DNA from: Dehalococcoidia bacterium
GTDB lineage: Bacteria > Chloroflexota > Dehalococcoidia > GIF9 > UBA5629
NCBI GenBank assembly: GCA_050011565.1
Contig: JBEKIW010000004.1
Span: forward strand, 113,522 to 177,521
Direction: 5' to 3'
DNA: 64,000 nucleotides
In this document: one piece after another, positions 1 through 64,000 of the stretch
Position numbering within the stretch: the stretch's first letter is position 1
Layout of the letters: each line of letters starts with the position of its first letter
Notes under the pieces: generated by a model
Told to the model about the DNA's origin: nothing
Seen by the model: only the letters and a program-made list of their open reading frames with translations
Database searches by the model: none
Translations under genes and position numbers: made by a program

Positions 1-1
1 C

Positions 2-115
2 TACCGGGGAGAAATAGCACTGGGCGTTATTAAGATGATAACATGTGGCGGCCTTGGAGTGTGGTATTTAGTGGATGTAGCTATTGCTGCCTATCAATTT
101 GGAAAGCTTGACTAA
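2..115 (+). CDS. TM2-domain membrane protein, C-terminal fragment (runs off the window start)
   Basis: Own translation: YRGEIALGVIKMITCGGLGVWYLVDVAIAAYQFGKLD*. This matches the TM2 pattern (G..KL.T.GGLG.W...D). Confidence 0.6.
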   Translation, partial: YRGEIALGVIKMITCGGLGVWYLVDVAIAAYQFGKLD

Positions 116-178
116 TCCCGAAGCTAACCGTTAAATTAAGGCCTTTTCACCTGAGGGCAGGTGACAGCTAGAGCAAAA

Positions 179-318
179 ATCCCCCTTAATCCCCCTTTTT
201 CTAAGGGGGAGACGAAGAATAAAAGTTAGAAGTAGGGATTTAAGATCCCCCTTAACCCCCCTTTTCCAAAGGGGGAAATAGACCTCTCCCTTTCGTAAAG
301 GGAGATTGAGAGGGATTT
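179..318. repeat. Three REP-like palindromic repeats (ATCCCCCTTAATCCCCCTTT..AAGGGGGA type)
   Basis: Direct copies at 179-210 and 245-276 and an inverted copy at 284-318. Each contains a C-rich/G-rich hairpin. They lie between convergent genes. Confidence 0.75.
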
Positions 319-321
319 TAG

Positions 322-1611
322 CTACATTGCCGGGTTCGTGACGTGTCCGAGAAATAAGATCGCCCCTGTTTGAATGTCCCGAATTAGAAAGATAAAGGGG
401 CGGTCAATGGTCACATCAACAACGTTCAATTGTAACGATGTGGTTGTCATAACAACCGCCGTAGCGGCGGCTGCCTCCGTGCCGACTTCGTCGACAGAAA
501 CAAATGCCTTATGAATCACGTCCGATATGTATAGATCGCGCTTGCCGTCCATGCCTGAAAAATCAGCGTTCTCGGTAAAAGCCACCGGCATACCCATAGC
601 ACTGAGGGCTTTCTTCAGGCTGAAGTCGGAGGAGAATTCGTATTTGGGCATAGTCAACACGACTCGCTTGGAAGCTAAGCTGGCAATAATTCCGTCGACC
701 TTACCGGCATCCAGAGACCTTTCAAACGTAGTGAACTGGCCGGGCTGAGGCAGCAGAATCACCATGGAAAGCTCGCTTCCGTCATAGGGCAATTCCACCG
801 CCTGATAATCATCACCTTCTGCATAGGCAAACGATTTTGTCTGTTTCATCATTGGCACGGTGACTTCACTGCCGGAGAGCAAGTGAAAGGTGCCATCGGC
901 GGTGGCATCTTTCTCGAAGGGGAACTGCCAGGCGGCGTTGAAGTAGATGGCGTTGGTCAGGACCAGGCGGGTCATGGCGTCGATAGCGCCCGGTGGAATC
1001 AGGTCTTTAATCCTGCCTTCCGTCTGGTCGCTTACCCAGTCGTTAATAGTGACGCGCGATGGTTCAGGTGCGTTTATGAAATCGAGCGTTCTGATGCCGG
1101 CGCCGTAGTTCTCAGCCAGGATATCGAGGAACTCCTGGAGAAAGGCGTAGCCCTTTTGTCCCCAGATGGCATTTACGATATTGAGTCTGAAGCCTTTCTC
1201 ATCCTTGCCTTTGGCGCCCTGGCCACGCTGGCTTAGTTCTATATCCAGGCTATTGAGCGCCGGGTGAAGCAGTTCCTGCGGCAGAGTATAGTGGAGCGTG
1301 TTTGCCATTTGCTGCGCCGTATCGCCGCGGGCGCCGGCATAGGTCATAGCCAGTGCCAGCGAAATGCTGTAGGGTGAAAAGAAAACGTTTTCATCTCCTT
1401 TGATTTGTTGATAGGCGTCAAAGGCAAATGCGTTGTTGCCGTTTACCAGCGCGGCCAGGTCAGCCTGACTGGCGACTGGAGAAGTTATTCTTTGCTTATC
1501 CGATTTTACTGTCTGGCTTACCGGCTGCGCACCAGGCGGCACGATACAGGCTGAACTGCCAATCAACATCATAGCAACTAAAATAACCGAAACCAGCAAA
1601 TTGTTTTTCAT
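322..1611 (-). CDS. Serpin family protein (probable lipoprotein)
   Basis: FSPYSI, NAIYF, hinge/RCL DEVGTEAAAAT and DRPFIFLI serpin motifs. Signal peptide with a lipobox-like SSAC. Confidence 0.95.
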   Translation of the reverse strand: MKNNLLVSVILVAMMLIGSSACIVPPGAQPVSQTVKSDKQRITSPVASQADLAALVNGNNAFAFDAYQQIKGDENVFFSPYSISLALAMTYAGARGDTAQQMANTLHYTLPQELLHPALNSLDIELSQRGQGAKGKDEKGFRLNIVNAIWGQKGYAFLQEFLDILAENYGAGIRTLDFINAPEPSRVTINDWVSDQTEGRIKDLIPPGAIDAMTRLVLTNAIYFNAAWQFPFEKDATADGTFHLLSGSEVTVPMMKQTKSFAYAEGDDYQAVELPYDGSELSMVILLPQPGQFTTFERSLDAGKVDGIIASLASKRVVLTMPKYEFSSDFSLKKALSAMGMPVAFTENADFSGMDGKRDLYISDVIHKAFVSVDEVGTEAAAATAVVMTTTSLQLNVVDVTIDRPFIFLIRDIQTGAILFLGHVTNPAM

Positions 1612-1699
1612 GTTTTATTCCCTCCTAGTCTACTCTATCACCATGAATAACGAAGCGGCCTGGCAAAGGTTTAGCAAGCCACAGTGCGCAGGCGGTTTC

Positions 1700-2143
1700 T
1701 CAAGGTACACATATGATTTCCGGCTCGTGTTCCGGCTGCGGACGGGCACCTCCTTCAGCGAAGATGTGTACCGCCTGATAAACATAGCACGCCCTGGACT
1801 TACACATACCATCCTCAAGGCAGATTTCCCTCAGAATTTCATCAGCCCGCTGCCGGTGAACCCTATAATCGAGGACGCCTTCCCGCATCAACTGATACAG
1901 GGCGTCGTGAACGAGAGAGCCACGCATGAAGTCTCTGGTATCGATGGTCGGTCCGCTGGGCCCGTCCCAGGCATAATACTTGTTGATAGATAAAATCCCC
2001 TGCGGGGACAAGGACAGGAATTTAGCCAGTTTGCGCCTGATAGCCTTGAGAGGTTTGAGGTCGATTTTAATCGTGTAGTCTTTCATCACCTGGTACTTAT
2101 AACTCGTCAGGTTCCTATAACAAACCTTTGACATGTTCACCAC
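1700..2143 (-). CDS. DUF1353-like protein
   Basis: YAWDGPSGP...SLVHDALYQ...RADEIL motif. Confidence 0.7.
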   Translation of the reverse strand: MVNMSKVCYRNLTSYKYQVMKDYTIKIDLKPLKAIRRKLAKFLSLSPQGILSINKYYAWDGPSGPTIDTRDFMRGSLVHDALYQLMREGVLDYRVHRQRADEILREICLEDGMCKSRACYVYQAVHIFAEGGARPQPEHEPEIICVP

Positions 2144-2201
2144 CTCCTATATTCCTTCAGTAACAGTGCCTTGTACGGCTCGCCTAAGAGGATTCATAAA
2201 T

Positions 2202-3149
2202 CTAGGTAACAGACTCCAGCACCTCTTGTATGGCTCTCTCTGTCAATTGCAGGAATGTATCATACGCTCCTAAATCCAATTTCCCTTCCGCTATAATTTT
2301 ACCGATAGGTCTATCCATAATGTTGGCTATAATATACTGACACAATGGGTCCATTAATTTCAGTGCCCAAAGTTCCCTCTCTGTAGGCGGCTCAATTATC
2401 TTCAGTTCCTCGGCTACTTTCAAATCCCATGGAATACTATTTTTCACATCCTCAACGTCTGCCTCATCCTGCCAGGGGAATACCTCAGCTAAATACAGCA
2501 CATGGGTATGAGGGTCGAATCTGAAAACTCCTCTGTCAGTGACCACGGCTGAAGGTCCTCCTCCAACTAAATTCGCCTTCTTCCTGGCATCGGGACTGCC
2601 ATCGAGGAAACCTGCCTCGGTCATGTAGTCGAGTTTTTCCACCCATTGCCTTGGGTTAAACTCCGCGGTATACACTATTCTCCCCGCCGATGATGCTATG
2701 TCGGCTCCGCCGCCGCTACCATTCATCTTCATTTGTCGTCCAATTATATAACTAACATTAACATTTCCAAACATATCCATTTGGGCAAACCCCAGATAAG
2801 ACATATCAATAAAGCCCGATTGTTGGTCTATGAACGTCTCAGGAAGGCCCTGATGACACATAGCCATGGCGCCTGCCGAGTTATCAGCCGGGCTGATCAG
2901 GACGGAAACGCTGGCAAATCCCACATATCCTGCCTCGGCCACCAGTACTACATTTGGCGTATGTACCAGCTTGGCTATGGCACCGGCGAGGTCCGAAATG
3001 CCAATGCCAACAAACACAGTCTCTCTATCTTCCACTTCCCTTGACCCGGCGCAGCATACCAGCACCGGCGGCTCATATCTCTTCTTCATTGCATCGAGCT
3101 GCCGCCGTGAATATTTCTCTCGCGTGGTATATAAATGTCCCATTTTCAT
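2202..3149 (-). CDS. Family I CoA-transferase, beta subunit (GctB-like)
   Basis: VFVGIG, catalytic-Glu-like VAEAG, QMDMFGNVN, GSGGGADIA and VVTDRGVFRF motifs. Confidence 0.85.
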   Translation of the reverse strand: MKMGHLYTTREKYSRRQLDAMKKRYEPPVLVCCAGSREVEDRETVFVGIGISDLAGAIAKLVHTPNVVLVAEAGYVGFASVSVLISPADNSAGAMAMCHQGLPETFIDQQSGFIDMSYLGFAQMDMFGNVNVSYIIGRQMKMNGSGGGADIASSAGRIVYTAEFNPRQWVEKLDYMTEAGFLDGSPDARKKANLVGGGPSAVVTDRGVFRFDPHTHVLYLAEVFPWQDEADVEDVKNSIPWDLKVAEELKIIEPPTERELWALKLMDPLCQYIIANIMDRPIGKIIAEGKLDLGAYDTFLQLTERAIQEVLESVT

Positions 3150-3177
3150 ACCTCTCTTATATTTTTATTAATATCCC

Positions 3178-4230
3178 TCACCCGGGTATATTGTTTAGCT
3201 TATGTTCTGCTTTAGCCAGTCTATCCAGTTTTTCCCATCCTATCTTGTCGCAATATCCGAAGTGAGTTTTGGGGCCATAAACCCATTCATCGATCCACTT
3301 CAAAGCTCCTTCGCGACTCTGCCTCTGTAGTAAGAGTGACACGAAGCTTAGACCGTCCATTGTATAGCATCCAAAGCAACCTGCAGGATGGCAATTAAAG
3401 GGAAGGTGGACAACGGCATCGGTGCAATAGGCTGGTATCACCGTCAGCCCCGGGTTCTCATATATCTTTTCGGTGGGAACAATTTCCTCAGCAAGCAGCA
3501 CTACATGTTTAGCTGCCCTGGCTTTCCAGTAATCCGTTCCTTTAAAGCCCCATATCTGACCATTTCCTCTTCGGTCTGCCTTCTGAACTGAGATGAAGGC
3601 GACATCCGGTTTGTAAGCCGGGATAAGCAGCAGCGGCTTGTTCTCATACGGGTCATTTATGACCTTGATATCTTTATTGTATTTGGGGATATCGGTGCCA
3701 AGTGAGGAGCGGCAGGGCATGAAGGGGACATTGATTGCCCCGGCCATGAGTCTCAGCGAAATTTCAAAATTCGTCCAGTCTACGATCTTGAGCCAGGGTA
3801 AATCAGACTTAACCTTATCTTTCGGCGTGGCTAAAACACCACCCGCCTCAACCGGGCGCGGTACACCCTCCTTTATACCGCGCTCCAGCGCCGGCGTGCC
3901 GGAAATACCACCCACCTGGCGCGTCATGTTATACGCTATATCTATCCTATCGAGCACCCCCAACTCTACCAGCAGGTCTATACCCTCAAAATTTCCGCTC
4001 TCATCTATAATAGATAAATTTTTCTTTCCTTGACGTGCTATCTCCCTCATAATGGCTTCAGGCTGCCTGCACATGACAAAACCACCTATACAAAATGAAT
4101 CTCCATCATGCAGAAACGTTTCCACTGCTTCCTTCTCCGTCATCACCTTACGCAATCTCTTTTTGTAATGTGCGTCTTTGGCTCTCTCCTCATAATTTAT
4201 TGTTTCAAGCCCTTTTATTGCCATTTTCAC
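3178..4230 (-). CDS. Family I CoA-transferase, alpha subunit (GctA-like)
   Basis: DGDSFCIGGF, LMAGAINVPFMP, PDVAFISVQKADRRGN and HPAGC motifs. Paired with the beta subunit. Confidence 0.85.
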   Translation of the reverse strand: MKMAIKGLETINYEERAKDAHYKKRLRKVMTEKEAVETFLHDGDSFCIGGFVMCRQPEAIMREIARQGKKNLSIIDESGNFEGIDLLVELGVLDRIDIAYNMTRQVGGISGTPALERGIKEGVPRPVEAGGVLATPKDKVKSDLPWLKIVDWTNFEISLRLMAGAINVPFMPCRSSLGTDIPKYNKDIKVINDPYENKPLLLIPAYKPDVAFISVQKADRRGNGQIWGFKGTDYWKARAAKHVVLLAEEIVPTEKIYENPGLTVIPAYCTDAVVHLPFNCHPAGCFGCYTMDGLSFVSLLLQRQSREGALKWIDEWVYGPKTHFGYCDKIGWEKLDRLAKAEHKLNNIPG

Positions 4231-4426
4231 AATGCCCCCTTTTATAAATTTTCTAGAAACTAGATTATCCAGTAGCTTTAAGGTTTTTTACTTCGATGGA
4301 GAACACCTGGTTTCTGGAATACCATGAGTTAGATAATCCGGTATCGACTTCAGGTGGGTTATACTATATCTCGCCAGCTTGTGATTACTGAGCTACTCAG
4401 GTTGTCACTACTAGGTCTTCTACGAA

Positions 4427-4503
4427 TGGTCGGGGTGGCCGGATTCGAACCGGCGACCACCTGAACCCCATTCAGGTGCGCTACCAGGCTGCGCTACACC
4501 CCG
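4427..4503 (-). tRNA. tRNA-Pro(GGG)
   Basis: Reverse complement CGGGGTGTAGCGCAGCCTGGTAGCGCACCTGAATGGGGTTCAGGTGGTCGCCGGTTCGAATCCGGCCACCCCGACCA: 77 nt cloverleaf, anticodon GGG, encoded CCA. Confidence 0.97.
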
Positions 4504-4598
4504 CGTGGCTTTGAATTAGTCAATATGGTATCATAAGTCCCTAATTAGAACAATCCAGGTTTAGCTTCAGTTAGTTTAAGCAGGAGAGGGTTCGAAAG

Positions 4599-5873
4599 TT
4601 GGCTAAGAAACATATTAAAACCGAAGTAAAACCGCTGCCTACCAAGCGGCAGTTGTCCAGGCACCGTCGCCAGCAGCGTATCCAGCACATCATTTACATT
4701 GCCGGGACCGTATTTTTAGCTTTGCTCATTGCTTTCGTCGCCTATGGATACTGGGACGTTCAGATTAAACCGTTTCATCAGCCGGCGGCGAAAATTAATG
4801 GTACCACCTATGATATGGGCTATTACGTAAAGATGCTTGAGCTTTATAGTAAAGGGCAGGATGCTTCCCAGACCGCGACCATGGCAGATAACCTTATCAA
4901 AGTCATGCAATATAACGAGGCAGTGGCTAGGTCAGCGCCGGAAGTCGGTATAAGTGTTAGCAATGATGAGATAAATAGCACTTTGAAGACTTTGACACTT
5001 CCAAATGAGAAGGTGTACAGGGACGCAATTGGTTCTACAACTCTGGCAAACAAATTAGTTCAGAACTATTTTGATAAGGAAGTGCCGACCAGCACCGAAC
5101 AGGTGGAGGTCCAGGCATTGTTCGTGGAAAGCGCCGATGTAGCCGACAAGCTAGCAGCCAGGATTGCGGCAGGAGATAATTTTACGGCACTGGCGGAGGA
5201 ATATTCGCTGGAACCGATTACTAAGGATAATGGCGGGAACCTGGGCTGGCTGCCTAAAGGTTTCGCCGATATGTTGCTGGGGAATTTAGGCAATTCGGCG
5301 CTCAAGGACCTTCCATTTACACTTGAGCCGGGACAGCTCAGCCAGCCGACTTTTGATGGGATGGTCAGTAAATCAATCGGTTACTGGGTGGTGCTAGTGA
5401 CTGAAAAGGACCCTACAAAGGGTAGCCATGTCAGGGCTATTCTAACAGGAAGCCGGCATGATGCCGAGGCGATAAGAGCCAAGATAGTTGCCGGGGAGGA
5501 TTTTGCGAGTCTGGTTAAAACCTATTCGCAGGATTACACTAGCGCTTCCGATAATGGCGATATGGGCTGGACGGGAGAAGGTACAATCACCAACAGGCTG
5601 GTTAGGGGGATGGCAGTGCCTCTCGAAATTGGCGCTGTAAGTCAACCGGCGGCTGATAGCTCTGTTCAAACCCTGGGAGGTTTTTGGCTGGTCAGAGTGT
5701 TGAACAAAGATGAAAACCGGGTGCTGGATGACAGTACCAGGCAAACGCTGAGAACGGGACTCTTTGAAAAATGGATGACTGAGAAAATGAAGGATGATTC
5801 GGTGGAAACGTTACTAACCGAAGACCAGAAAGCGTGGGCAATAAACCTCGTTGTTAAGAGCAGGGGTCAATAA
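4599..5873 (+). CDS. Membrane-anchored parvulin-type peptidylprolyl isomerase (PrsA/SurA-like, two rotamase domains)
   Basis: N-terminal TM helix. Two F..LA..YS.....GG.LGW-type rotamase motifs. Confidence 0.85.
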   Translation: MAKKHIKTEVKPLPTKRQLSRHRRQQRIQHIIYIAGTVFLALLIAFVAYGYWDVQIKPFHQPAAKINGTTYDMGYYVKMLELYSKGQDASQTATMADNLIKVMQYNEAVARSAPEVGISVSNDEINSTLKTLTLPNEKVYRDAIGSTTLANKLVQNYFDKEVPTSTEQVEVQALFVESADVADKLAARIAAGDNFTALAEEYSLEPITKDNGGNLGWLPKGFADMLLGNLGNSALKDLPFTLEPGQLSQPTFDGMVSKSIGYWVVLVTEKDPTKGSHVRAILTGSRHDAEAIRAKIVAGEDFASLVKTYSQDYTSASDNGDMGWTGEGTITNRLVRGMAVPLEIGAVSQPAADSSVQTLGGFWLVRVLNKDENRVLDDSTRQTLRTGLFEKWMTEKMKDDSVETLLTEDQKAWAINLVVKSRGQ

Positions 5874-5875
5874 CT

Positions 5876-7174
5876 ATGGCGGCCAGGAAGAGTATTAATA
5901 TCGGTTTGATGGGGTTGGGTGTAATCGGCGGTGGCATGGTCAAGGTCCTGATGAATAAACCGGACACTTTGGCCAGAGAAGCCGGCAGCAAGCTGGTTCT
6001 TAAAAAGGTGTTGGAGAAGGACCTGGCTAAGCATGGCGCATTAGGCGTCGACCGCGCTATTTTTACCACAAGGGTCGAAGACCTGGTGGAGAACCCGGAA
6101 ATAGACGTAATCGTGGAGCTTATGGGCGGCGAACATCCTGCCTTTGAATATATAAGGGACGCTCTAGCCCATGGCAAGCATGTGGTTACCGCCAACAAAG
6201 AGGTCATGTCCAAGCACTGGGCGGAGCTTTTGACTGCAGCTCGTGACCATAACGCTTGTCTTCGCTATGAGGCAAGCGTTGGCGGAGGCATACCTCTAAT
6301 TGCTCCCTTCCAGGAAGACCTGGTGGCTAACGATGTTTCAGCTATCTACGCCATCGTAAACGGCACTACCAACTATATTTTGACTCGAATGGCCAAGGAA
6401 GGGCTGGATTTTGCCGTGGCTTTGAAAAATGCGCAGGAATTAGGCTATGCCGAGGCTAACCCGACAAATGATATAGAAGGAATAGATGCGGCTTATAAGC
6501 TGGCTATATTAACGACCATAGCTTTCGGTACCGAAGTAAAGCCGGACAATGTGTATCACGAGGGAATTTCGCGGCTTCAGGCCCGTGATTTTCGCTATGC
6601 ACGTGAACTGGGCTATGCCATAAAGCTGCTGGCTATTGCCAAAGGAAATAAGGATTCCATCGAAGCTCGTGTTCACCCTGTCTTTATACCGGAGGACTCG
6701 CTGCTGGCCAAGGTAGACGGAGTTTATAATGCCATTTTGGTCGAAGGCGACCTGGTCGGACAGGTTATCTTCTATGGTGAGGGAGCCGGTCCCAGGGCAA
6801 CTTCGAGTGCCGTTGTTTCGGATATAATCAAGATAGCCCAGGATATTAATAACGGGAAACCCAGTGCACCGAGATTGCCTTTTGCCAGCGGGCGGACTGT
6901 TATGCCCATGGCCGAGATAAAGACTCGATACTATATGAGGATGAGCGTGGCTGACCAGCCGGGAGTTTTAGCACAGATTTCCAGGATACTGGGCGACCAT
7001 GCCATCAGTATTTCTTCAGTGATTCAGAAGGAGACCGACGCGTCTACCAGGGTTGCCGAGATTGTGATAATGACTCATCCGGCGGAAGAGCAGGCAGTTC
7101 AGCAGGCGCTTAAAGAGACCAAGCATCTGGGTGTGGTCAAAGAAATCAGCAACTTCGTCAGAGTTGAGGCTTAG
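5876..7174 (+). CDS. hom: Homoserine dehydrogenase (with ACT domain)
   Basis: [39 protein letters not shown] and C-terminal DQPGVLA ACT motif. Confidence 0.97.
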
Positions 7175-7182
7175 GTGTAACC

Positions 7183-8235
7183 ATGGAACGCGGAGTTTTG
7201 TTCAGATACCGTGATTTGCTACCGGTTACTCAAGCCACGCCCATGATAACCCTGGGTGAGGGCAGTACCCCCCTGGTCAGGTCGCTTTACCTGGAGAAGG
7301 AGCTTGGCTGCGGCGGGCTTTATTTTAAGCTCGAGGGGTGTAATCCTACCGGCTCTTTCAAGGACCGGGGCATGGTGGTGGCTATAGCCAAGGCTGTGGA
7401 AGAAGGCAGTCGCAGCGTCATTTGTGCGTCTACCGGAAATACCAGCGCCTCGGCTGCTGCCTACGGAGCCAGATTCGGCCTCGATGTGGTGGTTATGGTG
7501 CCCAAAGGTAAGATAGCCCTGGGTAAGATGGCTCAGGCGATTGCTTACGGGGCCAAGATTATCGCCGTACAGGGCAACTTCGACCAGGCGCTGCAGATAG
7601 TCCGCAGCCTGGCGGAAAAGCATCCGGTTACGCTGGTCAATTCGCTAAACCCGTATAGAATTCAAGGTCAGAAGACGGCGGCGTTTGAGATTGTGGATGA
7701 TTTGGGTGATGCTCCCGACTACTTTTTTATCCCCGTTGGTAATGCCGGAAATATTACCGCCTACTGGAAAGGTTTTGTAGAATACAAAAAGGCGGGCAGG
7801 GCTAGCCGGACTCCGAAGATGATGGGCTTTCAGGCTGAAGGTGCCGCGCCCATAGTCAAGGGCAAGGTCATCGACAGGCCGAAAACCTTAGCGACGGCAA
7901 TCCGCATCGGTAACCCAGCCAGCTGGAAGGGGGCAGTGGCGGCTCGAGATGAATCCGGCGGCGTAATCGATTCAGTGACTGACGATGAGATTCTGGCTGC
8001 CTATAAGCTTCTGGCGAGGAAGGAAGGCGTTTTCGGCGAACCGGCCTCAGCGGCGTCGGTGGCCGGGCTTATCAAGATGGTCAAACAGGGGTTGAATCTT
8101 TCCGGTAAAAAAGTGGTCTGTATCATCACCGGCACCGGGCTGAAAGACCCAAACCTGCCGGCAAAGTTCGCCGAGCCTTTTCCAGAATTGCCCGCTGACA
8201 TAAAAGCAGTTGAGCGAACCTTAGGGTGGAGTTGA
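7183..8235 (+). CDS. thrC: Threonine synthase
   Basis: [10 protein letters not shown] (PLP lysine), CASTGNT and PVGNAGN motifs. Confidence 0.97.
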
Positions 8236-8271
8236 CATTAGCCGCCACCGCAAGTATAAAGAGACCTGCCA

Positions 8272-8850
8272 ATGCCTAGAGTAAGAACAGCCAGCGTCGG
8301 TGAATTCTATCAGCATTATCCCAAAGTAGCGGCTATACTTACGGTAAACGCCGGAGGCAAGAAGAACGCCATGGCCGCCGCCTGGCACAGCGCCATTTCC
8401 TATAAGCCTCCGCTTTATGGAGTGGCTGTATCACCCAAGAGGTATACTTATAAACTTATCGTAGAATCCGGAGAGTTCGGCATTAACTTCATGCCCTTTG
8501 AAGCTGCCGAGCTTATCGCTTCGGTCGGCGGCAGCGGCGGCAGTGAAATGGATAAGTTTCGTAAGTTTAATGTAGCGGAAGAGAAGCCCTTGAAAACGAC
8601 GGTGCCAATACTGAGAGAGGCATATGCCGCTTATGAGTGCAAACTTGTGGATAATAAAACCTATGGCGACCATGCCTGGATGGTGGGTGAAATTGTGGCG
8701 GTGCATTTTACCGACGATTTATTCACTGACAAGGGAACACTTGATGTTAGCAAGCTGAATCCGGCGCTTTATCTGGGAGCTGAACTTTACATAACTGCTA
8801 AGAGAGAATCGGTTCGATTGCTGGACCGGGAGACTTACGGAAGGCGTTAG
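8272..8850 (+). CDS. Flavin reductase-like family protein
   Basis: [15 protein letters not shown] and YECKL....GDH..VGEI motifs. Confidence 0.88.
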
Positions 8851-8878
8851 AAAAAAGTTATCTAAGAGGAGGGCAGCA

Positions 8879-9445
8879 GTGGTTGACATGCCTAAGATCG
8901 AAGCCGCGGTACTTTCTATAATTAAGGCCATCGGGGAGGACCCTCAAAGGGAAGGCCTGCGGGATACGCCGCAGCGCATTGCTGACATGTATACTGAGCT
9001 TTTTTCGGGTTTGAATATGGATGCCAAAGCGGAGTTGACCGTGGGTTTTGAGGTGGGACATCATGAAATGGTGATACTCAGAGATATTCCTTTTTACTCT
9101 ATGTGCGAGCATCATTTTTTACCGTTTTATGGAGTGGCTCATGTGGGCTATATTCCCAGTGAAGAGGGGCGGGTTGTCGGGGTGAGCAAGCTGGCGCGGG
9201 TAGTGGATATCTTTGCTAAACGGCTTCAATTGCAGGAGCGGATGACGTCACAGATTGCCGATGCCATTTGCGAAGCTCTGCAACCGGACGGTGTGGCGGT
9301 GGTCATTCAAGCCGAGCATTTATGCATGACCATGCGCGGCATTAAGAAGCCGGGGAGCAACGTTATAACTTCGGCCACCAGGGGACTTTTCCGCAGCAGA
9401 GCGGCCACACGCGCCGAGTTCCTGTCGTTAGTCCAAGGCAGATAA
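8879..9445 (+). CDS. folE: GTP cyclohydrolase I
   Basis: [28 protein letters not shown] and HLCMTMRG motifs. Confidence 0.97.
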
Positions 9446-9468
9446 TTTATTCATGGCGCAGGGACTCG

Positions 9469-10137
9469 ATGGGTACTGTATCGAAAGCTAAAATGGAAGC
9501 TAAAAACCTGATACCACCGTTTATCTCAGAGGTCAAGGGATTTCTTGACGAGGACGAGGGCTTAAGGTTGTTTGAACTGGCCTCCGAAGCTTGTTCGCTT
9601 GGCCCCTGTCTCGAGATTGGCAGCTTTTGTGGGAAGTCCACTATATATATTGGGACTGCCTGTAAAATAAAGGGGAGGACGTTGTTCTCAATCGACCATC
9701 ATCGAGGTTCGGAGGAACAACAACCCGGCCAGCCTTACTTCGATTCTGACCTTATGGATAGCGAGTCCGGCCTGATTGACAGCCTTCCTTATTTTCGTGC
9801 CGTCATAAAAAAGGCCGGATTGGACGATGTTGTGGTGCCCATGGTAACCAAATCCCATGTCGCAGCTAAAGATTGGGAGACGCCTTTGGGCTTAGTGTTC
9901 ATAGACGGTGGCCACAGCTACGAAACAGTTATTACAGACTATGAGTGCTGGTGTCCGCATTTGCTGCTTGGTGGGTTCCTTGTCTTCCATGACGTCTTTT
10001 TAGACCCGGCTGAAGGCGGGCGGGCTCCTTATGAAGTTTACAAGCTGGCGCTGGCCTCAGGTCAGTTTGAAGAACTGCCGATGACGAAGACATTAGGTGC
10101 GCTACGGTATTGCCAGCCCATGATGGTCAAGAAGTAG
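9469..10137 (+). CDS. Class I SAM-dependent methyltransferase (Methyltransf_24-like)
   Basis: LEIGSFCGKST, SIDHHRGSEE, FIDGGH and FHD motifs. Confidence 0.85.
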   Translation: MGTVSKAKMEAKNLIPPFISEVKGFLDEDEGLRLFELASEACSLGPCLEIGSFCGKSTIYIGTACKIKGRTLFSIDHHRGSEEQQPGQPYFDSDLMDSESGLIDSLPYFRAVIKKAGLDDVVVPMVTKSHVAAKDWETPLGLVFIDGGHSYETVITDYECWCPHLLLGGFLVFHDVFLDPAEGGRAPYEVYKLALASGQFEELPMTKTLGALRYCQPMMVKK

Positions 10138-11133
10138 ACTTGTCGCCGACATAGGCCGGAGCATATCGGCCGCTAGGACTACCGCTGCCGATGTCCAGGT
10201 TGGCTTTTCTTCAGGCCAGATCTCCTTGGTTGGCAATGCTATGCCGTAGAAGTAGGCGCCGTCATCATCCCGCAACTGGTGAATCCAATTATAAACAGTT
10301 GCCGAGTCTTTGTATTCGCCGTGTACAGCCAGGGCAATAGACAGCTCACTTGTTTCAGCGGCCGTGACCCATCCCTGTTCCAGGCTACAGAGACAGCCAA
10401 ATCCATCGATGACGAATTTATCCCACCAACTGGACAAACGACGCTTGGCATCGTCGCCGTCGACGACACGGCACATCGCCGGGTAATACCAGTCCATAGC
10501 AAATGTAAATCTATTTTCCTGCGGTGTGGTAAGTACACAGGGCAGTTTATTAATTGCTTTTACCAGAGCGGCATTTGCCATTTTCCAGTCAGTTCTGTCC
10601 TCCTCCAAGATTGAGGCAATAGAAAGAGCGCTCTTAATACTCAAATATGTTGAGCTACAACTACTTATTAATGCCGTGGGATATATAGTGCCGGCGCTAT
10701 CTCTAGCCCAGTAGATTTCGCCATTAGGTCCTCTCATATCTAGTACGAAGTCGATAGCAGCCCGTACAGCCGGCCACACCTTCTTGAGAGAAGCAACATC
10801 ACCGGTGCTCAGGTAATGGTGCCATACCCCTACGGCAATATATGAAATGCTATGTGAAACCTTGTAGGTTTCAAGCGGTTCACCATCTTTGTACGACGCA
10901 TACCAGCTCCCATCCTCAAGTTGAATTTCGGATAGCCACTCATAGGCTCGCCGTGCTTCGCCATGAAAATTCCCCACATCTAACGCCATCGCGTTTTCAA
11001 CATGTGTCCACGTGTCTGTAATCCCCCCCTGGAACCAGGGGATTGAGCCATCTGCCTGTTGTACGTCCACTATGGAGCCAACCGTAGGGTTCAGATATTC
11101 TCGTGAGAGATAATTATCAAGCTTCAACGTCAT
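10102..11133 (-). CDS. Prenyltransferase/squalene-oxidase-repeat (alpha/alpha barrel) protein
   Basis: QxxDGS(W) repeats, DTWTHVENAMAL, AMDWYYP and WPEEKPTWT motifs. Overlaps the convergent methyltransferase by 36 bp. Confidence 0.75.
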   Translation of the reverse strand: MTLKLDNYLSREYLNPTVGSIVDVQQADGSIPWFQGGITDTWTHVENAMALDVGNFHGEARRAYEWLSEIQLEDGSWYASYKDGEPLETYKVSHSISYIAVGVWHHYLSTGDVASLKKVWPAVRAAIDFVLDMRGPNGEIYWARDSAGTIYPTALISSCSSTYLSIKSALSIASILEEDRTDWKMANAALVKAINKLPCVLTTPQENRFTFAMDWYYPAMCRVVDGDDAKRRLSSWWDKFVIDGFGCLCSLEQGWVTAAETSELSIALAVHGEYKDSATVYNWIHQLRDDDGAYFYGIALPTKEIWPEEKPTWTSAAVVLAADMLRPMSATSLLLDHHGLAIP

Positions 11134-11159
11134 TTGGATTGCTCCTTAGGTATTATATC

Positions 11160-12410
11160 TTATTGTGCCTTAAAACTCCTTTGGCGCTCAATAGCTTCTC
11201 CATAGACCTCAGCGGTATGTACAGCGGTGTTTTTCCAGTTAAACATCCCCATTACACGTCTATGTCCCATTTCAGCGAGGTGTGTGCGCTTATCCGGGTT
11301 ATCCAGCAGGCCTGAAATTGCCTGGACCAGCGCACCGGTATCAGCCGGAGGTACGAGTATGCCGGCATCTCCAACAATCTCGGGTAGAGCGCCGGCAGTT
11401 GTCGAAATTACGGGTGTTCTACAGCACATGGCCTCAGCCGCCGGCAAGCCAAACCCTTCGTAGACAGACGGCACCACCACCATTGTAGCCGTGGAGTAGT
11501 GCCGTACCAGTTCATCGGTGGCTATCTGACCTAGATGCGTAACGCAATCAGCTATACCTAAGCTATCGATTAGGCCCTGCGTGTAGCCGTTTTTCATTGG
11601 CTTCCCGACTATAGTGAGCTCTATTTTTCGTTCTAGCTTTAATGCGGCCACAGCTTCCAGCAGGTATTTCAGCCCTTTCAAAGGTGTATCTCCGCTGTTG
11701 ATTACAAGCAGGCGATTTATCGAGCGTTTAGTGTCCGTAGCTTGATTGAATACGGAGCTATCAACCCCGTCATAGATTACCCGGAGACTATCCTCCGGCA
11801 ATTGGAAAATGTCGATTATCTGGCGATAAGAATTTTGAGAGCCGGTTATGAAGTGCGAAAGTTTCTTAGCCACTTTAATTTGCATATTAGCAAACGCGTA
11901 CCATCTCCTGATACCCATTTTTTGCCATAAGGACTTAGCTGCTTTGATAGCCAGGTCCCGGTCGATGGCAATAGGGTGATGAATGGTGGTTACTACAGGA
12001 ATACCTAGTTCCTGTATTTTGGGTATGCTGTAAGACAAACTCTGATTGTCGTGAATGACGTCATATTTCTTATACCGGTTGCCGTTTCGTAAATAACTAT
12101 AGGCACGCATGCCGAAGGTAAGTGGCTCGGTAAAAAATCCACAGCATTCACCCAGCCATTCAACGAAGTTAGGCGAGGAGGTTAGTCTTTTAGGATTTAT
12201 TAGAAAACGTTGCTTTTCCGGTAATGAATACAGGTCGAGGCTGGGCAGTTTGATTAGCTTTATGCCATCATCAAGTTCCGGGTAGGGTGGGCCGGCAATT
12301 ACCTCTATATCATGACCGAGTTCTCTAAGAAAACGACTTAGATAGCGGACGTAGATGCCTTGTCCGCCTGAATAGCGATAACATCTATAACTGAGCAAGC
12401 AGATGTGCAT
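11160..12410 (-). CDS. Glycosyltransferase family 4 (paralogue 2)
   Basis: SGGQGIY, HDNQSL, HHP and PSVYEGFGLPAAEAM motifs. Confidence 0.93.
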   Translation of the reverse strand: MHICLLSYRCYRYSGGQGIYVRYLSRFLRELGHDIEVIAGPPYPELDDGIKLIKLPSLDLYSLPEKQRFLINPKRLTSSPNFVEWLGECCGFFTEPLTFGMRAYSYLRNGNRYKKYDVIHDNQSLSYSIPKIQELGIPVVTTIHHPIAIDRDLAIKAAKSLWQKMGIRRWYAFANMQIKVAKKLSHFITGSQNSYRQIIDIFQLPEDSLRVIYDGVDSSVFNQATDTKRSINRLLVINSGDTPLKGLKYLLEAVAALKLERKIELTIVGKPMKNGYTQGLIDSLGIADCVTHLGQIATDELVRHYSTATMVVVPSVYEGFGLPAAEAMCCRTPVISTTAGALPEIVGDAGILVPPADTGALVQAISGLLDNPDKRTHLAEMGHRRVMGMFNWKNTAVHTAEVYGEAIERQRSFKAQ

Positions 12411-12468
12411 TTGACAATTCGCCTGAATGTAAGGTTATCAAAGCAAAGAAGCACAAAAATCCGAGGAC

Positions 12469-12497
12469 ATTTTACCTGTGTTGGCTAGATATATCAA
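12469..12497 (-). promoter_or_regulatory. Sigma70-type promoter of GT4 paralogue 2
   Basis: TTGATA-N17-TAAAAT on the minus strand. The same boxes occur upstream of paralogue 1. Confidence 0.6.
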
Positions 12498-12601
12498 TAG
12501 GCTGTAAGGGTCAGGTACGTTGGTCACTCTTTGGCCTTCTTCCCGGCCAGCGACGCGACTTTCAATATGTACCCTTTTTTACTGCCTCTCGCGAAAAGAA
12601 A

Positions 12602-13852
12602 CTAGGCATTCCTATTCATGTATTTTTGGAAGTCGATTGCCTCGATATAGACATCCGCCGTGTGTTTGGCTGTATTCCGCCAGTTGAACCTCTGTACTAT
12701 CCTGCGTCGCCCTATCTGGCTGAGGTGTTTACGTTTGTCCGGGTTGACTATAAGCGTCGAAATGGCATTGACAAGAGCTTTCGCGTCGGCTGGTGGCACC
12801 AGTATACCGGCGTCCCCCACAACCTCAGGCAGGGCGCCGGCAGTTGTCGAGACTGTCGGAGCGCCGCAAGCCATGGCCTCAGCAGCCGGTAAACCGAAAC
12901 CTTCATACACCGACGGTACGATTACCAGCCCGGCCAGTCGGTACTGGTTCACAAGCTCAGGAGTGTCAATCTCATCGATGAACTTTACATAATCTCTAAT
13001 GCCAAGCGTATTGATAAGTCTCTGCGTAGTGCGGTTATCTGTTCCTTTTGCCACTACTATTAGCTCAAGGTCGTGTTTCTGACGCAGTACAGCCAGCGCT
13101 TCCAGCATAAATCTTAGACCTTTGACGGGTGTATCTCTGCTGATAACAACCAGGAGCCTGTTATCGAGGCGGGAAACCTTTGTAGACGGGCTGAAAATAT
13201 CGGTGTCAATCCCATTGTATACGACCCGTAGCTTGTCTTCAGATATTCTGAACGTGTCAGCGATATGCTGGCGGGCAGTCTGTGAAACCGTAATGATGTG
13301 AGAAAGCCTGCGAGCTACTTTCATCTGCATGTTGATGAAGGAGAACCATCTCCTGAGGCCTAACTTATCTTTAAGTGAAGTTGCTGACTGAACGGCTAAG
13401 TCACGGTCAATGGTCACCGGGTGATGGATGGTTTCGACAACAGGCAATCCGAGTTCCTGAATTTTAAGGATGCCGTATGACATAGTCTGATTATCATGGA
13501 TGATGTCGTATTTATTGTTTCCACCCTGACGCATAAGGTCGTAGGCTCGCATACCGAAGGCCAGAGGTTCCGAGAAGTAACCACTCATGGTGCCCGCCCA
13601 TTCGACCAGGCTGGCATATGTATTTAATTTTCTGGGATCAATGAACAGGCGTCGCACGGATGACATTGAGTAAAGGTCAAGGCTCGGCAACTTAATAAGT
13701 CGCACTTCGTCGTCCAATTCGGGATAGGGTGGTCCAGAAACCACGTCAACCTGGTGACCGAGGTCGCGCAGTGACCGGCTTAAGTAGCGAAGATAAATGC
13801 CCTGGCCTCCTGAATAGCGATAACTTCGGTAGCTAAGCAAGCAGATACGCAT
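12602..13852 (-). CDS. Glycosyltransferase family 4 (paralogue 1)
   Basis: Same motifs and same length (416 aa) as 11160..12410. Tandem duplicate. Confidence 0.93.
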   Translation of the reverse strand: MRICLLSYRSYRYSGGQGIYLRYLSRSLRDLGHQVDVVSGPPYPELDDEVRLIKLPSLDLYSMSSVRRLFIDPRKLNTYASLVEWAGTMSGYFSEPLAFGMRAYDLMRQGGNNKYDIIHDNQTMSYGILKIQELGLPVVETIHHPVTIDRDLAVQSATSLKDKLGLRRWFSFINMQMKVARRLSHIITVSQTARQHIADTFRISEDKLRVVYNGIDTDIFSPSTKVSRLDNRLLVVISRDTPVKGLRFMLEALAVLRQKHDLELIVVAKGTDNRTTQRLINTLGIRDYVKFIDEIDTPELVNQYRLAGLVIVPSVYEGFGLPAAEAMACGAPTVSTTAGALPEVVGDAGILVPPADAKALVNAISTLIVNPDKRKHLSQIGRRRIVQRFNWRNTAKHTADVYIEAIDFQKYMNRNA

Positions 13853-13909
13853 TTACACTAACCGCCTCAATATTAAACAGAGTCGATGAAAAACAGAAAA
13901 ACTGATGAC

Positions 13910-13938
13910 ATTTTACCCGTGCCTGCCACGCTTATCAA
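13910..13938 (-). promoter_or_regulatory. Sigma70-type promoter of GT4 paralogue 1
   Basis: TTGATA-N17-TAAAAT on the minus strand. Confidence 0.6.
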
Positions 13939-13955
13939 AATGTATTCGCGGATAG

Positions 13956-14522
13956 TCACAGAATATGTGTCAGGAGGACTCTGAGGCCAATGGCAATAAG
14001 AATGACGCCCCCTATAGCCTCGGCGTATTTACCTAACCAGGTACTTACTTTTCTCCCCAGTGTAAAGCCGGCTATGGTGACGCCGAAGGCCACCACTCCA
14101 ATGATTGAGCAAGCGATAGCGATGTTTACCTCAAGAAAGGCAAATGTCAGTCCGACTGCAAGGGCATCTATGCTCGTGGCAACTGCCAGAGTCACCAGAA
14201 TAAGGCCTTTGCTAATGTCGACTCTCTTTTGACTGTCCGAGTGATGAAACGATTCCCATATCATTCTGCCTCCGACTAGCGCCAGCAAAATGAAGGCCAC
14301 CCAGTGGTCGTAGCCTGAGATAAAATTTACGACAGTCCGTCCTGCCAACCATCCCAAAGCCGGCATAATGGCCTGGAAAGCTCCGAAGGTAGCTGCAGTA
14401 CGCAGTATTGGGGCGAAAGAAAAGGTTTTTATGTAGATACTGCCGCTAAGGGCTACAGCAAAACAATCGGCAGACAACGCCAGGGCAATTAGCAGGATAG
14501 ACAGAATATCTAATTCAGGCAC
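13956..14522 (-). CDS. mntP: Manganese efflux pump MntP family
   Basis: ALSADCFAV, FQAIMPALGW and ATSIDALAVG motifs. Six TM segments. Confidence 0.9.
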   Translation of the reverse strand: MPELDILSILLIALALSADCFAVALSGSIYIKTFSFAPILRTAATFGAFQAIMPALGWLAGRTVVNFISGYDHWVAFILLALVGGRMIWESFHHSDSQKRVDISKGLILVTLAVATSIDALAVGLTFAFLEVNIAIACSIIGVVAFGVTIAGFTLGRKVSTWLGKYAEAIGGVILIAIGLRVLLTHIL

Positions 14523-14573
14523 AGTCCAATAAGTATGCCATCATATAACTGAATATGGCAACGTCATCATTGC

Positions 14574-14993
14574 CTATTCGCCTAAAAGCTGCAGCACAAT
14601 TTCCCTTGACCTGGCGCGGTTATCAAAGTCAACTACTATAATTTGCTGCCAGGTTCCCAGCATCATTTTCTTATTGGCAAAAGGCACGACCAGTGATGGG
14701 CCTTGAAGTGAAGCTCTCACGTGGGAGTATCCGTTGCCGTCTCCCCATCTCTGATCATGCTGGTAAGCAATGTTCAAAGGCGCACTCCGGTCCCACATGT
14801 CTTTGTAATCATTGAGCACCCCGCTCTCATACTCAATAGTGGTTACGCCGGCTGTTGACCCGGTTATGAAAATGGTCGCTATTCCACTATTTATATTGGA
14901 ATTTTTTATTTCTTTGGCAATGTCAGCGGTTATGTCTATCATATCGCAATTTCCTTTAGTGCTGATGTGTATGGTTTTGCTCTGCGTGGTCAT
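14574..14993 (-). CDS. yjbQ: YjbQ family (secondary thiamine-phosphate synthase-like, UPF0047)
   Basis: GSTAGVTTIE, GNGYSH and LGTWQQI..DFD motifs. Start moved to ATG 14993 (GGAGG upstream, ATGA overlap with the pyrK stop). Confidence 0.88.
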   Translation of the reverse strand: MTTQSKTIHISTKGNCDMIDITADIAKEIKNSNINSGIATIFITGSTAGVTTIEYESGVLNDYKDMWDRSAPLNIAYQHDQRWGDGNGYSHVRASLQGPSLVVPFANKKMMLGTWQQIIVVDFDNRARSREIVLQLLGE

Positions 14994-15778
14994 ATTCTTA
15001 CCTCCTCCAACAGAACTTCGTCCAGGTTGAAAACAGGGCCATCTCGGCATACCTGTTTCATACCCTTTTTAGTTTTTATGCTGCAAGCAAAGCAAGCTCC
15101 TATACCGCACCCTATCCTTACTTCCAGCGATACTTGAATTGAGTTCTTGCCCCGCCATTGTTTACTTTGTTTGGCTATCGACTGGTACATGGCTAACGGT
15201 CCGCAGGCGTAGACTTGGTCAGCCCAATCAACATATTTAGGTAGTACGTCGGTTACCTTTCCTTTCTCTCCATAGCTGCCATCTTCGGTGGTAATAAGCG
15301 TCTCGATTCCCTCCGGCAAGAGTTCCTTAGGGTACAGTACCTCCTTCGTGCGGGCGCCTAGGAGCAGATTCACAAGCTTGCCGTTGCGTAATGCTTTTTG
15401 AGCCAGGAAGACCAAAGGGGCGATACCTATACCGCCAGCTGCCAGCAGTATTTTCTTTGATGCCGGCTGGACAGAAAAGCCGTTACCCAGAGGTCCAAGC
15501 AAGTCCAGCTTTTCACCTTTCCGGCGTTGTGAAAGCCAATGTGTTCCCGCACCCACGACGGCGAAAAGAATGGAGATTTGATTCGGGTCAACCCCGTGAA
15601 TGCTCAGGGGACGGCGCAATATGAGTTCTCGGCCGCAACTTATGGTAACGAATTGCCCCGGTCGGGCCTCTGCAGCAATATCAGGAGCTTCAACTCGAAT
15701 GACATGATGCCCTGGCATTAACTCAATGTTAGAGATAACGGTAGCCAAGACCTGTTTCAATTGGTTCGGCCTTTCCAC
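14990..15778 (-). CDS. pyrK: Dihydroorotate dehydrogenase electron transfer subunit
   Basis: PGQFV, LRRPLS, GPLGNGF, GGIGIAP and the 2Fe-2S motif CGIGACFAC...VCRDGPVF. Confidence 0.93.
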   Translation of the reverse strand: MERPNQLKQVLATVISNIELMPGHHVIRVEAPDIAAEARPGQFVTISCGRELILRRPLSIHGVDPNQISILFAVVGAGTHWLSQRRKGEKLDLLGPLGNGFSVQPASKKILLAAGGIGIAPLVFLAQKALRNGKLVNLLLGARTKEVLYPKELLPEGIETLITTEDGSYGEKGKVTDVLPKYVDWADQVYACGPLAMYQSIAKQSKQWRGKNSIQVSLEVRIGCGIGACFACSIKTKKGMKQVCRDGPVFNLDEVLLEEVRI

Positions 15779-15787
15779 TCACTAAGT

Positions 15788-18700
15788 TTACTGGATGTCG
15801 GCATGATAGCTTTGCAGGGACTTAACTTCCAGTTTACCATTTCGATATGCAGCTATGCCCTTGGCGGCGGCTACGGCAGCAGCCAGTGTTGTTATATATG
15901 TTACCTTATGCTTAATTGCGGTCTTGCGGATGTACGAATCGTCATATTTGCTCAGCTTCCCGCTAGGAGTATTGATTACAAGCTGAATTTCTTTGTTTTT
16001 GATGCCGTCGGCGATATTGGGCCGTCCTTCATGCATCTTGAGTATCAGGTCAGACTTGATGCCGTGTCTGGCTAAAAATCTGTGAGTGCCGCGTGTTGCC
16101 TTAATTTTAAAACCAAGCTCGGAGAACCGCCTGGCTACTTCCAGTGCCGCTGGCAAGTCCTTGCTGAACAGGCTTATCAGTGCAGTTCCCTCGATGGGGA
16201 GTATTTGTTGTGCCGCTACCTGTGCTTTAAAGAAGGCCAGGCCAAAGGAATTAGCGATTCCCAGTACTTCTCCGGTCGATCGCATTTCCGGTCCCAGAAT
16301 AGGGTCCACCTCAGGAAACATAGGAAACGGGAATACTGCTTCCTTGATGCCGAAGTGGGGGATACGGCGTTGTTTGAGATTAAGCTCTGAGAGCGTCTTA
16401 CCTAGCATGATCTGGGTTGCCAGACGCGCCATGGAGATATTACATGCCTTCGAGACCAGCGGTACTGTTCGCGATGCTCGGGGATTGGCTTCCAGCACAT
16501 AAAGAATATCCTTCGCTATGGCGTATTGAATATTCATAAGGCCTATCACGTTAAGCTCTGTGGCGATTGTCCTGGTATATTGGTTGATAGTATCGATATG
16601 ATGTTGAGGTATGGTGACAGGTGGGATGACACAGGCAGAATCACCCGAATGGATGCCAGCTAGCTCGATATGCTCCATGACTGCGGGCACGAAGGCATCA
16701 GTCCCATCGGCTATAGCATCAGCCTCCGTCTCGATGGCATTTTCCAGGAATTTGTCAATCAAAATAGGGCGGTCAGGTGTTACGTCTACTGCTGCAGCGA
16801 CGTATTCTTTCAGCATAGCCTCATCGTGTACTACCTCCATGCCGCGACCACCGAGCACGTATGACGGCCTGACCATTAATGGATACCCGATTCGTTTAGC
16901 TACCTTGAGTGCTTCCTTCAAATTGCTGGCCATGCCGGACTCCGGCATTGGAATTTTAAGCTTTTGCATCATTTGGCGGAAACGGTCTCTATCTTCGGCA
17001 AGGTCTATCGTTTCAGGCGACGTGCCCAAGATTTTGACACCGGCTTCGGCTAACTCGTTAGCAATGTTCAGCGGTGTTTGGCCGCCGAACTGGACTATAA
17101 CACCCTGTGGCTTTTCCTTTTCATATATACTCAAAACATCTTCAACGGTGAGTGGTTCGAAGTAGAGCTTATCTGAAGTGTCATAATCAGTTGACACTGT
17201 TTCGGGGTTACAATTGACCATGATAGTCTCGTATCCTTCATCCCGCAGTGTAAAAGCTGCATGAACGCAGCAGTAGTCGAATTCTATACCCTGGCCGATG
17301 CGGTTAGGCCCGCCGCCCAACACCATTACCTTGCGCCTGTGGCTGCTTGCGGTCTTGTCCGGTGCGTTGTAGGTTGAGAAGTAGTAGGCTGCATTTTCGA
17401 CGCCGCTGACCGGCACAGGCTCCCAGCCTTCAACTACCCCGAGTAAAGTGCGTTTCCGGCGAATCTCTTTTTCCGGCACGTCGAGAATCTGTGATAAATA
17501 GCGGTCTGAGAATCCATCTTTCTTGGCTTGTGTAAGCAAAGCCTCCGGCAGTGTCTTGCCCCTGTATTTGAGGATTTCCTCCTCCAGTTCTACGAGCTCC
17601 TTCATCTGGTCGATGAACCAGGGCTTAATGTAGGTCTTCTCGTAGAGTTTCTGAACATCCGCGCCTTTGCGCAGAGCCTCATACATTATGAACTGTCGCT
17701 CGCTGGTTGCTTCGTTCAGCATAGCCATCAGCTCGTCCAGGGACTTCTTGTGAAAGTCCCGGGCAAAACCGAAGCCGTATCGACCGTTCTCCAAAGAGCG
17801 GACTGATTTTTGAAGTGCTTCCTTGTATGTTTTACCTATGCTCATAACCTCGCCAACGGCGCGCATTTGAGTGCCGAGTTTATCTTCGGCATCCTTGAAT
17901 TTCTCGAACGCCCAGCGGGCGAATTTTACAACTACGTAATCACCTGACGGCGTGTACTTCTCCAGAGTGCCGTCACGCCAATAGGGGATTTCATCGAGTG
18001 TCAAGCCGGCAGCCAACTTGGCAGAAACGAAGGCGATGGGGAAGCCGGTTGCCTTAGAAGCCAGCGCCGATGAGCGGGAAGTCCTGGGGTTTATCTCAAT
18101 CACCACCACACGGCCTGTTTTGGCGTCGTGCGCAAATTGAATGTTGGTGCCACCTATAACGCGTATTGCCTCCACGATTCTATAAGAATATTCCTGGAGG
18201 CGTTTTTGCAACTTCGTATCGATGGTGAGCATGGGAGCCACACAAAAAGAGTCCCCGGTATGAACACCCATGGCATCTACGTTTTCGATAAAACATACGG
18301 TAATCATCTGGTTTTTAGAATCGCGGACTACTTCCAGTTCCAGCTCTTCCCACCCCAGAACTGATTCCTCCACCAGCACCTGCCCGATAAGGCTCGCCGA
18401 AATGCCTCGGCTAGCAACGGTGCGTAATTCTTCAACATTGTAGACCAGGCCACCGCCGGTACCTCCCATGGTATAAGCTGGGCGGATAACTACTGGATAG
18501 CCGAGCTCAGCCGCGACCTTTTCTGCGTCCTCTACGCTGTAGACCGCCTGGCTTTGAGGCATTTCTATGCCCAAGCGGTTCATTGTCTCCTTAAAGGCGG
18601 TACGGTCCTCACCGCTTTTAATGGCGTCGACATCGACACCAATGACTCGGACTCCATATTTTTCAAGGACTCCCGAACGTGCCAGCTCAGAGCTGAGATT

Positions 18701-18988
18701 AAGACCTGTTTGGCCACCCAGGTTTGGCAGCAGGGCATCAGGCCGTTCCTTTTCAATAATCTGAGTCATCATTTCCAGATTGAGAGGTTCAATATAGGTG
18801 ACGTCTGCCATTCCCGGGTCGGTCATAATAGTCGCCGGATTTGAATTCACCAGTACAATTTCATAGCCCAGACTTCTAAGTGCTTTACAGGCTTGAGTTC
18901 CGGAATAATCGAATTCGCAGGCCTGCCCTATTACGATAGGTCCGGAGCCGATAATCATCACCTTTTTGATGTCGTTACGTCTGGGCAC
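15788..18988 (-). CDS. carB: Carbamoyl-phosphate synthase large subunit
   Basis: GSGPIVIGQACEFDYSG, HTGDS, EINPR and GPNRIGQGIEFDYC motifs, plus a C-terminal MGS domain. Confidence 0.98.
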   Translation of the reverse strand: MPRRNDIKKVMIIGSGPIVIGQACEFDYSGTQACKALRSLGYEIVLVNSNPATIMTDPGMADVTYIEPLNLEMMTQIIEKERPDALLPNLGGQTGLNLSSELARSGVLEKYGVRVIGVDVDAIKSGEDRTAFKETMNRLGIEMPQSQAVYSVEDAEKVAAELGYPVVIRPAYTMGGTGGGLVYNVEELRTVASRGISASLIGQVLVEESVLGWEELELEVVRDSKNQMITVCFIENVDAMGVHTGDSFCVAPMLTIDTKLQKRLQEYSYRIVEAIRVIGGTNIQFAHDAKTGRVVVIEINPRTSRSSALASKATGFPIAFVSAKLAAGLTLDEIPYWRDGTLEKYTPSGDYVVVKFARWAFEKFKDAEDKLGTQMRAVGEVMSIGKTYKEALQKSVRSLENGRYGFGFARDFHKKSLDELMAMLNEATSERQFIMYEALRKGADVQKLYEKTYIKPWFIDQMKELVELEEEILKYRGKTLPEALLTQAKKDGFSDRYLSQILDVPEKEIRRKRTLLGVVEGWEPVPVSGVENAAYYFSTYNAPDKTASSHRRKVMVLGGGPNRIGQGIEFDYCCVHAAFTLRDEGYETIMVNCNPETVSTDYDTSDKLYFEPLTVEDVLSIYEKEKPQGVIVQFGGQTPLNIANELAEAGVKILGTSPETIDLAEDRDRFRQMMQKLKIPMPESGMASNLKEALKVAKRIGYPLMVRPSYVLGGRGMEVVHDEAMLKEYVAAAVDVTPDRPILIDKFLENAIETEADAIADGTDAFVPAVMEHIELAGIHSGDSACVIPPVTIPQHHIDTINQYTRTIATELNVIGLMNIQYAIAKDILYVLEANPRASRTVPLVSKACNISMARLATQIMLGKTLSELNLKQRRIPHFGIKEAVFPFPMFPEVDPILGPEMRSTGEVLGIANSFGLAFFKAQVAAQQILPIEGTALISLFSKDLPAALEVARRFSELGFKIKATRGTHRFLARHGIKSDLILKMHEGRPNIADGIKNKEIQLVINTPSGKLSKYDDSYIRKTAIKHKVTYITTLAAAVAAAKGIAAYRNGKLEVKSLQSYHADIQ

Positions 18989-19005
18989 AAAGTACCTCCG
19001 CTTTT

Positions 19006-20333
19006 TTATTCTGATTTATAGACTACCTGTCCGGCCGCTATAGTTATTCGCACTTTGCCTTTAAAATGGCAACCGTGGAAAGGCGTGTTCTTCCCTTTAG
19101 AAGCGAAGTCACTTTTGTCGACCACCCATTCCTTATTCGGGTCGAAAATGGTGACATCAGCTCGGCAGCCTGGCTTAAGCGACCCAAGTTCTCCAAATCT
19201 GGTGCCGATAATTCTGGCTGGCTCGAATGTGAGCTTAGATATTATAGTCTTCAGGTCTAGCCGGCCGTCTTGCACCAGGCTCATCAGGCAGGCGAAAGCT
19301 GTTTCTAAGCCACTGATACCGAAGGCTGCCAGCCCGAACTCGCACATTTTGTCTACCAGAGTATGAGGAGCATGGTCAGTGGCAATGGCATCGATGGTGC
19401 CATCCTTCAGCCCCTGGATTAGAGCAGTTATATCTTCTTTGGTCCGCAACGGCGGGTTGACTTTGGCGTTGGTGTCATATGTCAGTTGTTTGTTCTTTTT
19501 TAGCTGGCCGCCCATTACTCTCTCTTCAGTCAAAGTCAGGTGGTGGGGAGTAACTTCGGCAGTGACTGCCATGCCTTTCTCTTTGGCACGGCGGACAAGT
19601 TCTACCGAGCCCTCCGTGCTGACATGGGCAATATGGAGCCGGGCGCCGGTCATCTGTGCCAACGATATGTCCCGTGCAACCACGATCTCCTCAGCAGCTT
19701 TAGGCATACCCTTCAGCCCGAGGCGAGCCGACACCCAGCCATCGTTCATAAAGCCGCCATCGCTTAATTCCTTATCCTCGCAGTGGTCAATAATCGGCAA
19801 ACCCAGGGACTGGCTGTAGTCCATAGCCAGGGACATAATCCGTGAGCTGGCTACCGGGTTACCGTCGTCACTGAAACCGATAACTCCGGCCTCAGCTAGC
19901 TCGTTCATTTCAGTCAGCTCTTTGCCCTGCCTGGCTTTGGTTATGCAGCCTATCGGTAGCACCTGAACTATTCCCTCAGCTTCAGCCACCTTCTTTACAT
20001 AATCTATGGAAGCCTGACTATCAATTGGTGGATTTGTATTGGGCATACAGCAGACGGTGGTAAACCCGCCTTTAGCTGCCGCTTTAGTGCCGGTGCTAAT
20101 AGTTTCCTTGTCTTCAAAGCCTGGCTCGCGGAGATGGCAGTGCAGGTCAATGAATCCAGGACAGACAACAAGGCCCGTGGCGTCTATAGTCTTTAAGTCG
20201 GAATGATTTGGTGCTGTTCCTTTATCCCCAATCCAGGTGATTTTGCCTTTGGCGATGAGCAAATCGGCAACTTTATCTATTCCTTGACCAGGGTCGAGGA
20301 TACGGCCGCCGCTTATTAGTAGGGTAGCAGCCA

Positions 20334-20334
<1 letters not shown>
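19006..20334 (-). CDS. pyrC: Dihydroorotase
   Basis: PGFIDLHCHLREPG, MPNT, HIAHVS, KVNPPLR and ATDHAPH motifs. Confidence 0.97.
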
Positions 20335-22016
<1,682 letters not shown>

Positions 22017-22080
22017 CTCACTTACATCACAGTATAACATATTGGGGGCGGGGATGCAATAAGCCTGGCGGCAGGAATCG

Positions 22081-23037
22081 CTAAAAAAACTGAACTATGG
22101 CTTTACCGAAGACTGGTCCTACGAAGTGGCGCATGAATGGTATGAACCCCGTACCGTACTGTCTGGCAAGTTGCTTTGAATAATCTCGGATATAGTCGGC
22201 AAAGCTTCTGTGCTGGAAATTAAGTAGCTTCTGGGACTTTGTCGTATCATACCAGTCCAGGTAATAGGGCTCTTTGGTGAATTTACGAGCTGGCGGCACA
22301 GGCAATCCCATAACACCAAGTATACGTCTTATCATATCTTGGTACAGCATCCTTTCTTCAGGGCCGCCGCTGATGATTAAAGTATTACCTTTAACGGAAT
22401 CAAAATTTTTAACGGCATTGAATATAGCTGATGCTGTATCATCTGGATGGCAATATTCCACCCTATTATTCAATGGGACAGTGAACATCCGTTTGAGGTC
22501 ACTTATCGAGAAGTTCAGGTACATGGTTGCGGTAAGGCGTAAAATGACATAGTCAATCCCTGATTCCTTGATAATATTTTCAGCCTGGAGCTTAGTCTCA
22601 CCGTAGGCCCCTTTAGGATTAGCATCATGTTCTTCAGGGCACAGTGGCTTGGTAACATTTGGTGTAGGGCCAAAGGCAGCGACTGAGGAAGTAAATACAA
22701 ATGGAATTGGTCTATCCATCTGTTTTAAATGCTCAACGATTATCCTGGTACCGCCCACATTGACCCGAGACGCCAGTTCAGGTTTTTCGTAGGCTACAGG
22801 TGGCAGGATACCGGCCATATGGACTACAGCATTAACTCCTTCCAGCGCTTTCTGAACCGAATCAGGACGTGTTATGTCTCCCCAGTAGATTTCAGTTTTT
22901 TCTCCGAGTCTTTTTACGCTATTTCTGTTACCGGGCGTGTCCAAATCGAACACACGAACTTGAAACCCGCCTTTTATAAAGGCTTTGCCGACATTTATTC
23001 CCAACCTGCCGGCTCCCCCTGTGATAAGCACTCGCAT
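22081..23037 (-). CDS. NAD-dependent epimerase/dehydratase (extended SDR)
   Basis: TGGAGRLG, HMAG, FTSS and YGETK motifs. Confidence 0.9.
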   Translation of the reverse strand: MRVLITGGAGRLGINVGKAFIKGGFQVRVFDLDTPGNRNSVKRLGEKTEIYWGDITRPDSVQKALEGVNAVVHMAGILPPVAYEKPELASRVNVGGTRIIVEHLKQMDRPIPFVFTSSVAAFGPTPNVTKPLCPEEHDANPKGAYGETKLQAENIIKESGIDYVILRLTATMYLNFSISDLKRMFTVPLNNRVEYCHPDDTASAIFNAVKNFDSVKGNTLIISGGPEERMLYQDMIRRILGVMGLPVPPARKFTKEPYYLDWYDTTKSQKLLNFQHRSFADYIRDYSKQLARQYGTGFIPFMRHFVGPVFGKAIVQFF

Positions 23038-23056
23038 GTTGTTCTCCTTTAAGTTA

Positions 23057-23923
23057 CTAATCGATATCGGTTAGAGTTTTCACCAGCCAGCCCGTCCACT
23101 GAGAACGCAAGCTGCCAGCCAGAAGTGGAGTAGTGTGGAAACCGCCTTTGGCCAGAATCAGTTCCTTAGGCTCACAAGCCGATTCATAGACAACTGCGTA
23201 CTTTCGATATGGCGTTACCCTGTCGCCTTCACAAAAGACAAAGAGCTTAGAGCAATCCTCGAGCTTTTCAAGTACCGCAGACATCTTCATTTGCGGGAAG
23301 ACATCCATGAACTTCTGCCAGTCAACCCTTACCTTGAAACAACCTAGGTACATCCAGACTCTGCATATCAGGGCGGCAACCCCTTTCAACCAGGGAAAAG
23401 CGCCGTGTTTGGGGTATTCCATAATAACTTTGAACTCACGTCCCCATCGACCGAAGTTTTTCTCCCCGCCAATCGGCAGCGCGCTGTCTATTTCAGGCGG
23501 GCAGGCTAATGCAACCAATGCACGTGGTTTATCAACTTTATCCGCAGCCATAATTGCTGACATAGCGCCCAGGCTGTGTCCGGCAATACCCATTCGTTGG
23601 CTATCCACTTCGGGGAGTTGACATAAAACATTCCAGGCATCAACTATGTCTGCCGCCATCTTCCCGTCGACAGCGCCTTCACTGGCACCATGACCACGGA
23701 AGTCGAAGATGAGACTGGCGATTCCCTGAGCCGCCATTATTCGAGCCGCCGGCTCCATAACTCGATAGGCAGCACCAAAGCCGTGGCATAATACGGCGCC
23801 GGGCACCGGCTTACTGGCACTGGCTTGCTTCGGGAGAATAATTTTGCCCTTGAGCTGCAATCCATGGCTTCCGAAAACAATTGGGAACTCTTTAATTTCA
23901 GTCGTTTTTTCTACATCTTTCAT
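23057..23923 (-). CDS. Alpha/beta fold hydrolase
   Basis: CHGF, FDFRGHGAS, nucleophile motif GHSLG, and candidate Asp (GDRVTP) and His (GFH). Confidence 0.88.
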   Translation of the reverse strand: MKDVEKTTEIKEFPIVFGSHGLQLKGKIILPKQASASKPVPGAVLCHGFGAAYRVMEPAARIMAAQGIASLIFDFRGHGASEGAVDGKMAADIVDAWNVLCQLPEVDSQRMGIAGHSLGAMSAIMAADKVDKPRALVALACPPEIDSALPIGGEKNFGRWGREFKVIMEYPKHGAFPWLKGVAALICRVWMYLGCFKVRVDWQKFMDVFPQMKMSAVLEKLEDCSKLFVFCEGDRVTPYRKYAVVYESACEPKELILAKGGFHTTPLLAGSLRSQWTGWLVKTLTDID

Positions 23924-24077
23924 AATTAAACCTTGCCGTTAAATGCCTAGATAAAGTTTAAAGTATTGGCTTCACTAAGTAATCCAGAGTGTGGCTGGTT
24001 TTATCAACAAAAAAGGGGTGACTTGTAGGTCAGACTTCCTGGTGATGCCCCGTCATACAAAAGTATGACCGGTTAGT

Positions 24078-24881
24078 TTATTTCACGATTAAGGTGGTAA
24101 TTAACCAGTTAAGTATGTTGCTACCCCAGAACAAAGTTACTATGGCAGCCAGGGACAAAAAAGGGCCGAAAGGTATGGCATCTTTTCGTCCTTTCAGTTT
24201 GAGCAACAGTAAAATCGCAGCCGTCAAGCCGCCGACAATCACGGCAATGAACATAGCCAGAATAACCAATGGGAAGCCGGTGACAAAGCCTATAAGTGCC
24301 GCCAGCTTGATATCTCCCCACCCCATACCGCCTCGATAGAGGAGCCTGGGAAGAAGTAGCAGCAAAAAGCCAATGCCGCCGCCAATTGCAGCATCAACAA
24401 TCCATAGCCGAAAGCCCCCACCTACGATATCAACCGGTTCGAAGCCGAATATGGAACCCAGAGCGGCTACAACTAAGGCGATAACTATTCCCGGGTAAAC
24501 TAGCTTATTAGGCAATACGCTGTGCTCCAGGTCTATCAGTAGAAGGGAGATAAATAAGCAGCAATATAAGGCGACCAATGCCAGTTCCCATCCAAGACCA
24601 TAATGCCAGTAGAGAAAAGCAAACAAAATGGCGGTACCTAACTCCACCCAGAGCAACCGCTGAGGTATAGTGGCACCGCAATTGCGGCAACGACCTCTAA
24701 GCCATATATAACTGAATATGGGGATATTATCGCTGCCCGGAATTCGGTACTGGCATTCCGAACAATGCGATGGTGGCGAGATAATAGATTTACCTGCCGG
24801 CAGGCGGTCAGCAACTACATTGATAAAGCTGCCTAAAGCGGCGCCGACCATGAAGAATAAAACTACCCATAAAATAGTCAT
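24078..24881 (-). CDS. pilD: Prepilin peptidase / N-methyltransferase (A24A)
   Basis: GSFINVVADR, two CxxC pairs, LIDLE, GMGWGDIKL and IPFGPFL motifs. Confidence 0.95.
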   Translation of the reverse strand: MTILWVVLFFMVGAALGSFINVVADRLPAGKSIISPPSHCSECQYRIPGSDNIPIFSYIWLRGRCRNCGATIPQRLLWVELGTAILFAFLYWHYGLGWELALVALYCCLFISLLLIDLEHSVLPNKLVYPGIVIALVVAALGSIFGFEPVDIVGGGFRLWIVDAAIGGGIGFLLLLLPRLLYRGGMGWGDIKLAALIGFVTGFPLVILAMFIAVIVGGLTAAILLLLKLKGRKDAIPFGPFLSLAAIVTLFWGSNILNWLITTLIVK

Positions 24882-25762
24882 TTGCTGAGTTCAATCCTGT
24901 CCGCGATGCCCTCCATCATATCCAGCAGGAGAAGACAGTTTCGAAGCGGTTTACCGATTCCAGTAATAATCTTGATTATTTCCTGAACTTGCCAGGCGGC
25001 AACTACTGCCGGTGTAGCTGACGGATTACCGATTTTCACTTCAATGCCCTGCTCTGGAAATCTGTCTGGGGAACCATAAATGCAACAAAGCCCCGCATCT
25101 TCCGGGAAAATGGTGGTTAGTTGACCGCAGAAGCCGGCAATGGTTCCATGTACCAGTGGAATCCCCAGGCTCCGACAGGCGCTCTCAACCGCGAAACGGG
25201 ATGGTAGGTTGTCCAGCCCATCGGCCACAACCCTGGCACCCTTGAGTAATCTACGAGCATTCTCTTTGGTAAGTTTCTCTATAAATGTGGTAACCGTCAC
25301 TGCTGAATTTATTCGGGCTATTCTTTTTGCCGCTTCAAGAGCCTTATATTTACCCAGGTTCTTCTCCGTAGACATCACCTGCCGGTTTAAATTCTGTTCG
25401 GCAAAGCAGTCATTATCGATTATGGTTATGTGGCCAATTCCCTGCCTGGCCAGAAGTTCTATTATGGTACCGCCTAATCCCCCGGCTCCCACGACAGCTA
25501 CAGCTGATTGCAATAGTTTAATTTGCCCATCAAGGCCGACGGTGCCTATATTGCGGAGATACCGCCACGGTGTAACACCCTTTTTTAATGCCGCTATTTC
25601 TACGTCTCTAACCGCGATTCCTTGTGCCCGCGCAATAGAAGTCACTGCTTTCAGGCCGATAGCAGGGCATGTACGACCATCAGGCTCAATATATGTCACC
25701 GCACGTTTGTCAATTTGCTGGCTAATATGTTTGCCCACTATAAGTTGCTTTCCCCAAGACAT
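24878..25762 (-). CDS. HesA/MoeB/ThiF family protein
   Basis: RYLRN, VGAGGLG, D...NLNRQ and DGLDNLPSR motifs. Its stop overlaps the pilD start (ATGA). Confidence 0.9.
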   Translation of the reverse strand: MSWGKQLIVGKHISQQIDKRAVTYIEPDGRTCPAIGLKAVTSIARAQGIAVRDVEIAALKKGVTPWRYLRNIGTVGLDGQIKLLQSAVAVVGAGGLGGTIIELLARQGIGHITIIDNDCFAEQNLNRQVMSTEKNLGKYKALEAAKRIARINSAVTVTTFIEKLTKENARRLLKGARVVADGLDNLPSRFAVESACRSLGIPLVHGTIAGFCGQLTTIFPEDAGLCCIYGSPDRFPEQGIEVKIGNPSATPAVVAAWQVQEIIKIITGIGKPLRNCLLLLDMMEGIADRIELSK

Positions 25763-25888
25763 TCAAATATGGCAGTTAATATGATAGCAAAATAGGATGC
25801 ATTTAGCATTCAAGGAGATAAGAGGACAGAGGGTAGGTCGGAGCATCTGCTCTGACCGCTATCTATGTGGTATATAAGTTACAGGTAT

Positions 25889-28429
25889 TTATTTTGAGCC
25901 ACCTACTAATTGGTCAAGTGCCGGTATTAGCGTAGACCGGTCCGGGCTTTGGTCCAACTTGTCCCTCCATTCAGCAGCTATGCCGGGGAGTGCTGTTGTA
26001 AATTTTGGGCTCATTGTAGTGAGCTTTAAAATGGCTCGGAAAAGGTCGGCAACATCGTTGTTTGGCACCAACAGCATCGCAGTGTTGAATTCATCGAGGC
26101 CCATATCGGGATTGTCACTAAACAGGATGGTGATTCCAAGCAGGGCATGGGCAGTCCAGTCGTCCGGCTTTTCTTGAGTGTAGATTTCCAAAGAATCTCC
26201 CAGTGGGCTGACCATATCGTACGCCATGAGGTTATTGCACAGGTCAATAAAATAACTTAAATTGGATGGGTTATCTGTTATCGGTTGTGTAATCTTAAGC
26301 GCAGCCTCTTTATTTTTCCCTTCCCTGGCTAGAAGAAGACCGGAAATGAAAGATGTCTGTGCCCATTCGGGGTCTAAAGATGCTGCATAGTCGAGCTTTG
26401 TTCGGGCTTCATCCAGGTCACCTTTGGTGATTAGCGCCAGCGACCATTTATCCAATATGACGGCGTTGCCTGGGAACAACTGCGATGCCTTATCATATAA
26501 AGACATGGCTACAGGCCATTTATCAGCGGCTCCCGACCAAGCCCAATATGTGCAAATATCAGCCAGGGAATAGTGCTCATAGGCGACATAACGCCTTAGC
26601 TCGACTGCCTTGTATTGAGCTTCGGCAGCCATAGCTAAAACTTCTGTTTTGAAAGATTGTTCCTTGATATGCCTGGCAACGTAATAGCTATACTGTCCAA
26701 GCGAATGCCAGTAAGTAGCTTCTTCAGGGTACATCCTGGTTGCCTGGTCAAGAGCATAAATAGCCTGCCCGCTGCCGGCGATTTGTAGCTTCAGCCCCTT
26801 CTCCAGGTAGATATCGGCTAAGAACGGCCTGATAGCAATACCGAGACCGACAATTATCAAGGCTAAAACGCAGCCGAGGGATATCACCAATCTCGTCCCG
26901 GTAACACGAGACGTTGCGGTCGTTGCGGTCTGAGCCGCGTCTGTCAGCCGTACCTTTGACGGCGCTTTGTTCCGAATGAACCCACCGATGGCACAGGTCA
27001 TGGCCAGTATCAGCCAGAACACGAGCTCGGGTGATATTGTGGAGAGGTTAAAAAAGATATCGGCCATATACTGAACCATGCCAGCCGCCATAGCTATTAA
27101 AAGCAGTTTATCAATGTCCGCTGTCGCCCTGCGGAGATAGCGAAAACAAAGATAGAAGAAGGCGGCTAAAATGGAGAGAAAGCTAATGAGCCCCAGCAGC
27201 CCCATTGTCGTGGCCAGATATAGGTAGTCGTTATGAGGGCGATCTACCAAAAGCGACCGGTAAGTGTATTCGCTTTCAAGTTTTTCGGGGAAAAATAGCT
27301 GAAAGTTAATCGTGAATGTCTCGGGCCCGTAGCCGATAACCTTTCGCAGAACGTGCAGTCTATCGTTGGAAAATGGGACTTCTGGCGACTTTAGGACTAT
27401 GTCAATTGCGCTGTGCCAAAATTGTACTCTCAGCCCCAGAGTATAAAGTCCCACCTCTTCTGAGATTGGAGCGGGTTCTGACTCTTGTGGTGTAGCGGAC
27501 TCAGTGCTGGGTTGTGAAGATAGCAACGGTGCCAGAAGCAAACCGGCTACTATTACTAGAGCCAGCAGAGACACTGCGCCCAGGCTCAGTATTAGCCTCT
27601 TTCGCTTAACCACGCCCCATATTATTATGAAGACAATTAGCGATATGACATACAGCAAAATAGTTATGGAATATTGTGCCAGCCACAGGCACCAGAACTG
27701 AAGTGCCAACAGAACAGAGAGACTGACCAATATACCAACATTGTTACCTTCTTTTCTCTTGCTCCACGTATATACTATAAGAGCTAGATTGAATGGAATG
27801 ACCATGGCTAGGAAGCTGCTGAGGAAAAGTGGATTGCCTACGGTAGAAGATACCCTGACAGCAAATGGATTTGGAAATGGATTTGGTAACACCCTGGATA
27901 TTGCATCCGGTAAGTAATATTGCAGGATGCCTGTAAGTGAGACGATAGCCGACGAAACCAGCAATATATAAACAGCTCTTAGCAGCTGTGCCCTATTTCG
28001 GATTTGCTGCGCCACTATCAGGAAAAAAAGTATCCAGCAAATCAAAGTAAGCAGCCCTGCTTTTCTGAAATAGCTTCCCCAGAAGCTTATGGCCGGGGTT
28101 ATGGAAGCTGCTGTGGACAGGACCGCCAGCAGTCCGAATACCAGTATGGAAAGGTGCAGCGGTGAGGGAAAGATAGCTATCCAGTTCAGCCTCCTATGAC
28201 CGGCCGGGCTCAGTATCCAGTCAGCCAGCCACAGCGCCAGCATAGCCGATACCAGGAACTGAAACAAGGCAGCTTTATTTAGAATAAAAACCTGATGGCT
28301 TAGAGGGTTGAAGAAGAGGGGGATTAAGAAGATAGTAGCCAGCCAGGTTATCTCAAGAGCCCGCTTGAAAAAATTAGGCCGGATGTTTGGCTGTTCCATG
28401 ATGGCTGTCATTATAGACTTTCCTAGCAA
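25889..28429 (-). CDS. O-antigen-ligase (Wzy_C) family protein with TPR domain, candidate pilin O-oligosaccharyltransferase
   Basis: Many TM helices. STVGNP, GYGPETF and DRPHNDYL Wzy_C motifs, and a helical TPR-like C-terminus. The true start may be one of the downstream ATGs. Confidence 0.8.
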   Translation of the reverse strand: MLGKSIMTAIMEQPNIRPNFFKRALEITWLATIFLIPLFFNPLSHQVFILNKAALFQFLVSAMLALWLADWILSPAGHRRLNWIAIFPSPLHLSILVFGLLAVLSTAASITPAISFWGSYFRKAGLLTLICWILFFLIVAQQIRNRAQLLRAVYILLVSSAIVSLTGILQYYLPDAISRVLPNPFPNPFAVRVSSTVGNPLFLSSFLAMVIPFNLALIVYTWSKRKEGNNVGILVSLSVLLALQFWCLWLAQYSITILLYVISLIVFIIIWGVVKRKRLILSLGAVSLLALVIVAGLLLAPLLSSQPSTESATPQESEPAPISEEVGLYTLGLRVQFWHSAIDIVLKSPEVPFSNDRLHVLRKVIGYGPETFTINFQLFFPEKLESEYTYRSLLVDRPHNDYLYLATTMGLLGLISFLSILAAFFYLCFRYLRRATADIDKLLLIAMAAGMVQYMADIFFNLSTISPELVFWLILAMTCAIGGFIRNKAPSKVRLTDAAQTATTATSRVTGTRLVISLGCVLALIIVGLGIAIRPFLADIYLEKGLKLQIAGSGQAIYALDQATRMYPEEATYWHSLGQYSYYVARHIKEQSFKTEVLAMAAEAQYKAVELRRYVAYEHYSLADICTYWAWSGAADKWPVAMSLYDKASQLFPGNAVILDKWSLALITKGDLDEARTKLDYAASLDPEWAQTSFISGLLLAREGKNKEAALKITQPITDNPSNLSYFIDLCNNLMAYDMVSPLGDSLEIYTQEKPDDWTAHALLGITILFSDNPDMGLDEFNTAMLLVPNNDVADLFRAILKLTTMSPKFTTALPGIAAEWRDKLDQSPDRSTLIPALDQLVGGSK

Positions 28430-28439
28430 ACCTTGTTTA

Positions 28440-28475
28440 TTTGAGGCTCCATCAATATTTGAGGTTCCATCAATA
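28440..28475. repeat. 18-bp tandem direct repeat
   Basis: TTTGAGGCTCCATCAATA followed by TTTGAGGTTCCATCAATA (one mismatch). Confidence 0.8.
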
Positions 28476-28516
28476 CAGTACTATTGTCCTATTATGTGAA
28501 TAGGACTAATCTCCTA
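28476..28516. promoter_or_regulatory. Two copies of the pilus-locus palindrome upstream of the pilin
   Basis: CAGTAC-TATT-GTCCTA (28476-28491) and TAGGAC-TAAT-CTCCTA (28501-28516). Candidate pilin promoter TTGACT-N18-TAAGAT at 28550-28579. Confidence 0.55.
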
Positions 28517-28628
28517 TCTCTACATGTACCAAATCACTATGCAAATACATTGACTTGTAGCCTATGGGTAATATAAGATACGAAGTATATTATTGTACGC
28601 ATGAACAATGAGAAAGGAGGTGAATGTA

Positions 28629-29003
28629 ATGCGTAAATTATTGAAGGCGATAGGAAAAATCCATAGTGGGAGAATGGGTGAGGGTGGCTTTACCCTCATC
28701 GAGTTACTGGTTGTCATCGGCATCCTGGCAGCTCTAGCTGGTGTAGTCACACTGGCTGTCGGTCGGTTCATCGGCGCTGGCACGTGCCAGGCTTGTTTAA
28801 CCGACCGTCACAACGTGCAGACGGCTGTAGTAGCTTTTATGGCACAAAACTTGGGAGCTACACCAGCCAATCCTGCACAAACTAGCGCTGATCTGGCGCC
28901 ATACATGGTAGATAAGCCGAAGTATAACTGGACGTGGAATACAACCAGTGGTAACCTCATTGAGACCTGCGGCGGTGTGACATCAGGCGTATGTACCCCG
29001 TAA
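28629..29003 (+). CDS. Type IV pilin (probable major pilin)
   Basis: Class III signal G|FTLIELLVVIGILAALA. Strong SD AGGAGGTG before ATG 28629. Monocistronic with its own terminator. Confidence 0.9.
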   Translation: MRKLLKAIGKIHSGRMGEGGFTLIELLVVIGILAALAGVVTLAVGRFIGAGTCQACLTDRHNVQTAVVAFMAQNLGATPANPAQTSADLAPYMVDKPKYNWTWNTTSGNLIETCGGVTSGVCTP

Positions 29004-29057
29004 ACAGAAGTAATCAGAAAAGCGACATATAGGGCGATATAGTAGCCATAGAGGTTC

Positions 29058-29089
29058 GGGGCAGACCTGGAGGTCTGCCCCTTTGTTTT
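29058..29089 (+). terminator. Rho-independent terminator after the pilin
   Basis: GGGGCAGACCT-GG-AGGTCTGCCCC followed by TTTGTTTT. Confidence 0.85.
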
Positions 29090-29163
29090 ATTTAAGGCAT
29101 TTCCTATACCGCAAGGCTCCAGATTTGATGCCCCTTTCTTATCTATCATTCCTGATTTTATCC

Positions 29164-29370
29164 TGTTATCCTGAGGCTTTTTGACCATCATCTTGGGCGC
29201 AGCGAAGGATCTGTGTAATTAATTAATGAACCAGACCCTTCACTTCGTTCGGGGTGGCAAAATATAAGCTCAGGGTGGCAAAATACAGGTTTCGGAGGGC
29301 AACTGGGGTAGATTCTTCATCGCTTCGCTCCTCAGAATGACAGGATGGCAGGCTTTCTCACAATGACAGG
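29164..29370. repeat. Cluster of degenerate REP-like repeats (GTCATYCTGAG..GCGAAGRATCT family)
   Basis: Inverted pair at 29187-29213 and 29232-29259, AGATTCTTCATCGCTTCGCTCCTCAGAATGACA at 29310-29342, and partial copies near 29164, 29269 and 29357. Confidence 0.65.
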
Positions 29371-29395
29371 ATGACGGGCGCTTACCTTGTTGGGG

Positions 29396-30793
29396 TTATT
29401 GCAGAGTCAAGGTGAACTGCCACTGATTGTATTGCATCTCGCTCATGTTTGATATCATGACTGAGGAGAACTGGCCGGAGTTCGTTAAGGCGCGGACATA
29501 GTCCACAACTGTGGTGTCATCGGGTGCTATGCCGGTTACGGTCAGCGTCCCTGCGGAATAATCAATGGAATTCAAATCGATAATGCCGGGCAACAGGCTG
29601 GTTACCTTGCTCAGGACGTTATTTGCCGTAGCTCGTTGTGCTTTAGCGCTATCCAACGCCTGAGTAAAGACAGCGCCGGCATTATGAGCTTTATCAATTT
29701 GTGCCTGCAATTGCTTGATTGCTGTCTGAGTGGTTTGCCTATTTTCAATCTGAGTCTGTATGCTGTTGACTTGTGTCATCAAACCTATGGTTTGCCTATA
29801 TGACTGTAAGGTGGTTATACCGAACAGCAGGAGCATTATGATTGCCAGCACGATAAATGCCCAAGAAGCAAGTTGAATAACGGGAAATGACTTGGGCAGA
29901 TAGACTTCAGGGGTGACATTCAGGTTGACCCGTGCCGGGCTGATATCAACCCGCGTCTGTCTTAGAGCCAGGCCTATATTAGTCGCATATTCACTTGTAT
30001 TTAGACTATCGGCATAGGATAACAATTGAGGCAATGGCTTAACTCGATACTCCAATGTTCCTGCCAGCATCTCACCCAGCTCACCGCTGACGAAAGCTGC
30101 CATGCGGTTGGTGATTTCACCACCTTTGTGGCTTGAGTTATAGAAGGCAATCGTCCTGTCCAGCTCTTCTTTTACCTCGGCTATTTTCTCATCTGGCGAA
30201 GCTGCGTCATCCGGGAATGGCAGGCTGCGCAGCAATTCGGGTATGCCATCAATCACGGCAACGATGTCAAATCCAACTGGCTGGGCATTTATTATTAAAG
30301 AATCCCTTTCATCGGCGACTCTGGCCAAAGCCAGCGGCCTGACATCAATGACCTCGGGTTGTAACCCCGCCTGACGCAATGTTTCCAGCACGGAATCAAC
30401 ATTACTACGCGGCATACCGACAAGACAGATGGCGGTCTCTATATCTGACAGGCTTATTGCCTGCCACGATGTATAAAGCTCGTTCAGAGGTACCGGCATC
30501 GCCCTCTCCATTTCCTGGCGAACCGCCTGGTCTAGCAGGTTCTTCGGTAATTTTGGGACTTTAACCACACGGTATATAGAATGAATGCCGCTGATGCCGA
30601 CCATAACCCTCTTTTCGCTGATGCCGTGGGCGGCCATCAGCTCGCTGATACGCTGGCCGACAGTAACCGGGTTAGTGATGATGCCGTCATGTATCAAGCC
30701 TGCCTCCAGCGGCAAGCTGGCTGCCATTTCCACCTGCTTTCCCTTGACCACCATCAATTTTATTGAGTTATCTTCAATATCTAAAGTGACCAT
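29396..30793 (-). CDS. pilM: Type IV pilus assembly protein, PilM-PilN fusion
   Basis: Actin-like PilM motifs (TLDIED, LETLRQAGL.P..IDVRPLALAR, E..RTI.FY), then NLN.P, a TM helix, a coiled coil and a PilN-like domain (LTVTG.A...V..Y...L..S..F). Confidence 0.85.
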   Translation of the reverse strand: MVTLDIEDNSIKLMVVKGKQVEMAASLPLEAGLIHDGIITNPVTVGQRISELMAAHGISEKRVMVGISGIHSIYRVVKVPKLPKNLLDQAVRQEMERAMPVPLNELYTSWQAISLSDIETAICLVGMPRSNVDSVLETLRQAGLQPEVIDVRPLALARVADERDSLIINAQPVGFDIVAVIDGIPELLRSLPFPDDAASPDEKIAEVKEELDRTIAFYNSSHKGGEITNRMAAFVSGELGEMLAGTLEYRVKPLPQLLSYADSLNTSEYATNIGLALRQTRVDISPARVNLNVTPEVYLPKSFPVIQLASWAFIVLAIIMLLLFGITTLQSYRQTIGLMTQVNSIQTQIENRQTTQTAIKQLQAQIDKAHNAGAVFTQALDSAKAQRATANNVLSKVTSLLPGIIDLNSIDYSAGTLTVTGIAPDDTTVVDYVRALTNSGQFSSVMISNMSEMQYNQWQFTLTLQ

Positions 30794-30802
30794 GGCTGCT
30801 GC

Positions 30803-31381
30803 TTAACTGCCTCCATAACATAGTACATCCATTACCACGGTGGCTGTGTCGTACTCTCCCTCTACTCCGGTAATCGTAAATGTCACTCGGTTTATCTGGG
30901 ATGTCGGCAGCTTCGTATCAAGTCCCAGGAGGAAGTTCTGGAACAGAGATACTTGCCCTTTGAGATTAAGCGTAATGGTCAATATCGGACCTATACTTCC
31001 AGGCGGTGTCGAAGTTGCTACCTTGGTTGCTGTGATGTATATATCATTGACCTCAGCCAGTTTTCGCAGGCTATCGAGTATTTGTGGCGACCCCTGGGGG
31101 CTGGGGAAAGTGGCTTTAGCCGATTCTGTATCAGCTGTAGCCTGTGCCAGATCAGCTTCGAATTTAGCTTTTGGCGTTTGCACCGGGGTTACTATTTTCT
31201 GCAGGTTGGACAGGGTGGCTTCTAATTGACTTTGCCTTTCCGGCTGTTGTTGATTGACTACAAATAGGGGTACAAATATGACCAAAAAAATGCCGATAAC
31301 CAGCACTAGCTGGCTGATACGGCCCAGCTTGGGCAGCCTATCCAGAAAGCCTTTCTTCTTTTCCTGTCCGGGTTCCATCAT
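30803..31381 (-). CDS. PilO-like pilus assembly protein
   Basis: TM helix, coiled coil and a ferredoxin-like end (LNLKG...FQNFL..L). Located directly upstream of pilM-pilN. Confidence 0.7.
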   Translation of the reverse strand: MMEPGQEKKKGFLDRLPKLGRISQLVLVIGIFLVIFVPLFVVNQQQPERQSQLEATLSNLQKIVTPVQTPKAKFEADLAQATADTESAKATFPSPQGSPQILDSLRKLAEVNDIYITATKVATSTPPGSIGPILTITLNLKGQVSLFQNFLLGLDTKLPTSQINRVTFTITGVEGEYDTATVVMDVLCYGGS

Positions 31382-31670
31382 TTTTGACTATCTTGTTATA
31401 TAGATTTCTTTCCTGCCTTCAAGCCAGTCTAGTGTAGCACTTTTGCTCTAAAAAAAACAGAGGTAAAGATTTCTAAGGCCGGTTGGGGGAGAATGACGGG
31501 TTAAAAGTTAAAAAATGAGGTAACAAATTTTGCATCCATGTTCGGCATTCAGTTTTTTAGCTTTTGACTTGATACTACGAGTATCACCAGGCACGTGGCC
31601 TGTACATGTCTGCATTGCAAGGATTTAACCATGGGTTCCTTTTTGATTAATTTCTATTTCCGCCGGTCTC

Positions 31671-33731
31671 CTACTGAACGCTATACATCATGCTGCCTAC
31701 ATCGAACTCCGAGCCAGGAGTAACTGCCGTGCTGGTAACCGAGAAGACTATATATACTATCATGATTCCATCGCTCACGGTCTGCGCACGAACCTGGGCC
31801 TGGGTATCGCCCGGCTGCACTATGCCGGATAGAGAGTTGTTATCTTTGTCTTTATTATATATATCCAAATCAACACCGCCGATTGTTCCCGTGGCCTCTC
31901 CATCCAGGGCAGACGGAGTAAATCCGGTGGACGTTGAATATGAATTGAATACATTATTATAGTAGTTATTGTCGCCGGAATTATGGTCTCCTAGATAGAC
32001 AAAGCCAGCAGAATGTTGCCCCTTGAACTGGAAAGAGTCGGGGGTAATTTGTGGATCGCCCTCGGCGACGAAGTAACCCACCTTGGCATCGATGTTAGTA
32101 GAGGGAGCTTGAAAGCCAGAAATGGTGAATGTGGCTGAAACAGTGCTGCCGTTCCCCCAGAGATAGGCAAGATTGTCATATGTGTAGATTTGGTGTACCC
32201 CTACTGCCGTCTGTTGGCTGGAATAAATGATAATCATCGACCAGCCGGCGTTGGCTGCCTGGTACTTTAAATCCGAGGCACACGTAGTAGCGGGGGTTGC
32301 GTTAACGGCACCCACGGTGAACATCGTGTTTCTGATGCCCGTAGGGGTTATCGCTTTTACCCTGTCGGAAACGTCGGCAAAACCGGCGTACTGGTAACCG
32401 TTTGAACCAGAGGTTGCCATATTGTAATATCTGTCAGCCGTTACTGTTCCGTCTGTTCCCACCAAATGTCCATTAACCTTGAGTGTCACTTGTGTATCGG
32501 GATTACTAGTGCTCAACCAGCCTGTCCAGTAAAGATATGCTTTCTCTATTTTGGCGTCTGATGGCCCGAAATCAGCATTGATTGTGGCACTGCTTTCTGT
32601 GTAGTATTTGCCGAGACAGTTCCATTCGCAATCATAATTACAGGGTGGTCCCGCTTTATAATTGGGATTACGAGTAGTCCCGGCATTATACCAGCAACAT
32701 GTCATCAGGCTATTACCGATAGCTATATAATCTCCCTGGACAGCTGAGGCGCTGCCGGTAGTACCGCCGATATAGCGTGTCATCCCTTTGGGGGCGTAAG
32801 CCTCGATTGTGGTGTTATCAGTAGCGCCGGGTGTAAAGCTTGTGGACTTAACGTGATAGAAGCCTGAGATAGTATCCCAGGCAATGCTCTGATTGCCCAG
32901 CTGTATCCAGGGGAAAAATCCGTTGGCTCGTTTAAAAGGTGTAACGGTGTACTTGAAGGACAGCTGTACGCTGGGTGGGTACTTATCTGCCGGTATCAAA
33001 CCACCTCCAGGAGGAAGAGGGGCGATGTCGGAGAGGTCTTTAAAAGTTCTACCCAAATAGTCCCATTTATAAATGGTGCCGCCGCGCCAGAACTGCTGGG
33101 AGGTATAATTCTTGACATATTGGTAGTTAGTTCCTGGCCCACCGATGGGAACGCCATTAATTTTTACATTACTAGTAAGACTGTTAATACTGTATCCTTG
33201 AGGTAGCCAGACGCTAATATTGTCAAGTGGTGTTGTGGCAGCCGCAGTGGTGCTGACCTGGATAACGTAGGTGGAGTTATCACTAATATTAAGAGCGCTA
33301 ATAAGTGTCCAGTTGGCAGCACCGCTCGTAGGTTGCGTGTCTGGATAGCCAGTGAGGCCCTTTAAAAGCCAGGGAGTGCTAATATTCACCTGCACATCGT
33401 CATTGTTTACTTTCACTCTCTGAGCCGTCTGATTATCACTCAGCCAATATGTTATCCCAGATGTTGGCCAATAAAGTGTGGGATTGATTATTTTCGTTCG
33501 AGCATCACTTTGCAGATACCACATGGCGTTGTCTATACCGGCATCGGCGGCATACAGTTCCCGCGTGTGCAGGTTCACGCTTTGGGTGGCCTTGAGGTTG
33601 GTGGTGGCGAGAGAAAGAGTGGGGACAATGGCTGCGGCTCCGAGTAGCATCAGTAACAGCGCCATTGGTAAAGTTTGTCCGGCTTCTTTTGGCAACATTC
33701 GTCTTAGTAGCTTCATGTTCAACCTCCCCAA
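31671..33731 (-). CDS. Large PilX-like minor pilin / tip adhesin
   Basis: Prepilin-like G|QTLPMALLL (no Glu5) and YAADAGI..A motif. Large beta-rich C-terminal region with KAYLYW...ADVSD...GWSMIIIY. Confidence 0.7.
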   Translation of the reverse strand: MGRLNMKLLRRMLPKEAGQTLPMALLLMLLGAAAIVPTLSLATTNLKATQSVNLHTRELYAADAGIDNAMWYLQSDARTKIINPTLYWPTSGITYWLSDNQTAQRVKVNNDDVQVNISTPWLLKGLTGYPDTQPTSGAANWTLISALNISDNSTYVIQVSTTAAATTPLDNISVWLPQGYSINSLTSNVKINGVPIGGPGTNYQYVKNYTSQQFWRGGTIYKWDYLGRTFKDLSDIAPLPPGGGLIPADKYPPSVQLSFKYTVTPFKRANGFFPWIQLGNQSIAWDTISGFYHVKSTSFTPGATDNTTIEAYAPKGMTRYIGGTTGSASAVQGDYIAIGNSLMTCCWYNAGTTRNPNYKAGPPCNYDCEWNCLGKYYTESSATINADFGPSDAKIEKAYLYWTGWLSTSNPDTQVTLKVNGHLVGTDGTVTADRYYNMATSGSNGYQYAGFADVSDRVKAITPTGIRNTMFTVGAVNATPATTCASDLKYQAANAGWSMIIIYSSQQTAVGVHQIYTYDNLAYLWGNGSTVSATFTISGFQAPSTNIDAKVGYFVAEGDPQITPDSFQFKGQHSAGFVYLGDHNSGDNNYYNNVFNSYSTSTGFTPSALDGEATGTIGGVDLDIYNKDKDNNSLSGIVQPGDTQAQVRAQTVSDGIMIVYIVFSVTSTAVTPGSEFDVGSMMYSVQ

Positions 33732-34255
33732 TCCGTTGGTCGCGGGCTTATCTGATAAGTATCCTGCACATATCTTGTGCCATTCAACGAGGCTCTTATG
33801 TTCACAGTCAACTTCATTAAAGTAGTATCCCAGGTACAGTTAGTGTAGGCGGGGACGATATATTGAGCGATTAAAATTGCAGGTCCACCATTAAGACTAC
33901 GCGTCAGCGTATTACCGTTGAGAATATATTGAATATCATTGTTATATTGAGTACCACTGATATTGTTCCAATCGCTCCATTTAAGAGACAGGAAAACACC
34001 GGGTGTATTGCTGCTCACTACCTGCGCCATGACAGCATCGCGGGTAATCCAGTGACCGGCGTTCTGCACCTGGCGCAGATTTACATTCCATTCGTCATTC
34101 TGCGAGGTGGTTCTCGTTATGGTGATTATGGATGCCGACATAACGCCGATAATAGCGCCGGCTATAGCCAGCGCCACCAACATCTCGATGAGAGTAAACC
34201 CCTTCTCAGTTATCTTCGGCATTGTCTTTCTCTTTTCGCCGCTGTATGCCTTCAT
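33719..34255 (-). CDS. Minor type IV pilin (PilW/GspJ-like)
   Basis: G|FTLIEMLVALAI and QNAGHWITRD motifs. Confidence 0.85.
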   Translation of the reverse strand: MKAYSGEKRKTMPKITEKGFTLIEMLVALAIAGAIIGVMSASIITITRTTSQNDEWNVNLRQVQNAGHWITRDAVMAQVVSSNTPGVFLSLKWSDWNNISGTQYNNDIQYILNGNTLTRSLNGGPAILIAQYIVPAYTNCTWDTTLMKLTVNIRASLNGTRYVQDTYQISPRPTDWGG

Positions 34256-34319
34256 TTTGTCCAGATAATTTAGCTGCGACCTGCAGTCCCGGCTCTTTCT
34301 GTGCTAGCGATAGCAGTGC

Positions 34320-34751
34320 TCATTGTCCGATCTTGTACTTATAGCCCTCCAGAGTGAAGTCTGGCTTTGGCTTGGTGCCATGGGTAACAGTAACTGTTAT
34401 TTTCTGGAGTCCTTCATCGGCACCAGTATGGAGGCCCTGAGGGTCCAGGGGTACGAACGCAATCCCTATGTGATATCCGGCAGGTTCTGTGATTTTGGTA
34501 TATTGTCCGGTAACGCTGTAATTTTGTTGCTTTATAGACTCCATTTGCGATTTAGCTAAGCCTTCGGCGGATACTTGATCCTGGCCGACCATTACCGCCT
34601 TAGATGAGGTTGACACAGCGACAAGGAAGACACCGGCAACTGCGGCTAAAAGGGCGAGCGCTATCAGGACTTCCACCAGATTAAAACCTTGCTCGCCGTT
34701 GAGGGCAGAGCGGAAGCTCGGAAATGACCACCGGTGCCGGCTTTTAGTCAT
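34320..34751 (-). CDS. Minor type IV pilin (PilV/GspI-like)
   Basis: G|FNLVEVLIALALL, A..LA.SQME.IK and LQKITVTV motifs. Confidence 0.85.
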   Translation of the reverse strand: MTKSRHRWSFPSFRSALNGEQGFNLVEVLIALALLAAVAGVFLVAVSTSSKAVMVGQDQVSAEGLAKSQMESIKQQNYSVTGQYTKITEPAGYHIGIAFVPLDPQGLHTGADEGLQKITVTVTHGTKPKPDFTLEGYKYKIGQ

Positions 34752-35984
34752 CTAGCCACCTGCTCCTCCTACCAGGCTAAGGGAGCTGTAGATGGGCATA
34801 AAAACAGCCAGGGCGAGGAAGCCAACTCCCACCCCCATGGCTATGGTCATCACCGGCTCAATCATGCCGAGCATGGTCTGTGTCCTTCTGTCGGCTTCGA
34901 TTTCAAAGTTTTCAGCTACCATAATTAGTGACTCGTCCAGACTGCCTGTTTCCTCACCTACCTTGGTCATTTCCACCATCATAGGCAAAAAGACAGGGTT
35001 GTTGCTCATTGGTTTAGACATTCCCTGGCCTCTGAGCATGCCCTGTTCCACCTGGCTCAAAGCTCTGGATACAACTCGATTGCCAGTGGCTTGAATGGTC
35101 AGAGCCATAACTTCAGGAATTGGCAGACCGGCGCGAAATAACACCGATAAGCTGCGGCAAGCCCGTGCCAGCTCAGTTAACAGATTCAGCCGACCGAGCA
35201 ACGGCAACCGCAACATAATCCTATCGCGGTTATAACGTCCGGTTGGCGTCCGGCCGTAAAAGAAACCGACTGCAATCAAAGCGATGATGCCCACGAATAA
35301 AAATACGCCAAAATGTTGCAGGAAACCCATACTGGCGAGGAGAATCCTGGTGGGTAGAGGTAGCTCGCCGCCCAACGTGCTGAACATCTTAATCAGTGGC
35401 GGCAGCAGGACGGTGAGCATGATTATGGCAACAACGATTGCCAAACAGAAGACAATAACGGGATACATCATGGCCTGCTTGATTTTAGACATAGATGCGG
35501 TCAGACGCTCGGTGTAAGTAGCTAAGCTCTTAAGTACGGTTTCCAGCGAGCCAGTCTGCTCACCGACGCTAATCATCTTGCAGTAAAGCTTAGAAAAGAC
35601 CTGAGGATGCTGGGCCAGAGCCAGCGATAGCGATTTGCCTCCTCGGAGGTCGTTGATTACTGCAAGAAGCACTCTCTTTAGCCCTGAGTCGGTTGACTGG
35701 TTTTGGAGCAACTCCAGGGCCTGGATGATACCGACGCCTGATTCCAAAAGCAGCGCCAGTTGCCGGGAGAAGGTAACCATCTCCGCCGACTTAACCTTTT
35801 TCCGGAAAAATCCACCTGAGGATGAAAACAAGCGTGTGTCTGGCTTAAGGCTGACCACCCGGTAGCCGATGTTAGACAACATATCCGCGGCTGCGCGCTC
35901 ATCAGCCGCTGAAATCCTTCCCTTTACCATTTGCCGGTCTGCGGCATATCCTTGATAGGTATAGTCCATATCACTAACCTCCAA
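34752..35984 (-). CDS. pilC: Type IV pilus platform protein (GspF/PilC family)
   Basis: FSRQLALLLESG, GEQTGSL, AMMYP, ELPLPTRIL, GEETGSLD and IEP motifs. Confidence 0.95.
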   Translation of the reverse strand: MEVSDMDYTYQGYAADRQMVKGRISAADERAAADMLSNIGYRVVSLKPDTRLFSSSGGFFRKKVKSAEMVTFSRQLALLLESGVGIIQALELLQNQSTDSGLKRVLLAVINDLRGGKSLSLALAQHPQVFSKLYCKMISVGEQTGSLETVLKSLATYTERLTASMSKIKQAMMYPVIVFCLAIVVAIIMLTVLLPPLIKMFSTLGGELPLPTRILLASMGFLQHFGVFLFVGIIALIAVGFFYGRTPTGRYNRDRIMLRLPLLGRLNLLTELARACRSLSVLFRAGLPIPEVMALTIQATGNRVVSRALSQVEQGMLRGQGMSKPMSNNPVFLPMMVEMTKVGEETGSLDESLIMVAENFEIEADRRTQTMLGMIEPVMTIAMGVGVGFLALAVFMPIYSSLSLVGGAGG

Positions 35985-36046
35985 ATTAGATAACGAGGCT
36001 AACGCCCCACGGCCATATTTCAGAGCCGCCAGTATATTTCATTGCT

Positions 36047-38455
36047 TTAATCACCTACGGAATAGGCGTTGCGTAGCACTTCATACGGTGTGGTGATGCC
36101 GGCCCCGGCCTTAAGCATGCCGTCTTTGGACAGAGTTATCATTCCTTCCTCAATCGCCTGGGCACGAATGTCAGCAGCAGTAGCACCGGTAACAATCAAT
36201 CGCCTGATTTCATCGCTCATGGTCAGAATTTCAAAAAGACCTGTCCTACCCAGATAACCGGTGTACGTACATAATTTGCAGCCGGCACCGTAATCGAACT
36301 CGAGTCGTTCCTCACCTGTTTCGCGGTAATAAGCTTTCTGCTCTACCAGAGGCGCTTCGACCTTGCGAGCGCAGCTGGTACAGACCCGCCGAACCATTCG
36401 TTGGGCCGCGATACAGATAACGGCTGAGCATATGAGGAAAGGCTCAACACCGAGGTCGATAAGTCGAAATAGTACGCCTACCGTATCATTGGCATGGACT
36501 GAAGATAGCACCAGATGGCCGGTTAGAGCAGACTGGGTGGCTATGTCAGCGGTCTCACTATCTCGAATCTCACCGACCAGTATAACGTCGGGATCAAGCC
36601 GTACTATAGCCCGCAATCCACTGGCAAAGGTTACACCGGCCTTGGTATTTATTTGTATCTGGTTTATACCCTGGAAACGATACTCCACGGGGTCTTCGAT
36701 GGTAATGATGTTGCGGCCTACCTTATCGAGTGAGTTGACCGCAGCATAAAGCGTTGTTGTCTTGCCGGCGCCGGTAGGGCCACTGAGCAATAGCATGCCA
36801 TAAGGTGCCATAAGCATACGCTCGAACTGTTCCTGGCTCTCCGGCAGGAAACCTAGTTGAGACAGAGATAGGGCGGCCATTGATTTATCCAGAAGGCGAA
36901 GTACTGCCGTTTCACCGTGGACAGTGCTGATACTGGCTACCCGAATGTCAATATCTTTGCCCGTGGCGACAAGTGAGAACTGACCATCTTGAGGGCGGCG
37001 TGGGTCAGCGATATTCATACCGGCCAGAATTTTAATGCGGGAAATAAGCGGTCCGTGAGCACCAATGGGCAGTGAGGTGACCTCGTGAAGTATACCATCG
37101 ATACGATATCGGACACGTAACCTATCTTCTTCAGGTTCGATATGAATATCGGAAGCACGGGCTTTTACCGCCTCTTCAACTAATAAATTAAGCGCCTTGG
37201 CTATCGGAGAACCATCGGCTATCTCGGCAGCAGCTTTATCTACAGGTATTATCCCTGAGGCTACTGCTGCCAGGTTGAACTGTTTGTCTATTTCGCCAAA
37301 CTTGCCTATTTCGCCAAACTGTTTGCCTACTTCGCCAGGGGTTTTGTAGTTGAAATCAATGGCTGCTTGCACATCCGCGAGTGTTGCCGGCACCGGCTCG
37401 ATTCTCATTTTGGTTCTAGCAGCCAGGGCTTGTATAGCCAAAATATCGCCAGGGTTGACCATGGCTACACGTAAAGTATTATCGTTAACCGCCAATGGTA
37501 CTGCATTATACTTTCTAGCCAGTTTTTCGGGGATGATACTAAGGACTTCCGGCGACGGGGCTTGAATCGGTACGTTAATTTTAGCGGCGCCGGAAACCAG
37601 CCCGGTAACCACCGGCGGTTCAGCGCGTATCGATTCAGCTACTTTGACTGCGCCTGTTTCCTTGCTTGCTTGTGCAGCTGCCTTTTTAGCTGTATGGGGT
37701 TCAGCGGCTGGTTTCTCTTGTGTTGCCTTACCAATTTCAAAGACTTTTATCTGCTGTTTCTCGGCGAATTGCCTGGCTTCATCGCTGAGTTTCGGTGATG
37801 CCACAATCAGACTGCGGACAATGCCCGTGTCTTTAGCTCTAGAATCAATTAAAGATAACGGCTCTATACCCACCTCATCGTCCGCCGAGAGAAAATCTAT
37901 GCTGACTGGATGGGTAATAAGGCCATCGTCCACATAGGCCAAGACATCAAAGATATGCTCGGCTTCTGATATGCCATTTACCTTAACTTTTTCCTCGGTT
38001 TTGTAGCCACGTTCGGTCAATGATTTTAGTAGCTGGGCTCTAGTGCCGAATTCAACAGGCTTGTGGTGTTTGGCTGCGGGTGGCGCTGCACTCAGGAATG
38101 CATTTAGACCCTTTTCATCAAAAACTTTTATGCTTTCTTGCTGGGCGAAGTTGGCGGCCATGGCACCAAGTTTGGGTATAGCGATAAAGACTCTGTCAGC
38201 TATGCCGGCATCATTTGCTTTCTCATCGAAATTGAATAGTGCACCCAGGCCTACTTCTTCACGCTGGCTGACAGATGACCCGATGGCTACATCGTAACTG
38301 AAAAGGCCATCGTCTTTATGTGCCATCATAGCAAACTTATGCTCAGTTCCCGAACTGCCCTTGACTTTAGCATCCATGGTTACTTCGTAGCCATGCTGCT
38401 TCAGGCGTTGCGCGAACTGGCTCTCGCGTGTTTGTTGGGAATCTGCCTTCGCCAT
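36047..38455 (-). CDS. pilB: Pilus assembly ATPase (PilB/GspE) with two N-terminal restriction-endonuclease-like domains
   Basis: ASDIHIEP, RYRIDG, PQDG, GPTGAGKTT, TIEDPVE, DPDVILVGEIRD, TGHLVLSSVH and two CxxC motifs. Residues ~10-243 are two repeats of an L...GY....K..G.S..H.FD..A domain. Confidence 0.93.
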   Translation of the reverse strand: MAKADSQQTRESQFAQRLKQHGYEVTMDAKVKGSSGTEHKFAMMAHKDDGLFSYDVAIGSSVSQREEVGLGALFNFDEKANDAGIADRVFIAIPKLGAMAANFAQQESIKVFDEKGLNAFLSAAPPAAKHHKPVEFGTRAQLLKSLTERGYKTEEKVKVNGISEAEHIFDVLAYVDDGLITHPVSIDFLSADDEVGIEPLSLIDSRAKDTGIVRSLIVASPKLSDEARQFAEKQQIKVFEIGKATQEKPAAEPHTAKKAAAQASKETGAVKVAESIRAEPPVVTGLVSGAAKINVPIQAPSPEVLSIIPEKLARKYNAVPLAVNDNTLRVAMVNPGDILAIQALAARTKMRIEPVPATLADVQAAIDFNYKTPGEVGKQFGEIGKFGEIDKQFNLAAVASGIIPVDKAAAEIADGSPIAKALNLLVEEAVKARASDIHIEPEEDRLRVRYRIDGILHEVTSLPIGAHGPLISRIKILAGMNIADPRRPQDGQFSLVATGKDIDIRVASISTVHGETAVLRLLDKSMAALSLSQLGFLPESQEQFERMLMAPYGMLLLSGPTGAGKTTTLYAAVNSLDKVGRNIITIEDPVEYRFQGINQIQINTKAGVTFASGLRAIVRLDPDVILVGEIRDSETADIATQSALTGHLVLSSVHANDTVGVLFRLIDLGVEPFLICSAVICIAAQRMVRRVCTSCARKVEAPLVEQKAYYRETGEERLEFDYGAGCKLCTYTGYLGRTGLFEILTMSDEIRRLIVTGATAADIRAQAIEEGMITLSKDGMLKAGAGITTPYEVLRNAYSVGD

Positions 38456-38501
38456 TTGTAATTTCGCCTCGTTTTAAAAACAAGTATATCCCGAGACACA
38501 C

Positions 38502-38540
38502 AACCCCATGAAGCCAAATTTTCATTGGTTTCACGGGGTT
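38502..38540 (-). terminator. Hairpin between the last roadblock gene and pilB
   Basis: AACCCCATGAAGCCAA...TTGGTTTCACGGGGTT inverted repeat. The U-tract is weak. Confidence 0.45.
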
Positions 38541-38564
38541 TATCTCTTTGTCGTCGTTTTAAAT

Positions 38565-38990
38565 TCAGGGGGCTATAGTTCCCATACCATCCCTTCGGGG
38601 CAACGGCTCATGTCCGGGCAGCGCCCGCTCCAGTCTTGGGGCATAATTGTTGTTAGCCATGCGTATCATGCCCAGCGGCACGGTGCTAGGGGCACTGACA
38701 ACCATAAAGCAAGCCCCGTCAGCTATGGGTTTTATCACCTGGTAGGTGAAGGCGGTACTGAAAATGACATCGTCGAGCTTGCCAAATTCAGTAGTCGATT
38801 GTTTGAAGGCATCGATTGCTCCATTAATCGTCTGAATAAACCCGCCCAGCGAGTCGGGTGGCAGTTTATTATCGGGTGAGTCCCAGGATGAAAGCAACAT
38901 CCCATCATTATCGGCAACTGCTATCACCCAGGTTCCTGCCAGTCCCCCCGCCATCTCAGACAACAACTCCTTCATATTGGTATTAGGCAT
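38565..38990 (-). CDS. Roadblock/LC7-like protein (paralogue 4)
   Basis: Roadblock-type pattern: helix, VIAVADNDGMLL, helix, three strands, VPLGMIR helix. SD GGAGGTG. Confidence 0.7.
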   Translation of the reverse strand: MPNTNMKELLSEMAGGLAGTWVIAVADNDGMLLSSWDSPDNKLPPDSLGGFIQTINGAIDAFKQSTTEFGKLDDVIFSTAFTYQVIKPIADGACFMVVSAPSTVPLGMIRMANNNYAPRLERALPGHEPLPRRDGMGTIAP

Positions 38991-39076
38991 TAAAGCTCAC
39001 CTCCTTTCTCCACTTTTCCGGTATCGAAAATAACTCCATTCTCCAAGCTTTTCAGATACAAAATCAACTTGGTTCA

Positions 39077-39141
39077 AGTGTAAGCAAGTCAAGTATGTTT
39101 GTCAAGCAAAACGATAGGTTCTATGTAGCACTTTAGTCCTA
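39077..39141 (-). promoter_or_regulatory. Promoter with upstream palindrome (roadblock paralogue 4)
   Basis: TTGACA(39105-39100)-N17-TACACT(39082-39077). TAGCAC-TTTA-GTCCTA at 39126-39141 lies 20 nt from the -35 box. Confidence 0.7.
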
Positions 39142-39196
39142 TGTGGAACTTAGTGGAATACCGTAGCGATACAGGTTAACAACTGCAGGTTTGACT

Positions 39197-39592
39197 TCAG
39201 GTGGCTATTGGCTCGCGGCCGGGAATGGCCTGCTCCAGCCTGGGGACATAATTTTTGAACGCGGTACGTATCGAACCCAGAGATATCGTCCTCGACGCGT
39301 CCGCTACTATAAAGCAAGAACCATTGCAAATCGGCTTAAGCATCATATAACTTAAGGATGTACCCAGTACGATATCATCGAGCTTGCTGAATCCATTGGA
39401 CGATTGTTTGAACGTGCTGATGGTGGACTTAATCTGTTGAATGAACTCACCCAGCGCTTCAGGTGAGAGCTTATTTTCGGATGACTCCCAGTAAGCAAGA
39501 ACCATGCAATCACTGTCTGTTACTGCTAACAGCCGGATTCCCTCGAGTCCACTTGCCATTTCAGCCAACAGGTCCTTCATGCTGATTGCCAT
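39197..39592 (-). CDS. Roadblock/LC7-like protein (paralogue 3)
   Basis: Clearly paralogous: LAVTDSDCMVL...LDDI...ISLGSIR...LEQAIPG. Confidence 0.7.
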   Translation of the reverse strand: MAISMKDLLAEMASGLEGIRLLAVTDSDCMVLAYWESSENKLSPEALGEFIQQIKSTISTFKQSSNGFSKLDDIVLGTSLSYMMLKPICNGSCFIVADASRTISLGSIRTAFKNYVPRLEQAIPGREPIAT

Positions 39593-39787
39593 TGTAGATT
39601 AGTTCCTCTTTAATCCGATTATTGTTATCTTACAGCGTTGAGTGAATTAGCTCTCAAATATTTGCCTGATATCTGCTTCCGCCGTCTATCTCTGGTATCA
39701 TCGCAAGTAAGGATTATTTTTGAAGAATAACACACACTGTAATATATAAATTACGTAGGTAGTGTGTCTTTGCTGGTCTGTTTAACT

Positions 39788-40213
39788 TCAGGGGATGATG
39801 GTCCCCATGCCGTCCTTGCGCGGCGATGGCTGGCGGCCGGGCAGAGATTGCTCCAGTCTCGGGGCATAATTGTTGATAGTCGTACGTATCATGCCCAGAG
39901 GCACACTCCTGGGAGCGCTAACTACTATAAAGCAGGTGGCATCAGCTATAGGCTTAATTATCTGGTGGACCTGAGTGGTACTGAATATGATATCCTTGAA
40001 GCTGCTGAAGCCTACTGGCGACTGTTTAAATATGACCACCGCGTTATTAAATATCTGCATAAATCCGCCCAATGCTTCGGGAGAAACTTTATTATCGGGC
40101 CCCTGCCAGGTTGCCAGGACCATGCTATCACTATCTATTACCGTAACCTGCCAGATTCCTGGCACTCCCCGTGCCATTTCGGACACTATATCCTTCATAT
40201 TACCGTCTGGCAC
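39788..40213 (-). CDS. Roadblock/LC7-like protein (paralogue 2)
   Basis: Paralogous: VIDSDSMVL...VPLGMIR...LEQSLPG..P.PRKDGMGT. GTG start after GGAGG. Confidence 0.7.
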   Translation of the reverse strand: MPDGNMKDIVSEMARGVPGIWQVTVIDSDSMVLATWQGPDNKVSPEALGGFMQIFNNAVVIFKQSPVGFSSFKDIIFSTTQVHQIIKPIADATCFIVVSAPRSVPLGMIRTTINNYAPRLEQSLPGRQPSPRKDGMGTIIP

Positions 40214-40270
40214 TAAGTGTTACCTCCTTTCTTAAATTAAAGATGTTTAATCTAAATAAGTTGTCTGGCT

Positions 40271-40696
40271 TCAGGAAACGACTGTTCCAATGCTATCCCT
40301 TCGCGGCAGTGCCTCATGCCCGGGCAGAGCCTGCTCCAGTTTGGGGGTATAATTATTAGCTGCCATGCGTATCATTCCCAGCGGCACGGTGTTTGGGGCA
40401 TTGACTACCATAAAGCACGCCCCATTGGCCATGGGCTTTATCACGACGGAGGAAAAACCCATACTGAATATGACATCATCGAGCTGACCGAATCCGGTAG
40501 TCGATTGTTTGAAAGCATCGATTGCTTCATTAACCGTTTGAATAAACCCGCCCAGCATTTCAGGTGGGAGTTTATTCCCGGGCGAGCTCCAGGATGAAAG
40601 CAGCATCCCATCACTATCGGCGACTATAATCACCCAGGCTCCTTCCAGTCCCCCGGCCATTTCTGACAATATGTCCTTCATTTTTATATCAGGCAT
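40271..40696 (-). CDS. Roadblock/LC7-like protein (paralogue 1)
   Basis: Paralogous, and most similar to 38565..38990. Confidence 0.7.
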   Translation of the reverse strand: MPDIKMKDILSEMAGGLEGAWVIIVADSDGMLLSSWSSPGNKLPPEMLGGFIQTVNEAIDAFKQSTTGFGQLDDVIFSMGFSSVVIKPMANGACFMVVNAPNTVPLGMIRMAANNYTPKLEQALPGHEALPRRDSIGTVVS

Positions 40697-40813
40697 TAAA
40701 GACCACCCCCTTTCGCTTTATTCCTGACCATGGAAGATAATCTAAGTTCCATATCTAACCAATAAATCACCCGCGCTTCCTGTATCGAGCGCCGGTATAT
40801 TTAATTTCATCAA

Positions 40814-40879
40814 AGTGTAGGCATGTTCTCGTACGTTTGTCAAGTTCGTTAACGTATTGGATATAGTACCTTAGTCCTA
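40814..40879 (-). promoter_or_regulatory. Promoter with upstream palindrome (roadblock paralogue 1)
   Basis: TTGACA(40843-40838)-N18-TACACT(40819-40814). TAGTAC-CTTA-GTCCTA at 40864-40879 again lies 20 nt from the -35 box. Confidence 0.7.
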
Positions 40880-40958
40880 TAGACTACTTTGGGAGGGATA
40901 GATGAATGTACCCAATTCATGCTGTATGAGGGTGAGGGTAGCTACGGACGCCAGTATT

Positions 40959-42320
40959 TTAAGCTAATTTACCGGGGTCGCTAACTTCGATGGTTTTGAT
41001 TCTCTGATATTGGGCAAATTGCCTGGCTTCCTGACTGAGCTGGGGGCAGACCAGTAACAGCTTGTCATGAATACCGACGTCGTAGGCCCTGGTGTCAAAT
41101 GAAGATACAGTATTGAAACTGATTTCGTCATGCGCTATCAAGATATTTATAGCTAATGTGTGGTTGATGATGCCATCATTTTTGATAGCCAGTATATCGA
41201 AGACATGCTCTACTCCGGACCTACCCATGATTTTGGCTTTTTCCTCAAAACTATAGCCGGAATTTTTCAAGTGTTCCAAGAGTTTAGCTTTGGTTTCAAA
41301 GACGAAAGGCTGGTTGCCCGATTGCTTTTGTGTCGCTAGCGGGGGCGATTTCAAAAGGAGTTCTATGTCCTTTGCCTCAATGACTTTAATCCGCTGTTGC
41401 CGGGCAAATTGACCGGCTTCGGGGCTGAGCTTGGGAACGACCACCAAAACCTTATCGTGTATGCCCAGGTCATATACCTTGTTATCGAAGGCAAAAACTT
41501 CGGCTAAACTTATTTCTTGTCCCTGGCTGTCGACAAGTATGCCAACGCCGATGGTGTAATTTACCAGGCCATCGCTACGCTGTGCCAGGATATCCAGTAC
41601 ATGTTTAGCTCCGGACTTAGTAGTACCATTGACTTTGGCACTTTCAATAACATCATAGCCCCGGCTTCTGAGAAAATCTGCGAATCTCGGTTTCTCAGTG
41701 AGTTCGAATTGAAGCTGGCGTTTTTTACCTGCATTTAGGCGATAGGAATATAGAACTATCTCTTTGGCTTCGCCTTCCGGGAATAAGTATGAGCACTGGA
41801 GGCACTGCATATTGAAGGCAGCGTCTTTTGAAATCGCACCGCATTCACGGCATTTGTAGCTGATGCCCAGACTCTGATAGTCGGTGCCGAGAAACCTGAG
41901 CTCCTGTCGGCATTTGGGGCAGACGTATTTACCGTTATTTGCGTAATCTTCTTCAAGGCTGTTATTGCGGCAGGCAAGATGTTCCAGTATTCTACCTTTG
42001 GCTATGTTGCCTGAGCCGCACTTGGGGCAGCCAAGTCCTGGTTTTAAATTTGGAGACTGGCATTTGGGACAAAATCGAATATTTTCATGTAAATTTCTCT
42101 CCAGAATGTCCTCATTAGCCAGAAATTCCAGGGTGTTTACGGCCTCCAAAGTTGTTGACTCAAGGATTTTTTCTGCTTGAGGGTAACCGAAACCATCCTT
42201 GGTCGACGCGTTGATGCTGGGTTTGACTTCGCTTATTCTCCCGGACATAATCTCCTGGATAAGCTTCATAGCCTTATTATTTTGCTTTACCATTCTAACT
42301 GCATCAATGACTTCGACCAT
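40959..42320 (-). CDS. TackOD1-like multi-zinc-ribbon protein with two C-terminal restriction-endonuclease-like domains
   Basis: G..YP...LE.LA...IL.R...CPKC...CPKC...LEHLAC...CPKC..EL...GTDY...CREC...CLQC...YSYRLN matches the TackOD1 pattern. The C-terminal half has two G.SG..H..DILA domains. Confidence 0.75.
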   Translation of the reverse strand: MVEVIDAVRMVKQNNKAMKLIQEIMSGRISEVKPSINASTKDGFGYPQAEKILESTTLEAVNTLEFLANEDILERNLHENIRFCPKCQSPNLKPGLGCPKCGSGNIAKGRILEHLACRNNSLEEDYANNGKYVCPKCRQELRFLGTDYQSLGISYKCRECGAISKDAAFNMQCLQCSYLFPEGEAKEIVLYSYRLNAGKKRQLQFELTEKPRFADFLRSRGYDVIESAKVNGTTKSGAKHVLDILAQRSDGLVNYTIGVGILVDSQGQEISLAEVFAFDNKVYDLGIHDKVLVVVPKLSPEAGQFARQQRIKVIEAKDIELLLKSPPLATQKQSGNQPFVFETKAKLLEHLKNSGYSFEEKAKIMGRSGVEHVFDILAIKNDGIINHTLAINILIAHDEISFNTVSSFDTRAYDVGIHDKLLLVCPQLSQEARQFAQYQRIKTIEVSDPGKLA

Positions 42321-42425
42321 TATTTTCCCTCGATACTTAAGTTCCAGCTAAGAAAGTTTAAATGAAACGTAGCCAAGTTGCAATACATTTATCTGGCTTC
42401 ATACAACATTTGGTCATGTTTGAGG

Positions 42426-42509
42426 TAGTACATTAGTCCCGAAAGGGCATTATGCAGCCGTATTTTGTACCAGGAGCAGTTTGACAACCGTAAAGCATTA
42501 ATATAAAAT
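42426..42509. promoter_or_regulatory. Palindrome and divergent promoter between the TackOD1-like gene and the HTH gene
   Basis: TAGTAC-ATTA-GTCCCG at 42426-42441. TTGACA-N17-TAAAAT at 42481-42509 on the plus strand. Candidate TTGCAA-N17-TAAACT at 42383-42355 on the minus strand. Confidence 0.6.
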
Positions 42510-42543
42510 AGTACCTAACTAGCAGTTGTTTAAAACAACAACA

Positions 42544-42747
42544 ATGATAGATTTGCAAGGTTTCACAAATGTTCGCGATGCTGCCAGGCAGATTGGCATA
42601 CACGAGGAATCGCTACGGCGGCTTCTGAGGCAGGGGAGTCCGTCCGGGGAGAAAATAGGTGGCCAGTGGTTCATAAGCAAGGAGCAACTGGCTCTATTTG
42701 CTAACACATATAATGCCAAGACCGGTAAAAGAATGAAGCTTATATGA
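42544..42747 (+). CDS. Small excisionase-like (HTH_17/MerR-type winged) DNA-binding protein
   Basis: NVRDAARQIGIHEESLRRLLRQG...GEKIGGQWFI. ATG 42544 chosen over TTG 42526. Confidence 0.85.
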   Translation: MIDLQGFTNVRDAARQIGIHEESLRRLLRQGSPSGEKIGGQWFISKEQLALFANTYNAKTGKRMKLI

Positions 42748-42801
42748 AGGTGCGCTATTAGCAGAAAAACTTACATCGGCAGTTTCAAAATAATTCTGTC
42801 C

Positions 42802-45800
42802 TTGGTATTGCTGTCCAGTTTGATATCTCTGGCTGACGTTAAACAAGTTTCGGCGAACCCGGGCACGCTATTGTGGACTACCGTTGATACACCGAGCCTG
42901 CTGAATAACGTCATAGTCAGCCCATCGGAGATAAATTTTATTGCCATTGGCTCTGATGACAACACTTTTTATGCTGTGGATATACCGGACTTCAATACTT
43001 CCGGTAGCCGCGGCAGATTATTTAAATCGAGAGATGGCGGTGTTACCTGGCCGAATGAACTGAGCGCCCAACTGATAGCCGCCGGTGCTTCTATGCCGGT
43101 CTGGAATATAGCCGTAGCTCCGGATGACGTGAACTTCCTTGTTGCCATAACCGATGGCAGCGTCCCGCCGCCCCTCGTCGGGCCAAAGCAGGTATATATC
43201 TCCATGGATGGTGGAGCCACTTGGCAGAATGCCAATTTCGCTGCTGCCGCTGGCGAATGGATTAGCTGTGTGGACATTTCTGTTATGTACGGTGGAACTA
43301 ACCGTGATATTGCCATAGGCACCAGAACTGGCACCGGGGCGGGCAAAGTATACGTCAGAAAGTCCACTAGTTTCGGTGCCTGGGCAGACCAAGGTCTAGT
43401 GCCATCCGACGTGGTAGCGCTGAAGTTCTCGCCTGCGTATACCAGCGATTCCAGCCTGGTGGTTGTCTCATCGGACACAGGCACTTTTTTACGTGTTGGC
43501 TTCCGCGACACAGCAAATAACACTACCGACTGGGTTGCTTGGGGTGCGCCGGCAGAGATTAGCACTACAGGAATATCACCTACAGCAGCGCAGATTATAA
43601 CTGCTGACCTGGAGCTGCCGTCGGACTTCTCAGGGCAGGATGTTGCCTTGCGTCATTTTTATGTTAGCACCGACGCCACTCCGAACGTTCTGGGCGGTGT
43701 TTACCGCGTTGACGATAATGTGCCCAACCTCATAAATCCACCAACCCCGGGCAGGATTTCCAGCATTGCTTATTTTGGCTCTACCACTGCAGGTACGCTT
43801 CTCGCAGGCGAAGTCACTGCTGGAGAACTTGCTCCTACTCCTTCTTCATATGGGGTTCATGTATGGCGGACTTCAAATCCTAACGTAACTGTAGGTACGC
43901 CTACATGGCTAAGTTCTGATGCCCGCAGGTCTCCAACTGGCGGCGCTGGTTCCGGTTTAGCCAACGCTCAAGTGTCCTCGAGCCCCGATGGGAGCAGGGC
44001 TTACTGTGGTACCAACTCGGCCTGTCTGGGTATATTTACCGTCCCAACTGGCGCAGTTGTTTGTTCAACGTGGCCTGATGGCTACCTTAATGGAGTCGCA
44101 CTTGATGAATCTGCCTTCTCGGTCAGCCCTTATTCGCTGGCTTATTCACAGCAGCTCGCTGCCTACAGCAAGACAGAAGATACCGATATCGGCAAGATCT
44201 GGAACCAGCTTAGCCTTATAGATACTGAAATGGACTCACTCTCTGATGTTGCGGCTCTGGAAGCTCCCGAAACTGGTGAGAATCTAGCTCCCGTGGATTA
44301 CAATGTACTCTATCTGTTTTCTATAAACGCGAACATACCTGTAAGTTTAAGTTTCGATAGCCTGTGGCGGAGCACCAGTGACCCGCTGGGCAGGACATGG
44401 GAGAGAGTATTGTGCATTGCCACCAGTGACACGGGCACAATACTCCGCGTTAAACAGACGTCTTACGAAGAAACGGATAGAAGCGACGTCATCGTTTTCG
44501 CCGACCTTGGTCCTGAGGTAGTCGGTATTTCCGCGAATGAGGGACAAGCATGGGACATTCGTAGTCTAACCACCGTAACCGATTTAGCTCTAGCCAGCGA
44601 TGCAATCATTTATGTTCTAAACAATACGGTCATATACAAGTATGAACGGGAAGGTACCAATTGGGTGTTTAAAAATAAGGTAAATACCGGTCTTGATGCT
44701 GGACATACTATAGCAGTACCGTTGAAAAACCCTTCAGGTGCAGACATAGTGCTGGTGGGTGAGGCTGGGACGCCTAACGGTTTGGGCAGGATAGCCTATG
44801 CCGATTTCTCCCAGCCTATTGTGACAGTCAATCCGCCTATATCCGAGCGAATAGCACCACCGATAGCCGGTGATGCACATGTCATTTTCGATGATAAATA
44901 TGAGCAGAATGGAATAATATACAATGCCACACGTGACCCCATCGGTGGGAACGGCAAGATCTACCGCTGGACTATTGGTAAAAGCACCGCCTGGAGTGAA
45001 CTGGAGCCCCCAAACAGTGCTTTCTACGGTCTGGTTCAACGGAATGATGTTCTGTACGGGGCATGGAAAAAGCCAGAGGTTCCAGCAATTGCTGCTAATA
45101 GTGCCGGCGTTGACCGGACGCTTTATCCCCGACGTTTTGTGCCGCCACCTCCAGAATGGGATTACCTGACTGAGGGGCTTCTCGCCGGCGTCGGCGTCAT
45201 TTTCACTCGTGAGCCTAGTTCACTTAAGATATCAAGCAATAAGTTCAACAGCTTGTGGGCAATTGATAACAACACCTATAATTTTGCCAACAATACAGGT
45301 CGCCTCTGGGAATATACAGATACTTTAGCTAAAGTAGGACCATGGACAACCTCGCCAGCAAGTGGTGATTTCATTCCTGTTGACCCGGTGTCAGGTAGGG
45401 CTTTAGAGGTAAATTTCGCGTGGCGAAGCCTCAGCAATGCTTTGGCATATGAATTAGAGATAGCTAATGACAGCGATTTCACTATAGTAGTGTTGCGAAA
45501 CGAGTATATTGTCCCGGTTGACTCGCTGTCGCCAGAAGTTTATTTCCCGGCTGGCGGACTGGTGCCCACACCTCTGTCTGGTATTGCCGCTTTTGGGAAT
45601 CTTGAAGCTGGTCACACCTATTATTGGCGGGTCAGGGCAAGGACTACTGTTAATGGTGAAGCTACACGAAGCCCCTGGTCAGCGACGATGTATTTTACGG
45701 TAGGGGCTGGTTTGCCAATAGCGTCACGATATCCGACTATGACTTTATTCAGCCCTATGTATGGTGCTAAAAACGTATCCAATTCTCCGGCTTTTTCCTG

Positions 45801-46533
45801 GTCAGGAATGCCCGGAACCACCAAATACGAGTTTGTTCTGGCTAAAGATGCCGCCTTGCAAAAGGTGATAGTTAAAGTTGATGTACCTTCGACGTCATAC
45901 CTTTACGATGGCAAGCTCGATTACAATACTGGCTATTATTGGCAGGTGCGTGCAATTGAGCCTGTGGTCAGCGACCCCAGCCCGATAGGCACCTTCACTG
46001 TGGTTGCTGAGCAGAAACCTGTAACGCCGGTAGTAGAAACACCCGCGCCGATACCTTCCTGGGTTTGGTGGATAATCGCCATATTTGCTGCTCTGGTGGT
46101 GGCTATAATTGCATTTACGATGGTAAAGCCCAGCTACGTGAGACCCGCCGGGGGCGGTAAGCTGTTTAAGATAGAACCTATCTCTAAAGCCGAAAGCGGT
46201 AAGCTGGAAAAGGTAGAACCTCTCTTAGGCAAACCTAAGAACCCTATCGCTAAAATCTGGGGTTCCATAATCATGGCAATCAGGCGATGGCGTTACTTGA
46301 GGAAGCGTGGTGACGGCGAGCCTGTGGAACCTATCTCTAAAGCCGAAGGCGGTAAGCTAGATAACGTGAAACCTATCGTTAACAAACTTAAGAGCCGTAT
46401 CGCCAAAATCTGGGCGTCCATAACCATGGCAGTCAGGCGATGGGGAAACTTCAAGAGGCGTGCTGATACCGAGTCTGAGGATAGCGGTTCTGAAGTTGGC
46501 AAGTCCCAGGATAGCCAGAATAAGTTGACATAA
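42802..46533 (+). CDS. Large membrane-anchored surface protein (BNR/Asp-box propeller plus FnIII-like domains; S-layer-like)
   Basis: Signal peptide, Asp-boxes SRDGGVTW/SMDGGATW/SANEGQAW, two YYW(R/Q)VRA FnIII-like domains, Pro-rich linker, TM helix WVWWIIAIFAALVVAII and a cytoplasmic tail. Confidence 0.8.
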   Translation: MVLLSSLISLADVKQVSANPGTLLWTTVDTPSLLNNVIVSPSEINFIAIGSDDNTFYAVDIPDFNTSGSRGRLFKSRDGGVTWPNELSAQLIAAGASMPVWNIAVAPDDVNFLVAITDGSVPPPLVGPKQVYISMDGGATWQNANFAAAAGEWISCVDISVMYGGTNRDIAIGTRTGTGAGKVYVRKSTSFGAWADQGLVPSDVVALKFSPAYTSDSSLVVVSSDTGTFLRVGFRDTANNTTDWVAWGAPAEISTTGISPTAAQIITADLELPSDFSGQDVALRHFYVSTDATPNVLGGVYRVDDNVPNLINPPTPGRISSIAYFGSTTAGTLLAGEVTAGELAPTPSSYGVHVWRTSNPNVTVGTPTWLSSDARRSPTGGAGSGLANAQVSSSPDGSRAYCGTNSACLGIFTVPTGAVVCSTWPDGYLNGVALDESAFSVSPYSLAYSQQLAAYSKTEDTDIGKIWNQLSLIDTEMDSLSDVAALEAPETGENLAPVDYNVLYLFSINANIPVSLSFDSLWRSTSDPLGRTWERVLCIATSDTGTILRVKQTSYEETDRSDVIVFADLGPEVVGISANEGQAWDIRSLTTVTDLALASDAIIYVLNNTVIYKYEREGTNWVFKNKVNTGLDAGHTIAVPLKNPSGADIVLVGEAGTPNGLGRIAYADFSQPIVTVNPPISERIAPPIAGDAHVIFDDKYEQNGIIYNATRDPIGGNGKIYRWTIGKSTAWSELEPPNSAFYGLVQRNDVLYGAWKKPEVPAIAANSAGVDRTLYPRRFVPPPPEWDYLTEGLLAGVGVIFTREPSSLKISSNKFNSLWAIDNNTYNFANNTGRLWEYTDTLAKVGPWTTSPASGDFIPVDPVSGRALEVNFAWRSLSNALAYELEIANDSDFTIVVLRNEYIVPVDSLSPEVYFPAGGLVPTPLSGIAAFGNLEAGHTYYWRVRARTTVNGEATRSPWSATMYFTVGAGLPIASRYPTMTLFSPMYGAKNVSNSPAFSWSGMPGTTKYEFVLAKDAALQKVIVKVDVPSTSYLYDGKLDYNTGYYWQVRAIEPVVSDPSPIGTFTVVAEQKPVTPVVETPAPIPSWVWWIIAIFAALVVAIIAFTMVKPSYVRPAGGGKLFKIEPISKAESGKLEKVEPLLGKPKNPIAKIWGSIIMAIRRWRYLRKRGDGEPVEPISKAEGGKLDNVKPIVNKLKSRIAKIWASITMAVRRWGNFKRRADTESEDSGSEVGKSQDSQNKLT
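46174..46470 (+). repeat. Intragenic 153-bp (51-aa) tandem duplication in the cytoplasmic tail
   Basis: GAACCTATCTCTAAAGCCGAA starts at 46174 and at 46327. The protein repeats EPISKAE.GKL..V.P...K.K..IAKIW.SI.MA.RRW. Confidence 0.85.
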
Positions 46534-46797
46534 TAAGCTGGTTACATTACTAACTAATATCCATCTTGCTTTCGTGTTCTCGTCCATCCCATGCACTTTA
46601 ATACTTGGAACACGTTGAGCACACGAGGATAAAAGAAATACCTTAAAATTAGGCCTGTAATGGGCACTGTCAATGACAGTGTCTGTGCGAGATGCTGACG
46701 AAATTGGTAGCCCAATCATAACTTTTCCACACCTGAAAGTCGAGACCTTCTTTGAGGTCGCCATAGCTCACGATCCCAGCGGCGGGAGGGGTGAGCT

Positions 46798-46930
46798 GTG
46801 GGAGAAGCCCTTACTCAAGAAATAAGTGTCTGTCTCCGCCTTGGTCTGACTCTTATCCCCCTTAAGCCTCGCTCCAAGGTGCTGCCGGAGAGGTGGCGCA
46901 ATAGGTGGAATCCAACCCCTGAGGCGGTTA
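46798..46930 (+). pseudogene. Fragment of a bifunctional primase/polymerase (Prim-Pol) N-terminus
   Basis: LRLGLTLIPLKPRSKV...W...PTPE resembles the Prim-Pol start (G..VIPL.P..K.P..W). The similarity then stops and the ORF runs into a repeat array. Confidence 0.5.
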
Positions 46931-46982
46931 GGGCATGCGCTTGTCTATCCCCTGAACTTTCGTCAGTTGGCTTCCTTATACT

Positions 46983-47071
46983 GTTCAATTTCCCGTTCAA
47001 GCCCACCGTTCAATTGAACGGGTTTGAACGGGAAGGCGTTCAATTTCCAAGCTGGTTGAACGGTTTTGAAC
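46983..47071. repeat. Array of eight GTTCAA/TTGAAC boxes forming inverted repeats
   Basis: GTTCAA at 46983, 46995, 47008 and 47038. TTGAAC at 47014, 47024, 47056 and 47066. Central palindrome CGTTCAATTGAACG. Confidence 0.85.
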
Positions 47072-47116
47072 GAGTGTGCCTTTTGTTTACAAACGCTGCG
47101 GAGTTTTGTGAAGACG

Positions 47117-48199
47117 ATGAACAATAAGGCAGTAAATGACAGAAATACGTCAGCCATCTTGTATGGTTTAGCGGGGGCTATGTCTGCTGAGGGCAAGAGG
47201 CTAGAGGCGGGTATTGTTTTTGCTCTTGCTGCACCCTTTCTAGAACAACTGGGGATGGAGATAGAGCGGCAGCTTCAAGAGGCATTCATACGGGAAACAA
47301 TAACTGGAATTTTTAGCTCTATATCAACAGCTCCAAAGCAAATCGGGGACAAAACTGAAGTAGTGGTCGAAGCTGGCACCCTATCAGCCCATAAGGCCAA
47401 GGCAGTTGCTGAAGTTGATAACAGGTGGCGTGAGATTCTTGTCCACCCATCGGTGGTGCTATTACTAGGCAAGCGGGGCAGTGGTAAATCTGCCCTAGGC
47501 TACAAACTGCTGGAACTATTTAGATATGGACTAACTCCCTATGTCTTGGGGGTACCCACCCGGGGCCGAAAACTGTTACCTGAATGGATAAGCATAGCTC
47601 AGGGGTTAGATGAGATTCCGGCAAAGTCTATAGTGCTTGTTGACGAAGCTTATTTGCGTTATCACTCCAAGGAAAGCCTGAGTCCAGCCAGCAGAGAGAT
47701 GTCCCGTATTTTGAACTTGTCCCGACAGAGGGATCAAACTTTTATCTTTGTCACGCAGGAAGCAAGACAGGTAGACAAGAACATAGCTAGCTCTGCAAAT
47801 GTGGTGGTGTTTAAGGACTTGGGGATGCTGCAGCTTGAATTCGATAGACCAGAGCTCAACAGGATTGCGAACCAGGCAAAGCAAGCTTTCACCGGGGTAT
47901 CAGGCGATAGGAGAAGGTGGAGCTATGTCTATTCTCCAGACGCTGGCTTTATGGACCTTTTGGAGAATGCCTTGCCTAGTTTCTGGGATAGCAGGCTAAG
48001 CCGCATCTTCGCCGCTAGTACGGAGCCTTCGCCTTTACAGCTACCCAAGCCCGTAACTGTAGAACAACGCATACAGAAGGCCAAAGAACTGCATCAACAA
48101 GGGCTGTCATACGGCAAAATCGCCAAGACTTTCAATGTGGCAAAGGGGACAGCATACAACTACGTCAATGGGTATCCTTATAAACCACAGTCAACCTGA
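47117..48199 (+). CDS. Zot/FtsK-HerA-like P-loop ATPase with C-terminal HTH
   Basis: GKRGSGKS, IVLVDEA and SRQR...FVTQ....DKNI motifs, with a C-terminal GLSYGKIAKTFNVAKGTAYNY HTH. Start uncertain (ATG 47117 chosen). Confidence 0.7.
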   Translation: MNNKAVNDRNTSAILYGLAGAMSAEGKRLEAGIVFALAAPFLEQLGMEIERQLQEAFIRETITGIFSSISTAPKQIGDKTEVVVEAGTLSAHKAKAVAEVDNRWREILVHPSVVLLLGKRGSGKSALGYKLLELFRYGLTPYVLGVPTRGRKLLPEWISIAQGLDEIPAKSIVLVDEAYLRYHSKESLSPASREMSRILNLSRQRDQTFIFVTQEARQVDKNIASSANVVVFKDLGMLQLEFDRPELNRIANQAKQAFTGVSGDRRRWSYVYSPDAGFMDLLENALPSFWDSRLSRIFAASTEPSPLQLPKPVTVEQRIQKAKELHQQGLSYGKIAKTFNVAKGTAYNYVNGYPYKPQST

Positions 48200-48218
48200 A
48201 GACGGTGAAACGTGACTT

Positions 48219-48905
48219 ATGAAAGTATATCTTGAAATAGAAGAAGTTCAACAGCTTGAAAATGCCGCTACTTGCCCAAGGGACAAGCTGCTGATTAGAG
48301 TCTTATCACGCTTGGGTTGTCGAATTAGTGAAGCTCTAGCCCTTCAGGTGAGTGACATTGACTTCGTCCGACGTACTGTCACAATTCTGCATCTCAAGAA
48401 GCGTATCAGGCTATCATGCCCCATGTGTAAAGCAAGCTTGGGCAGGAGACACCAGTTCTGTCCTGAATGTGGTGATGAAGTCGGCGAGGCTATGAGGCGT
48501 CAGCAGGAACAGCGGCACATAAGAGTGCTGCCCGTTGATAAACAAACTCTTGACATGCTAGAGGACTATATTGGTCGTACTCCGCCAACATTTGCTGATG
48601 GCTCGGTGCCCATCTTTAGCCTTAATCGGCACCGGGCGTGGCAAATAGTGAGAGATTGTGCCAGACGAGCCAGCCTCCCAGATTTGCTGAACCCAGAAAC
48701 CGGCAGGGTGAGAGGTGTTAGCCCACACCGCCTCAGGGATGCCTTTAGCGTACATGCCATGAAGCTGGATGACTCTGGGGATGCATTGAGGTTGCTCCAA
48801 GAGCACCTGGGACATACCAGCTTCAACACCACGGCGAAATATCGAAAAGTAGCTGGTGAAGAGCACCGAAAATGGTATGAAGGCCTGTGGAGCACGAAAG
48901 ACTAG
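48219..48905 (+). CDS. Tyrosine recombinase/integrase (catalytic domain only) with zinc-ribbon insertion
   Basis: Catalytic residues R (GCRISE), K (HLK), HxxR (PHRLR), LGH and Y (TAKY) are all present. CPMC...CPEC is inserted. Confidence 0.9.
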   Translation: MKVYLEIEEVQQLENAATCPRDKLLIRVLSRLGCRISEALALQVSDIDFVRRTVTILHLKKRIRLSCPMCKASLGRRHQFCPECGDEVGEAMRRQQEQRHIRVLPVDKQTLDMLEDYIGRTPPTFADGSVPIFSLNRHRAWQIVRDCARRASLPDLLNPETGRVRGVSPHRLRDAFSVHAMKLDDSGDALRLLQEHLGHTSFNTTAKYRKVAGEEHRKWYEGLWSTKD

Positions 48906-49089
48906 CAGCTAACTAGATACGTGGTTTCTTGCCCAATTTCCCAGAAGATAACAAAACAGGCGAATGTTTACCTCGCACAAATCATTCTTTTTCGATCAAA
49001 CTATATACAAAGTTATATGATTGCATTTAAGTCAATTGTTACTGTATTATTTGAACCTTACAAACACCATCTTAGCATCTCTAAAAGAT

Positions 49090-50028
49090 ATGGAGAAAAA
49101 GTCAAAGTACAATCCCTTTCTGGGGAGCGGGATCATATTCCTGATTTGCTTCGGTCTTATGTTTCTGGTAGTTTCTCGAGAGTCCACCTTCATTCAATCC
49201 AATCAAATTAGCGTTCCCAGTTTCTCCGGGGCATCTAATGGCGTGCCAGGCGGTGCAGGTCTTGGCAACGTCTCGGATGCCATCACTGTCAAGTCTACCG
49301 GAGTGCCGATACTTTACTTTTTCCTTATGGCAGCATTGCTTGGTTTAGTCCTTTACTTCATTCCTGTTTCAAAGCTATGGCTATTGCTCAGAATACTGTT
49401 TGGGTTCGGCTTTTCTTGGGGGGCCTTTATCTTTTTTGCGTTCTTCCTGCCGGTGGTTATAGCCACTTTGCTCACAATTGGCATGGGGCTAGCCTGGTTT
49501 TTAACCCCCAGGATCTGGCTGCATAATGGTTTACTGATTCTGACACTAGTGAGCCTGGGGTCTGTGTTTGGCACTATGTTCTCACCGTGGACCGTTATAT
49601 TAATTATGCTGGTGATTGCACTCTACGACTTCCTTTCAGTAAAGTTTGGTTACATGCAATGGATGGCGCGGAAGCTGTCTGATTCAGAGACTTTGCCTGC
49701 ATTCTTCATTCCATATAAGATCGCCAACTTGAAAATGAGCCTTAAAGGGCCTGCCGTTAAAAATCTATTTGATGATAGAGAGGAAAAGCAATTCTCTATA
49801 CTCGGTGGTGGGGACATCTTTTTCCCACTCTGGCTATCAGCGACAGTATGGTTCGCCTCAGGCATTAAAATGACCCTAGTGATAGCAGCCTTTTCGTTGC
49901 TCGGTCTAGTAGTCACTTACCTGATCCACTTTTTTTTGATGAAACGCAAGGCCACACCTGCACTCCCCTCTATATTTGTCGCCTCGTTGTGTGGACTATT
50001 GTTGGTACGTTTTGTACTGTCAGGTTGA
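49090..50028 (+). CDS. Presenilin/signal-peptide-peptidase family intramembrane aspartyl protease
   Basis: About nine TM segments with ALYD, LGGGDI and PALP in the canonical order. Start moved to ATG 49090. Confidence 0.85.
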   Translation: MEKKSKYNPFLGSGIIFLICFGLMFLVVSRESTFIQSNQISVPSFSGASNGVPGGAGLGNVSDAITVKSTGVPILYFFLMAALLGLVLYFIPVSKLWLLLRILFGFGFSWGAFIFFAFFLPVVIATLLTIGMGLAWFLTPRIWLHNGLLILTLVSLGSVFGTMFSPWTVILIMLVIALYDFLSVKFGYMQWMARKLSDSETLPAFFIPYKIANLKMSLKGPAVKNLFDDREEKQFSILGGGDIFFPLWLSATVWFASGIKMTLVIAAFSLLGLVVTYLIHFFLMKRKATPALPSIFVASLCGLLLVRFVLSG

Positions 50029-50179
50029 AACATAGGTTTTTCCACTTTAACTTTGTCTAGGCGGAATTTGTACCTGCATAAACTTAACACAACTAGGACA
50101 GAATGGGTAATCTTAACAGTGTCATCGAAATAGTTTCATGCTGAACAATCTGGACTAATGTGCAGTAGAATATGGTCTT

Positions 50180-53050
50180 CTAGCGGCCTCCGCTTAAAGC
50201 GCGCTTCGCCTCTCTCTTTAGCTGCTCGGCATCAAAAGGCTTGTCGATATGGGCAACTTTAGTCTCGGAGAGGAACTTTTCGGTGTCTGCACTCATAATA
50301 TCGCCGGTGATGAAGACCACTCTCCGGGCCAGCCGTTTGGCTATTTTTTGAATACGCTTGTATAGTTCCACGCCATTGATGCCCGGCATCTTGATATCCA
50401 CCAGGATGAGTTTGTATCTCTTGCTTTCAATTTTCCCCAGAGCATCAGTGGCGTTGTCTACAGTTTCTACCCTGTGACCTTCTCCAGTTAGTACCCGATT
50501 GACAAGGTCCCTTACCACTTGCTCATCATCCACCACCAGTATCCTGGCTTTGACCACTTTCTTAGACTTTTTAGCAAATGGCTTAGCCGGCTTTGGCGGT
50601 TTGGCTTCGGTGATTACAGGCAGTTCAACGATAAAGGTAGCGCCTTTGCCCGGCTTGCTTTCGGCGTATATCTTACCCTTATGTTCGGTAACTATCCCGT
50701 AGCACAGGCTCAAGCCCAGCCCAGTACCTTGCCCCACCTCTCTGGTGGTGAAGAAGGGGTCGAATATTCTATCCATGACCTCTGGCTTTATTCCCGGACC
50801 ATTGTCCTTGACGCATATCTTTATCGTGTTATCGGTCTTCTCCGTGGTTATGGTGAGCTTGCCCTTGCCATGAGCCAGCTTCATCTCCGTCTCGGCATTG
50901 ACGATTAAGTTGAGCAGCACCTGCTGTATCTGACCCGGGTCAGCCACGGTTTCGAGCAGATCAGGAGTCAGCCGTGTAACAACTTCAATGTTGTTGACCC
51001 TTAGATGATAAGCTCGCAGGATGAGTGTGCTCTCTATAAGCTCATTGATATCCACCAGCTTCCGCTGCGGCTTGGTCTGGCGAGAGAACACGAGCAGCCT
51101 CTGTACGATCCCAGCTACACGTCTAGCGCCATCATTGATGGCTGCCAGATCGCTCCTGACGTCCGGTGGGATGTCCTCTCGTTCCATGAGCAACTGGGCA
51201 TAGCCGACGACGCCGGTGAGAGGATTATTTATCTCGTGGGCGACGCCGGCTGCCATCTCGCCCACAGAGGCTAACCGGCTGGCCACCTGAGCCTTTTGCT
51301 CCAATTGCATCCTCTCCTCTTCAGCCCGCTTGCGATCGGTGACGTCCCAAGAAATCCCACGAAATCCGATAATCTTCCCCTCCTTGTCTCGTAGAGGAAA
51401 AACCGACCGTTCAGAAAAAATTAGGCTCCTGTCCTTGGCGATGGCTACGGCAGGAAGTCCTTTAACTGGCTCACCCGTCCGATATACCCGATTGTAGATT
51501 TTGAACGAAGTATCGACGTTCTCCTTGGGTGTGTAGGCTCTGTAACTCATTCCAAGTAACTCTTCCCTGGAACGTCCAAGGCGGCGACATGTTGCATCGT
51601 TGACAAAGGTCAAATTACCGGCAAGGTCTACCTCATAATAGGACTCGTCCATCCCCTCTAGTATAGTTCGGTATCTCTCCTCCGACTGCCTCAGCATCTC
51701 CTCCGCCCGCTTGTGCCTCTCCTCCTGTTCCATGCTGTACAGGGCAAAAGCGATATCTCCAGCAACTTCTCCAAACAGTCGCTGCTCTTCTTTTTCCGCA
51801 GCGATGCCAGGCGGGGTAGAAACGGTTATCAACCCATAGACTTCCCTACCATATTCCAGACGCACGCTCATCCCGCTTCTACCGTAATAATCTTTGGCCA
51901 GAGAACAGTCAGTACAAGCCGATGCCGGGGCTTCGATTACCACAACGCCAGATTTTTCCAGCACCTTACGTCCACAATCCGGCAATTCGCCACGCTTTAG
52001 CCGCTCAATCATTTGCTGGAAGTCCTTGCCCAGACCAGCTTCAGCAGCAGCCACCAGCTTCCCGGACTCGTCCAGCAGGGCAATCCAGGCATTGTAATAG
52101 CCGCGGGCTTTAACGAAGTTTTTGCAGGTACCTTCGAGCAGACTACCGCGGTCGGCCCCTCTGGCTATTAGCTGATTTACATTGCGGACGGTGCGAAGCA
52201 TCAAGCTGATATGCTGTGCCCTCTCCTCTAACCGCTTGCGCTCAGTAACATCACGGCTAATTGACCGAAATCCGATAATCTTTCCCTCATTGTTTCGCAA
52301 AGGAGAAACTGAGTTTTCTAAAAATATCTGCGTTCCGTCTTTTCTAACGCTTGCAAAAGGATATAATTTCAGTGGCTCGCCTGTCCGGTAGACTTTATTC
52401 CAGGCCTTATACACGCTCTTTGCATACTCTTTGGGTACGTAGGCTCGATAGTTCATTCCGATTAACTCTTCTTTGGAGTATCCGAATTGACGACAAGTTG
52501 CGTTATTGATGAAGGTGAAGTTACCAGCGAGGTCTACCTCATAGTAGCCTTCTTCTATCTCATCCAGTATGGTCCGATATCTCTCCCCAGACTGTCTTAA
52601 AGCTTCTTCCGCCTGCTTGCGCTCGGTGATGTCCTGCGTGACCTCGATTAAGCTGGTGATATTGCCGTTGACGTCCCTGACCAGGGTGCCCTGTATGAGC
52701 CACACCCTCCCATCCGGACTGGTGATCTCTGACTGCTGCGGTTGGCCGGTTTCGCGGGCTTTGACTACGGGACAGCCTTCACACGGCTGGTTACGCTGGT
52801 GCCATATCTCATAGCAGAAGCGGCCTACCAGTTGTTCAGGGGCTAAACCCACAGAGTCACCAGCAGCCCTGTTCGCCCAGAGTACCCTGTTCTCTGTGTC
52901 CTGGTAGGCCACAAGCTCCGACATGCTGTCCAGGATGGTTGCCAGTACGGGGCTGGTCTGCCGCGGTATCTTTCCGATACGCTTGCTTCGGGCACCTGGC
53001 TTCCCGGCTGGTGTTCCTTTTCCTCTCTTATCGCCCTTCATTGCCCACAT
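50180..53050 (-). CDS. PAS-PAS-GAF-PAS hybrid sensor histidine kinase with C-terminal receiver
   Basis: PAS ends DITERK/DVTERK/DVTDRK, a GAF region, [29 protein letters not shown] and a receiver (VVDDE, DIKMP, KPF). Confidence 0.95.
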
Positions 53051-53496
53051 CCCCTTAAGGTGCTGTCACTCCCGCTGAGCTGTTTGAATACTCAATGCAA
53101 ACTGGCCATGGTTTGCCCAGGCACTCAGCACACATAGTAGAACCAGTCAATTTACCACTAGTGTTTTTCTTCTCAAGCCTAACAAGATGTATTATGTCTA
53201 CGATGTCTCAGGAATGTCAAGAGATACGAGTTGCTTCTCACTTTCTGTTGGAGAGGCAAGCAGGAGACACCACCTTGCGCACCAGAGTCGGCTCTTCGAG
53301 CTTACCGGATTGCACAAACCGCCCTTTTGTTACCCCTGGAGTAGCAACAATACAAGCTATTCTTCACGATGCTTGCACCAACTCAAAATCCAGGGCCTTA
53401 GTATACGAAATTAGATATGGAACCGTATGACAGGGCGTTATCTCTTGTGCTAGTATTTGGTTTGTCAAGCCAAAGACAATATTAACCATCTTATTA

Positions 53497-54252
53497 ATGG
53501 TGAAAAAGACAGGGAGAGACAATTTGAGAATTCTTGCATTTTCAGACATTGAAAAATGGGGGAGATATGAAAGATTAGTACACACCATCAGACCTGATGT
53601 CGTCGCATTAGCCGGAGATTTGACTTCTGATGGTTCTGCCAGTTTTGCCAGGTTCTTGGAGTATTCTGATAGAAGAAAAGGAAGAAGATTGCACATTGAC
53701 AGATTCTACAAGTTTTTGAGATACGCTGGGGCAAGATCTCAGGTCTTGGTCGTCAAAGGTGACCATGATACAGATTTTGAAGGAGCCTACATCCCAGAAA
53801 AAATAAATGGGATATGTGGGTGTCAAGAAATATCAGGAGGAGTTATTGAAGTAAATGGAATTCGTTTTCTTGGCTTAGGCGTTAATGAAACAAGCTATCT
53901 GAGAATTCTCAAACCAATAATTGAACAACATAAAGAAGAAGCAGATGTTGTTATTACGCATTGCAAGCAAGATAGAGTGCCACTAGTGAGTTTACTGAAA
54001 CCAAGGCTCATTATTCGAGGGCACTTTGGTTCCGGGAAATATTTGGTTGATGGGATTCCAGCAGTCTTTACTGCAAATGTGCTTTATACTGTAATTGACT
54101 TGGAAGATAAAAGAATAGCTAAAATACTACAATATAGCAGAATTGGTTTTCACGGCAAGATAGGAATATTGGAAAACGGCTCTTGTAGTCCGTGGTTCTC
54201 GGGTGTTTCGGAATATGAAAGGTACGAATGGCTTAGACCATATAATATTTGA
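53497..54252 (+). CDS. Metallophosphoesterase (calcineurin-like)
   Basis: FSDI, LAGDLT, KGDHD, ITH and GHF motifs. AT-rich. Confidence 0.75.
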   Translation: MVKKTGRDNLRILAFSDIEKWGRYERLVHTIRPDVVALAGDLTSDGSASFARFLEYSDRRKGRRLHIDRFYKFLRYAGARSQVLVVKGDHDTDFEGAYIPEKINGICGCQEISGGVIEVNGIRFLGLGVNETSYLRILKPIIEQHKEEADVVITHCKQDRVPLVSLLKPRLIIRGHFGSGKYLVDGIPAVFTANVLYTVIDLEDKRIAKILQYSRIGFHGKIGILENGSCSPWFSGVSEYERYEWLRPYNI

Positions 54253-54493
54253 AGCCTTTTGACTGACTTCTCTGAAAAACAATAACCGAGTTTGACACTA
54301 TAAATTTCAAGTATCCAGTCTTATTGCAGGGTGGTTCAGGGATTAACATTCCGCTATTTTGTTGATTTTGAATAAACGCCAATATGTCTTTATTTCAGCC
54401 ATTTGGGAAACTGGAAAAATGAATGAATATTCGCTAAAGTTAATTAGACAAATAGACACCGAAGCATTATATTCATGGCAGCACGGTGCATAA

Positions 54494-56716
<2,223 letters not shown>

Positions 56717-56845
56717 TCGTAGCATAAACGTCTTCGAGGGCTTCTGAAGCATATTCTGAACTGCAAATCAGATGATCAGGAAGCAATAACCGTCATGAAC
56801 TGACGGATGTTCTGTACGATCAACGGAAGCCATTAGCAACATATG

Positions 56846-56882
56846 AGGGCGGCGTTTCAGATTGTATTGAAACGCCGCCCTT
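56846..56882 (+). terminator. Terminator-like hairpin after katG
   Basis: AGGGCGGCGTTTCA-N8-TGAAACGCCGCCCT (14-bp stem) with a short U-tract. Confidence 0.65.
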
Positions 56883-57186
56883 GCAATCAGTATCGTGGGC
56901 AGCCTCATCGCGACCTGGCTTTTCAAACTCATGGTACTTTAAGTGAACTTCTCTTGGCCCCTCGAGGAAATCCAATATAAGCCGTAAGGCTGACTAGTGT
57001 GAATCAAGTAATTAAAACTCTAATGGGAAGGTATTCTCAAAAAGCTGAGTTTTACCTTTTATTCACGATGGTGGGGGAGAATGGACAACCTGCATAGTAT
57101 CACTTAAGAGAGTCTAATTGTCAGGCTGATACCCATTGATACTCAACAAAATGAGTGAATGTGACGGTTTTGTTAGTATTGCTGGG

Positions 57187-57708
57187 CTAGAATATCCCTT
57201 CGGTAGTCATTGTTTTATTGCCCCTGATGAAGGACAATGAAAAATGGCTACCATTATTTAGGCTAGATAGAGCGTGCTCCAGGTCACTGGCATTGGCTAT
57301 ACTCTTCATGTTTAGTTCGGTAATAATATCTCCTGATACCAGCCCTATTCTCTCGGCAACTGATCCTGGTCTGACCCTCCCAACATAAGCGCCGAGTGTT
57401 ATTCCCGAGCCCTGCTTCGCCGTTATCTTGCTCGCATCCGCAATCGAAGCTCCAAATGAGGGACGCTGTCTTGTCTGTGTTTGAGTTATTAACTGCTCTA
57501 GTCGACCACGATCAAATCCAACCACTATCTGTCCATTGATGATCGTCACTGGGACCCCCATCTGCCCCGTACTTCTCATAAGCTCCTGAGCATAAGATGG
57601 GTTTCGAGAAACATCACGTTCCTCAAAGTCTATTCCCCTCTGTGATAGGAACTCCTTCACCATATTGCAGTAGGGTCAGGTAGGGCTAGTGTATACTGTT
57701 ACGTCCAT
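57187..57708 (-). CDS. Selenocysteine-containing glutaredoxin (UPYC) fused to a PDZ domain
   Basis: Reading through the in-frame TGA (57678-57676) gives MDVTVYTSPT-U-PYCNMVKEFL...GQMGVPV...GFD and a PDZ domain (GAYV..V.PGS.A...GL..GDII). GGAGG SD before ATG 57708. Confidence 0.85.
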
Positions 57709-58094
57709 TTAATGGTATCCTCCAAATATACATTCTCTCAATGTACATTCAGATCGGTCAAAAAACCATATTGTATCTTCATATTTTACTCTAACTCGGA
57801 TTAGGATGTCGCCTGCCTGTCATCTATGCTTATTAATTTAATGTGGCGAGTACTGGAACAAGGCATCACGCTTGATGACCTAACGGAATACTGTCTTGAA
57901 GAGATTTGACCAAGAAGTACCGTATCTTTACTATTACACCCGGGGGCTAATGCGTGGCCGACCCCAAGTTGATCTCAGATACGTGCGAACGTTCTGATTC
58001 GGCTATCTCTAACTCAACAAGTGGTACAATTATCATTATGCCCAATGCGACCTGGGATAAGACATAGCGAGCAATTAATAATAGGAGGGGTAGA

Positions 58095-58418
58095 ATGGAG
58101 ACATTTCGTGGCACAGCACATTTACCTGGTGCGGACAAAGAGTGGGGTATAAACATAGACATAGATTGGGAGGAGAAGGAAATCTATGTCCACATCGACG
58201 GTGTCCCAGGTGGGGTGAAAACCTGGACTGGCCTTGTCCCTCAGACATTCGGCAACTACGAAGTCGCCTTTAGGACTAAAGGCATACCAACCTTGCTCAC
58301 ACACTGGTGGCATCTCGTTCGAAGAAATGGTGGAGACTTATGGGGCATGGTTATCGGGCTGCCTAATGTTAGCGGAGAATGGACGACCTGCCTGGTATCA
58401 CTCAAGGAGGTCAAATAA
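58095..58418 (+). CDS. Hypothetical protein
   Basis: ATG with SD GGAGG. Trp-rich, beta-like 107-aa ORF upstream of the YyaL-family gene. Confidence 0.6.
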   Translation: METFRGTAHLPGADKEWGINIDIDWEEKEIYVHIDGVPGGVKTWTGLVPQTFGNYEVAFRTKGIPTLLTHWWHLVRRNGGDLWGMVIGLPNVSGEWTTCLVSLKEVK

Positions 58419-58494
58419 TCATGCCAGCAAAGAACCGGCAAACGGCAAAACCGCAGCAGGCCGATAGCCGTTAGCGCCAGTTCTGAACAGTTCC

Positions 58495-60516
58495 ATGCCG
58501 AATCATTTAGCGCAGGAAACAAGCCCGTATCTATTGCAGCACGCCAATAATCCAGTGGACTGGTATCCCTGGGGAGAAGAAGCCTTTAGCCGTGCCCGCA
58601 CCGAGGATAAGCCGGTGTTATTGAGTATAGGCTATTCTGCCTGTCACTGGTGCCATGTTATGGCTCACGAGTCCTTTGAGGACACTGAAATAGCCAGTCT
58701 GATGAACGAGAACTTCATCAATATTAAGGTGGATAGAGAAGAACGTCCTGACATTGATAGTATCTATATGGAAGCGGTACAGGCTCTGACCGGCAGTGGT
58801 GGCTGGCCGCTTACCGTGTTCTTAACCCCGCAAGGTAAGCCTTTCTTTGGTGGAACGTATTTCCCGCCTGAAGACAGGCACGGTATGCCTGGTTTTACTA
58901 AAGTCCTCAAAGCCGCTGCTGATGCCTACCGCAACCATCGTAGCGACATCGAAAGGTCCACCAAAAAACTGCTGGCAGCAATGTCCGGACATACAAATCG
59001 AAGTGCTGCTATTGCACCGCTTACAGTTGATATTCTCAGTGAAGCTTACCTGGCTCTTAAGCAGAATTTTGATGTGAAAAATGGCGGCTTTGGCACAGCA
59101 CCCAAGTTCCCTCAACCGATGGCGCTTGAATTTCTATTAACATATTCCGGGCGCGTTCAGGATACGGGTTCTTTGGAAATGGTGGAGTTAACCCTGGAAA
59201 AGATGGCCAGGGGTGGCATCTATGACCAGCTAGGAGGTGGTTTCCATCGTTATGCCACGGATAGTCGCTGGCTGGTCCCGCATTTTGAGAAGATGCTGTA
59301 CGACAATGCACTACTGAGTCATGTGTATTTACACGGCTATCTGGCAACAGGCAAGCAATTGTACCGCCGCATAGCTGAAGAGACTCTGGACTATGTCCTC
59401 AAGGAGATGACTGCTCCGGAGGGCGGTTTTTATAGCACGCAGGACGCTGACAGTGAAGGCGTTGAGGGTAAGTACTACTTGTGGACGTACGATGAAATCG
59501 TTCAGGCCGTTGGAGAGGAACAGGGCAAAATAATCAACGATTACTTCGGTGTTACCTCTGAAGGTGATTTCGAAGGTTGGAACATTCTCCACATTGCTAA
59601 CGGCATCATGCTGGGAGCATCGAGCAAAATTGAGCAAGCCAAAAGCTCTTTGCTGAAAAAGCGGCAGCAGAGAGTCAAGCCGAGCCGCGATGAAAAAGTA
59701 TTAGCCTCATGGAATGGACTAATGCTCGCTAGCCTGGCTGAAGCGGCAAGTGTTCTTGAACGCCAGGATTATCTGGCCGCTGCAGTGGCAAATGGCTCTT
59801 TCCTGGTAAATTCAATGATTTCCCATGGCTATCTCAGACGCACGTATAAGGATGGCGTGGCTAAAATAAGTGGCTATCTGGAGGATTATGCTCTGGTTAT
59901 CGAGGGATTGCTTAGCCTGCATCAAGCTACCTTCAGCGGCAATTGGCTCAGGCAAGCTATAAAGCTGGCAGAGACTATGATTGAGCTGTTCTGGGACGAT
60001 ACCACGAAGACACTATACTATACAAGTGATATGCATGAAAATTTGTTTGTGCGCCCCAGAAGTATATACGATTCGCCTCTGCCATCGGGTTCCTCGGCAG
60101 CCACTTCAGTTTTACTCAAATTAGCCACGCTAGCAGGCAACGAGCGGTTCCGGCAGATAGCGTCGCAGTCGCTTCGGTCAATGCAAGATTTTTTAGAACG
60201 ACATCCTCTTGGCTTCGCTAACTGGCTTTGTGCCCTTGACTTCTATTTATCTACTCCAAAAGAAATCGTTATCATCGGCCCCAGAAATAGTCCGGCAACA
60301 TCGCAGTTGTTGCGCGCTCTGTATTCTATATGGCTGCCCAACAAGGTGGTCGCCGCTTGCGATCCCGATGACCCCGCTCCGCTCTTAGAATTGAAACTGT
60401 TTGAAGACAGGCGGATGATTAATAACCGGCCCACAGCCTACGTATGTGAAAACTACACCTGCAAGACACCTGTCACCGACCCGGCTCTATTTACCAACCA
60501 GTTGCGAGGGAGCTAG
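58495..60516 (+). CDS. Thioredoxin-domain protein, YyaL/SPATA20 (DUF255) family
   Basis: [41 protein letters not shown] and [10 protein letters not shown] motifs. Confidence 0.95.
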
Positions 60517-60613
60517 GGAAAAATTACTTCTTTGTTCTTCTCTCCCTGGCAGTCGTAGTCATAGACCTCAAGGCCTGTCCGCCATCCATCCTTTTTTTGC
60601 ATTTTACCGGTCA

Positions 60614-60645
60614 TGTGACTATGCGACCAGGATTGCATAGTCACA
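60614..60645. repeat. Perfect 11-bp inverted repeat
   Basis: TGTGACTATGC-N10-GCATAGTCACA downstream of the YyaL-family gene. Confidence 0.55.
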
Positions 60646-60727
60646 ATAACAAGAACAAGAACATTCTCCCCTTCAGAGTAGTAGTCAATATATTGACGTA
60701 AACATCGTTTGGTAGGGAACCCGTGAT

Positions 60728-61051
60728 TTGTTAGTTAAGCAGTGGAAAGTTCTAGGAAAGGTAGGCTTTGAAATATGGGTTATCATGGAAATCGCACCCA
60801 AATTCGGGTGGACCAAATATTGCCCACTTACTGATTTAGAATACTCGCTAAGAAGGCTTTATGACCCAAGTGAGAGCTGGATACGAACTAGGTCACTCCC
60901 AGCGACTATCATATTTAATATTAGCCGGATTGAAGTACCAGAATTCATCTTTACAGTTGTGTTTGGCATCTTTTTGGCTACAGTGGTGGGCGTTGTTATT
61001 GCCAGAACAATAATGCAAAGAAGATTAGCAGGAAACGAATCTGACAACTAA
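60728..61051 (+). CDS. Small hypothetical membrane protein
   Basis: One C-terminal TM helix (FIFTVVFGIFLATVVGVVIA) followed by basic residues. Start uncertain. Confidence 0.35.
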   Translation: MLVKQWKVLGKVGFEIWVIMEIAPKFGWTKYCPLTDLEYSLRRLYDPSESWIRTRSLPATIIFNISRIEVPEFIFTVVFGIFLATVVGVVIARTIMQRRLAGNESDN

Positions 61052-61198
61052 GTATGTAAATCGTCAGCGAAAACGGGATACAATTCGTCATCTTGTTCAA
61101 TGAGATAACAGAACAAGGAAATGTTGACCAACGCGAAAGATTGGGTTCAGTTCCGCGATGTCTTCTGTCAGGTAAGACACTGAAGAAGTTTGGACAAG

Positions 61199-63652
61199 CT
61201 ACTTCGGTGTATCATCCAGCTCATCGGTCGGCGGAGAGTCTTCCCTGATGGATATCTTGCCTATAATATATTCTATGTTTTTGGCTATGTGCCATCTCGT
61301 TGAGGGCCATGAAAAGGATAGCTCTTGGTCTGGCAACTCTTGCCATTGGGCATCAAGATAGTCGCAAAATAGTTCTGCCCTATCAAGTCTGTCCGTTATT
61401 ATATCCACATCATCAATTTTATCCCGCGAGTTTTTATCCACTATAGGGGTATCTACTATCATCGCATCCACATAAGTGAATTGCCTAATTAGTTTTTTAA
61501 CATAATATGAACCGGAGGTAGTGATGCGATAATGAGAGGTTGGTACTAACCTCTCGGCTTCCCGCGCCTTGGTTGGTAATTCAATGAGATTATGGCGAAG
61601 GAGTCTTTTGATTGCCCAGTCTATCTGAAAAGGATTGAATCCAACACTCTGTGCATATGCATAGATGTCTGACACCGGAACAAATCCATCACTGATGGAG
61701 CGCTGCGACCACCGGTCTAACTGAGCTAACAATATAGAGGAGAGGAAGTGTTCCCTACCGTCTGGCGTTGAGATATCAAAGAGATTCATAATTTCGGACG
61801 CACCTGGGCTATAGTACTCGTGGTCACCATATGTAACAGCACGAATAAACTCATGTAGTGGCACCAAGTAGCTTCCTTGAACTTTGAATATATCGAGAAT
61901 TTTCCCTGTGTCAACATGGCCACTACCAATGAACACTCGGACAAATGCCAACGCGAGACGAATATTCCCGCCCACCATATTATCAAGAAACTGCATTAAA
62001 TGGAGATTATTGCTGAACGAATGAATTAAGACTTTTAGATAGTTACCCAGCCTTTCACTTTTTACATGCACATCTCCCGATAACAGAAATTGACCTGTCT
62101 CTAGCAGCTTGAGCCCATAGATAAGACGCCTATTTACTACCTCATCCACTCGCGGTGGTGCAATCGTAAATGCTCTCGGGTGATAGGCACTAATAGTTCC
62201 GGATATCTTAGACCTATAGAACGTCTCTGGTCTGATAGTAATAAAAACTGTAACCGGCCAGTTTTCTGCTATGCTTTCCGCAACCAAGAAAGCCTGGTCT
62301 TGAAACTCATAGGAGCGCTGGTCTACGTTATCAAGGAAGATTACGAGTTGCTTCTTGTGGCCTCTCTCGATGTGATTGAGACACTTCTTGAGATAGCTAT
62401 CTTTATCACGCACTTTTTCTGCAATAAATTCTACCTGTTTCTTTTTGAACTCTGTTGGGTTGGTTTCCTTTACATCACCGTATATACCTTTATCAAAAAG
62501 CTGTATGTCACGGTGCAGAACGCCATGTACGAAGTTGCGCTCCTCGATATTAATATTATGCTTTTCCAATAACTGCCCCACCATCTCACTCTCTATGAAG
62601 GTTCGTAAATCCTTCTCCAGGGTGGGCTTATGTCCGAAGTCGATATAGAATACTAGCGTGTTTGAGAAAACTTCAGGCTCGCGAACCTGATAGAGATGCT
62701 TAATGAACATGGTCTTGCCAACCCCAATATCACCAACCAGAAGAATTGGCCTTCGGCTCAGGCTTTTGGCAAGGAAATCTGGGCTTAAGCCTTTTTTGGT
62801 TGTCACAGGCACAAGAGAAGGTCCTTCAGTTTGGTTTTGGAAAATTGCCGAATAGCGTGCTCGCAGTATATCTTTGCTTATCGTCGCATATTGCGAAAGA
62901 GCTCCGCTTTCACAATAGCATTCTTTTAAGAATTCTTGCTCTTTGCCATTCATACCCAGACTGGCTATATCCTCAATAAAGAGTTCTCCAAGAATTTGCA
63001 GGTCCGTTTGCAAGTTGTTCCTTCGTTTGAAACCCGGGTAGCCAGTGATTCCCTTTGATAGCTTCTCTGGCACTGGAGCAATATTAACATCCTGCAGCTC
63101 TATTGAAAGGTGACGAGACACTACACCTAATTGCGATAAGCACTGCCATACTAGGAGAAAATTTTCGTGGAGGTTCGGAAGAGAGTCGAATACAATTACT
63201 TTGCCATCAAGTGGGGGACGTCCATCAGTTCGGCTAGCAACAAAAATTATAAGTTGGTGGCCGTTACACACCGCACCATAAGGAGTACCGTGACTTTGAC
63301 AATAGCTAGTCGCTTGTTCAATCGCTTTATATACTTTAGGGAAGTTATCCAGGAAGAACTTAATATCCTGCTTTTGCCTTGATTTGCCAACGGGGAGCTC
63401 AAAGTAGACGCCTTCTTTTTTTGCCTCGACTACCAACAGACATTCTGGGCAATGAAAAGAGTAATCTATGTACTTGCCATTAACCCTTTCCTCAGCTGTA
63501 CAGTCTTCGCGCTGCCAAGCGAGGCATTCAAAGAAGAGCCGGTCTATCAGATGTAATCTTGTTGTTGCTTCATTCCGACTGAGCTTATCTGTGTTCTGGT
63601 CAGCCCAAATAATGAGGTTATCAAGGTTCTTCTTACCATCTTCGTATTCCAT
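61199..63652 (-). CDS. HsdR-N-like PD-(D/E)xK nuclease fused to a P-loop ATPase and winged-helix region (candidate defence protein)
   Basis: NEATTR..LID...E...IDY...VVEAKK...EQA..Y...NG nuclease motifs, Walker A GDIGVGKT, Walker B VIFLDNVD, and a wHTH-like end. Start moved to ATG 63652. Confidence 0.75.
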   Translation of the reverse strand: MEYEDGKKNLDNLIIWADQNTDKLSRNEATTRLHLIDRLFFECLAWQREDCTAEERVNGKYIDYSFHCPECLLVVEAKKEGVYFELPVGKSRQKQDIKFFLDNFPKVYKAIEQATSYCQSHGTPYGAVCNGHQLIIFVASRTDGRPPLDGKVIVFDSLPNLHENFLLVWQCLSQLGVVSRHLSIELQDVNIAPVPEKLSKGITGYPGFKRRNNLQTDLQILGELFIEDIASLGMNGKEQEFLKECYCESGALSQYATISKDILRARYSAIFQNQTEGPSLVPVTTKKGLSPDFLAKSLSRRPILLVGDIGVGKTMFIKHLYQVREPEVFSNTLVFYIDFGHKPTLEKDLRTFIESEMVGQLLEKHNINIEERNFVHGVLHRDIQLFDKGIYGDVKETNPTEFKKKQVEFIAEKVRDKDSYLKKCLNHIERGHKKQLVIFLDNVDQRSYEFQDQAFLVAESIAENWPVTVFITIRPETFYRSKISGTISAYHPRAFTIAPPRVDEVVNRRLIYGLKLLETGQFLLSGDVHVKSERLGNYLKVLIHSFSNNLHLMQFLDNMVGGNIRLALAFVRVFIGSGHVDTGKILDIFKVQGSYLVPLHEFIRAVTYGDHEYYSPGASEIMNLFDISTPDGREHFLSSILLAQLDRWSQRSISDGFVPVSDIYAYAQSVGFNPFQIDWAIKRLLRHNLIELPTKAREAERLVPTSHYRITTSGSYYVKKLIRQFTYVDAMIVDTPIVDKNSRDKIDDVDIITDRLDRAELFCDYLDAQWQELPDQELSFSWPSTRWHIAKNIEYIIGKISIREDSPPTDELDDTPK

Positions 63653-63854
63653 ACACACCACTACCCCTGTAAAAGCGATAGTATTTCTTTTGTTATCGAA
63701 TGTCAAGGCCGTACTTAAACACTGCAGAAGGAGAGTACTGTTGGTAGGCAACTGCATATTGCAGGCAAATAATCGGCGAATAAAAATGCTTTGCGCTAAG
63801 GCAGAGGAGAGGCTTCCCTCATTGCACAATAAGCCAAAATGTTACAAATGGAGC

Positions 63855-63998
63855 TTACTTTACCAGTTCGGCGGTAGTCTGCTTCTGAGCCTGCAAAATA
63901 CCTGGCAAAGCATCCTGATTGGGGATAACCATCGTGATCATGAGTATGCCTTTGTCGCTCGGCGTTGTTACGACTTGTGCCTTTCCCATCGGGTCCTG
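63855..63998 (-). CDS. C-terminal fragment of an ORF entering from beyond the window
   Basis: Open frame QDPMGKAQVVTTPSDKGILMITMVIPNQDALPGILQAQKQTTAELVK*. No recognisable motif. Confidence 0.35.
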   Translation of the reverse strand, partial: QDPMGKAQVVTTPSDKGILMITMVIPNQDALPGILQAQKQTTAELVK

Positions 63999-64000
63999 GT

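Follow-up and report, generated by a model that had tools for sequence, protein, structure and literature searches.

In a 64,000-nucleotide stretch of DNA from a Dehalococcoidia bacterium (the window), the pilus extension ATPase PilB and a TackOD1 zinc-ribbon protein share a tandem pair of restriction-endonuclease-fold (REase-fold) domains, designated RE2. We propose, tentatively and with slightly less than even confidence, that RE2 is a control layer that connects the pilus motor with TackOD1 signalling proteins and roadblock accessories. A putatively dead nuclease module on this motor points to an undescribed way of motor control.

The RE2-centred layer would provide lineage-specific, cytoplasmic control of the pilus operon. 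Its two tandem domains, which appear to have lost the canonical catalytic lysine strand, travel with PilB either as an N-terminal fusion via a flexible linker or as the C-terminal half of a TackOD1 protein. Because TackOD1-RE2 is the output part of one- and two-component signalling proteins, it is proposed to pass a signal to the pilus motor after translation, and contact with PilB or with a shared partner would be made by RE2. The four roadblock-fold proteins of the locus would be accessory subunits specific to the fused RE2-PilB form, probably sitting as dimers on the PilB N-terminal region and acting without a small GTPase. From the observed domains, synteny, gene fusion and phyletic patterns we infer physical contact, a direction for the signal and an influence on ATPase activity.

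The pilus operon and its neighbouring genes

The locus is a monoderm-type type IV pilus operon. All elements of the pilus gene list in an earlier sequence-only reading were recovered in the window using Pfam and NCBIfam, on the minus strand unless stated. The strand of the pilin gene (28608-29003) was corrected to plus, and a ThiF-like gene and a Wzy_C/TPR gene between pilD and the pilin gene were added to the list. The order on the minus strand is TackOD1-RE2, four roadblock-fold paralogues, RE2-PilB, PilC, pilins, PilO, PilM-N and PilD. The genes are as follows.

42802..46533, plus strand: large surface protein, 1243 aa, with a C-terminal membrane anchor; divergent from the pilus-control genes
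42526..42747, plus strand: HTH_17 protein, 73 aa, basic, pI 10.4 (Pfam HTH_17, E 2.9e-5, below cut-off)
40959..42320, minus strand: TackOD1-RE2, 453 aa (Pfam PF18551, 126.7 bits against a cut-off of 32; Mrr_cat, 28.1 bits)
40271..40696, minus strand: roadblock-fold paralogue 1 (rbl1), 141 aa (AF2 model and Foldseek)
39788..40213, minus strand: roadblock-fold paralogue 2, 141 aa, GTG start, 53% identical to paralogue 1
39197..39592, minus strand: roadblock-fold paralogue 3, 131 aa, 50% identical to paralogue 1
38565..38990, minus strand: roadblock-fold paralogue 4 (rbl4), 141 aa, 74% identical to paralogue 1
36047..38455, minus strand: RE2-PilB (Pfam T2SSE, 416 bits; MshEN; Mrr_cat, 23.7 bits)
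34752..35984, minus strand: PilC platform protein (Pfam T2SSF, two stretches)
34320..34751, minus strand: minor pilin (Pfam N_methyl)
33719..34255, minus strand: minor pilin (Pfam N_methyl)
31671..33731, minus strand: large pilin-like protein, 686 aa, without any Pfam or NCBIfam match; position kept in related loci
30803..31381, minus strand: PilO/GspM-like protein (weak NCBIfam GspM match only, E 8.7e-5; position conserved)
29396..30793, minus strand: fused PilM-PilN (Pfam PilM_2 and PilN)
28608..29003, plus strand: major pilin (Pfam N_methyl)
25889..28429, minus strand: Wzy_C/TPR membrane protein, 846 aa (Pfam Wzy_C, 38.8 bits)
24878..25762, minus strand: ThiF-family E1-like enzyme (Pfam ThiF, 186.9 bits)
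24078..24881, minus strand: prepilin peptidase PilD (Pfam A24_N_bact and Peptidase_A24)

The ATPase scores 511.6 bits against NCBIfam TIGR02538 (cut-off 675.65) and 524.3 bits against GspE (cut-off 630.25). It is called PilB by context, with PilC, PilM-N, pilins and PilD adjacent and a separate PilT in the genome. The absence of pilT that had been noted applies to the window but not to the genome, where PilT is encoded on another contig (TIGR01420, 442 bits against a cut-off of 319).

A terminator-like hairpin accompanies the pilin gene at 29058-29081, and a homologue of the Wzy_C/TPR gene adjoins the pilin gene in two other loci (L050 and L055). The surface protein is 37% identical over ~1100 aa to the product of a gene at the same position in genome G054, where it adjoins roadblock/RE2-PilB; 20 of 80 loci have a homologue in divergent orientation upstream of TackOD1-RE2. 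The last 220 bases of the region described earlier (to 42747) are occupied by the small plus-strand HTH_17 gene, which is kept at the same place in 7 related loci and is preceded by a promoter-like site at 42481-42509.

RE2, TackOD1 and the roadblock-fold proteins

RE2-PilB consists, in order, of RE2 (residues 1-245), a linker of ~50 aa, an MshEN-type N-domain and the T2SSE ATPase. TackOD1-RE2 carries the zinc-ribbon TackOD1 part at residues 12-195, followed by the tandem inactive-REase module at about 205-453. The claim that the two proteins have a tandem module in common was confirmed: residues 208-446 of the TackOD1 protein align with residues 9-241 of PilB at 41% identity over 239 aa (E 4e-56). 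Matches to Mrr_cat (PF04471) of 28.1 bits for the TackOD1 protein and 23.7 bits for PilB exceed the cut-off of 21. The model of the PilB RE2 (pLDDT 87.9, pTM 0.81) has the REase core fold, with AF1548 and NucS/EndoMS as Foldseek matches. Nothing significant was obtained from a PDB sequence search with the RE2 profile (best E 0.28).

The catalytic motifs were judged by inspection of the sequences against the predicted strands. No lysine is present on the third core strand, the usual site of (D/E)xK, in any of the four REase-fold domains of the window. The PD aspartate is lost in the first domain of PilB, and in both second domains R replaces K in the helix motif. As a set, the canonical catalytic D...(D/E)xK of core strands two and three is not present in RE2. 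Polar residues are kept (SGxEHxFD, plus DxK in the next helix), and therefore a ligand-binding or even catalytic role may remain; a variant active site formed via the DxK/DxR of the following helix is possible. The net charge of the two RE2 modules is acidic (-7 and -2), which is unlike a typical DNA-binding domain, and one relative matches the Pfam family NA-iREase1 (PF22722, "inactive REase") with 30.3 bits. We read RE2, from these motifs and the predicted fold, as a probably catalytically dead regulatory module.

The TackOD1-type RE2 modules formed one clade (84 rows, SH-aLRT 99) without the RE2 of PilB in a quick tree, from which the duplicate loci L043 and L094 and partial modules of <180 profile positions were omitted; the latter filter removed four of the five REC forms. 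An origin of the PilB RE2 as a recent duplicate of the neighbouring TackOD1-RE2 was ruled out by the separate clades in this tree. Arrival of the PilB core with the roadblock genes was ruled out by the core identities, which are 73% to short PilBs of the same family versus 59-61% to roadblock-linked PilBs.

The hallmark of TackOD1 is a set of eleven conserved cysteines arranged as five CxxC and one HxxC (Galperin et al. 2018, PMC5847659). All 13 sequences compared keep the corresponding pairs C84/C87, C98/C101, H114/C117, C134/C137, C157/C160 and C173/C176 without variation. With a net charge of +6 the zinc-ribbon part is basic, and no usable match for it was found in the ESM Atlas. TackOD1 is present as a single copy in this genome, which has no REC-TackOD1 form. 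Elsewhere, TackOD1 occurs as a response-regulator output, with REC-TackOD1-RE2 proteins in 5 of the 42 RE2-bearing genomes. In operons with these proteins, a DNA-binding regulator of the OmpR type and a GT2 synthase are already encoded, which suggests that the output of REC-TackOD1-RE2 is non-transcriptional.

The AF2 model of roadblock-fold paralogue 1 (pLDDT 79.8) has the alpha-beta-alpha roadblock fold and matches MglB (1j3w; Foldseek probability 1.00, TM 0.69) as well as Ragulator and MglC. The description of the four paralogues as roadblock-like was upheld by this fold and by the annotation of relatives, some of which carry precomputed PF03259 matches, but not by the Pfam score, because the best window match to Roadblock (PF03259) is 15.5 bits, below the cut-off of 23. 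One paralogue has a weak Pfam MAPKK1_Int match only. A complex prediction for two copies of paralogue 1 with the PilB RE2 (1-245) gave 0.01 against a mark of 0.32 and, run without controls, is uninformative either way.

Linkage across Dehalococcoidia and alternative explanations

RE2 was found in 42 of 301 Dehalococcoidia genomes; PilB is present in 113 genomes of the class, 39 of which also have RE2. The module is either fused to PilB or encoded as a TackOD1-RE2 gene in the pilus locus, often right before a short PilB. The fetched loci of RE2-bearing genomes comprise 30 with RE2-PilB, 21 with TackOD1-RE2 and 10 with both, and TackOD1-RE2 lies ~25 nt upstream of a short PilB in 8 of them. In a wider set of 80 loci, which overlaps partly with the 42 RE2-bearing genomes, TackOD1-RE2 is directly upstream of PilB in 19, between pilD and the pilin gene in 48 and in a window-type arrangement in 5; a recognisable pilus gene is absent in 8. 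The linkage of TackOD1-RE2 to pilus loci elsewhere, set beforehand as the test that could refute the proposed association, thus holds in 72 of 80 loci. Seven of the other eight end at a contig edge, and one dehalococcoidial locus (L131) has full flanks yet no pilus gene. A search of 1.84 billion representatives with the RE2 profile gave 163 proteins at E<=1e-10. Among 20 of the longer matches that were checked, TackOD1 was found in 17 (14 with REC), PilB in 1 and REC only in 2. For TackOD1-RE1 of candidate division WOR-3 and related bins, pilus genes were found within 8 kb in 0 of 4 loci.

The roadblock family was found in 5 of the 301 genomes, and 11 of 11 copies lie directly upstream of an RE2-bearing PilB, in agreement with the linkage that had been expected. 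Four-copy arrays occur in L096, L097, L098 and L103 (one L103 copy is split). The other four genomes with roadblock genes have no TackOD1. In the closest relative fetched (TackOD1-RE2 87% identical), the roadblock array is reduced to the 3' remnant of a single gene, and none of ten genomes of family f48 has roadblock genes despite RE2-PilB. A further set of 37 RE2-PilB loci contains a roadblock gene in one, whose contig is the same as G100. Since roadblock genes are missing from most RE2-PilB loci and only a remnant persists in the closest relative fetched, they are not core to the mechanism. The links of TackOD1 and of the roadblock proteins to RE2-PilB are conserved but separable. The single integrated system envisaged in the sequence-only reading therefore stands as regards both linkages, but not as one unit: roadblock genomes are mostly without TackOD1, and most RE2-PilB genes are without roadblock genes.

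The palindrome GGACTAANGTNCTA (<=1 mismatch) occurs at 4 sites in the window versus 0.2 expected, and 0 of 100 shuffles reach 4. The earlier observation of a recurring promoter palindrome was reproduced, with four copies on the coding strand upstream of the pilin, rbl4, rbl1 and TackOD1 genes.

42426..42439, minus strand: palindrome copy, ~105 nt upstream of the TackOD1-RE2 start
40864..40877, minus strand: palindrome copy upstream of rbl1, followed 19 nt later by TTGACA-18-TACACT
39126..39139, minus strand: palindrome copy upstream of rbl4, followed 19 nt later by TTGACA-17-TACACT
28503..28516, plus strand: palindrome copy upstream of pilin; ATAGGA-N6-TCCTAT, a perfect inverted repeat

The same motif is found upstream of TackOD1-RE2 in relatives. 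TAGGACT-N2-AGTCCTA (<=2 mismatches) gave 28 sites in 131 loci (1.73 Mb) versus 1-8 in ten shuffles; most lie upstream of TackOD1-RE2, roadblock, pilin or surface-protein genes, and some are in loci without the small HTH gene. The palindrome was found solely among relatives of the window at family level. The TackOD1 and pilin promoters of the 34 pilD-TackOD1-pilin loci examined gave no site, and a word count over these loci gave no palindrome in common. The loose form ATAGGA-N6-TCCTAT (>=10/12 matches) is not enriched, with 69 sites versus 46-76 in shuffles.

The conserved palindrome is in keeping with transcriptional control by one of the proteins encoded here, which could be TackOD1-RE2. In the leading alternative, which we regard as unlikely though deserving of attention, TackOD1-RE2 would be a transcription factor on a palindromic operator and RE2 a sensor that PilB also carries. 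A winged-helix-like N-terminus and the basic zinc ribbons would bind the pilin, roadblock and TackOD1 promoters, and RE2 would sense a ligand or partner, such that transcription and the motor share one signal with the proteins never touching. The window and consensus sites, including those where the small HTH gene is absent, are consistent with this explanation, as are the +6 net charge of the zinc-ribbon part and the 48 of 80 loci in which TackOD1-RE2 immediately precedes the pilin gene. The usual one-component layout likewise places the DNA-binding domain first and the sensor second, and the WOR-3 homologues untied to pili would suit a regulator with changeable targets. However, the palindrome is missing from the 34 pilD-TackOD1-pilin loci although TackOD1 is well conserved there, the basic HTH_17 protein is another candidate binder in the window, the REC-TackOD1-RE2 operons already have their OmpR-type regulator, and no DNA-binding family matches TackOD1 in Pfam or the ESM Atlas.

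In a more elaborate scheme, improbable as a whole chain, RE2 would be a homotypic docking checkpoint that links the state of the PilB motor to pilus gene transcription. Six RE2 pairs on the PilB hexamer would capture or release TackOD1-RE2, which would also bind the operator and regulate the pilin and roadblock genes. The motor state would feed back on pilus transcription, and roadblock dimers would tune the exchange without a GTPase.

It is decidedly improbable that the roadblock array serves polarity or GTPase regulation in the manner of MglB/MglC, with its partner encoded elsewhere and its place beside pilB owed to co-expression only. In structure it comes closest to the roadblock proteins MglB, MglC and Ragulator, and many relatives are named COG2018-type regulators of Ras-like GTPases by JGI. 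However, no MglA-like small GTPase was found in this 99% complete genome, where all matches to the Pfam Ras and Arf models are in frames of 366-625 aa, as long as housekeeping GTPases. All copies of the family in the 301 genomes adjoin RE2-PilB, and no GTPase lies beside the roadblock genes in the four other genomes that bear them. CheW was also not found in the genome, and both results agree with the reported absence of small GTPase and chemosensory genes from the window. The suggestion that control operates instead of c-di-GMP is not supported, as the genome has five GGDEF genes outside the window.

That RE2 is a pair of working nucleic-acid-binding or nuclease domains, as in a competence-type pilus motor handling DNA, is highly improbable: the NucS/EndoMS and Mrr-like matches and the PD-motif D and nearby DxK kept in many homologues would suit it, but the lysine-free strand in all four window domains, the lost aspartate, the R for K substitutions, the acidic charge and the NA-iREase1 match argue against it.

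Relation to known systems of pilus control

The proposal of RE2 as a control layer on PilB has precedents in part. The sequence-only reading knew of no description of the arrangement, but TackOD1 (arCOG06883) was already noted in thaumarchaeal type IV pilus loci and roadblock arCOG02603 in archaeal pilus loci (Makarova, Koonin, Albers 2016, PMC4858521; Galperin et al. 2018, PMC5847659). These loci likewise encode a Cys-rich TackOD1 protein or a roadblock/LC7 protein, and TackOD1 is also known behind REC domains. In main-text passages of these two papers, a REase domain behind TackOD1 or on PilB was not found. The present host, in contrast, is bacterial, and its pilus ATPase is of the PilB/GspE type; behind TackOD1 come one or two REase-fold domains, PilB carries the same module as a fusion, and the roadblock family is strictly tied to the fused PilB.

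Type IV pili are controlled in Myxococcus and Thermus by MglA-MglB, and also by MglC and SgmX. The structures matched by Foldseek for this comparison were 1j3w, 3t12, 6izw and 7ct3. Both systems link a roadblock-fold protein to the pilus motor, but here no MglA-like GTPase was found and four tandem paralogues directly precede pilB. RE2 resembles the inactive REase domains that serve in regulation or as adaptors (NA-iREase1, PF22722; Mrr_cat, PF04471) in having a REase fold without the canonical catalytic strand and differs from them in being tandem and in its near-exclusive pairing with TackOD1 or PilB among the 20 proteins sampled.

Pilus assembly has its control point in PilB, which is known to be regulated by c-di-GMP domains, PilZ-FimX, MglA-dependent factors and a few response regulators. 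MshEN/c-di-GMP and PilZ-FimX are described as PilB cofactors in a review (PMC11656802) in which the words endonuclease, roadblock, MglB and Chloroflex do not occur, and PATAN-REC regulators bind PilB1 in Synechocystis (PMC8389850; bioRxiv 10.1101/2021.06.11.447907). In those cases, as proposed here, accessory N-terminal domains or separate signalling proteins, response regulators included, act on the extension ATPase; what differs is the module, a pair of inactive REase domains partnered by a TackOD1 zinc-ribbon protein.

The value of these findings is limited in that they rest on comparative genomics of uncultured organisms and that the roadblock part is rare and dispensable. The inactive nuclease pair would nevertheless be a different kind of module on PilB, present in many Dehalococcoidia, and roadblock-fold proteins are here tied to an ATPase motor with no GTPase in sight. 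The same module is otherwise found almost solely behind TackOD1 (17 of 20 sampled), a signal-output domain whose function is called "obscure" in its naming paper. If RE2 were indeed a docking checkpoint, a type IV filament ATPase would be the first assigned target for this orphan archaeal and bacterial output domain. The occurrence of RE2 as a fusion in some genomes and in a neighbouring gene in others makes PilB a concrete target candidate for TackOD1.

The Pilus Locus and the Shared Module

The type IV pilus locus extends over positions 24078-42747 on the minus strand, in a 2.0 Mb genome that is 99% complete. The genes were assigned using Pfam and NCBIfam and are listed from the TackOD1 gene onward, followed by the two divergent genes.

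Genes of the pilus locus and its flanks
Minus strand, first in transcription order: TackOD1 protein, 453 aa (Pfam/NCBIfam)
Minus strand, after the TackOD1 gene: four paralogous proteins, 131-141 aa
Minus strand, after the four paralogues: PilB, 802 aa (Pfam/NCBIfam)
Minus strand, after PilB: PilC (Pfam/NCBIfam)
Minus strand, after PilC: two minor pilins (N_methyl)
Minus strand, after the minor pilins: pilin-like protein, 686 aa (no family match)
Minus strand, after the 686-aa protein: PilO/GspM-like protein
Minus strand, after the PilO/GspM-like protein: fused PilM-PilN
Plus strand, beyond PilM-PilN: pilin gene
25889-28429, minus strand, beside the pilin gene: Wzy_C/TPR membrane protein, 846 aa, O-antigen-ligase-type with C-terminal TPR repeats
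24878-25762, minus strand, between pilD and the Wzy_C gene: ThiF/MoeB-like E1 enzyme
Minus strand, last in this order: PilD
Upstream of, and divergent from, the pilus genes: HTH_17 gene, 73 aa
42802-46533, plus strand, divergent from the pilus genes: surface protein, 1243 aa, membrane-anchored at the C-terminus, lysine-rich tail

The pilus locus, TackOD1 gene, four paralogues, and shared module described in the sequence-only reading were all confirmed. The tandem module (RE2) spans residues 208-446 of the TackOD1 protein and 9-241 of PilB, with an identity of 41% (E 4e-56). The structure model of RE2 is confident (pLDDT 87.9, pTM 0.81) and contains two alpha-beta-beta-beta-alpha-beta units. 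The best-matching PDB entries are AF1548, which is Mrr-like, and NucS/EndoMS. The third core strand bears (D/E)xK in active enzymes of this fold. The lysine is absent from this strand in all four RE domains of the window, and the PD-motif aspartate is also lost in the first RE domain of PilB. One relative matches NA-iREase1, the Pfam inactive-REase family. The RE2 modules are acidic and retain the polar residues SGxEHxFD, together with a DxK or DxR motif in the helix that follows. This conservation makes a binding pocket likely, and an unusual active site may be present.

Distribution of RE2

RE2 was found in 42 of the 301 sampled Dehalococcoidia genomes, 39 of which are among the 113 that encode PilB. 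The neighborhood of every match was collected, at most 20 kb in length, and the ORFs annotated with phmmer. The module is fused to PilB in 30 of the 42 genomes (counting one split and one interrupted gene) and follows TackOD1 in a protein of ~450 aa in 21; both forms occur together in 10. A short PilB (~520 aa) without RE2 lies ~25 nt downstream of TackOD1-RE2 in eight genomes, and a longer response regulator, REC-X-TackOD1-RE2, is present in five. In family f48 the fused form occurs alone in 10/10 genomes, nine of them closed single contigs, and a search of one f48 genome found no TackOD1.

A second set of 80 TackOD1-RE2 loci from named MAGs, which overlaps the first in part, was also annotated. 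TackOD1-RE2 is located between pilD and the pilin gene in 48 loci, immediately before PilB in 19, and in the arrangement of the window in 5. A pilus gene was not recognized in eight loci; seven of them are truncated by the end of the contig, and the eighth, L131, is flanked in full. A search of 1.84 billion representatives with an RE2 profile returned 163 proteins at E<=1e-10. Among 20 longer matches checked, 17 carry TackOD1 (14 of these also REC), one is a PilB, and two have REC alone; in this sample the RE2 domain family sits behind TackOD1 or before PilB.

In a quick tree of 117 RE2 modules, the TackOD1-type modules form one clade (SH-aLRT 99). The RE2 of the window PilB falls outside this clade on a long branch, so the fusion is old rather than a local duplication. 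The window PilB core shares 73% identity with its family's short PilBs; the PilB core follows the organism.

Several variant forms were observed. In G279 (L074:7605-10429) two overlapping ORFs encode RE2 and the PilB core separately, in G014 (L071:17333-18693) TackOD1 and RE are split, with an in-frame TGA, and in G150 (L082:8308-10617) a TAA interrupts RE2-PilB; either genuine decay or errors of assembly could account for these forms. PilB proteins of ~1100 aa with a much longer N-terminus are encoded at L049:1570-4866 (G100), with two RE2 modules and hence four REase-fold domains, and at L080:9810-13118 (G295), with one RE2 module detected.

The REC-X-TackOD1-RE2 genes reside in a conserved operon (L084:5288-16776; also L046, L051, L057, and L059) with a GAF histidine kinase, an OmpR-type regulator, a GT2 synthase-like glycosyltransferase, an epimerase, a deacetylase-like protein, and UDP-glucose dehydrogenase. 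This gene content suggests control of an exopolysaccharide machine. A pilT-like gene adjoins the operon in L084. Candidate division WOR-3 and related bins encode a shorter protein (~316 aa), labeled "restriction endonuclease" by NCBI, in which TackOD1 is joined to one RE domain. Pilus genes were found within 8 kb in 0/4 such loci (L175-L178; two WOR-3, two unclassified bacterial bins), two of which have genes for a membrane protein of 189 aa and a product of 389 aa downstream.

Roadblock Proteins, Promoters, and Flanking Genes

The four paralogues, with 50-74% identity to the first, had been called roadblock-like. All four fall below the Pfam roadblock cutoff, but an AlphaFold2 model (pLDDT 79.8) matches MglB, Ragulator, and MglC with a Foldseek probability of 1.00, and many of 207 relatives are named roadblock/MglB-type in the JGI annotation. 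The family is rare (11 copies in 5/301 genomes). The proposed co-occurrence with TackOD1 and RE2-PilB held for the motor, as RE2-PilB is directly downstream of 11/11 copies, but not for TackOD1, which is missing from the four other roadblock-bearing genomes (one or two copies each). Five window-type loci were fetched, the window being the sixth. Four copies are present in L096, L097, and L098, as in the window, and in L103, where one is split; the closest locus, L095 (TackOD1-RE2 87% identical), retains only the 3' part of one copy. Among 37 further RE2-PilB loci a roadblock gene appears in one, the G100 contig already counted. All copies thus stand at RE2-PilB, yet most such loci lack them, and the family is therefore the fused motor's own, though dispensable.

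No GTPase was found near the roadblock genes, and neither an MglA-like GTPase nor CheW was found in the genome, in agreement with the absences reported for the window. The absence of pilT applies to the window but not to the genome, whose sole copy is on another contig (L002:1261-2349) beside a membrane protein that by eye resembles the endonuclease/exonuclease/phosphatase type. In most relatives pilT follows pilM-N within the pilus locus. Five GGDEF genes are present in the genome. In the roadblock-bearing G054 (family f2), the surface-protein gene is followed by one for a membrane GAF-GGDEF-HD-GYP protein (L064:14977-18030, Pfam), and thus a c-di-GMP enzyme lies beside that pilus locus; L068 and L074 have putative counterparts, by resemblance, at the corresponding place.

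The recurrent promoter palindrome was verified, with four copies against 0.2 expected, each on the coding strand of the gene that it precedes. Its core is GGACTAAnnTnCTA and its consensus TAGGACT-N2-AGTCCTA. At the first and fourth roadblock genes TTGACA comes 19 nt after it, separated by 17-18 nt from TACACT. The tight consensus gave 28 sites in 131 loci versus 1-8 in ten shuffles. Most of them precede genes for TackOD1-RE2, roadblock proteins, pilin, or the surface protein in the window's family, also where the locus lacks HTH_17; none was found at the promoters of pilD-TackOD1-pilin-type loci. In the main rival explanation, TackOD1-RE2 would be a transcription factor that acts at this palindrome, and RE2 would be a sensor that it has in common with PilB.

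A surface-protein homologue is divergent beside the pilus-control genes in 20/80 TackOD1-RE2 loci, and likewise in 10/37 of the additional RE2-PilB loci and in three genomes with roadblock genes (G054, G212, and G279). In L050 and L055, too, a Wzy_C homologue adjoins the pilin gene. The Wzy_C family includes pilin O-glycosyltransferases, among them PglL and TfpO, and the Wzy_C/TPR protein may therefore glycosylate the pilin. L063 and L119 likewise have a ThiF homologue next to pilD or the pilin gene. A plus-strand pair of adjacent genes at 47066-48905 encodes a 377-aa protein with a C-terminal resolvase-type HTH_7 and a phage-integrase-family protein of 228 aa into which a zinc ribbon is inserted; the pair may be what is left of a mobile element beside the locus. 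A hybrid histidine kinase (50180-53050, minus strand; three PAS, GAF, HisKA, HATPase, REC) is encoded ~8 kb from the TackOD1 gene.

A Proposed Signaling Interface on PilB

RE2 is fused to PilB in some genomes and forms the tail of a signaling protein encoded just before PilB in others, a classic sign of joint function. From this pattern RE2 is read as the PilB-side interface of a signaling layer, in which TackOD1, with or without REC, would be the sender and the roadblock proteins would be lineage-specific accessories of the fused form. The PilB-interface reading and the transcription-factor explanation could be combined. The earlier interpretation as a control system is supported in part: the linkages are kept, whereas contact between any of TackOD1-RE2, PilB, and the roadblock proteins is what we infer.

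Accessory regulators are likewise found at known type IV pili. TackOD1 was named by Galperin et al., who recorded it at pilus loci of Thaumarchaeota as well as in "some bacteria" and termed its function obscure (PMC5847659). Makarova et al. link arCOG06883 zinc-ribbon proteins and the roadblock arCOG02603 to archaeal pilus loci (PMC4858521). Both links recur in this bacterial locus, and the arrangement is to that extent not new. The RE domain, RE2-PilB fusion, and PilB-specific roadblock family were not found in the accessible TackOD1/arCOG06883 literature, whose supplements may hold pertinent domain tables, or in titles and abstracts of Dehalococcoides type IV pilus/PilB papers. None of the three was found in the literature on PilB with restriction endonuclease-like domains, and the terms endonuclease, roadblock, MglB, and Chloroflex are absent from a 2024 review of PilB cofactors. 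PF18551 and PF04471 are already annotated together on these proteins, so the architecture is visible in public databases; discussion of it was not found in the literature searched. With RE2 as the PilB-side interface, TackOD1 would gain a testable target and PilB a new N-terminal regulatory module.
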